Shown piece after piece: positions 1 through 34,520 of a stretch of 34,520 nucleotides of DNA. This DNA comes from Bdellovibrionota bacterium (GTDB taxonomy: Bacteria; Bdellovibrionota_C; UBA2361; JBGSMV01), in assembly GCA_041739995.1 (NCBI GenBank), contig JBGSMV010000065.1:1-34520 (forward strand), read 5' to 3'. Under the pieces are notes generated by a model. That model had not been told where the DNA came from and ran no database searches. It saw only the letters and a program-made list of their open reading frames with translations. Position 1 is the stretch's first letter; the number at the start of each line of letters is the position of its first letter. The translations under genes were made by a program, and so were the position numbers.

Positions 1-199
1 GAAAATTACGGGCAAAACCTCTGACCTTCAAACGAATTTTCAACCTGTTCTGAAAATCCACGCCCTAAATGTAAAAAGTTCCAATTCTTACTATTAATTC
101 TTAAATTATCGAGGTTTGATGCTGGCTTTTCGGACAGCCTCTTAGGGCTCGGTGGACACGGAGGAACGTTTAGCATCCTCCGCGACTCCGATAGATCAC

Positions 200-553
200 C
201 TACCCAACGAAGAGCTTAGAAACTACTTCCTTCACGCCTGAAACACCCTGGGCTATCTCTATTGCCTTAGCCGCTTCTTCGGGAGTCTCAACTACGCCCT
301 TTAGGGTAATAACTGCTTTGAAGCTATCGACGTTAATGTCCAAGCCTGACACTTCTGAGTCTGCGAGCAGCTTTGATTTTACCGCTAAAACGAGGCCCTG
401 ATCGTCCACCGTTTCTTTGGCAGTTCGCTCATCTTGAGACAAGATGTAGCCAGCTTCTGTCCCCGCCCCGGCGGCAAGCAACAAGCAGCCAGAAACAGAA
501 AAACCCACCGCCCCGAGAAGTACCGAAATCCAGACAAATTTAAGAGCCTTCAT
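200..553 (-). CDS. BON-domain (OsmY-like) lipoprotein
   Basis: Signal peptide ending in lipobox VSG-C. The C-terminal part D..L...VKSKLLAD..V....INVDS..AVITLKG.V......KA..IA..VSGV..V...L matches a single BON domain. Confidence 0.85.
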   Translation of the reverse strand: MKALKFVWISVLLGAVGFSVSGCLLLAAGAGTEAGYILSQDERTAKETVDDQGLVLAVKSKLLADSEVSGLDINVDSFKAVITLKGVVETPEEAAKAIEIAQGVSGVKEVVSKLFVG

Positions 554-689
554 GCTTTTCTCCGTTCGTATCGTTTTGGTGGGACCTTAGTCCCACCGAT
601 CAAATTAGACCCTGCAGCAACAACCGATTCGCCGCGACCGTGGGACGATGAAGCGTAACAAGGTTGAAGCGAGAGAGGAACTGAAGCTG

Positions 690-1469
690 CTAGAACGCCA
701 CAGGGGCGGTCACCGTCATTACCAGGCGAGGTCCCTCTCCTGGAGGAGTACGATGAATCCAGCCCTGCCTCTTGAGCGCTGGATCAAACAGTTTGATTGC
801 AACCGTCGCATCGACAGGCACCGAACGAATTGAAGCACCTTCAACCAAAAGGTCCCTCACTTTGTAACCGCTGACTCCCTCAGCATATCCTTCGAACATC
901 GACTGGGAAGAAAGCTCCTCAGGGTGAATGAACTGAGTCGGAGCTCCCGCATATACGTGAATCAGCCGCACCGCGCTGCGCGCTCCGTCCGATCCGTCCA
1001 CATGAAACTTTCCGGAATGTGTCCCTGAAGACAGCTGAACCGTGACTCGATCCTCGCATGCGTGGCGTCTAAGAATAGCAAGATGAAGCGCAACATCCAT
1101 CAGCAATGCGTCTCCGCTTCCCGATCCGGCGTGAACTCCAAAAAGATCACACAATTCAGCTCGCACCGCCGAGAAGGTGCCACTGACACGTTCATCTAGC
1201 TTTGGACCGGCACCGGACTCGATCTGTCGACGAATTCCTCCTAAACTAGGATCAACTAGCTGCTGAGGGGCAATGCAAGCCAGGACTCCAGGTTCGCCAA
1301 GGGCTTCCATGATTTCGTGAACAGACCCCACCGTGCGAAGAGCTGAACCTTGACTCTCCAGAGCCGAAGGCCGCACTGGCACAAGGCTTTCAAGCCCACT
1401 GGGATTTAGCGCTACCGCTGAAGGCATTTCGATTAAATTTTCGTCAGGAGGCTGGAGCACTGCGTTCAC
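690..1469 (-). CDS. DUF1826-like protein (2OG-Fe(II)/cupin-like fold)
   Basis: Motifs KFHVD, RLIHVYAG.PTQF, WIHRTPP and RLVMT resemble the DUF1826 pattern (FHvD...RL..TY.G..T...HRSP...RL). The GTG start is uncertain. Confidence 0.6.
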   Translation of the reverse strand: MNAVLQPPDENLIEMPSAVALNPSGLESLVPVRPSALESQGSALRTVGSVHEIMEALGEPGVLACIAPQQLVDPSLGGIRRQIESGAGPKLDERVSGTFSAVRAELCDLFGVHAGSGSGDALLMDVALHLAILRRHACEDRVTVQLSSGTHSGKFHVDGSDGARSAVRLIHVYAGAPTQFIHPEELSSQSMFEGYAEGVSGYKVRDLLVEGASIRSVPVDATVAIKLFDPALKRQGWIHRTPPGEGPRLVMTVTAPVAF

Positions 1470-1781
1470 TCACATTCAAATTTGAGGGAGACGGAGAGTA
1501 CTCATTGGCGAGCCGCTAATCAAACGATTCGACTGCCCCCCCCAAAGAGAGCGGGTTGTTAGAGACGGCGTTCGTACGCCAAGAGTCTGCTGCCTGCGGA
1601 CGCAGCAAGCGGTAAAGGCACCTGTTTCAGCGCCTTTTAAGGGCAATCGGAACGGGATCCGCGCACTCCCCTCTTAGGCCACCTCGCCTACTCGCACGCA
1701 GACCCAGCAAACTCTAGCCACATTCCACAATCTGGCTCCACCCAATTCCCTCGTGACCACCGCTTGAGCTAGACTTTCAGC

Positions 1782-3224
1782 ATGCACGGAAACCTTCCTC
1801 ATTCTGAGCCAATCTCAGAACTTGGCCTTCGAATTTTCTCCCGCATTGGGGCCACTCGCCCGTCTGCCTTCTCGCTTAACAGCTGGGCCACCAAGCTCAT
1901 GACGTGGTCCATGAAAGATCCTCGTTTTAAGGTCAACCTGTTTCGGCTCGTCGACGTTCTCCCTCAACTGACTTCCTCCGGCAGCGTGGCCTCGCATGTC
2001 CGCGAGTATCTCCGAGAGGACCTGGGGCGAATTGGAAGCTTTGGGTTGGGTTTTCTTGGCGCCCTGGCCCAATGGGGACTGGATGGGGCTCCGCACTCTT
2101 TAAGAGCAAAGCTTGTCGCGAGTCAGGTAAAACTCTCGGTTGAGCGCATGGCGCGCCTATTTATCGCTGGCGAGCATCCCCAAGACGCCCTCGACGCATT
2201 ACGCTCACTTCGTCGTCAAGGCCTGTGTTTCACCGTCGATCTGTTAGGTGAATTCTGCGTAAGTGAGCAGGAAGCGGAACAGTACCTCGGACGCTACATC
2301 GAAGCTCTCGATGTCATCGGCGCGGCAAGTCGCGTTTGGCCCGAACGCCACTCTATTATTAAAGGCCATCCTGGGGAGAAATCTCCGCTTTGCGTCTCAG
2401 TCAAACTCACTGCGCTCTATTCTCAGTGCGGTGTTCTGAACTTCAAGCGCTCAGTCGATATCCTTTCAGAGCGCCTCAGTATGATCGTGCGCAAAACTCG
2501 CAGCTTTGACGCCCAGGTGTACGTAGACGCTGAGGATACCGGCAACAATCCAATCGTCTACGAAGTCTTCGAAAAAGTGTTCGGTTCTTCCGAGTTCAAG
2601 GACGTGCCCTACCCCGGAATTGTCATTCAAGCCTACGCGAAAGGGGCGAAAGATGTGGTCACGCGTCTGATCGCATTTGCGCAAAAACGAGGCACTCCAA
2701 TCGCGGTGCGCTTGGTAAAGGGCGCATACTGGGATCAAGAAACGATTCTTTCCGCACAGAACGGATGGGAATCTCCCTTATTCACGCACAAGCAGTCATC
2801 TGACGCGAATTTTGAACTGCTCACACGCCAGCTGATGGACAACGCCACAGATGTATTACCGGCGATTGGGTCACACAACATTCGCTCTCTCGCTCACGCA
2901 TGCACATACGCCGAGCTGATCGGACTTGATCGAAAGCGATTCGAGATTCAAGTGCTGTACGGAATGGCGGAGCCGATTGCGCAGGCATTCCGAGATGAAG
3001 GTCACTTGGTGCGCATGTATGTTCCACTCGGCGATCTGCTGATCGGAATGGGGTACCTGGTGCGAAGACTGCTGGAAAATACCTCCAATGAGTCGTTTCT
3101 TAGACACACCTTCTTCGACGCGAGTCAAAGCGCTCGCCTTCTCGCTGAACCACAATTTCACCAAGAGGATTTGGTAGAGCTGGAAAATCCGCATAGACCT
3201 ACTCTTAGTCAAAAATGCGCTTAA
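1782..3224 (+). CDS. putA: Proline dehydrogenase (PRODH half of a split PutA)
   Basis: PutA-type N-terminal arm FKVNLFRLVDVLP, then FTVDLLGE, SVKLTAL, VDAED, RLVKGAYWD, GSHNIRS, EIQVLYGM and YLVRRLLENTSNESF. Confidence 0.9.
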   Translation: MHGNLPHSEPISELGLRIFSRIGATRPSAFSLNSWATKLMTWSMKDPRFKVNLFRLVDVLPQLTSSGSVASHVREYLREDLGRIGSFGLGFLGALAQWGLDGAPHSLRAKLVASQVKLSVERMARLFIAGEHPQDALDALRSLRRQGLCFTVDLLGEFCVSEQEAEQYLGRYIEALDVIGAASRVWPERHSIIKGHPGEKSPLCVSVKLTALYSQCGVLNFKRSVDILSERLSMIVRKTRSFDAQVYVDAEDTGNNPIVYEVFEKVFGSSEFKDVPYPGIVIQAYAKGAKDVVTRLIAFAQKRGTPIAVRLVKGAYWDQETILSAQNGWESPLFTHKQSSDANFELLTRQLMDNATDVLPAIGSHNIRSLAHACTYAELIGLDRKRFEIQVLYGMAEPIAQAFRDEGHLVRMYVPLGDLLIGMGYLVRRLLENTSNESFLRHTFFDASQSARLLAEPQFHQEDLVELENPHRPTLSQKCA

Positions 3225-3249
3225 CCTTGAGAGAGCTTGGAGAACACAC

Positions 3250-4830
3250 ATGCCCACCGCCAAACCGTTCAGTAATGAGCCGCTAACCGATTTTACCATT
3301 TCAAAGAATCGCGACGAATTTTCCGCAGCCCTGCGACGCCTCGACCAGCAACTCATCAAAGGCCCGCTGGAAGCGGCACCGCTAGTGAGCGGAGTGGTAC
3401 GATCTGAAGGCGTAAAGTTTGAGCGAGTCGACCCGAGCAACGCAGTGACCCTGGTCGGCCGAGTGACTTTTTCCAGCAGTGCTTTGGCTGACACGGCGGT
3501 GCAGGGGCTAAGATACTCCCTTTCTTCCTGGGAGAGCACTCCTGTTGCCACCCGTGCCGCAGCGCTGCGCAAAGCCGCTGCACTGATGCGGGAACGTAAG
3601 CACTATTTATCTGCGATGCTGGTTCGTGAAGCCGGCAAGTCCTGGAGAGAGGCCGATGGTGATGTCGCAGAGGCCATAGATTTCTGTGATTACTATGCTG
3701 ATGAGGCCGAGCGAGTACTTACCGTGCGCCAAACCATGGAAGTGCCGGGCGAAGACAACGTCTACTTCTATCAGCCTCGCGGCGTGTGCGCAGTAATTGC
3801 TCCTTGGAATTTTCCGTTAGCTATCGCTTGTGGGATGACCGTCGCTGCTCTCGTTTGTGGCAATACCGTAGCTCTAAAGCCGGCGGAGCAAACCTCCGTG
3901 ATTGCGTATGAGCTGGTGCGCATACTTTTCGAAGCAGGAATTCCACCGACCGCACTGGCATTTTTGCCAGGAATCGGGGAAGAGGTGGGACGCACGCTCG
4001 TCGAGCATCCGTTAGTAGACATGGTCGTGTTCACCGGATCCAAAGCGGTCGGCCTTGAAATAATCCGAAGCTGCTCTGAAGTGAGACCCGGTCAAGCGAA
4101 CATCAAGAAAGTCGTCGCCGAGCTCGGCGGAAAGAACGCCATCATTGTAGATAGCGATGCTGATTTGGATGAGGCAATTAAGGGAATTCTAGCCTCCGCT
4201 TTTGGATTTTCAGGCCAGAAGTGTTCGGCATGCTCCCGGGTGATTGCGGTGGGTGCATCATACGAACCGCTCATGACGCGACTCCAGGCCGCCGCCGCAG
4301 ATCTTATCGTCGGCCCAGCTTCAGAACCATCAACCCTGATTGGCCCAATCATCGACCAAGAGAGTCAGCAAAGAATTATCGCTACGATTGATCGCGCCGA
4401 ACAAGAACAACGCTTGCTCTTCCGCGGCAGCGCTCCTTCTGAGGGATACTTCGCTCCTCCGGCAATTTTTAGAGACGTAGATATTGAGAACTCACTTTGG
4501 ACTGAGGAAGTGTTTGGCCCAGTGGTCGCTTGCACCCAGGCGCGCGACTTCTCGGATGCTCTAGACCTTGCAAACCGATCAAAGTACGCACTGACCGGAG
4601 GAGTCTTTAGCCGTAGCCCTCAGAACCTCGAAAGGGCCCGCAGAGAGTTCAGGGTGGGAAATCTCTATTTGAATCGTGGGTGTACCGGAGCGCTGGTCTG
4701 CCGTCAGCCCTTTGGCGGATTCCGTATGTCGGGAGTGGGTTCCAAGGCTGGAGGCCCAGACTATCTGCTCCAGTTCCTCGAGCCCCGTACCGTGACGGAG
4801 AACATGCTCCGGCGAGGCTTCGCGCCCTAA
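3250..4830 (+). CDS. pruA: L-glutamate gamma-semialdehyde (P5C) dehydrogenase, the GSALDH half of a split PutA
   Basis: Starts PFSNEP..DF. ALDH motifs IAPWNFP, KPAEQT, FTGS, ELGGKN, GQKCSACSR, EEVFGP and the family signature GSKAGGPDYLLQF. GGAG RBS at 3239-3242. Confidence 0.92.
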   Translation: MPTAKPFSNEPLTDFTISKNRDEFSAALRRLDQQLIKGPLEAAPLVSGVVRSEGVKFERVDPSNAVTLVGRVTFSSSALADTAVQGLRYSLSSWESTPVATRAAALRKAAALMRERKHYLSAMLVREAGKSWREADGDVAEAIDFCDYYADEAERVLTVRQTMEVPGEDNVYFYQPRGVCAVIAPWNFPLAIACGMTVAALVCGNTVALKPAEQTSVIAYELVRILFEAGIPPTALAFLPGIGEEVGRTLVEHPLVDMVVFTGSKAVGLEIIRSCSEVRPGQANIKKVVAELGGKNAIIVDSDADLDEAIKGILASAFGFSGQKCSACSRVIAVGASYEPLMTRLQAAAADLIVGPASEPSTLIGPIIDQESQQRIIATIDRAEQEQRLLFRGSAPSEGYFAPPAIFRDVDIENSLWTEEVFGPVVACTQARDFSDALDLANRSKYALTGGVFSRSPQNLERARREFRVGNLYLNRGCTGALVCRQPFGGFRMSGVGSKAGGPDYLLQFLEPRTVTENMLRRGFAP

Positions 4831-4898
4831 TTCGCACACGGCCGGCCTTGCCATTTGCATTATATTGAATATTTTCAGATATATAAGTGCATTTTGGC

Positions 4899-4925
4899 GA
4901 ACTTTCTCCAAAACGCCTCGTCTTT
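4899..4925 (+). promoter_or_regulatory. Putative sigmaE/ECF-type promoter upstream of the Cys-rich secreted protein
   Basis: GAACTT (4899-4904), N16, then TCTTT preceded by G. Same spacing as the sites at 16070 and 17651. Confidence 0.5.
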
Positions 4926-5006
4926 GCGTAGCAATCCACTCAGGAGTACGCTCTGGCCTCACTACAAAGCTACCAAGACCATTGCGCCACTATAAAGGAG
5001 TGTCCG

Positions 5007-7121
5007 ATGCCTAGTTCAGCTACCATTACTCTCTTCAAGAAAGTATCAGTTCGATATTTGCGTCTATTCAAACGCTGTTATTTTCAGTGCGTGAAATTCT
5101 GTGGATCGCTCACTAAAGGAGCCGCCCTTTCGCTGATCCTTCCAATCCTGCTGGCTACAACGACTCAGGCCCAAGAATACCAGTGGCGCTTAACGGATCC
5201 GATCCCTCAGCCAACGTGCCCCAATCACCCCCACCCAGATTGCTATTGGTACGGCCAAGGGCCTCTTTCTCAGCCCAATCAACAGAACCAGCCCTCATTT
5301 CTGATTAAGAGTATCGTTTCAACGTTTGACCTAGACACCAATCGTTGGACCTTCGAAGTCGTGATGGGTGACAATCCCGCACTGCCTGACACTGTAATTC
5401 CTGATTCTTACTGGATGGCCCTCAATCATGGCCCAATGCCTTCGAGTCCGGGGCGAGTCTCCATGTTCTATTTTGATGGAACGGATCCAAGCCAGCCAAA
5501 ACTTACTGTGTATGCCTACAATGCCTCACACGCACTCTTCGACCGCAGTTGGTTGGACGGAAGCAATGCGGCCGGCATTCAGGCACCTGACCGAGTCTGC
5601 ACCTCACTCAGCACTACCCCTTGTGGCGCGTGGGTCAGCACGGCAACCGTAGAGGACCTGCCAAGTGGGGACAGAAAATTCTCATTCGATGTCGATGCGA
5701 CCTCAATCTTGAACCACACTCCCGCATACGGCGAGGTTCCCACGCTTTGGCACCGCCCAACGACCGGCTCAACTCCTCGTATTTTTGATCAAGGCATTGG
5801 CATTTGGTTTCATGTCGGACTCGGGAGACAGTACGGGTACGGACCCGATGGATATATTTCTCAGGTTGAAGAAGCCCCGAACGCTGGGTACTACGATGCT
5901 GACTGGCTCAATACCAACCGCACCCCTGAGTGCGAGACAAACATTACACTCACACAGATTCGCCCGGGCGAGGTCTCCTCGTTTTCAATAACCGGGACTG
6001 ATGTTGGGGCGAGCACGCCACCTTTGGCCATAGCTTCTGGAGATATTCCTCCGGTTTCCTGCTCTCAGCAGTCCGTTGGATTGGATACCACCCGCGTTGA
6101 TTGTTCTCTGGTAGGCCCGGCAGTCTCCTCTCCTACCAGTTACCAAGTGTCAGTAGACTTTACGGATCTCGAAGGTGCCACCAGCACGTGCAGCGCCGCG
6201 GTCACCGTGGTTAACTCCCCTCCCACCTGCTCACTCACCGTTGTGGCTCAGAACCCTCAGCAGATTGTCTGTGAAGGCGAAACTACAACTGTAGCAGTTG
6301 ACGTGGTGAGCTCCGATCCTAATATGGATCCAATTATTCAAACTCCATCGATTGTTTGCTCAACTGGCCAGTCCTCAGTGATGGCTCAGAGCCCAAGCTC
6401 CCTGGTAGCCTCCGCTACAGGGCCAGGATTTGGAGAGCAGACGAACTGTACCGTGACTCTCGAGGTGTCGGATGGAATTACCTCTACCTCCTGCCAGGCC
6501 TCCTTCAGCATTGCCCCATGCGTTCTAGACTGCCTCAATGAACCCAATGGTACAGCCCAGCTTGACCAATGCGGGGTTTGTAACGGGACCAATGAGTGCG
6601 TTGATTGCGCGGGAACTCCCTTCGGAACCGCTGTCGAAGATCGCTGCAATGTGTGTAACGGTGATGGGCAAAGCTGTCTTGAATGTACGCCAATCGAAAA
6701 TATCGGCACGCAAAGTGCACTCGATACCGCTGCCATGATGCTAAATAACCTTGTCCGAAGCGGCGCAGGCAAACTGCGACTTGTTGAGGGCAGAAATCCT
6801 CGCACTCGCCGCTTTATCCGTAACGTTACCCGAGCAGCGAACGAAGCCTACCAAAGAGCGTGGAGCGCAATTTGGTCCGTGCCCAGTGCCGGTGTCGCGT
6901 GCACCAATGGCTTCTGCGTTACCGTAAGCAACCTAGATGCCGTGGTTGCCTACGATGTGGCAATCACTGACTTGAACGCAGCGATCGACTCCGTGATTAA
7001 ACGCTTAGGAAAGGCAGGCGCACGACGAAAGAGAAACCATCTCCGAATGAGACAAGCTACGGCCAACCAATCGGTCGAGACCGAACGCAGCGCGATAGTG
7101 ACGTCATTCTCTAGCTGTTAG
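5007..7121 (+). CDS. Secreted multidomain Cys-rich surface protein (beta-sandwich N-domain, two Ig-like modules, DCxGxxxG...DxCxVCNG repeats, helical C-domain)
   Basis: AAGGAG RBS at 4995-5000. Signal-like segment ending TQA-Q. Modules starting NRTPEC and NSPPTC. Two Cys-rich repeats, then a basic helical tail ending in Cys. Confidence 0.75.
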   Translation: MPSSATITLFKKVSVRYLRLFKRCYFQCVKFCGSLTKGAALSLILPILLATTTQAQEYQWRLTDPIPQPTCPNHPHPDCYWYGQGPLSQPNQQNQPSFLIKSIVSTFDLDTNRWTFEVVMGDNPALPDTVIPDSYWMALNHGPMPSSPGRVSMFYFDGTDPSQPKLTVYAYNASHALFDRSWLDGSNAAGIQAPDRVCTSLSTTPCGAWVSTATVEDLPSGDRKFSFDVDATSILNHTPAYGEVPTLWHRPTTGSTPRIFDQGIGIWFHVGLGRQYGYGPDGYISQVEEAPNAGYYDADWLNTNRTPECETNITLTQIRPGEVSSFSITGTDVGASTPPLAIASGDIPPVSCSQQSVGLDTTRVDCSLVGPAVSSPTSYQVSVDFTDLEGATSTCSAAVTVVNSPPTCSLTVVAQNPQQIVCEGETTTVAVDVVSSDPNMDPIIQTPSIVCSTGQSSVMAQSPSSLVASATGPGFGEQTNCTVTLEVSDGITSTSCQASFSIAPCVLDCLNEPNGTAQLDQCGVCNGTNECVDCAGTPFGTAVEDRCNVCNGDGQSCLECTPIENIGTQSALDTAAMMLNNLVRSGAGKLRLVEGRNPRTRRFIRNVTRAANEAYQRAWSAIWSVPSAGVACTNGFCVTVSNLDAVVAYDVAITDLNAAIDSVIKRLGKAGARRKRNHLRMRQATANQSVETERSAIVTSFSSC
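6519..6690 (+). repeat. Coding Cys-rich tandem repeat (2 units)
   Basis: LDCLNEPNGTAQLDQCGVCNGTNEC and VDCAGTPFGTAVEDRCNVCNGDGQSC. Confidence 0.7.
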
Positions 7122-7344
7122 GTCCGCGGTCGAGGCTAAAGTTTCTCTTCTCGCTGTGGGAGCTCGTCCGCCGGTCCATGGGAGAGCTCGCGCCTGCGCG
7201 CGTCATACGACCTAGAACAATTGCCTCTCTCGGCTAGTTATTTCTGGGTCGTTCATAAACAGATCGGCTGTTCGCTCTCCTTCAATGGGGTTTGACTAAC
7301 TCCCCGGCTTCATCCAAAGATCAGCATCTAGGTACAGGTGTACA

Positions 7345-8496
7345 ATGGATCTACACGCGTCGGGCTCATCCCGACGAGAGTTTATATCTCAACGACTTCA
7401 GCGCCTCCGTCACGAAGAGAACCCCGAGACTCGCGCAAACTATGCTCTCGAGGTACTCGATAGCGCTCTTCTTGGAATACAGGGCCCATACTTCGATTTT
7501 TGCCCCGATGACGTTAGGCAGCTGCGTTCTATTCTTCAGAATGCAGGTCTCCTTCTGCTCGATCCCAGTAGAGCGGATAAACTGGAAGAGCTTGAACGCT
7601 CCACCACGCTCTCCTTTCCCCCTGCAGCTGAGATATGCCCTCTTCTCCGTCTCAATCGAATGAGCGTGCAATGGCTTGACGAACTCTCGCCGGCAATTCT
7701 TAACAGTTTCGCGTCTCCACCCCACCAGGTCGGGCATTTTATCGAGCAGCTACACCCCACCGCCCCGGCGTCGGCCGACTTTGAACTATTTAATCCGATA
7801 CGTGTTACCGAATTTTTAAAGCGCGTCCAAGAACGCTGCGAAGTTCCTGATTTTCGCGTCGCCATCCTTCGGGCCGATATCGAGTTCCCCTCAGGCAAAA
7901 TCTGGCGGGACCACCCACTCCACGCCATCTCTTGCTTTACTTACCAGGGCAATCTGCAACTTGGTTCCTTCTTCGGTTCCTGCTCAGGACTTCTGCTGCG
8001 ATACTTTAAGCATGTTCCTTTCGAACACCTACACTCTGCAGTGCAATCACTCGTTAATCCGTTTCTTCTCAAGTTTGATGCGGAAAGCACAACTATTGGG
8101 ATCCCCGCGCCAGCAGTGCTCGATCTCGCGACGAATACCTGGAAAGCGTTGGATCGCCCTCCATCGACCGATGGTCTGACTTACCGGACCCTGTGCGCCA
8201 AACCATTAAACTTCCAACTAGTCACCCCTCAGCTCTTTGACGAACCTGCCGTTGTTGAAGGGGGCTCGGTCGCTCAGCACAACCATTACTTCTACAGAGG
8301 CCCCGAGCACCTGTGGAACGACCCAGAATTCGTCCGCATCATCACCAATATTCGCGGGGTACGCCGTGAGATGCGGGTGGAAGCCCGAGAGGGAGGTGGC
8401 TTTTTGCCGGTTGAAATTGACAGAGATCGGGTACGCAAGGATTGGGCTCGAGAGTTCTTGGCGCAGTATTTTGATGTAAGAAGAACTCCCAAGTAG
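7345..8496 (+). CDS. Hypothetical cytoplasmic protein (383 aa)
   Basis: Long ORF with AGGT upstream, 30 bp before the racemase-like gene. No family recognised. Confidence 0.6.
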   Translation: MDLHASGSSRREFISQRLQRLRHEENPETRANYALEVLDSALLGIQGPYFDFCPDDVRQLRSILQNAGLLLLDPSRADKLEELERSTTLSFPPAAEICPLLRLNRMSVQWLDELSPAILNSFASPPHQVGHFIEQLHPTAPASADFELFNPIRVTEFLKRVQERCEVPDFRVAILRADIEFPSGKIWRDHPLHAISCFTYQGNLQLGSFFGSCSGLLLRYFKHVPFEHLHSAVQSLVNPFLLKFDAESTTIGIPAPAVLDLATNTWKALDRPPSTDGLTYRTLCAKPLNFQLVTPQLFDEPAVVEGGSVAQHNHYFYRGPEHLWNDPEFVRIITNIRGVRREMRVEAREGGGFLPVEIDRDRVRKDWAREFLAQYFDVRRTPK

Positions 8497-8526
8497 CATA
8501 ACGCACTCAATGCGATTAGGAATTCA

Positions 8527-9291
8527 ATGCGGATAGGGATTTGCAGTCCAGGCTTAGGCCTACTTTCATTATGCATTCAGGTTGCTAAGACTCTGTCGCC
8601 AGGAGAGATTGTTCTCTACTGTGACAACGCCAACGCTCCCTATGGCAGTCGTCCCACCAGCGAAGTTGCCCGGCTGGTCCAAAAGATGCTGGAAGCCCCA
8701 GAAATTAGGCACTGCGATGTGGTAGTGCTGAGTTGCAACACCAGCTCTTTGAGCTTGCCTGCGCTCTCACCTCCAGTGCACACCATTGGCATCATAGAGC
8801 CCACAATATCGGCGATTCAGAGGCAATTTACCCACACAGACTCAGTCCTACTGCTTGGCACCAATGCGACAATAGATTCTGGGCACTACCAGAGGTCACT
8901 GCTTAAAACTGGCGCCCGAGTGTCTGCTGTCGCAATTCCAAAACTTGCCGCGGCGATCGACCAAGGCGATGTCGCTGCGCAAAAGCAGGCTATCGCTGAC
9001 TCACTAGACGGAGTCACCATTGACTGCTCTTCGGTGCTGCTGGTGTGCACGCACTTTCCGCTGGCTCAGCCAGCCTTAGAATCCTATCTTTCCGACCGAC
9101 TCGGCCACGCTCTTCAATTCTTTTCTCAGGAGCAGTGGGTTTGCGAAGAGCTGCGGGTTTTAACCCCGCAACACGGAACTCAAACGAACATTAGATTAAC
9201 TCTCACGGCGCCATCGCCTTTCATCGAGAGAACAATACGGGGCCGTTTGAAGATTGATTCCGTGGTGACCTTATCAGGCGGTCCGCATTAG
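8527..9291 (+). CDS. murI: Glutamate racemase-like protein (Asp/Glu racemase family, divergent)
   Basis: D..NAPYG.R, VLSCNTSS, GIIEP, LLGT.AT..SG.Y and LVCTHFP, so both catalytic Cys are present. The N-terminal FDSGxGG motif is degenerate. Confidence 0.72.
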   Translation: MRIGICSPGLGLLSLCIQVAKTLSPGEIVLYCDNANAPYGSRPTSEVARLVQKMLEAPEIRHCDVVVLSCNTSSLSLPALSPPVHTIGIIEPTISAIQRQFTHTDSVLLLGTNATIDSGHYQRSLLKTGARVSAVAIPKLAAAIDQGDVAAQKQAIADSLDGVTIDCSSVLLVCTHFPLAQPALESYLSDRLGHALQFFSQEQWVCEELRVLTPQHGTQTNIRLTLTAPSPFIERTIRGRLKIDSVVTLSGGPH

Positions 9292-9306
9292 AAATACGTT
9301 CTGAAT

Positions 9307-12183
9307 TTAATTCACAAAAACAATATAGCCGCCACCGTTGAGCACACCAGTTGCATTTCCATTGCGAACCGCAATTGCCTTGGTGGCTGCGCTAAGGAGA
9401 CTTGCATCGTCTCCAAGTAACTTGCGCACTACCACGTCACCATGTGCAAATTGCACCAACTGAGCGGCGCTCGCTCCGAAGAATTCCCCCGAAGCGGCAT
9501 TGCCGACTATAAGGAATGCATCACCCACGGGGAGTACCGAATTCACCAGCGAAAACTCTCCCAACGATATGGTCTCCATCGAAGCGGCAACACTTTCCGG
9601 GTTAAATCGCACCAGCTGCACTACCTCAGACAGCTCAGGGGTGGGAAGGCTCGCGCCACCGTTGCGCAGAATTACCGCGACACGATCACCCGCCGCGGCA
9701 ACAGTGCCAAACCGCGTGCTCGCTATCCCAAACGCAGCGAGGTCCACTGAAGAGGTGGCGGCAACGATGTTCGAATACCAGCTTTCATAGCTCTCTGCTC
9801 GTTCGCTGAACACTTCATCAACAAACTGCTGTATCAATGAACGCAGCACGTAGCCAATGGCTGAGTCCAGAGCATTCACGAGCGCATTCTCAACCGTGAC
9901 AAATGCTGCCGTTAGAGCATCAAGTTGCAGAACGGCGGAGGCTGCTTCCGCAGCGACTATCGCGAACCGCCAACGAGAAACACAGTCACTTTGATTTACA
10001 AGTGCAGCAATTCCGATGATGTCTGGGAGCGAAGTGCCTGCTTGCCGAGCGCTGAGGACTTGCCCAAGAGTATTACCCACAAACTCACCAAAGATATTCG
10101 GATCCATCTGGCTCTCTACCAGCGCCTCTAACGCGTCTCCAAGCGCTACTGTCTTCGCTTGCTTGCCGACTACCTGCTCCAATAACTCTGAAGCCGTGCT
10201 ACGCAGAGCAGAGATGAGTAGATTTGCGCCTGCCTTTTCGGCGCGCGCATAGAGCGTTCCTACCGTTGTGTTAGAAAGTTTCAGGTCTGAGAGCGCCAGT
10301 AATAGATCGTCTATGCTAGCTGAATCAAAATCAGCTCCGCGTCCGGCATCCGCTCTTGCATCAAAATAACTCTCTACCGAAACGCTTACGTCGACTCCCT
10401 TAGAAGTCAGCTGCCGTACTACGCCTTGCACAAGTATATCAGCCAACACCGAGCGCAGATCTACTTGAACAGTCACACCCTGGACTGCTTTAGATATCTT
10501 TCCGGTAAATTCTCCGACCCCCGCAAAAGGCCTTACAAAGCTGGAAACAAACTCACCAGAAAGGTCTACATGCAAATCACGAACGCTACGTCGCAACTCT
10601 GCAACGAATCCACTTAAATCTGTATTCCCGAGGTAATACTGCGCAAGTCGAAGCAATTCAAAGAGTGCCAGCTCCGATCGGTCAAGCTGTGGGCCAGAAT
10701 TGATCAGAAGCAACTCAAGCAGATCCTTAGAGTTTCTTGGAATATCAAGACACTGTGGCACGTCAAAGCCAACAAGCGTCAGCAGCCCCGACGCGGGGAA
10801 AAATGTATGATAGATGTCGAGCGCCGCATCAATCGCTGCAGCCACCTGGTTATTGGTAATGAGGTCAATTAATTCTCCGAGGCTCAGCAGTAGCTCAGGA
10901 GGAATATCCACAAGCGGTGCCAACACCCTGCGCACAAGATAGGAAGAGACACCCTGCGCCTCGAGCTCACCGTTCATTATCGAGGTGACCTCGCCCGCGA
11001 GCCTCGTCGGCGTAATATCTTTCAATGCAAAAATGGTCTCGTACCAACGTCCTGCGAGCTTCTTGAGTAATGCACGCGAAGCCTTAGTGCTCACCTTTTG
11101 TGAAATCTGTGACAGCGCAATCTTTCGCAACATCAACTCAAGGCTATCGGTACGTTCTACAGAAAAATCATCAAGCGCACTCCGCAGAGAGGCAGTGCCT
11201 TGGTAGCGCTTCTTTACTGCCGCCTTCAGGGAAAGAGAGTCTTTGGCGCGGACCCCCTTCTTGAGGGCGGCGAGCACAGTCGCTATCTCGCCTTTTACGA
11301 ACTTGCGGTTGGCAATCTTGTTGGAGACTGCTTCGAGTGACATTGAGTAGCTCCCGCGCCGAATCACTTTGCGCAGCTTACTGTCCCAAAACGAGGAGAA
11401 ATGCTCGCTTCGCTTCTGGGTAAACTTTGTAAGATCAAGTTGAGTATTGTCATTTGAAAGCACACCCAGCGCAGGCACTCCAGCGAGCGTTCCTATCGGA
11501 GCGCTCGCAAGGGAGAGAAAGTTGGCGCCAACGTTCTGATTGGCAAGACTCAAGAACGGATTGCCTGGATTCTGCAAATTTATGAGTGCAATTCCGTTAA
11601 GGAGAGCCTCAATCTGAGAGAGAGGCACACTCTGGTTGAGCAGTGCGGTTACCTCTGCGTCACTGAGCCGGCGCCGTTGAGTGCTCGCATAATTGCCACG
11701 AATAGTAATTCGATTTACTCCGTCCTCTCTGTCTTGAGGCGCGAAGCGGACCAACTCTCCCAGGTTTCCCTCCGAGCCGAGCGGATAAATGTTCACACCG
11801 AGTGCTGTCCAAAGTACGAGGTGCCCGTCTACCACTCCCATATCTCGTGGCGCTTTAAGATGTGCTACCGGAATAAAAGCTCCGGCGTCATCATTGCTAT
11901 TACCAAAGTAGGTTGACGCGAGCGCTTCGGGCGCTGAGATATTCGAAAGGTCCCAGGTATCGAGCCAGAAATCTCCGTCTAGGTCGGCCCAAGAGACGTA
12001 CAAATAATTTCGCCATGCAGCAAAGTCGCGAACGGTTCCGAACTCTCCAGTCTGCGGACGCCCATTGCGATAAAGGTCTCCGGAATACGCTAAAGTCGAG
12101 CCACTCTCGGCCTGGGCACTAGTGCTCCCTGCGTGTATGTAAGTGAGCAATCCGATGGTTACTAGAAACTTAAATATCTTCAT
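9307..12183 (-). CDS. Large secreted hypothetical protein (958 aa): beta-rich ends around a long helical middle
   Basis: Preferred start MKIFKFLVTIGLL...SAQA (signal peptide) at 12183 rather than the TTG at 12270. LVIVD-like blades (WDLSNISAP, INLQNPGNP). Ends YIVFVN. Confidence 0.65.
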   Translation of the reverse strand: MKIFKFLVTIGLLTYIHAGSTSAQAESGSTLAYSGDLYRNGRPQTGEFGTVRDFAAWRNYLYVSWADLDGDFWLDTWDLSNISAPEALASTYFGNSNDDAGAFIPVAHLKAPRDMGVVDGHLVLWTALGVNIYPLGSEGNLGELVRFAPQDREDGVNRITIRGNYASTQRRRLSDAEVTALLNQSVPLSQIEALLNGIALINLQNPGNPFLSLANQNVGANFLSLASAPIGTLAGVPALGVLSNDNTQLDLTKFTQKRSEHFSSFWDSKLRKVIRRGSYSMSLEAVSNKIANRKFVKGEIATVLAALKKGVRAKDSLSLKAAVKKRYQGTASLRSALDDFSVERTDSLELMLRKIALSQISQKVSTKASRALLKKLAGRWYETIFALKDITPTRLAGEVTSIMNGELEAQGVSSYLVRRVLAPLVDIPPELLLSLGELIDLITNNQVAAAIDAALDIYHTFFPASGLLTLVGFDVPQCLDIPRNSKDLLELLLINSGPQLDRSELALFELLRLAQYYLGNTDLSGFVAELRRSVRDLHVDLSGEFVSSFVRPFAGVGEFTGKISKAVQGVTVQVDLRSVLADILVQGVVRQLTSKGVDVSVSVESYFDARADAGRGADFDSASIDDLLLALSDLKLSNTTVGTLYARAEKAGANLLISALRSTASELLEQVVGKQAKTVALGDALEALVESQMDPNIFGEFVGNTLGQVLSARQAGTSLPDIIGIAALVNQSDCVSRWRFAIVAAEAASAVLQLDALTAAFVTVENALVNALDSAIGYVLRSLIQQFVDEVFSERAESYESWYSNIVAATSSVDLAAFGIASTRFGTVAAAGDRVAVILRNGGASLPTPELSEVVQLVRFNPESVAASMETISLGEFSLVNSVLPVGDAFLIVGNAASGEFFGASAAQLVQFAHGDVVVRKLLGDDASLLSAATKAIAVRNGNATGVLNGGGYIVFVN

Positions 12184-12420
12184 GTGTTGGATTCCCAATA
12201 CGATTCGTTCCTGTCCCCGTATGGAACGGCAAGAGCGGACGAATAATATGTGCGAAAGCGCACACCCCAAACGACGCCCTACTGGGCTACGCGCTACGCC
12301 GCGGCGCCAGCCAGGTCAATGCCCGGCCCGCCCAATATGTCGGCTAAGTCGCTAAGAATCTTAAGGATTGGGGTTCTACCCTCGGGAACTCTAGGCTCAA
12401 TGCGTTGAATATATTAGCCA

Positions 12421-13098
12421 TCAGTCAAGGACGGTCCCTATCAGTCGGACTTGCTCGCCTTCGATAACGATAATTTCATCCGCCTCGAGCTTCGCCAGAG
12501 CGCGCGTAACCATCTCGCGGGAGGTTCCTACCATCGCCGCTAAGTCCTTGTGGGTGGGGCGAGGTGAGACGACCTTTGCTTCAGTATTCTTATCCTGGCC
12601 AGCGAGTCCGCGCAGAGCCCGAAACACTCGCGAGTAAACATCGAGGAGCGCAAGGTCAGAAATCTTTGTCGAAGCCGCGGCGACGCGCCGCGCCAGGTCA
12701 ACCAATAACGCTCTCGCAAACGCCTTGGCTGAATCGAGCAGCGCTTCAAAGTCCTGTGCGGCGAGCACCAAAACCATGCAGTCCTCTACCGCCACCACAT
12801 CTGCGCTACGACTTGCATTTGTAAGCAGCGCGATTTCACCGATAAAACTTCCCTCGCCAAGCCGAGAAATGATGACCTCTTTCCCCTCTCCACTTGAGCG
12901 CTTTACGTCGACCGAGCCGTCGGCAATGAAAAGAATCTCTCGCCCAGTTTGATCGGAAGTAATGATAGATTCTCCGCGATTATATTCCTTAAGCACCAGT
13001 AATTCCAAAAGCTGTTCACGCTCTGCTTCACTAAGACTTTCAAGCAGCGGGATCTTGGAGATAGCGAGACGCTTTAGTTTTGGTCTATTGAGCTCCAT
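12421..13098 (-). CDS. crp: Crp/Fnr-family transcriptional regulator (cNMP-binding domain + HTH)
   Basis: Phosphate-binding cassette FIGEIALL...RSADV and HTH THKDLAAMVGTSREMVTRAL. GGAGA RBS. No Fnr Cys cluster. Confidence 0.85.
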   Translation of the reverse strand: MELNRPKLKRLAISKIPLLESLSEAEREQLLELLVLKEYNRGESIITSDQTGREILFIADGSVDVKRSSGEGKEVIISRLGEGSFIGEIALLTNASRSADVVAVEDCMVLVLAAQDFEALLDSAKAFARALLVDLARRVAAASTKISDLALLDVYSRVFRALRGLAGQDKNTEAKVVSPRPTHKDLAAMVGTSREMVTRALAKLEADEIIVIEGEQVRLIGTVLD

Positions 13099-13110
13099 GA
13101 TTTCTCCAAA

Positions 13111-14238
13111 TTAGCTTAGCGCAACTCGCAATGCCGCTCTTGCGGCCCGCATGGCCTCAATTCCTACCAACCGAAACGTCGTATATTTAGTGCTCATGAC
13201 TTGCACGAGACCATTTGATTCGTTGATCTGATGTCGCCCATACAATACCGGGCCATGATCTCCAACTCGCTTCATCGGTAACGCCCCACGATCAACGCTA
13301 CACACTCGCTCTCGCACGAGATTATTATTGCAAAATGCCAGCCGAAGTTCCGCAAGAAAACAATCTTCCTCCGTCTTATCGCTGAGCGTCTGTGACTTCG
13401 GATAGTACCAGGTCCCAATCGCCATATGCTTGCCACGCGGCACTGCAAAAAATAAACGGCCTGATGGTGAACGACGACCAATCGCCACAGTGGCATCAAT
13501 CTGAAAATCAAACTCAAGGTTGATGGCAACACACGCTAATTTGCTGTCCATATCGAGTGCGCCGCCTGCCGGGTCTGATATTTGCAAGACCTCTCGCCTA
13601 CTCACTCCACACGCATCCACCACCACTTGAGAATCTAGTGCACCAGCAGGAAAATTTACTTGCCAGTGACCATTGATTCGCGAGAGACCATGAACAGCAG
13701 TATCCTCCCGCAACTCGCCGCCGGCTTCGACGATCTTCTCAGACAGAAATCGAACAAAGCCCGCAGGGTCCTCAAGAATGGCGTCTTGCCAATAAAGCGC
13801 ACCATGCGGAACTTGTCCCACCAAAGCTGGGCAACGCTGCTCAGATTCTTTGCGCGAAAGCACTCGTGGAGAATCCAACGGACTGCCGAGCGCTTTTAAA
13901 ATCGTTCCGTACAGTGCAGCAGCCGCGCGTATGGGAACTGCCGATCCCAATCCCGATTTTGTGAGAGGAGCGAGACAAGGGAGAGGCTTAATGAACTGGG
14001 GGGTTTCCTTGAGCCAGTACCTCTGCTCACGCGCTGACTCAATCACTCTTTTGACATTAAAATGTTGAAGATAGCGAAAACCACCGTGAATGATGCGAAG
14101 GCTGTTGGCGGAGGTTCCCGCTCCGATCTTCTCTCTTTCACACAACACAGTATGAAAGCCCCAGCGTGTCGCTTCAAGCGCTACGCCTAGCCCCGTAATC
14201 CCACCGCCAATAATAGTAACATCTACCCCAGGTCCCAC
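13111..14238 (-). CDS. FAD-dependent oxidoreductase, glycerol-3-phosphate dehydrogenase (GlpD/DAO)-like, short form
   Basis: IIGGGITG Rossmann motif, GTSANSLRIIHGGFRYL and KYTTFR. At 375 aa it lacks the GlpD C-terminal cap. Confidence 0.78.
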   Translation of the reverse strand: MGPGVDVTIIGGGITGLGVALEATRWGFHTVLCEREKIGAGTSANSLRIIHGGFRYLQHFNVKRVIESAREQRYWLKETPQFIKPLPCLAPLTKSGLGSAVPIRAAAALYGTILKALGSPLDSPRVLSRKESEQRCPALVGQVPHGALYWQDAILEDPAGFVRFLSEKIVEAGGELREDTAVHGLSRINGHWQVNFPAGALDSQVVVDACGVSRREVLQISDPAGGALDMDSKLACVAINLEFDFQIDATVAIGRRSPSGRLFFAVPRGKHMAIGTWYYPKSQTLSDKTEEDCFLAELRLAFCNNNLVRERVCSVDRGALPMKRVGDHGPVLYGRHQINESNGLVQVMSTKYTTFRLVGIEAMRAARAALRVALS

Positions 14239-14266
14239 AGCTGTCCTCTATCTCTGGGGGAGCCCT

Positions 14267-14290
14267 TTGTCGAGGGCATTGTCGAGGGCA
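14267..14290. repeat. 12-bp perfect tandem duplication TTGTCGAGGGCA x2
   Basis: Copies at 14267-14278 and 14279-14290. Overlaps a short GCCCT/AGGGC inverted repeat. Confidence 0.8.
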
Positions 14291-14385
14291 TCAACTTTAG
14301 AAGAAGGCGGGCCCCTGCCTCTGGACACAGTTAGGGCGACCATAGCAACACGTCCGCCGCAGATTTAGAGAACACTGAACTAAAA

Positions 14386-15060
14386 TCAGCCCTCCACCGG
14401 GCAACAGGTGACTCTAACCGTCAGAGTCCTCGGGTTGGCTGAGATCGACGAAGTCGATACCGCCAGACCCTTCGGATAAGCCTTTCCCGTCGGTAGCAAC
14501 TCAAGTACTTGCGTCTGACCCGTAAATAATCCGGGCTCCGTATCAGTAAATCCACCTCCAAGCGAGAACTCTCCGGCTAGGCAGACTGACTGCGCGCTTA
14601 GCGCGCCAGTTCCCTGAACCGGCGTACCCACGCGTTCAAGACAAGACGCCACGTCTACTCTACCGGGAAGTCCCTCTATCCCGTCTGATCCTCTGGGACC
14701 GATCGGTCCCTGTGCGCCTTGAGGTCCAGCGGCTCCGGGAGGCCCTTGAAGGCCTTGATCCCCTTTAAGGGCTCCAAGATCAGTCTCCCCTGTAGCGGTT
14801 ACTCCGCTCACACTAAACAGTTGATACTTTCGACTTGGGCAGCGCAGCGTCCCGTCCTGAGTACGCCTTGGGGTTACAAGAAACGGAAGATTTCTCTCCA
14901 CCGCAGCGCTATCGATGCGTCGCAGCGAGCAAACTGCGCCATCCACTCCACGAACGGCCGATTGAGCCTGCGCTGCGTTCGAGCACAGCAGTGCGCCGAA
15001 CACCGCAATAACTGTGGTGGCGACTCCATGCCCTAAAATTTGATGAGATTTCCGAAACAT
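14386..15060 (-). CDS. Secreted collagen-like protein
   Basis: Signal peptide ending AQA. About 12 Gly-X-Y triplets (GDQGLQGPPGAAGPQGAQGPIGPRGSDGIEGLPG, about 14656-14763). Cys-containing flanking domains. GAGG RBS. Confidence 0.8.
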   Translation of the reverse strand: MFRKSHQILGHGVATTVIAVFGALLCSNAAQAQSAVRGVDGAVCSLRRIDSAAVERNLPFLVTPRRTQDGTLRCPSRKYQLFSVSGVTATGETDLGALKGDQGLQGPPGAAGPQGAQGPIGPRGSDGIEGLPGRVDVASCLERVGTPVQGTGALSAQSVCLAGEFSLGGGFTDTEPGLFTGQTQVLELLPTGKAYPKGLAVSTSSISANPRTLTVRVTCCPVEG

Positions 15061-15223
15061 TTCTTCCTCGCTGTATGCTCTCTATTGTCGGGAAAGATAG
15101 CGAGGCTGCTCCGATCGTGAAACAGTATTTCTCGTTTGCATTCTACCGCCGGTAGAGCTGCATACCTGGCGAACCGTCGCGCGGTACTAACCCTCGCACG
15201 GAACCACCCCTACCTCGGCGCCC

Positions 15224-15266
15224 CCTCTCTTAAAGGAACCTCTCTTAAAGGAACCTGCTACCTTTT
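15224..15266. repeat. 15-bp tandem (CCTCTCTTAAAGGAA x2) running into palindromic element AAAGGAACCTGCTACCTTTT
   Basis: Copies at 15224-15238 and 15239-15253. AAAGG/CCTTT inverted arms within 15247-15266. The reverse complement resembles the elements at 34286 and 34357. Confidence 0.7.
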
Positions 15267-15444
15267 GGCGCAAGTGGGGGGCTCCGCCATAGTAATTTCA
15301 AGGTGTTACATCTATAAAAACCTCGCCAAGTATCGAATAGTCTAAATTTAGACGAAATTCGGTCCATTGGACGACTGAGCTTGGACCACCGTTATGCCAT
15401 GAACGGTCTAGCCACCATCATGCCAGCGATGTTCAAATGCACTC

Positions 15445-15855
15445 ATGCATCCCAACCGACAGAGCAAAGTTCTCTCCTCCCTTGGCCACGCTTCAACTCT
15501 CCTCTCCGCCTTAATTTTTGCTGCACTAGCAGCGCCACTGCCAGCCTTGGCTGGAAAGCCAGAAGTTGTCTCCGCAATTTCAAGATGCACCCCGGAAAAA
15601 ATCTGCGCTTTCGATGTTGCCGTTCGCCACTCAGATGAAGGCTGGGAGCACTATGCGAACAAATGGGAAATACGATCTCCCACTGGCGAAGTTCTTGGCA
15701 CACGCATTCTGCACCACCCTCATGTTGATGAGCAGCCGTTCACTCGCTCACTATCAGACGTAAAGATTCCTGAAGGATTAAAGACCGTGCATATTTTTGT
15801 CTTCGATTCGGTACATGGCGAAGCTGAACAGGCCTTTGTCCTGGTGCTCGACTAG
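15445..15855 (+). CDS. Conserved-type secreted His-rich small protein (putative metal binding)
   Basis: Signal peptide ending PALA. Motifs RHSDEGWEHYANKWE, LGTRILHHPHVDEQPFTRS and DSVHG. Confidence 0.75.
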   Translation: MHPNRQSKVLSSLGHASTLLSALIFAALAAPLPALAGKPEVVSAISRCTPEKICAFDVAVRHSDEGWEHYANKWEIRSPTGEVLGTRILHHPHVDEQPFTRSLSDVKIPEGLKTVHIFVFDSVHGEAEQAFVLVLD

Positions 15856-16069
15856 CCTCGAAATCTTATCTCAAAGCACCTACGAGATTTCACTAAGTAC
15901 GGTTCGCGACGGCGGCCCTCCCCTGCATCCCGGTCCATCGGCAGTTGTCCTCAATCCCTATTCCAGAAGCCGATGAAACTACCTCGGTTAAGACCACTCG
16001 CCAAAGTGCCGAGACACTCTTTGTCCATTTCGAGGCTCTAGTTAAGCAATTCATGCACTTAAGATGTGT

Positions 16070-16096
16070 GAACTTTTTTAACTATTGAGTGTCTAA
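16070..16096 (+). promoter_or_regulatory. Putative autoregulatory sigmaE-type promoter of the ECF operon
   Basis: GAACTT (16070-16075), N16, TCTAA (16092-16096). Matches the RpoE/AlgU consensus and lies about 45 bp upstream of the sigma ATG. Confidence 0.7.
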
Positions 16097-16141
16097 CCCT
16101 TAGGGTGGCAGCGCCTCTCTTCGGTTGTAGGTAGGTTTTTA

Positions 16142-16747
16142 ATGCGGAAGCTTGATGCAACAGAGCACTACACGAGCGGTGCCTCCACGCCCGATTGCGT
16201 AGACGAGTTTGCGCTCATCAAGCACATTTGCGCCGGAGAGCATGACTGCTTTCGATATTTCGTTGATCGCTACAAGGGACCCGTGTACCGCATGGCACTT
16301 CGACGCTTAGGCGACAAATCAGAAAGCGAGGACTTGGCACAAGAAGTCTTCCTGAAGGCGTTCCGCGCCCTTCCCTCATTTCGCTTTGAAGCCACATTCT
16401 TCACCTGGATTGTTCGAATCGCTCTCAACCAGATTCATACTCGTCAAACCTCGAAAAGTCGCGAACTGTTGGGCTTGGAAGCAGCTCAAAACGCTACTGA
16501 CTCAATGCGCGCACACTCTTCCACTGGCTGCCCACATACCTCTCACGTCCAGACAGAAACTTTAGATCGCTATCGCAATGCTATAGAGGCGCTGGATCGT
16601 CTCTATGCAGAACCTCTGATACTCATCGCATTCGAGGGACGAAGCTATGAACAAGTCGCCGCATGCTTAGAGATTCCGATTGGCACCGTTCGCTCCCGCA
16701 TAAGTAAAGCCAGGCGATTGTTGAAGGAGGCGTTGGTCGACACATGA
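16142..16747 (+). CDS. ECF sigma-70 factor (RpoE/SigW-like)
   Basis: Region 2 SEDLAQEVFLKAFRALPSFR.EATFFTWIVRIALN. Region 4 EGRSYEQVAACLEIPIGTVRSRISKARRLL. Confidence 0.92.
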   Translation: MRKLDATEHYTSGASTPDCVDEFALIKHICAGEHDCFRYFVDRYKGPVYRMALRRLGDKSESEDLAQEVFLKAFRALPSFRFEATFFTWIVRIALNQIHTRQTSKSRELLGLEAAQNATDSMRAHSSTGCPHTSHVQTETLDRYRNAIEALDRLYAEPLILIAFEGRSYEQVAACLEIPIGTVRSRISKARRLLKEALVDT

Positions 16748-17652
16748 TTACACGAGAAGCAGCGCTCGACGCACTGATGGAAGGAACGCTTGGAAATGCC
16801 GAAGCAGACTTTTTGCAGACAGAGCTGTCGCGCGATCCAAGTTTTGTAAGGGAATATGAAGCCGCGCTCAAGGTCTGCGGCTCTGAAGCTACTCTAAAGG
16901 ACGAGCGTTCTGTGCCGTCAAGCGATTTTACTAATCGTATAATGTGCGCCGTTAACGAATCAGGGATAGTACTCGCTCCCCAATCACAGCCGTTCAAAGA
17001 GTGGATAGAATCTTGGCTCGACTGCCTAAGCGCTGGTGTCGGACTCAGAGCTGTTCAATCAGCGGTTGCCGCCTCAATTCTCTTAGCGACTAGTTCGGTT
17101 TCATTTTGGGCTGGGACACGGCACTCACCGCTAGTACTTCAGCTTCCAGTCACAGAAGTTTTTATCCCCCGCGAGGATATTCACCCCGGAACTACACTCA
17201 CCGCAGGACTTTTTGAAAAACGACTCGCACCAGTGGCAGCTATTCCACAACAAGCAGTTCGCAACATTGACGAACTCACCGGTCAAGTCGCCGCTCATCT
17301 CATCGTGTCCGGATACGCGCTTGACCGTCACTACATGAAGTCAGATCCAAACTCTCTTCCTCCAGGCTATCGATTTGTCGGCATTCCTTTAGACGAAGCT
17401 GGCGCTGGCCTACAACCACTTCGCCCCGGCGACGATATTCAGCTGGTCGCTGCGCTAAAGAATGCAGGAGGGGATCTCTTTGCCGCAAAGCTTACTCACC
17501 GTGCACGAATAGCGCGCCTTGATGTCGAAGGCGACTCAGGCCGAGTCATCGCCTATGTAATCGTCCCTACCGCTGATGCCGCCCGCATTGACCTGGCGAA
17601 GAGAGAGGGTGACGTACTGATCATGAGCAATTCCAACAACTTCCCCACGTGA
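16744..17652 (+). CDS. Putative anti-sigma factor fused to SAF/RcpC (CpaB-like) domain
   Basis: ATGA overlap with the sigma gene. Anti-sigma-like N-terminus (LDALMEGTL...PSSDFTNRIM) and one TM helix (AVAASILLATSSVSFWAG). SAF motif V.IPREDI.PGT.L and RcpC motif LPPGYR.VGI.......LRPGD.I.LV. Confidence 0.72.
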   Translation: MITREAALDALMEGTLGNAEADFLQTELSRDPSFVREYEAALKVCGSEATLKDERSVPSSDFTNRIMCAVNESGIVLAPQSQPFKEWIESWLDCLSAGVGLRAVQSAVAASILLATSSVSFWAGTRHSPLVLQLPVTEVFIPREDIHPGTTLTAGLFEKRLAPVAAIPQQAVRNIDELTGQVAAHLIVSGYALDRHYMKSDPNSLPPGYRFVGIPLDEAGAGLQPLRPGDDIQLVAALKNAGGDLFAAKLTHRARIARLDVEGDSGRVIAYVIVPTADAARIDLAKREGDVLIMSNSNNFPT

Positions 17653-17677
17653 ACTTTTTTCTCCGCGTAGAGTCAAA
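17651..17677 (+). promoter_or_regulatory. Putative sigmaE-type promoter upstream of cpaB
   Basis: GAACTT (17651-17656), N16, TCAAA (17673-17677). Shares GTGAACTTTTTT with the 16070 site. Confidence 0.68.
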
Positions 17678-17742
17678 CTCACTATGCTGGCGCCGCTACC
17701 CTTTAGCATTGCTAGTGTGGTTTCTTTGATCAGGAGGTTGAT

Positions 17743-18615
17743 ATGGCTAGACAGTTTGGTTCGCGATTTAACACCGGCTCCAGAGATCACGAGCGTGCAT
17801 TGATAGCCGGCTTAGGCACTGTGATTCTGGCTTTCTGTGGTGGCGCAGCTTTGTGGTTTTCAACCACTCCTGAGAATGTTGCGGTTGCCTCGACTCATCT
17901 TTCCCAATCCCAACGAGACCAGATGGTCAGCGTCCTGGTGCCTGTTCGAGACATTTCCGAGGGACAGACCCTCACCTCAGAACTATTTCGCGAAGAACAG
18001 CGACCAATAGAGTTTCTCCGAGTGGGCACCATTCGCTCTCTTGAAGAAATTAAAAACCGCTACGCAATGTCAACGCTACTTGAGGGCGAGCCGCTCGTGG
18101 CGAAAAGAGTTACCGCGCAGCGACGCCTCAGTCCAATCTCACCGCAAATCACCAAGGGGAAAAGCGCCGTGACTATCCGGGTTGACGATCTAAACTCAGC
18201 CAGCGGAATGGTGAGACCAGGCGAACTAGTGGACATCGCCTGGATATATCAATTACAGGATCAGCCTGCGATTAGTCTGATTGTACGAAGCGCTCCCGTA
18301 CTTGCCGCCGACCAGCAAGTCGAAGGAGAGTTTCGCCTCGGAATGCCCACTCCAGGCACTATCACCCTGCTCGTTCCCCCTGCTGAGGCATTACAGATTC
18401 AGCTGGCCGCAAAGACTGGGACCCTGCACCTATCACTGCGTGGTCCGGACGCGGAGTATGAAGTCGATGCTGATCAACCAATCACTAAAAACACTATTAC
18501 CCGCGAGTCGGCTCCAATAGCAAAGAATACTATCGAGTGCCGAGGTACGTTAAAAGTCAACGGAGAACGCTACTGTGTCAGCTCTGATGGCTCACTGACC
18601 CTGAAAGCAGATTAG
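17743..18615 (+). CDS. cpaB: Flp pilus assembly protein CpaB/RcpC
   Basis: AGGAGG RBS. N-terminal TM helix, SAF domain (VLVPVRDISEGQTL...LLEGEPL) and RcpC domain (GKSAVTIRVD...SGMVRPGELVDI...VLAADQ...TITLLV...LAAKTGTLHLSLR). Confidence 0.85.
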   Translation: MARQFGSRFNTGSRDHERALIAGLGTVILAFCGGAALWFSTTPENVAVASTHLSQSQRDQMVSVLVPVRDISEGQTLTSELFREEQRPIEFLRVGTIRSLEEIKNRYAMSTLLEGEPLVAKRVTAQRRLSPISPQITKGKSAVTIRVDDLNSASGMVRPGELVDIAWIYQLQDQPAISLIVRSAPVLAADQQVEGEFRLGMPTPGTITLLVPPAEALQIQLAAKTGTLHLSLRGPDAEYEVDADQPITKNTITRESAPIAKNTIECRGTLKVNGERYCVSSDGSLTLKAD

Positions 18616-18629
18616 GCCTAAGGGCTAGA

Positions 18630-19532
18630 CTACGGAGTTGCGAGCGACATCGAAGCAGAAAAGACTTCGCCTGGGTTAAGTACGATCGGCTTTGCGATTG
18701 CTCCGCACTCCACACACACGAAGCGCCTATAGGCGTCGGGCGCCAAGTCACTCATGCCTTTTGATTTCTCCGCCCATGGATTCCACAGAACGGCGTCAGG
18801 CATTTGGTTCTTCTCGATGGTCATGGACAATATTTCATGCTCAAGAACCTCGATAATATCAGGGGCATCACAATAAATTCGATCGACTTCCTCTGATATA
18901 GTTGCGAGCGCACGCTGGTCAACGAAGGATTGCTTGCTCTTCAAATTATCCAGATACGGTAAGCCAGATAGGCCGCGCACTGAGGTTGCCGCAATATCGG
19001 CGACCTTAAAATAGGTATGAAAAGCCCACTGAAATTGAAGTGCCTGGCGATCGGTATTCGAAACCGTAACTTCAGCTTGAAGCTTAGTGGAGAGACTGTA
19101 TCGAATTCGGCACACAAATCGGTTCGGCCACAGCGCCCTCGTGCCCTCATCGTCTTCAAGTTGCAACGCCACTGAGCACTCACTACTGTTCGACTTACTC
19201 TCCACGACATGCCAGGGGCGGTTACGGGCAAACCCATGTGAAGCTAAGGTCCCGGGACCAAACTGGGGAAACACAAGCGGAATCCCTCCTCGAACTGCCT
19301 TCTCGGCAGAGAATATTGCAGAATCACTCAGGAACAACTGTTCACCAGAAGATTCGACGCACCACGATGTAAGCGTAGCGCCATGAAGATAAATCTCTGC
19401 ACTGTGACCCTTCGACGTGGCAAGACGCACGTAGGGGAGCCCACCTCTGCCCTGCAGAAAAGAAACTTCCCGCCCCCCAAACTGCTGCTCAAGGACTTCA
19501 ATGGTTTGTGAACACGCTTGCTTACTTGTCAC
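18630..19532 (-). CDS. D-hexose-6-phosphate mutarotase (glucose-6-phosphate 1-epimerase, YeaD-like)
   Basis: GATLTSW, AVRGGIPLVFPQFG, HGFARN, FHTYF, EVDRIY, VLWNPW and FVCVE. AAGGA RBS before the GTG. Confidence 0.9.
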   Translation of the reverse strand: MTSKQACSQTIEVLEQQFGGREVSFLQGRGGLPYVRLATSKGHSAEIYLHGATLTSWCVESSGEQLFLSDSAIFSAEKAVRGGIPLVFPQFGPGTLASHGFARNRPWHVVESKSNSSECSVALQLEDDEGTRALWPNRFVCRIRYSLSTKLQAEVTVSNTDRQALQFQWAFHTYFKVADIAATSVRGLSGLPYLDNLKSKQSFVDQRALATISEEVDRIYCDAPDIIEVLEHEILSMTIEKNQMPDAVLWNPWAEKSKGMSDLAPDAYRRFVCVECGAIAKPIVLNPGEVFSASMSLATP

Positions 19533-19639
19533 CGAAGTTCCTTACTGGATTGCTTAGTTGAAACTAAATCGCGTTCCGATCTACCGCTCCTGACCGACGA
19601 AGGACACACCTGCCAGATTGGGGTCACATGCTGAAGTGC

Positions 19640-22600
19640 CTAATCCTTAACCGTATATAGGTTGCCTTCGCGGGTCAGGTAAAAGCGCTTTTGTTCTTCA
19701 AGATTGAACGGGCGAGAACCGATTCTGCCAAAAACTGCAATTTGATGTCCGGTCTCGTCCACCGCGCGATCTCGCTCAAGAGCTTCCGAAATAGCCATTG
19801 CTGGCCCACCGGTCTTGATCCACGACACCACTTGAGGCTGCACTTCAGGTGAGAATCCATAATAGGCCGGTACTCGGTCAGGGTCGGTGAGCTGCAGCAC
19901 CAGCATTCCGTTGTGCCCATCTGCGACATAAGCAAACGCCGAGGCATTAGTCGCTGCAATCTTCACATCATAGGTATCGTTGATACGCCCGTTGTCGTTG
20001 AAAACTTGGTAGATCTTAGGCTGCTCAGGGCGCTCTACATCAATAATCACCACACCCTGAGACCCGCCCGCCACATAGGCATATGTACGGGCCACGTATA
20101 CATTGCGCGCATCAGGAAGCGGAATGAAGCCTTTCTGTACCTTCGTAGGCCTATCAGGATTGGTGATGTCGACCACATGAAAGCCGCGTTTATCAGTAAC
20201 AAACGCATAGCGGAACTGAATAGCTACCGCGGTAGGATCATCGAACGACAAGACCGAACGAACTTTAGGCTCAAGCGGCACATCGAGGTCAAGAATAACG
20301 AGCTTGTCGTGAGTCATTACGAAGGTGTTCGTTCCGGCCGTAGTAATGTACTTGGCACCGCTAAGTACTCCATCCTCATTCCACGTAAGCGCTCTTTCGA
20401 AGAAATTGTTGCGCGGCTCTCCATCAGACAGCGTATCGATATTGACTAAAATTAGGCCTTCTTCGCTGTCAGAGATGAGCGCGTAGTGATACAGGGCGTG
20501 CATCGGGGTTTCGAGATTTTCAGGCAACTGTTCGCGAAATGGTGCGATAGTCTGGGCCGAAGTCGGCAACACGAATGAGGTCGCATTCTTAGTCGCCACG
20601 TGCGTGTCTTGCCCTAGAGGCGAGAATGGCGCGGTGACGATGCGCTCCGAAAATCCCTTATTAGCGATGTTCGCCACATCGTATGCCCTAAAGCCACCCT
20701 CGCCTGCAGTGGTGTAGAGATATTCACCTCTAAGCTGAAGCGTATTGGTAACTCCGCCTGCCCCATGGTGTCGATGGGAGGTTTGAAGCTCCTTACCTTT
20801 GTCCTCATGCGCCTTATAGTAGTCAGGATACGCATAACGATGCAGAAAGCTCCCAATCACTGATTGAGGCTCATCCCATTCGGTTACCTGAACGCCTTCA
20901 AGTCCATGCTCACCCGTGGCTACCCATGCGTAATGCCCCATCAGGCTCATGAAGTTTGTGCCCTGCAACAATAGCTGAGCCATAATTGCATTGTTGTCGT
21001 TCTTGCTTGAAACGTGACAGTCCTCGCAGTCCTTGGTCTCTGTCTTTCTAACCGTGTGTGGGAAATGCGGCGCAAAGGCTTGAGAACTGTGCCCAGAAGC
21101 AGCAGTAGGCGGCTGCTGAATGTAGATTTTCTGCCGATTAATGTCAGTTGAACTTAAGACCAGCGCACTTGATGATCGTACGGGAACAATCTTATTGCCC
21201 TTGGCTGGCCCATGCAGCCCTAGCTGATAAATATCATCGCGCACCACCTGCGGATTATAGGTCGCCCAGTTTCTAGTAGTCTTGCCATCATAATGCTTGC
21301 TGTCAGCCTTCCAGTTGGCCTGAATCGGAAGATGGCAACCGCCACAGCTCGTCATCCAGGAACTATGACAAGCGAAACACGCCATGTCGTCGTCTGCATG
21401 CGCCAACACTTTGGAGAGCTTGTCGGCATTCGCATCAACAACGCCTAAATCTCCCCAGTGCTGTTCCCCGTCGGCTCCGACCTTCTGCAGCGTTTTGGCA
21501 CGGGAAGATTTCTCATTATACTCAGGACTCTCGCGGTTCACGCTGTCACGCACCTGGCTTATCTTCCACTCAAGTCCGGGGGTAAGCGTGGATCTTTGAA
21601 AGAGATCGTCTCCTTTCCAAATGAACCGCTGATCGCCAAACGGCGTCCTCATCAGGCTCAGATCACGCCCACCTGTTGGTGCGGCAGGTCCGGAGGTAAG
21701 CAACGTCGGTCGCTTCGCCGCCGTTCCATGACAATCTTGGCATTGAATCTCTACGGCCTGAGCTACCTCGCCGTATAGATTCCCGTCACCATGTCCGTCT
21801 TGGTTGAAATGGCAATCGACGCAATGCATGCCGTAGTCGACATGAATGTCCGCCATGTGCACGGCTTTCTTAAACTTGTCTGGATCGTCGAACTTTACAA
21901 CTTTGCCGTCTTTATCCAGCAAATGCCCTTTTCGATCCTTTTTGAATATCGCCCTAAAATTCCAGCCGTGCCCGTGATAATCAGCAAACTGCGTATCTTT
22001 AAGTTTTGGATTAAGCTCAGAGACGCCGCGCAAAAATTCCTCGTCGCTCCACTTTCCTCGAACCACCGCTTCTTCAGGATTTCGCTCGAGCATGGTTTTC
22101 ATTTCATCGCTACTTGGATAACGCTGCTCTTCGGGCCACATGTGCTTGGCGTCACTCTCATAATCCCACATGGTGTAACCGAGAAAAGAATTCACAAACA
22201 TGTTGGGCTGATGCATGTGGCACACCATGCATTGGCTAGTGGGAATGGATCGTGAGAACTCGTGCACGATTGGATGCCCCGCCTCATTCTTGGGAATCAT
22301 CGGATCTTTAGTTTGAGACTCCCCGCCATGCCCAAACTTGGCCCAAGGTCCAGAATGCCGAGGGTCGCGGTCATTCGCGTAAATGCTGTGGCACGCAGTA
22401 CATCCTGAACTACGGAAATCCCCCGGATGGTCGTTTGTTCCCATGAACGACAAATGAGGATCGTTGAGGCGCGTCTTGTGTACGTTAATCACCGGCACTG
22501 AGATTCGACTGCCCGTCGCGGGACCACGATTAGATTGACGAATATCGGGCTTACCGTTCTCTTCTAGGAAATTGGGGTTACCAATCTCTGGGAAGGTAGA

Positions 22601-23431
22601 GCGCACGAAAATTCCGCCGCGTTCAAACACACGAAAGACGTCTCCCGGCGCAATGACTTCCCACTGCGGCATAGGGATGAGCTTTGGAAGCACCCCACGC
22701 GCTGCTTCTTCGGCCGTAGGAGGCTTAGTTGCATGAATCTCTCGTGCAAGGCCGTCACGTCCGTAGCTCTCTCCGAGAATGTAGCGCTTGTACGGTAAAA
22801 TATTATTGTTATAGGGGGCACCACCCCAGAGCATCGCTGAGGTAGTCATAATGCTACGCTCATTCGCATGCACAATATTCGAGTGACATCCTCCGCACGT
22901 CTCTCGCGCAACGCGCAAGTCTCCCGGATTCATGAACTTCACATATTCAGCGCTCTCTTGAAGAGTCTTGGTATAAGCCTGCTCTGGATTACCAGAAGTT
23001 GGCCACCAATCTGGACGTCGCGGGAGCACATGGGACTCAAGCTTAGCTTGCTCCCACTCCGGACTCCACTGCACTAAGTCACGCGCACGCACTGCAGAAT
23101 TTCCGCCATGACAATCCACGCAACCAATCATCACACCTGGATTACGGTGCATGCTGGTCGAATCCATTGGATTGTGACAATCGACACAGCCCTTACTGTT
23201 GTCATAAACCTGAGCAGCAGTAAGGCCAGACGGTACCGGCGAGACAATTTCGGAGTCAGTCGAATCAGATTCCGGATGCGCATAGGCGAACGGCGCAGAG
23301 CGAAGCGCAACGAGCAGACCCAAAAGGGTAGAGATTGCCACAATCAAAACAGCGCCGCGCGTAGGCCAACGGCCTCCCGCCCTTCCCTGCCGATTCGACT
23401 CGCAACAACTCTTCATCGCTTCACGCCCCAT
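19640..23431 (-). CDS. Exported decaheme cytochrome c fused to C-terminal LVIVD-repeat beta-propeller
   Basis: Signal/TM segment, then 10 CxxCH (CVDCH x3, CGGCH x2, CTACH, CMVCH, CQDCH, CFACH, CEDCH). C-terminal repeats such as YAFVTDKRGFHVVDITNP and YAYVAGGSQGVVIIDVERP. TAATG coupling to the upstream gene. Confidence 0.85.
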   Translation of the reverse strand: MGREAMKSCCESNRQGRAGGRWPTRGAVLIVAISTLLGLLVALRSAPFAYAHPESDSTDSEIVSPVPSGLTAAQVYDNSKGCVDCHNPMDSTSMHRNPGVMIGCVDCHGGNSAVRARDLVQWSPEWEQAKLESHVLPRRPDWWPTSGNPEQAYTKTLQESAEYVKFMNPGDLRVARETCGGCHSNIVHANERSIMTTSAMLWGGAPYNNNILPYKRYILGESYGRDGLAREIHATKPPTAEEAARGVLPKLIPMPQWEVIAPGDVFRVFERGGIFVRSTFPEIGNPNFLEENGKPDIRQSNRGPATGSRISVPVINVHKTRLNDPHLSFMGTNDHPGDFRSSGCTACHSIYANDRDPRHSGPWAKFGHGGESQTKDPMIPKNEAGHPIVHEFSRSIPTSQCMVCHMHQPNMFVNSFLGYTMWDYESDAKHMWPEEQRYPSSDEMKTMLERNPEEAVVRGKWSDEEFLRGVSELNPKLKDTQFADYHGHGWNFRAIFKKDRKGHLLDKDGKVVKFDDPDKFKKAVHMADIHVDYGMHCVDCHFNQDGHGDGNLYGEVAQAVEIQCQDCHGTAAKRPTLLTSGPAAPTGGRDLSLMRTPFGDQRFIWKGDDLFQRSTLTPGLEWKISQVRDSVNRESPEYNEKSSRAKTLQKVGADGEQHWGDLGVVDANADKLSKVLAHADDDMACFACHSSWMTSCGGCHLPIQANWKADSKHYDGKTTRNWATYNPQVVRDDIYQLGLHGPAKGNKIVPVRSSSALVLSSTDINRQKIYIQQPPTAASGHSSQAFAPHFPHTVRKTETKDCEDCHVSSKNDNNAIMAQLLLQGTNFMSLMGHYAWVATGEHGLEGVQVTEWDEPQSVIGSFLHRYAYPDYYKAHEDKGKELQTSHRHHGAGGVTNTLQLRGEYLYTTAGEGGFRAYDVANIANKGFSERIVTAPFSPLGQDTHVATKNATSFVLPTSAQTIAPFREQLPENLETPMHALYHYALISDSEEGLILVNIDTLSDGEPRNNFFERALTWNEDGVLSGAKYITTAGTNTFVMTHDKLVILDLDVPLEPKVRSVLSFDDPTAVAIQFRYAFVTDKRGFHVVDITNPDRPTKVQKGFIPLPDARNVYVARTYAYVAGGSQGVVIIDVERPEQPKIYQVFNDNGRINDTYDVKIAATNASAFAYVADGHNGMLVLQLTDPDRVPAYYGFSPEVQPQVVSWIKTGGPAMAISEALERDRAVDETGHQIAVFGRIGSRPFNLEEQKRFYLTREGNLYTVKD

Positions 23432-25299
23432 TAATACGCCAAAATCAAATTTGAAAAGAGACTATAGAGCCGCTCATCACCAAACAAGTTCTCCGTGCCC
23501 GAGGCAGGCAACAACACTGCCCCTCCAAAACGAAACTGAACGTTGTTGTTAAGAAAGGGGCGGTAGACCATCCCCGTGGACAGATCAAAACCTATATTTC
23601 GAGAAATAGAACCGTCTTGACGTGTAGTCTCAAGCACGTCCGTTTGATCAAACTGCAAATAGGAAACGTTATTGATGAGCTTGAGAGTTGGAGTTACTTC
23701 AACGTCCAAGCCGACGTTATAGATTCGAATACCAGGGTTAACAAAGTTTGACTGCCCCTGCTCCTTCCCGGGACGAAGGTTTGCCAACAAACTATTTCTA
23801 TTTACTAGTGAAACTATGCCGCCACCGATGAAGGGGACTCCCTGCCTCTGCCAAAAAGAATTATCCCCACCTGCAAAATTCGGATTGTCAAAGATCGCGT
23901 CGAACCCATTTGCGTTACCATCGAACGCATCGTCATCGCCCGACGCCCAAAACAACGAAGATCTTAATCGAATCCAATCAAAGTCGTAGGAAACTTCGAG
24001 CGCCGCCATTGCCGCACTGACATCAACCTGCTGCCCGGCAATTTGATTGTGACTCTCTGAACCCGTCACATAGTAGAAGGACTCCGTAATATTGAGGCGC
24101 CCGAAGTGTCCGTCCCCATTGAGGCCGAAATAAGTGGTATAAATGTTTTTGGGTCTCTCATCCCCAATCGAGGCGGGGCGAACCAGGAATCCATTCTTGT
24201 CATACTCCGCTTTGTGGTCGCCTGCTTGATCAGCGCGGTAGATGATAGTGCCCTGAACCTGATGCCCCAACACCGGATTGTCCTGACTGTACAGATTGGT
24301 CACCACTACGTCTTCGTAGCGATCCTCGAACCAGGTATTCAGCCCAGAATTGGTGTCCTTTTCGATGCGCCGAAAGTACGCCAAATTGTACTGCCATTGA
24401 TTGTTGTCCCAGTTTCCAAATAAACGAACACCCGGCTCTGAGACATTATAAACGAATCCTCTGAAATCAGCGTTGAACTGCTGCACACCTACTCTAGTGG
24501 ATACGAAGTCATAGCGGTCTGAAATATTGGCGATATGGATGTCCGCGAACAGCTCGAGAGGCCCAATGTACTCATCCCCTCGGGAATTTCCGCGTGAAGC
24601 ATCAACTCTCAAGAGCCCATCTTCCTCAATCGAGGCATAGGTGAAATTCATCACCGGCACGAAACGAAACTCAAAATCTTGCGGCTTGAAGGTTGTGTTT
24701 CCCTGAGTCAGTGAAAAAAGGAAAATAAGGTTCTGATTAAAGAATGCCTGCTCACTCCCCCCGAATTGGTCGGTACTCTCTGGGTGTCTGGAGGAGGACG
24801 GCACCACGGGAGTGGGAATATTTCGATACTCGAATAGTGAATCAGAGGTCAGCCCAAGCTCAACAAACCAAGGATGCGCGGGAGAGCCGAATACCGGAAT
24901 ATCTCCCTTCACCACGTTTTGGTTGTAGGGATCATACCACTTACCGACATACAACTGTCGCCAACGATCGGGCACCGTCAAGAAGTCTGGAGCAGAAGAG
25001 TTAATTTCAGGAACACTCTCAAAAATGTATGGGGAAAAGCTGGTGGATTGAGGACCTTCTCCCGGACGCTGACGCTCAGGGGTTTGTGCCAGTCCTTTTG
25101 CTTCGGGCTCGCTCTCGGAAGCTGCCGCTTCGGGGTTCTTCACTTCCCCTGAAGGAGATACTGAAGCAGTGGCTCCCGGCTCAAGACTATCCACATCTGC
25201 AAACGCAGCTTTCATGAACACAAAGTTCACGAGCAACAGAGTCGCAAAAATGAAACTACCGCGCCTCATGGCCCCACACTTCATGGCCCTACACCCCAT
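23431..25299 (-). CDS. Outer-membrane beta-barrel protein (porin/alginate-export-like)
   Basis: Signal peptide ending AFA. Many alternating aromatic/hydrophobic strands and a C-terminal LFSNLILAY barrel-type signal. Alternative starts at 25284 and 25269. Confidence 0.75.
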   Translation of the reverse strand: MGCRAMKCGAMRRGSFIFATLLLVNFVFMKAAFADVDSLEPGATASVSPSGEVKNPEAAASESEPEAKGLAQTPERQRPGEGPQSTSFSPYIFESVPEINSSAPDFLTVPDRWRQLYVGKWYDPYNQNVVKGDIPVFGSPAHPWFVELGLTSDSLFEYRNIPTPVVPSSSRHPESTDQFGGSEQAFFNQNLIFLFSLTQGNTTFKPQDFEFRFVPVMNFTYASIEEDGLLRVDASRGNSRGDEYIGPLELFADIHIANISDRYDFVSTRVGVQQFNADFRGFVYNVSEPGVRLFGNWDNNQWQYNLAYFRRIEKDTNSGLNTWFEDRYEDVVVTNLYSQDNPVLGHQVQGTIIYRADQAGDHKAEYDKNGFLVRPASIGDERPKNIYTTYFGLNGDGHFGRLNITESFYYVTGSESHNQIAGQQVDVSAAMAALEVSYDFDWIRLRSSLFWASGDDDAFDGNANGFDAIFDNPNFAGGDNSFWQRQGVPFIGGGIVSLVNRNSLLANLRPGKEQGQSNFVNPGIRIYNVGLDVEVTPTLKLINNVSYLQFDQTDVLETTRQDGSISRNIGFDLSTGMVYRPFLNNNVQFRFGGAVLLPASGTENLFGDERLYSLFSNLILAY

Positions 25300-25373
25300 G
25301 ACATTGTCCTACAAACGCCTGTCCTAAAAACTATTATACTACCCTACAGATCAAGTCACTCTTGCTTACCAAA

Positions 25374-27419
25374 CTACAGACCATCGCAAACGTTCTGATC
25401 ATTGCTCCCCGCGAATGGCCCTTCAGGGCAATTCACATATCGCAGTCGCACCCCGGTATCCGAAACTTCCTGCGCATCAGCCCGCATTTCCTTAGGGGCG
25501 TGAAATCCGAGTCCTGCATCCCCTATTCCAGTGTGCCCTACAAAGTCCAAACCTCTCCGACTCGCACTGTAAAACGCTATTAGATCATCTTGGTCAACTC
25601 CGTCGCCGCTGATTCCAAAGCCACCAATCAGGGTCGACCCACGATAGAGCGGCACTCCTCCCGGGAATATTTGCAAGCCGTTTGCGAGATTTCTGGTAAG
25701 CACTCCACCCACACAAGAATCTGGAAAAGAGGCGGACGGAATAAGCTGCAAGGCCTGAGCGATTCCTCCGAACGAAAGATCAAGCTGAAGTCCAGTATTA
25801 AATGGGCTCCACGATCTCCCCTCAGCGGTACCTGGGAAAGGCAAGGAGAAAGGTCCGTTGGGTTTACCCTGAATGCCATCAGGGAAATACGGCCGAGAAA
25901 TATTGGCGATTGAGCGATTTCCAAAGGCCACTCCGTTTGAGAGTGCATCGGGGCCAATCAGAGCTTTGGTCGCGGCCACGTAGCCGCCTTGCCCCATGGC
26001 CGAGAGTCGTTCCGCCGCGCTTGGGGAACTAATTAATGTTACGGAACGAGCCTTCTGAAGCGAAACATCTATGCCGAACACCGGACCATCCGCAGAGCGA
26101 ACAAAGCCAAGCGGCTCTCCATTTATGTCTACTACCCAAATCGAAACGTTGGCTGGATTATCAAGAGGTCTTCGAATCGCAGCGCGAGCGCGCGAAGCGG
26201 TGGTTAGCGCACTATCAAGCAATGCATCCACTTCAGAGGCGGTAAGTGCGATGCCCGCAGGTCCAGTACCGGGGCGCGTCGGGAAGCGTACCGCCCCGCC
26301 ATTTCCGACCAGCACCGCAGAGGGAAGACCACGGCGCGAGGTCCGCATCACCCCAGAAGCAGGCGAGCCGTACATCACACCCTCCCGCACTTCTCCGCGA
26401 GTAAATTCAGGCACCGCCACAAGTCGAGAATCATCGAATGAGGCACCCTCTGACGGAACAGGATCTATCTGATCGTAGGTTAAATCTGTGTAACGCAGAG
26501 ACTTACCCACATTCATATTAGGCGCCACTCGCTCAGAAGGAGCTTCGAATCCTCCTTGAGACGCCATCATCGCCAGGCGTTCTTCAACGTCGTCATCGTA
26601 ATCAGTATTATCCCGATCCAAGGTGTAGCGACCATCGAGCTCAACTCCGAGCCCGCCCACCAAATCTCCCATCTTATAAAGCGGGATACCGCCCGGATCT
26701 GCTGAAAGTCCGAGAGGCAAACCTCTCGGTCCCACACTCCCGCCAACCAGCAACTTGTTTGGCCCGGAAGGCCTGCCGTCTGAAATCTCTGGGTTGCGAG
26801 TAGTGACGTCACTACACAGCAGCTGCGAAAACTGCACGCCAAAAAGCGGACCGCCGGGTTGTCCGCGCTCGGGAGGATTAAAATGCTCTTGAATAATTTG
26901 ACTCGCCGTTCGTGTAGAAAAAGCATTGCCCTGACTACTAAGAAAAGCGCCGGTGCCTGCTTTAGAAATCGCCGCAAGTACACTTGGCACTTCCAGGCCT
27001 TCGAGACCGCCGACTGCCCCAATTTGCCCATCGATCCGCGTAGTCGGTGCCGCACCTTCCATTTGGTAAAGAGCAAGCACGTTCCCTACGCGATCAACTA
27101 CAGAAAAAGTTGCGCTTACACCTAGAAACTGCGCTGAACGAATTGCCTGGGTGACGATTCCCCTTACTTCAGAGGCCGACAATTGCTGGTTGGCACAACT
27201 TCCATCACACCCAAAATCAGCTGCGGCACTGCCTTCCCCACGGCCCGATCCATCGCCACCACCGCCTCCTCCGCTACAACCGGCAACCACTCCGACGGTT
27301 ACGGCAACAATGAGTGCAGAAAGAACTCGGTGCGCACAAAGACCCACAAATCCGGGGCAATCCCAGCGAATGATATCGGCAAACCTCATTTTGGCTAACC
27401 TCATTTTAGAAAATCTCAC
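25374..27419 (-). CDS. Lipoprotein with two GlcG/HbpS-like heme-binding domains
   Basis: Lipobox VAG-C followed by a Gly linker. Two copies of VVDxxG...KAxT/S...PGGxPLY...L(V/I)GGxG(V/I). GTGA overlap with the upstream gene. Confidence 0.8.
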   Translation of the reverse strand: MRFSKMRLAKMRFADIIRWDCPGFVGLCAHRVLSALIVAVTVGVVAGCSGGGGGGDGSGRGEGSAAADFGCDGSCANQQLSASEVRGIVTQAIRSAQFLGVSATFSVVDRVGNVLALYQMEGAAPTTRIDGQIGAVGGLEGLEVPSVLAAISKAGTGAFLSSQGNAFSTRTASQIIQEHFNPPERGQPGGPLFGVQFSQLLCSDVTTRNPEISDGRPSGPNKLLVGGSVGPRGLPLGLSADPGGIPLYKMGDLVGGLGVELDGRYTLDRDNTDYDDDVEERLAMMASQGGFEAPSERVAPNMNVGKSLRYTDLTYDQIDPVPSEGASFDDSRLVAVPEFTRGEVREGVMYGSPASGVMRTSRRGLPSAVLVGNGGAVRFPTRPGTGPAGIALTASEVDALLDSALTTASRARAAIRRPLDNPANVSIWVVDINGEPLGFVRSADGPVFGIDVSLQKARSVTLISSPSAAERLSAMGQGGYVAATKALIGPDALSNGVAFGNRSIANISRPYFPDGIQGKPNGPFSLPFPGTAEGRSWSPFNTGLQLDLSFGGIAQALQLIPSASFPDSCVGGVLTRNLANGLQIFPGGVPLYRGSTLIGGFGISGDGVDQDDLIAFYSASRRGLDFVGHTGIGDAGLGFHAPKEMRADAQEVSDTGVRLRYVNCPEGPFAGSNDQNVCDGL

Positions 27420-29239
27420 AGTCCTAACCCCAAAATAATATCAGAGACAGATCGCTTCCTTTCGAAGGGCATAGCCAGCGAATTGTGATACGAATGGCAC
27501 AGTACGCAATCGCTCGTTACCTTACCCACTTCTGGATGCTCCACATGGCAGCTTCTGCAGCTGTCAATTTTTGGTAAAAGTACATCTGTGGTACGCGTAG
27601 ACTGTCGAACTCCTGCATGACAGTCTTCGCATCCAACCTCTTCATGCGAACCATGCGAGAAGATCGAGGCCGGCATCCAACGCTCTGGAATCTGCGGTTC
27701 AAGGATCTTGAAACGTGACGTCGCGTTCTCTCGTATCTCCGCTTCAGAAATCTTCTTCTCTTCGACGGCATGACACAGGAAACAAGCGGTACGAGTAAAC
27801 AAAACGCGCTCAGAGCCTCGGCTTTCCTTTTCAACAAAGCTTCGCGAAAAATCATCTGCACTCTGCGCCTGTTGAACTGCCTCGATACTGGCCTTGCCAG
27901 GAATCCTGCCACCGCGTTGCTGAAACTCTCGCCGTATCGGAGAAACTTTTTCGCTACTCAATAGGAGCTTGGCGTACTCCGCATAGAGGAAGCGATACAC
28001 TACATTAGGGTCTCCGTGCGGAACCTCTACACGCGGAAGCCGCTCATCGAATTCGAGACTGTGGCACTCTTGGCAATGCTTTTCAAAGCTTATCCGCTCA
28101 ACTGTTCTAAAATCGTCATTGAGCCCGTGGCAGTAACCACAATCCAGGGTCTTTTGCCCCGTGCGGGTACGGAGGTCCTTCTCAAGATGCACTTTGTGAT
28201 TGAGTTTGATGTTGGAAACATCTTTAAGCTTGGCAGGGTCATCAAGGCGAACTCGCCTCGTCTTCTCTGCGGGAGCTCCAGGCAGTGTCACTCCAAAGAG
28301 AGACAATCCAGGACCTGGCGTTCCAGGAAGGGACTGAAGCGTCACCGAGAACTCAGGGTGATCGTCAAATCCAGTCACCACAGCCACCGACGCTTTCTCA
28401 TTCAAAGGCGCAAGCACACTATCAATTCGCGCATGACAATCAGTGCAAAGAGCAGACTGATGAACAATCAAGCCGTGCGCCTTTCCAATTGCGCCGCTAT
28501 CCCCGACGCTGCCGTGTGAGGACCCATTATGATCCATGTGACAAGTTGCGCAGGACGGCTCAACCCCATCACGCAATGCGGCGTGCGCGGTGAACGGCTT
28601 GGCATGATCGCTCATGGTATGACAGGCGAGGCACTTTTCATCGGAAATTCGTGAGAACTGACCTTCGTGACACGATTGGCAGTTATGCTCAATCATCTTG
28701 TGACTAGATTCAATCGGCCCGCTCGACCACGAAGCTCGGCGCTCAGTCAGCACTGGCAGCACGAAGTAGACAGCGAGTACTACGGCAACAATAGAAAGGT
28801 TCAACAACTGAAAGGAAGGAAGCTTTCTGGCAACGTGTAATTCTTGAACGTCACGACGAATCTTGGCGTCTAAATCGAGTGTCTCGCCCCGCTTTTGCCG
28901 AAAGAGCTCAATCACACCTTCAGTTGCGCGAACGGTGAACTGCACAGAGCCGAAACTAAGAACATCACCAAGCACAAGTTCATGCCGAGCAACCGGGCGC
29001 TTATTTACTAGCACCCCGCTTAGCGAAGCCTGGTCTTCAACGAAGACCCCCATGCCGCCTTGAGTCTCTCTCGGTCGAGAAATGATTTTAGCATGTACCA
29101 GCGAGACAGAAGAGTCGCTGAGCAAAATATCACAACCAGCACCACGCCCGATCGTCAGCTCGTCCTTGTCGTGATCATTCGATCGCACATCACAGGTGCC
29201 ATTCGGGCTGATATTTTCTACTGTGACGCGAAGTCTCAT
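27416..29239 (-). CDS. Membrane-anchored FHA domain + decaheme cytochrome c
   Basis: FHA motifs LTIGRG...D..L.D..VS..HA, one TM helix, then 10 CxxCH (CQSCH, CLACH, CATCH, CTDCH, CGYCH, CQECH, CFLCH, CEDCH, CRSCH, CVLCH). ATG at 29239 preferred. Confidence 0.85.
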   Translation of the reverse strand: MRLRVTVENISPNGTCDVRSNDHDKDELTIGRGAGCDILLSDSSVSLVHAKIISRPRETQGGMGVFVEDQASLSGVLVNKRPVARHELVLGDVLSFGSVQFTVRATEGVIELFRQKRGETLDLDAKIRRDVQELHVARKLPSFQLLNLSIVAVVLAVYFVLPVLTERRASWSSGPIESSHKMIEHNCQSCHEGQFSRISDEKCLACHTMSDHAKPFTAHAALRDGVEPSCATCHMDHNGSSHGSVGDSGAIGKAHGLIVHQSALCTDCHARIDSVLAPLNEKASVAVVTGFDDHPEFSVTLQSLPGTPGPGLSLFGVTLPGAPAEKTRRVRLDDPAKLKDVSNIKLNHKVHLEKDLRTRTGQKTLDCGYCHGLNDDFRTVERISFEKHCQECHSLEFDERLPRVEVPHGDPNVVYRFLYAEYAKLLLSSEKVSPIRREFQQRGGRIPGKASIEAVQQAQSADDFSRSFVEKESRGSERVLFTRTACFLCHAVEEKKISEAEIRENATSRFKILEPQIPERWMPASIFSHGSHEEVGCEDCHAGVRQSTRTTDVLLPKIDSCRSCHVEHPEVGKVTSDCVLCHSYHNSLAMPFERKRSVSDIILGLGL

Positions 29240-29243
29240 CCCA

Positions 29244-30110
29244 CTAGCCCCGATAGAAGAAAACGACAAAAATATGAATCAGCACTGCGACCATCAAGGC
29301 GCAAGAAACCGGCAAGTGAATATACAGCCACACTTTTAACTTGGTAAGCGTTTTGACTTCATGCTGCACTCGATTGATCAGCTCTCGCTTTCTATCAGCG
29401 CCTTGCACGAGTGAAATCCCGTCGGCGCTCTCTGCGTCCGGCAACTTCGCCAGCAACGTGGCGAGACTCTCAGGATCGAAATTTGCAGCCGAGTGCCCAA
29501 GCAACATTGACCAAAAGCGCGGTTTGAATTCACTCCCGCCAAGCTGCTGGTCGACGAAGCGTTTAACCTCCATTAGGTGGTCACTTTTCTGCGCAACTAA
29601 TGCACTAAGATTTTGTTCAGCGATGTGGATCTGTTGAACGATATCCTTAACGGTGCCACCCCCTCGATGCGACTGCACCTGAGAGGCGAGCGTTGCGTAG
29701 TAGAGCGCTCCCCAAATACCGCTCACCACCACAATCATCATCAACACGTACGCAATCGTGTGAATATTCCAGCCGAACTGAAACCCTGCGTGCAGCGGCA
29801 CGATTATGGAAAGCGCCACGCCCAACCACACATGCGCTGCGAGAGTGCCTTTAAGAGTTGTAGTCTGAGAGTGATAAGAACGCTTTCGGATGCCGTACCA
29901 CATTAGGTAGGCAATCCCCGCTGCCGCGATCCCACCCACGGTATAGCCGTAGAACGTTCCGCCATTTGGGACACCCAGAGGCTCGTCCAGCCAATACCAG
30001 ACGATCAATACGAGCGTGAGCAGGATGTTCGCCCACAACCAGCGATATCCTCTATAGCTAAAAAAAGTATCGTTATTCACGCGCTCTGCTACCACTAAAT
30101 TCAAATTCAT
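29244..30110 (-). CDS. Inner-membrane protein with two H-x13-H helices (ferric-reductase-like / di-heme b)
   Basis: About 5 TM segments. His pairs HVWLGVALSIIVPLH and HLPVSCALMVAVLIH. Confidence 0.7.
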   Translation of the reverse strand: MNLNLVVAERVNNDTFFSYRGYRWLWANILLTLVLIVWYWLDEPLGVPNGGTFYGYTVGGIAAAGIAYLMWYGIRKRSYHSQTTTLKGTLAAHVWLGVALSIIVPLHAGFQFGWNIHTIAYVLMMIVVVSGIWGALYYATLASQVQSHRGGGTVKDIVQQIHIAEQNLSALVAQKSDHLMEVKRFVDQQLGGSEFKPRFWSMLLGHSAANFDPESLATLLAKLPDAESADGISLVQGADRKRELINRVQHEVKTLTKLKVWLYIHLPVSCALMVAVLIHIFVVFFYRG

Positions 30111-30139
30111 CTGCCCTGCTCTAGGGGCACCTCACCCAC

Positions 30140-32491
30140 CTAGCGACCCTTCCGAGAAGTAATTTCCAATAACTGCCGTGGATTTACCCGCATTGCAGCT
30201 CCGGTTGGACAGGCACGCACACATGCCGGTCCACCTTTAAGATCTTCGCATTGATCACACTTGGCGGCCTTCGCGGGGCCCTCTTCCGCATCCTTCTTCG
30301 AAAGGCCTAGCAAGGACAGCAAGGAGAATCCCCCGTGGTCGGGATGGTCATGCACAAGCTGAATGACGCCGTAAGGGCAATTTCGCACGCAATTGCCGCA
30401 CCCAATGCAGGAGTCACGAATAATCACTTCGCCATCAGGCAGACGCGTAAGCGCGTCCGGGGGGCAGTCCAGCATGCAGAGAGGATTTTCACAGTGCCGA
30501 CAAGAAATCGGAATTTGAATATTGGCGAGGGACTTTCCGCCTTTGCGGTCTAATCGACTAAAGCCGCGATGCGTGGACTCGCATGCTTTCTCGCAGTTGT
30601 CGCAACCAATACATAAGTCAGAGTCAATCAGAAGAATATTGTCGGCGTCGGTTACCCCTTCAGCCATCATGAAATCAAGCAACTGACCAGTGGTCTCGGC
30701 GGTTTCGCTCACCACGTTCTCGACTTGGCGCGCTCGCACCAGTTCGTTGACGCGTTGACGCACGCGCGGATTTTCATCGAGAAGGTGCTGAAATGCGCTC
30801 TTGGTTAAGATAATCGTTTCACAACCCACTGCGGCGGTGACAGTCGCGCTGCGTGGTGCGTCCGCTTCTGAAAGAAGCGCCATTTCACCGACGATGCGCC
30901 CTGCCGGAACGTACGTTTGAGTTACATCGGCACCACGCCTATTGCGACGCGAAATTTTGACCGAGCCTTTTCGAATTACGTATAGAACATCGCCTACATC
31001 GCCTTCACGGAAGAGCACTTCACCCTTCTTGAAGTTTTTCATCTTGGCGTTCTTGATTAGCTCCCTAAGAAAGTCTGCGTCCGCTTCGGGGAAAACCTGC
31101 GTTTCAAGAGCACGAAGCATGAACACTTCGTCCAAGGCTCGCTTAAGTGAGGGCACGGAGTTGATCAACTTCAACAACTGCTTCCGAGGGGATTCAAGCA
31201 GCAATGCCTGTTTGGTGACACGAACGCGCGCCACGCGCCTACGTCCTGAAAGCAGTCCCATCTCGCCAAAGAAATTTCCCACATCTATCGGGATCTTTCG
31301 TTCCTCGCTGAGTTCGACGGCGACTTGACCGGAGACAATACTAAAAAAAGTATCGGTGTAGTCGTTTCGCTCAAACACCACACTTCCTGCGTCGAGCTGG
31401 TGGATAGTTGAGTCGATCACAAGTTCGCGAAACTGCGCGTCCGAAAGCTCTTTAAACAGAGGAAGCTGCGATCGAATATCGGCCAGGACCTTCTTGGGAT
31501 CGCCTTCGATATCTTTTAATTTCTCAGCAATAAGCACCTGATCGGCAGGCTCTACTTCATTTCCAAGAATGTGCTCTATGACCTCGTATCCTTGGTTGAT
31601 GGCGTGCTTGATAAGGGGGTATCCAATCAGGGCACCAAGAACGAAAAGCCCTGGAACGCTCGATTCGTAGCGCCCGTTGACCACGGGAACCGCCGTTGGG
31701 TCTTTGCTAGAAAACTCTATGCCACATTTCTCGAGAAACCCGCGCGGCAAAATTCCGCCTAGGCGCGCAATGATGTGGTTACATTTTAGTGCGACTTCGC
31801 CTTCGGCGGTTTCAATATGGACTGTCTCTGCTTCAACACGGGACATTTCAGAGTTAATGAAATGCCTAATCTTGCCGGCGCGAATGGCCTCCATGATCTT
31901 TGCGCCGTTTGCTTCCTTGGCTCGAGGAAACTCCGCACCTCTGTTGAGGAGCGACACGGTATTTTTTTCACAGAGAGCGAGCGCATTTTCAATTGCGGCA
32001 TCACCCGCGCCGACCACCAGCACGTCCTTGCCAACGAAGGCTGCCGGATCAGAAAGCGTATAGGTCACGTGCGGGAGATCTTCTCCGGGCACTCCTAATT
32101 TTCGGGGGGTTCCTTGTACTCCGATCGCTAATACTACGTTCTTGGCGGTAACCTCTCCATCGGAGCAGCTGATCTTGAATCCGCCTTCAATACGTTCAAT
32201 GGCCTTAACTTCGGCCTTACGAACATTTGCCCCAAGGCTGGTTATCGCTTGAGTCCACCCCTCAAGGATTTCTTCCCGGCTGCCTTGTTCAAACGGGATG
32301 TGGGCACGCAGTGGAAGCTTGGCTGGTTCGGCCATTACCAACTTCCCCAGCTGGTAATCAAATATGGTGTTTCCTAGCTCCTTACGTTCGATAAGAACGT
32401 GTGAAGTCTTGTGGTGCGCCGCATTGGAAGCGGCTCCAAGTCCTGCGGGGCCGGCCCCGATAATTGCAACCTCATGCTCAACCGCGCTCAT
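30140..32491 (-). CDS. FAD/NAD(P)H oxidoreductase (TrxB/YpdA-like) + 2 cNMP-binding domains + four-cluster [4Fe-4S] ferredoxin
   Basis: IIGAGPAG and VVGAGDAA followed by NRG. cNMP cassettes FGEMGLL...R.A.V and VGEMALL....PRSATV. Sixteen Cys in CIGCDNCEKAC, CRHCENPLCMLDC, CIGCGNCVRNC and CDQC-x8-CVRAC. Confidence 0.88.
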   Translation of the reverse strand: MSAVEHEVAIIGAGPAGLGAASNAAHHKTSHVLIERKELGNTIFDYQLGKLVMAEPAKLPLRAHIPFEQGSREEILEGWTQAITSLGANVRKAEVKAIERIEGGFKISCSDGEVTAKNVVLAIGVQGTPRKLGVPGEDLPHVTYTLSDPAAFVGKDVLVVGAGDAAIENALALCEKNTVSLLNRGAEFPRAKEANGAKIMEAIRAGKIRHFINSEMSRVEAETVHIETAEGEVALKCNHIIARLGGILPRGFLEKCGIEFSSKDPTAVPVVNGRYESSVPGLFVLGALIGYPLIKHAINQGYEVIEHILGNEVEPADQVLIAEKLKDIEGDPKKVLADIRSQLPLFKELSDAQFRELVIDSTIHQLDAGSVVFERNDYTDTFFSIVSGQVAVELSEERKIPIDVGNFFGEMGLLSGRRRVARVRVTKQALLLESPRKQLLKLINSVPSLKRALDEVFMLRALETQVFPEADADFLRELIKNAKMKNFKKGEVLFREGDVGDVLYVIRKGSVKISRRNRRGADVTQTYVPAGRIVGEMALLSEADAPRSATVTAAVGCETIILTKSAFQHLLDENPRVRQRVNELVRARQVENVVSETAETTGQLLDFMMAEGVTDADNILLIDSDLCIGCDNCEKACESTHRGFSRLDRKGGKSLANIQIPISCRHCENPLCMLDCPPDALTRLPDGEVIIRDSCIGCGNCVRNCPYGVIQLVHDHPDHGGFSLLSLLGLSKKDAEEGPAKAAKCDQCEDLKGGPACVRACPTGAAMRVNPRQLLEITSRKGR

Positions 32492-32699
32492 TCACTCTCT
32501 CGAAGTTCGAATTTTGAAGTGCCCGAGGCAGTCTCCACGCGCCAAACTGCCCAACAGCGGTTCAACCGACAAAGCTGCTTAGAAAATTGAATTGCTTTCG
32601 GGCCGTACTAGACCATAGAATCTGCCACCCCTCAAGAATTTGATGTGGGGATTCATTAACTTGAGAGGCGGGATGAGGCCAAGCACCAGGCATGACTAT

Positions 32700-32735
32700 T
32701 TTCAAGAGACAATCAGGTTTCAAGAGACAATCAGG
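32700..32735. repeat. 18-bp perfect tandem repeat TTTCAAGAGACAATCAGG x2 in the divergent promoter region
   Basis: Copies at 32700-32717 and 32718-32735. Related T(C/T)AAGAGA cores at 32805 and 32817. Confidence 0.8.
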
Positions 32736-32912
32736 CGCTCGGAGTCGCGGGCGACGGGTGACCCAAAAGTCAGTGGCCCGGCACTCATCCGCGGCGCTAT
32801 GACTTTAAGAGAGGCCTCAAGAGAATTGTTCTCAGAGAACCCAATCTCGACTGTTCTACTCAAGTATGCGAGCTCCTTTCTTGGCCTGACGCGGACTAGA
32901 GGATTCTTCAGC

Positions 32913-34271
32913 ATGAATGCCATGACCTCCTCAATTTTTTCTAGCCGGTCATCACCCCTCCAGCTGCTGTTTCTCTGTGGGTGCTTTCAACTTGCCACCG
33001 TGATGTTGAGCTGCGGGACCGTCACTGCTGAAGCCGGCGTTGCGCATAGCTCGGGAGCCAAGGTAATGGGAGTTGCGTCTTGTGCTTCTTCTAACTGCCA
33101 TGGCGCCGTAGCGCCCCGAGATGCGACCTCTATTTTGCAGAATGAGTACACGACGTGGACCAAGCATGACTCTCATGCCAAGGCCTATCTTTCACTCTTG
33201 AATGAAGACTCCAGAAGAATAGCTGAGCATCTCGGAATTGAGCGTGCCGAGAACGCCCCTCTTTGTCTTGCCTGCCATGCGACTTATGTCGCTGATGAAG
33301 GTTTGCGTGGAGAGAAGTTCCGACTTGAGGATGGTGTTGGCTGTGAGTCCTGTCATGGGGCTTCTGAGAAGTATCTTGGCCCTCACACAGAGGAGGGATC
33401 CACTCATGCGAGAAATCTATCTCAAGGAATGGCCGATCTTGTCTCCTCGGAAAAGCGTGCGGAGTTCTGTCTTGGTTGTCACTTAGGCAATGATGAGAAG
33501 TACGTCGATCACAAGCTGATTGGTGCGGGGCATCCGCGACTGACGTTTGAACTTGATACCTTTACCGCGTTGCAGCCGGTACACTGGGATGTGGATGAGG
33601 ATTATATCACGCGTAAAGAGGACTATGTCCCTGCTCGTGCATGGCTTGTCGGTCAGATTGAGCGTGCCGATGCGATGTTAGACACGATCTCGTCGGAGGC
33701 TCGTAGTCGTGCAGGCAGTGGTCCGCTTGCCGGTCCTGAGTTGACCCTACTTTATTGCTACACCTGTCATCATAGTCTCACTGAGGATCAGTGGCAAAAG
33801 CGTGCCTATGGTGGAAAGGCTGGCGAACTGCGCTTGAATCTTTCGTCTTTTGAAATTGTTGGTCGTGCGATGACCAATATGAATGCAGCGCTGGCGGCTA
33901 AGTTAGTGTCACGCGTTGAAGCGCTGCATAGCGCTGCTGATACCGCAGCTGCGGTTAAGGCACTGCGCGAAGCTTTGTCAGAGGCGCGAAAAATCGCATC
34001 GAGTCAGAAGTATTCACGCGGCAGTCTCGACGATTTACTGAGCGCGCTAGCGTCTTTCGGTGCCGCTTCAGCGGAGTCTCTCGAGTATCCAACATTTGAG
34101 GTTGCTGAGCAGATTGCGATGGGAATTTCCAGTGTAGCTAGCAGCATTGAGCCCGATGGATCTCTCCACAAGCGAGAGATCGATCAGATCTACAGCGCAC
34201 TGAACGAGCCCGAGTCCTTCCAACCCGAGCTCTTCGTCACCGCCTGCTCCCAACTCCTCCACCAGCTCTAA
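32913..34271 (+). CDS. Exported cytochrome c554-like multiheme protein (4 CxxCH + 1 Cx4CH) with helical C-domain
   Basis: G..SCASSNCHG, W.KHD.HAKAY, CLACH, DGVGCESCHG, CLGCH, GAGHPRL.FE and CYTCHH. ATG at 32913 preferred (GAGG upstream, gives a signal peptide) over the TTG at 32640. Confidence 0.82.
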   Translation: MNAMTSSIFSSRSSPLQLLFLCGCFQLATVMLSCGTVTAEAGVAHSSGAKVMGVASCASSNCHGAVAPRDATSILQNEYTTWTKHDSHAKAYLSLLNEDSRRIAEHLGIERAENAPLCLACHATYVADEGLRGEKFRLEDGVGCESCHGASEKYLGPHTEEGSTHARNLSQGMADLVSSEKRAEFCLGCHLGNDEKYVDHKLIGAGHPRLTFELDTFTALQPVHWDVDEDYITRKEDYVPARAWLVGQIERADAMLDTISSEARSRAGSGPLAGPELTLLYCYTCHHSLTEDQWQKRAYGGKAGELRLNLSSFEIVGRAMTNMNAALAAKLVSRVEALHSAADTAAAVKALREALSEARKIASSQKYSRGSLDDLLSALASFGAASAESLEYPTFEVAEQIAMGISSVASSIEPDGSLHKREIDQIYSALNEPESFQPELFVTACSQLLHQL

Positions 34272-34281
34272 TAAGGCACAG

Positions 34282-34374
34282 CTCTAAAAGGTACCACCTT
34301 CCTCCTGTAAACCCCCGCCCCCTGAGCAGGCGCCCTCCTCTAAAAGGAAGCCCTCTAAAAGGTAGCACCTTCCT
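34282..34374. repeat. Cluster of CTCTAAAAGG repeats with two AAAAGGTA(C/G)CACCTTCCT elements (REP-like)
   Basis: CTCTAAAAGG at 34282, 34338 and 34353, the last two 15 bp apart. Elements at 34286-34303 and 34357-34374 differ at 1 of 18 positions. Confidence 0.7.
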
Positions 34375-34520
34375 GTGGAGAAACTTCTTGAGCGAAATGC
34401 CGAGAATGGGGTCATGCCGAAGCCACTTCGTGACACCGACCCATCGCTCTATCGTCTAATCACCATTAGAACGCTAGATGCTCGCCTATGGATGATTCCG
34501 TCCAGAAACATGGAGAAGCT

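Follow-up and report, generated by a model that had tools for sequence, protein, structure and literature searches.

Described relatives and layout of the cluster

In NOX/FRE enzymes and MsrQ-type carriers, two helices with H-x13-H spacing bind a stack of two bis-His b haems. In NOX/FRE, electrons pass from cytoplasmic NAD(P)H over the b haems to an acceptor outside the membrane, and the activity of eukaryotic NOX is switched by second messengers and phosphorylation. In sulfate reducers (Tmc/Hmc) and in Geobacter (Cbc), a single transmembrane complex joins an Fe-S protein on the cytoplasmic side to a b cytochrome in the membrane and a multihaem cytochrome in the periplasm. The closest described clusters are PCC4, named in 2017 (He et al. 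2017, Front Microbiol 8:1584, PMC5566968), and ptdABCDEFG, named in 2023 (bioRxiv 10.1101/2023.11.21.568154). PCC4 was defined by sequence only, no function being stated in the available part of that paper, and the function of ptd was called 'completely unknown'; as far as the accessible text of the two reports goes, their evidence consists of sequence or transcripts. The PCC4 authors compare its inner-membrane protein with ferric reductase/NOX as well, and propose that it exchanges with the quinone pool (PMC5566968, available part). A related module of Ferrigenium straubiae is expressed under all tested conditions; in the text at hand its authors report that they saw no redox motif in the 5-TM protein, and they prefer quinone as the destination of the electrons (bioRxiv 10.64898/2026.01.22.701106). 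The type of system that the first-pass annotation of the present locus had named as its best candidate for an undescribed one is thus in print, while the view that it matches no characterised complex still stands.

The window, i.e. the whole 34,520-nucleotide stretch of Bdellovibrionota DNA that was analysed, contains six co-directional ORFs on the minus strand (g1-g6) and one divergent ORF (g7):

g7, 32913..34271, plus strand: divergent c554-like pentahaem cytochrome with signal peptide (Pfam, PDB, motifs)
g1-g7 divergent intergenic (promoter) region, 32492..32912, no strand: two perfect tandem 18-nt copies at 32700-32735 (read directly)
g1, 30140..32491, minus strand: cytoplasmic flavoprotein with two cyclic-nucleotide-binding domains and a four-[4Fe-4S] ferredoxin module (Pfam, NCBIfam)
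g2, 29244..30110, minus strand: 5-TM inner-membrane protein, predicted dihaem b-type cytochrome (invariant His, AlphaFold2)
g3, 27416..29269, minus strand: cytoplasmic FHA domain, one TM helix and periplasmic decahaem cytochrome c (Pfam, motifs)
g4, 25374..27419, minus strand: lipoprotein with two GlcG/HbpS-like (DUF336) domains (Pfam, lipobox)
g5, 23431..25299, minus strand: outer-membrane 18-strand β-barrel, AlgE-like (signal peptide, AlphaFold2, Foldseek)
g6, 19640..23431, minus strand: secreted decahaem cytochrome c with C-terminal LVIVD β-propeller region (Pfam, motifs)

The minus-strand genes are tightly spaced, with a 29-nt gap between g1 and g2, overlaps of 26 nt (g2-g3) and 4 nt (g3-g4), a 74-nt gap between g4 and g5, and a 1-nt overlap that places the g6 start over the g5 stop. 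The ORFs, Pfam matches and spacing bear out the earlier description of seven genes with these modules in a tight array, and the 25 c-type haem motifs counted in the seven genes agree with its estimate of about 25 haems. The gene order indeed tracks the envelope from inside to outside; the predicted membrane sides of the partners are compatible, as judged from sequence and from the positive-inside loop R75-K-R of g2, and cytochrome c maturation genes were found in the host genome.

The divergent gene g7 matches Cytochrome_C554 (Pfam, 1.7e-14) and, in the PDB, cytochrome c554 1bvb (E 4.6e-5). It contains four CxxCH motifs and one conserved CxxxxCH, all five being at least 90% conserved in 54 sequences. 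Its identity as a c554-like pentahaem protein was correctly recognized; its start, placed at 32640, is probably the ATG at 32913, giving 452 residues. In the intergenic region 32492..32912 promoter-like matches are no commoner than in shuffled sequence.

Conservation of the seven-gene set

The seven-gene set is widespread in bacteria, and its members recur together. Among Bdellovibrionota-type loci 20 of 38 show the gene order of the window; of the remaining 18, contig ends cut 17 to less than 18 kb, and the last (L028) is an additional g1-g3 copy, the full set being present in the same genome. All seven genes are present in 5 of 42 more distant loci, and g5 and g6 are adjacent on the same strand in 32 of 33 loci.

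The stand-alone g1-g3 copy L028 could be taken to mean that g1-g3 and g7 constitute an inner-membrane redox complex beside an unrelated module g4-g6, which would serve e.g. polymer export or adhesion via the AlgE-like channel. The AlgE fold of g5 fits this reading, as do two four-gene cores without g5 or g6 inside the flank (L047 and L079) and the Acidobacteriota loci, where g5-g6 lie on the opposite strand or several kb away. Against it, among 124 genomes of the window's phylum, 66 have g6 together with g2, 51 have neither and 7 are discordant (four with g6 only, three with g2 only), and in five of the five 'core-only' genomes checked g6 is found on the same contig, just beyond the fetched DNA. 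Moreover, the ten haems of g6 itself call for an electron partner, and the window showed no genes for polysaccharide synthesis. We consider two separate modules very improbable; the recurrence in the same order and the pattern across genomes support g1-g7 as one conserved unit.

Taken together, g1-g7 look like a switchable path from cytoplasmic NAD(P)H across the inner membrane and through 25 c-type haems to an outer-membrane channel. That they form one regulated outward electron path is, on balance, probable, if only just. This proposal starts from observed domains, motifs, conservation, co-occurrence and a swap of the input module, from which we infer cofactor binding, direction of flow, gating, partner contacts, quinone independence and the acceptor.

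The inner-membrane module and its regulatory domains

The g1 protein contains Pyr_redox_3 (1e-36), two cNMP_binding (1e-35) and 4Fe-4S dicluster domains (Pfam), with neither a TM helix nor a signal peptide detected. The flavin domain is of the FAD/NAD(P)H, thioredoxin-reductase-like type; in 32 sequences both dinucleotide motifs, GxGxxG and GxGxxA, are conserved, and no conserved Cys pair or redox CxxC is present in this domain. Sixteen cysteines are invariant in the same set, which fits four [4Fe-4S] clusters. In Acidobacteriota the flavoprotein entry is replaced at the same place by an unrelated NuoE/F/G-like module: a NuoE-NuoF fusion lies immediately upstream of the g1 form in 29 of 87 sequences searched, and the g1 N-terminus is NuoG-like and not flavin-binding in L055 and L046, the two loci scanned with Pfam. 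This swap of two unrelated NAD(P)H-type entry modules between phyla argues for NAD(P)H coupling and supports the NAD(P)H-fed system of the first-pass annotation. What counts against such a path is that in five loci (L047, L050, L060, L079 and L081) the g1 form has cNMP and Fe-S domains only, as checked with Pfam in three of the five, and no flavoprotein was seen near it.

The g2 protein has about five TM helices, a cytoplasmic helical insert at residues ∼145-255 and two pairs of histidines, H93-x13-H107 and H265-x13-H279. The four histidines, G131, G134, W261 and the SGxxG motif are invariant in 40 sequences, as expected for the histidines of a protein with two b-type haems. An AlphaFold2 model (pLDDT 89) is available, and in the predicted topology each histidine pair lies at one membrane face. 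No Pfam family was matched, Ferric_reduct included; 'ferric reductase like transmembrane component' is the automatic name of the nearest Atlas clusters, and g2 carries the motifs of the PCC3/PCC4 inner-membrane proteins, WX3HX13H (twice) and SGXXG. Fold searches returned generic four-helix bundles only, with a designed two-haem protein (Z 10.5) and cytochrome b561 (Z 9.8) both scoring too low to be diagnostic for a helical bundle. A quinone site in g2 is conceivable.

In the proposed outward path NAD(P)H would reduce the flavin of g1, and the four [4Fe-4S] clusters would carry the electrons to the cytoplasmic face of g2. The membrane would be crossed via two stacked bis-His b-type haems, H93/H265 on the inside and H107/H279 on the outside. 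Electrons would then be received by the membrane-anchored decahaem g3 and enter the periplasm, where the soluble pentahaem g7 is the probable shuttle.

Electrons might also run in the opposite direction, from a donor such as Fe(II)/Mn(II), extracellular or periplasmic, which is oxidised at g6/g5, via g3 to g2 and on to the quinone pool or NAD(P)+, as in the PCC4 model (He et al. 2017). PCC4 and the g1-g3 module are found in Fe(II) oxidisers (Zetaproteobacteria, Hyphomicrobium, Ferrigenium), and the g2 motifs are, according to the part of PMC5566968 available, also similar to those of quinone-reactive b cytochromes. However, the conservation of the cytoplasmic NAD(P)H-type module and its exchange between unrelated types suggest that the inner partner is a pyridine nucleotide and not quinone. 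Judged by standard redox potentials, the reduction of NAD(P)+ by Fe(II), with electrons moving against the membrane potential, would be strongly uphill, and the cluster contains no energy-coupling subunit; in addition, most carriers, by the titles of the loci, are not iron oxidisers. Inward uptake thus appears improbable.

Both signalling modules noted earlier, for cyclic nucleotides and phosphothreonine, are present with their ligand-binding residues kept. In g3 the FHA domain (residues 39-107; Pfam, 4.5e-12) precedes a TM helix (155-173) and ten CxxCH motifs, all ten invariant in 23 sequences; the phosphothreonine-binding residues R42, H59 and N89 are invariant in 12 sequences. The cNMP domains are kept in all three g1 forms scanned with Pfam, and the second has a canonical phosphate-binding cassette (GE...RSA). 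In 23 loci a CHASE2 class III cyclase gene adjoins g3 (Pfam-checked in L055) and FecR-domain genes are adjacent as well, while the host genome has four cyclase genes and at least nine Ser/Thr kinase genes. The path would waste NAD(P)H and dissipate the membrane potential, so it is expected to be kept shut; the cNMP domains, between flavin and Fe-S chain of g1, and the FHA domain at the cytoplasmic end of g3 may act as the switches.

Two signalling domains built into redox proteins, with cyclase and FecR-domain genes next to them, would also suit a sensing device in which little current flows: the haem chain would inform the cytoplasm of redox conditions in the periplasm or outside the cell, and the FHA and cNMP domains would couple these to signalling. 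HbpS-like proteins participate in redox sensing in Streptomyces. Yet 27 haems, four Fe-S clusters and a dehydrogenase far exceed the needs of a sensor, and none of the members is fused to an output domain, be it a kinase, a transcription factor or another (Pfam, NCBIfam), so that this reading seems slightly more improbable still than inward uptake.

The outer-membrane end

The g4 protein matches HbpS-like (Pfam, 3.8e-17, 63 bits, three matched stretches) and has a lipobox, VAGC; in 53 sequences its cysteine, Cys48, reaches at least 90% conservation. In the same set no His or Met is conserved, i.e. there is no conserved haem ligand. Weak PDB sequence matches are 2a2l and EfgA (6bws).

No Pfam family was matched by g5. 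After a disordered N-terminal segment of about 100 residues, its AlphaFold2 model shows 18 long strands (pLDDT 70 overall, 80-93 over most of the barrel), and its best Foldseek matches are AlgE structures (E 1e-16; TM-score, normalised to target length, 0.63-0.69). A sleeve of the MtrB type, as had been supposed from the analogy with MtrAB porin-cytochromes, was rejected on these grounds.

In g6 a signal peptide is followed by a decahaem part (∼60-820, ten CxxCH) and the LVIVD propeller (∼830-1263; Pfam, 7e-13, 48 bits); the protein has no sequence relative in the PDB. It is the best-conserved member of the cluster, with 415 of 1263 positions at least 90% conserved in 33 sequences. Its median identities are 66% (within the phylum) and 50% (between phyla), compared with 37% and 26% for g3. 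It carries 1.3 haems per 100 residues, g3 2.3. This conservation makes g6 look more like an enzyme than a surface wire.

Surface cytochromes are usually among the fastest-evolving proteins of extracellular electron transfer systems. The high conservation of g6, far above that of g3, thus bears on whether the cluster is a classic MtrCAB-like conduit, in which g6 is held at the surface by g5 and NAD(P)H electrons reduce insoluble Fe(III)/Mn(IV) oxides or humic matter outside. The translational coupling of the barrel gene to the multihaem cytochrome gene fits a conduit, as do the LVIVD repeats and a 'choice-of-anchor B' match that is weak (23.9 bits against a cut-off of 100); both features occur in cell-surface proteins. 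Related Acidobacteriota/Verrucomicrobiota clusters, which may or may not be the same clusters, are transcribed in deep peat. However, MtrB has 26 strands, and the 18-strand, AlgE-like g5 is likely too narrow to hold a haem domain. In addition, g6 lacks a lipobox, no secretion genes were seen nearby, and the host has two haem-copper oxidases. A count of 28 predicted TM regions is quoted for MtrB in the accessible part of PMC5566968; this paper and bioRxiv 10.1101/2023.11.21.568154, in the text available, interpret related clusters as conduits. For the present cluster we consider a classic conduit possible but unlikely. In the preferred outward path g6, g5 and g4 would make up the terminal module, with g6 as its catalytic end and candidate reductase; the acceptor may enter via the g5 channel or be met at the outer membrane.

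Comparison with known systems

By published description, as far as available, rather than by protein sequences, PCC4 resembles the present cluster in having a porin gene beside a multihaem cytochrome gene, a 5-TM protein whose TM3 and TM5 carry WX3HX13H and whose TM4 carries SGXXG, an Fe-S (pfam13247) gene upstream of the 5-TM gene, a tetrahaem (by CxxCH count) and a decahaem cytochrome, and further redox genes. It differs in that its cytochromes have 4, 5 and 10 haems, against 4+1, 10 and 10 here, and in that the barrel partner here is a decahaem-LVIVD fusion; FHA, cNMP and GlcG/HbpS lipoprotein domains are not mentioned for PCC4 in that part of the paper, and its model runs inward to the quinone pool.

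The correspondence with ptd, as described in the accessible text, is one of kind: PtdE (cNMP and 4Fe-4S) corresponds to the C-terminal and PtdC (FAD/NAD(P) oxidoreductase) to the N-terminal part of g1, the two being fused here in one protein, while PtdF (ferric-reductase-like membrane protein), PtdG (decahaem), PtdD (tetrahaem) and PtdB (porin) correspond to g2, g3, g7 and g5. In place of PtdA (pentahaem and β-sandwich) stands the decahaem-LVIVD g6, and neither the FHA domain of g3 nor g4 as a whole has a ptd counterpart. The F. straubiae FHA-nonahaem 'NHC', 5-TM and [4Fe-4S] proteins equal the module g1 (C-terminal part)-g2-g3, cytoplasmic FHA included (bioRxiv 10.64898/2026.01.22.701106). 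NHC, with nine haems against ten in g3, has nirK and a gene of the SHP-like type as neighbours, and the available text describes neither a barrel nor a propeller cytochrome nor an HbpS-like gene. Obligate Fe(II) oxidisers, too, possess the inner-membrane module, and a drain on NAD(P)H is hard to rationalise in them, which counts against the outward path.

MtrCAB, PioAB and MtoAB likewise encode multihaem cytochromes and an outer-membrane barrel side by side, but no family-level match to them was found with Pfam, NCBIfam or Foldseek. The barrel here is 18-stranded and AlgE-like, without an MtrA-type filling cytochrome or a lipoprotein MtrC, and the input is a cytoplasmic NAD(P)H module instead of a quinol dehydrogenase. 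With NOX/FRE and MsrQ-type carriers the proposed g1-g2 step would share its working principle, although g2 has five TM helices, not six, and no Ferric_reduct match; in contrast to NOX/FRE, the dehydrogenase here is a protein of its own, with a different fold and an Fe-S relay of four clusters, and the acceptor would be a multihaem chain. Tmc/Hmc/Cbc show the same three-part transmembrane plan, but belong to other families, as judged by the absence of family matches, and lack an NAD(P)H module, regulatory domains and an outer-membrane part.

The best structural match of g5 is AlgE (PDB 3rbh, 4afk), with which it has 18 strands in common. At 12-14% identity and without a Pfam Alginate_exp match, g5 differs from AlgE in its long conserved loops and N-terminal extension, and no alginate genes are present in the window. 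AlgE works with the outer-membrane lipoprotein AlgK; by analogy, g5 may work with the lipoprotein g4.

Organization and conservation of the gene cluster

The cluster consists of six minus-strand open reading frames (ORFs), spanning positions 32491 to 19640, and a divergent plus-strand ORF, g7. Gaps of 29 nt (g1-g2) and 74 nt (g4-g5) separate neighbouring ORFs, and g2-g3, g3-g4 and g5-g6 overlap by 26, 4 and 1 nt. Pfam, NCBIfam and motif counts verify all domains named in the first-pass annotation, with the seven ORFs where it had placed them, and the c-type haem motifs counted in g3, g6 and g7 total 25.

Features of the cluster, with the cyclase-linked genes of a related locus
g1, 30140-32491 (-), 783 aa: Pyr_redox_3 flavin/NAD(P)H domain, two cNMP-binding domains and a HydN/DmsB-like Fe-S module
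g2, 29244-30110 (-), 288 aa: membrane protein, no family match
g3, 27416-29269 (-), 617 aa: FHA domain, one TM helix and ten CxxCH motifs; membrane-anchored by the N-terminal TM helix
g4, 25374-27419 (-), 681 aa: lipoprotein with GlcG/HbpS-like domains
g5, 23431-25299 (-), 622 aa: signal peptide, no family match at E <= 0.01 (Pfam)
g6, 19640-23431 (-), 1263 aa: signal peptide, ten CxxCH motifs and LVIVD repeats
g7, listed as 32640-34271 (+): c554-like; four CxxCH and one CxxxxCH, each at least 90% conserved across 54 relatives
L055 (related locus from another genome), 11377-14716: cyclase and FecR-domain genes, convergent on the g3 homologue; 22 further such loci in Acidobacteriota and Verrucomicrobiia

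The leading 91 codons of the listed g7 ORF (32640-32912) are unconserved in 54 homologues; its real start is most likely the ATG at 32913, preceded at about 9 nt by a purine-rich stretch. Between the divergent genes g1 and g7 an 18-nt unit stands twice in perfect tandem (32700-32735), overlapping a promoter-like minus-strand match, and may serve as a regulator site. In a scan of 19000-34520, promoter and terminator sites are no commoner than in shuffled sequence. DNA near-identical to 23000-32900 is present in four DNA sequencing runs of one study, labelled as hot-spring and biofilm metagenomes, and the same search listed no RNA runs. The source genome (3.8 Mb, 91% complete) contains the cytochrome c maturation genes that the first-pass annotation had left to be confirmed, and two haem-copper oxidases.

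Elsewhere on the window, which is a whole contig of this genome, proline utilisation is encoded by two adjacent genes at 1782-4830 (+), PutA_N plus Pro_dh and an aldehyde dehydrogenase, rather than by a fused PutA. A small protein encoded at 14386-15060 (-) falls short of the Pfam cut-off for the collagen triple-helix repeat (26.9 against 27.2 bits). For the ORFs at 5007-7121 (+), 9307-12270 (-) and 7345-8496 (+), of 704, 987 and 383 aa, no Pfam family is found at E <= 1e-4.

A scan of species genomes found 112 loci, 80 of which were then searched by tblastn with all seven proteins. All seven genes occur in the order of the window in 20 of the 38 closer, Bdellovibrionota-type loci; 17 of the remaining 18 are shorter than 18 kb and ended by the contig, and the genes they hold keep the same order. 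One complete locus (L028) carries only g1-g3, and its genome has the full set as well, in L004; the inner-membrane module, here a second copy, can thus exist without g4-g7. Among the 42 distant loci, from Nitrospirota, Acidobacteriota, Rokubacteria/Methylomirabilota, Verrucomicrobiia, Planctomycetota and Pseudomonadota, five hold all seven genes. In all five genomes checked whose loci seemed to lack g5-g6, a g6 homologue lies a few kb beyond the locus DNA on that contig, broken in one of them by stop codons. In a Rokubacteria-type genome (loci L086 and L087) the g6 homologue contains in-frame TGA codons and frame changes, which could reflect decay, assembly error or recoding.

Genes g5 and g6 are adjacent on the same strand in 32 of 33 loci. 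Within the phylum of the window, g6 is found in 70 and g2 in 69 of 124 species genomes; 66 have both, 51 neither, four g6 only and three g2 only, counts that are descriptive and carry no statistical test, since the relatives are not independent. Six of the seven discordant genomes are less than 90% complete. According to record titles the genes are spread over at least six phyla (Bdellovibrionota, Nitrospirota, Acidobacteriota, Methylomirabilota/Rokubacteria, Verrucomicrobiota and Planctomycetota, plus Pseudomonadota). The co-occurrence on which the first-pass annotation had staked its seven-gene unit is borne out.

The inner-membrane module and its proposed built-in switches

In Pfam, g1 matches Fer4_11 (PF13247, 2.3e-9) and, in two stretches, cNMP_binding (122 bits, above the cut-off). 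Comparison with 32 relatives reveals cysteines at 16 invariant positions, and the GxGxxG and GxGxxA motifs of the flavin domain are kept. A conserved cysteine pair in this domain is absent from the same relatives, so that electrons would pass to the Fe-S clusters and not to a disulfide.

In 29 of 87 sequences searched, a NuoE-NuoF fusion gene like that of L055 lies directly upstream of the g1 homologue. In L055 and L046 this gene, encoding a protein with 2Fe-2S thioredoxin-like, Complex1_51K and NADH_4Fe-4S domains (Pfam), overlaps the start of a g1 form with a NuoG-like N-terminus (Fer2_4, NADH-G_4Fe-4S_3), followed by two cNMP domains and the Fe-S module as in the window. A third form, consisting of the cNMP and Fe-S domains only, is present in L047, L050, L060, L079 and L081. 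The occurrence of two unrelated NAD(P)H-oxidising modules at one position is the strongest argument that NAD(P)H stands at the inner end of the chain. Locus L055, from Acidobacteriota, also encodes a separate flavoprotein (Pyr_redox_2 plus dimerisation domain; 2026-3459, minus strand) between its g4 and g7 homologues, which may be a counterpart of PtdC.

Membrane protein g2 matches no Pfam family at E <= 0.01, including Ferric_reduct (PF01794), although its nearest Atlas clusters are automatically named ferric-reductase-like. Residues His93, His107, His265, His279, Gly131, Gly134 and Trp261 are invariant in 40 relatives from several phyla; the tryptophan of the first of the two WX3HX13H motifs is present in the consensus, but is a threonine in the window. 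Besides five TM helices, the AlphaFold2 model (pLDDT 89) shows a helical insert of some 110 residues, which the positive-inside rule, with a loop containing R75-K-R, would place in the cytoplasm. In this model each helix carries one histidine near each face, as would be expected if they ligate two stacked bis-His b haems. Foldseek returned no match to the model at E <= 0.001, and a wide fold search (VIA) yielded only generic helical bundles. The g2 profile aligns a designed helical protein in the PDB to the cytoplasmic insert, a match taken as compositional.

Decahaem protein g3, with 111 relatives among the candidates scored, matches only FHA and c7-type domains among PDB sequences. Matches of g3 and g7 to PF22113 are all sub-threshold. 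The FHA domain scores 46.7 bits against a Pfam cut-off of 20.7; Arg42, His59 and Asn89 are invariant in 12 relatives and Ser56 occurs in the consensus, a residue pattern that assigns the domain to the phosphothreonine-binding family and predicts phosphopeptide binding.

The cNMP domains are retained in all three g1 forms scanned with Pfam. In the window, domain 2 has a canonical phosphate-binding cassette (GE...RSA), while in domain 1 the serine of the cassette is replaced (GE...RVA). Genes for a CHASE2-class III cyclase and a FecR-domain protein adjoin g3 in 23 loci (Pfam checked in L055) and are likely a dedicated signal source for the cNMP domains. The source genome itself encodes four cyclases and at least nine Ser/Thr kinases. 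Left ungated, the path would be a drain on NAD(P)H and on the membrane potential, which would account for the putative switches in its redox subunits. Another cyclic-nucleotide reader on the contig is encoded at 12421-14238 (-), where a Crp-family regulator (cNMP-binding plus HTH) adjoins a DAO-family FAD oxidoreductase.

The outer part of the cluster

The AlphaFold2 model of g5 shows 18 long strands, with pLDDT mostly 80-93 in the barrel and below 50 in the loops and N-terminus. Its best fold match is the alginate exporter AlgE (E 1e-16; TM-score, target-length normalised, 0.63-0.69), followed by porins of 16-18 strands; MtrB does not appear among the best 50 matches shown. A haem-relay role for the lipoprotein g4 was considered and dropped, as it has no conserved histidine or methionine.

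The decahaem-LVIVD protein g6 is the best-conserved member of the cluster, with median identities of 66% (same phylum) and 50% (across phyla), compared with 37% and 26% for g3. In 33 sequences, 415 of its 1263 positions are at least 90% conserved, and 15 histidines that do not belong to the haem motifs are conserved. With 1.3 haems per 100 residues it is less haem-dense than g3 (2.3), and a simple regular expression finds three strict LVIVD-like motifs. A single-sequence search of the PDB gave no meaningful match for g6. With a profile, the only matches, of 13-17 bits (E 0.01-0.15), are to octahaem and pentahaem nitrite reductases over a haem-pair stretch; these were discounted. The family comprises at least 7999 protein clusters at E <= 1e-50 among the 8000 scored, none of the 120 clusters listed bears a functional name, and full-text literature searches found no description of a haem-LVIVD fusion.

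A promiscuous surface wire would be one way to read the outer end. The conservation of g6, its haem density, the absence of a solved relative by sequence and the lack of conserved histidine or methionine in g4 fit better with a specific enzyme served by a specific channel, and the conservation gradient of the sequences points to g6 as that enzyme.

Proposed electron path and comparison with known systems

In the proposed path, electrons would pass from NAD(P)H via the g1 flavin and four Fe-S clusters to the two predicted b haems of g2 and on to g3, and from there, via g7, to g6 at g5/g4. We infer an outward direction, because export is downhill and helped by the membrane potential. Reverse flow is disfavoured, as the transfer from typical periplasmic donors to NAD(P)+ would be strongly uphill and the cluster has no coupling subunit.

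It is possible, if not yet probable, that the cluster is a bacterial counterpart of the eukaryotic NADPH-oxidase principle across two membranes, exporting NAD(P)H electrons independently of quinones and under second-messenger control, in which g6 represents a new class of haem enzyme at an AlgE-like channel. Under this exporter reading, production of extracellular superoxide, reduction of a specific soluble oxidant and iron mobilisation are possible functions. If correct, a large set of mostly aerobic bacteria would be able to send cytoplasmic reducing power to the envelope by a switchable route that has gone unrecognised, and would have a common quinone-free way of moving NAD(P)H electrons across the inner membrane. 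Cyclic-nucleotide and FHA modules inside redox subunits would be a first for an electron-transfer chain, and the chain would include a previously unknown multihaem enzyme, g6. This bears on two questions about aerobic heterotrophs, namely by what route they reduce iron, manganese or organic matter outside the cell, or how they make extracellular reactive oxygen species, and the exchange of input modules (flavoprotein versus NuoEFG-like), together with the linked cyclase genes, opens concrete biochemical tests.

MtrB/PioB-type barrels have 26-28 strands and sleeve a cytochrome. Unlike MtrAB, PioAB and MtoAB, the cluster lacks such a large sleeving barrel. The earlier interpretation as a conduit is supported for the conserved unit and for NAD(P)H entry, but not for an MtrAB-type barrel, the g5 model being AlgE-like with 18 strands. 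A soluble decahaem of the MtrA/DmsE type is also absent; NCBIfam decahem_SO (TIGR03508) matches only g7, with 21 bits against a cut-off of 192. Nor is there a surface lipoprotein decahaem like MtrC/OmcA, as the g6 signal peptide lacks a lipobox and g6 has no MtrC-domain match. The likeness of g5 to AlgE concerns the modelled barrel fold; g5 has no Pfam Alginate_exp match, and none of the 22 window ORFs scanned is an alginate or polysaccharide synthesis gene. With the NOX/FRE proteins g2 shares the H-x13-H pairs, but it lacks the Ferric_reduct domain and the fused FAD_binding_8/NAD_binding_6 domain, ending after TM5, and the dehydrogenase is a separate chain, g1, with a Pyr_redox_3 fold.

The first-pass annotation put the system forward as a candidate for an undescribed one, which no longer applies, since the cluster type, as likened by published description, has already been named PCC4 and ptd. 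PCC4 combines a porin and an Fe-S gene with cytochromes of 4, 5 and 10 haems and a 5-TM protein that bears WX3HX13H on TM3 and TM5 and SGXXG on TM4; it was likened to ferric reductases and proposed to direct electrons inward to quinone (He et al. 2017, PMC5566968). The ptdABCDEFG cluster is built from similar parts, again with a cNMP/Fe-S protein, and is transcribed in marine Alphaproteobacteria; its authors call its function 'completely unknown' (bioRxiv 10.1101/2023.11.21.568154). Two further reports describe an FHA-cytochrome, a 5-TM protein and an Fe-S protein as a trio of unknown function in Ferrigenium (10.64898/2026.01.22.701106), and porin-cytochrome clusters EET1-4 in peat Acidobacteriota and Verrucomicrobiota (10.64898/2026.05.27.727921). 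The uet cluster of Tenderiales is a different system.

Judged by these published descriptions rather than by sequence comparison, g2 carries exactly the motifs of the PCC4 5-TM protein (His93/His107, His265/His279, Gly131/Gly134, Trp261), the PF13247 and cNMP protein g1 lies directly upstream of it (29-nt gap), and a porin gene stands beside a multihaem gene, as g5 does beside g6 (1-nt overlap). In contrast to the 4, 5 and 10 CxxCH motifs described for PCC4/ptd, with pentahaem PtdA (beta-sandwich) by the porin, the present proteins have 4 (plus one CxxxxCH), 10 and 10, and the neighbour of the porin is a decahaem protein with an LVIVD region. The cluster is a distinct variant of an already named, uncharacterised cluster type, marked by a fused flavoprotein-cNMP-Fe-S protein, an FHA domain on a decahaem, a GlcG/HbpS lipoprotein and a decahaem-LVIVD terminal protein. 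As far as the accessible parts of the published descriptions go, the input-module swap, the linked cyclase genes, the AlgE-like barrel fold and the conservation gradient towards a g6 enzyme are new.
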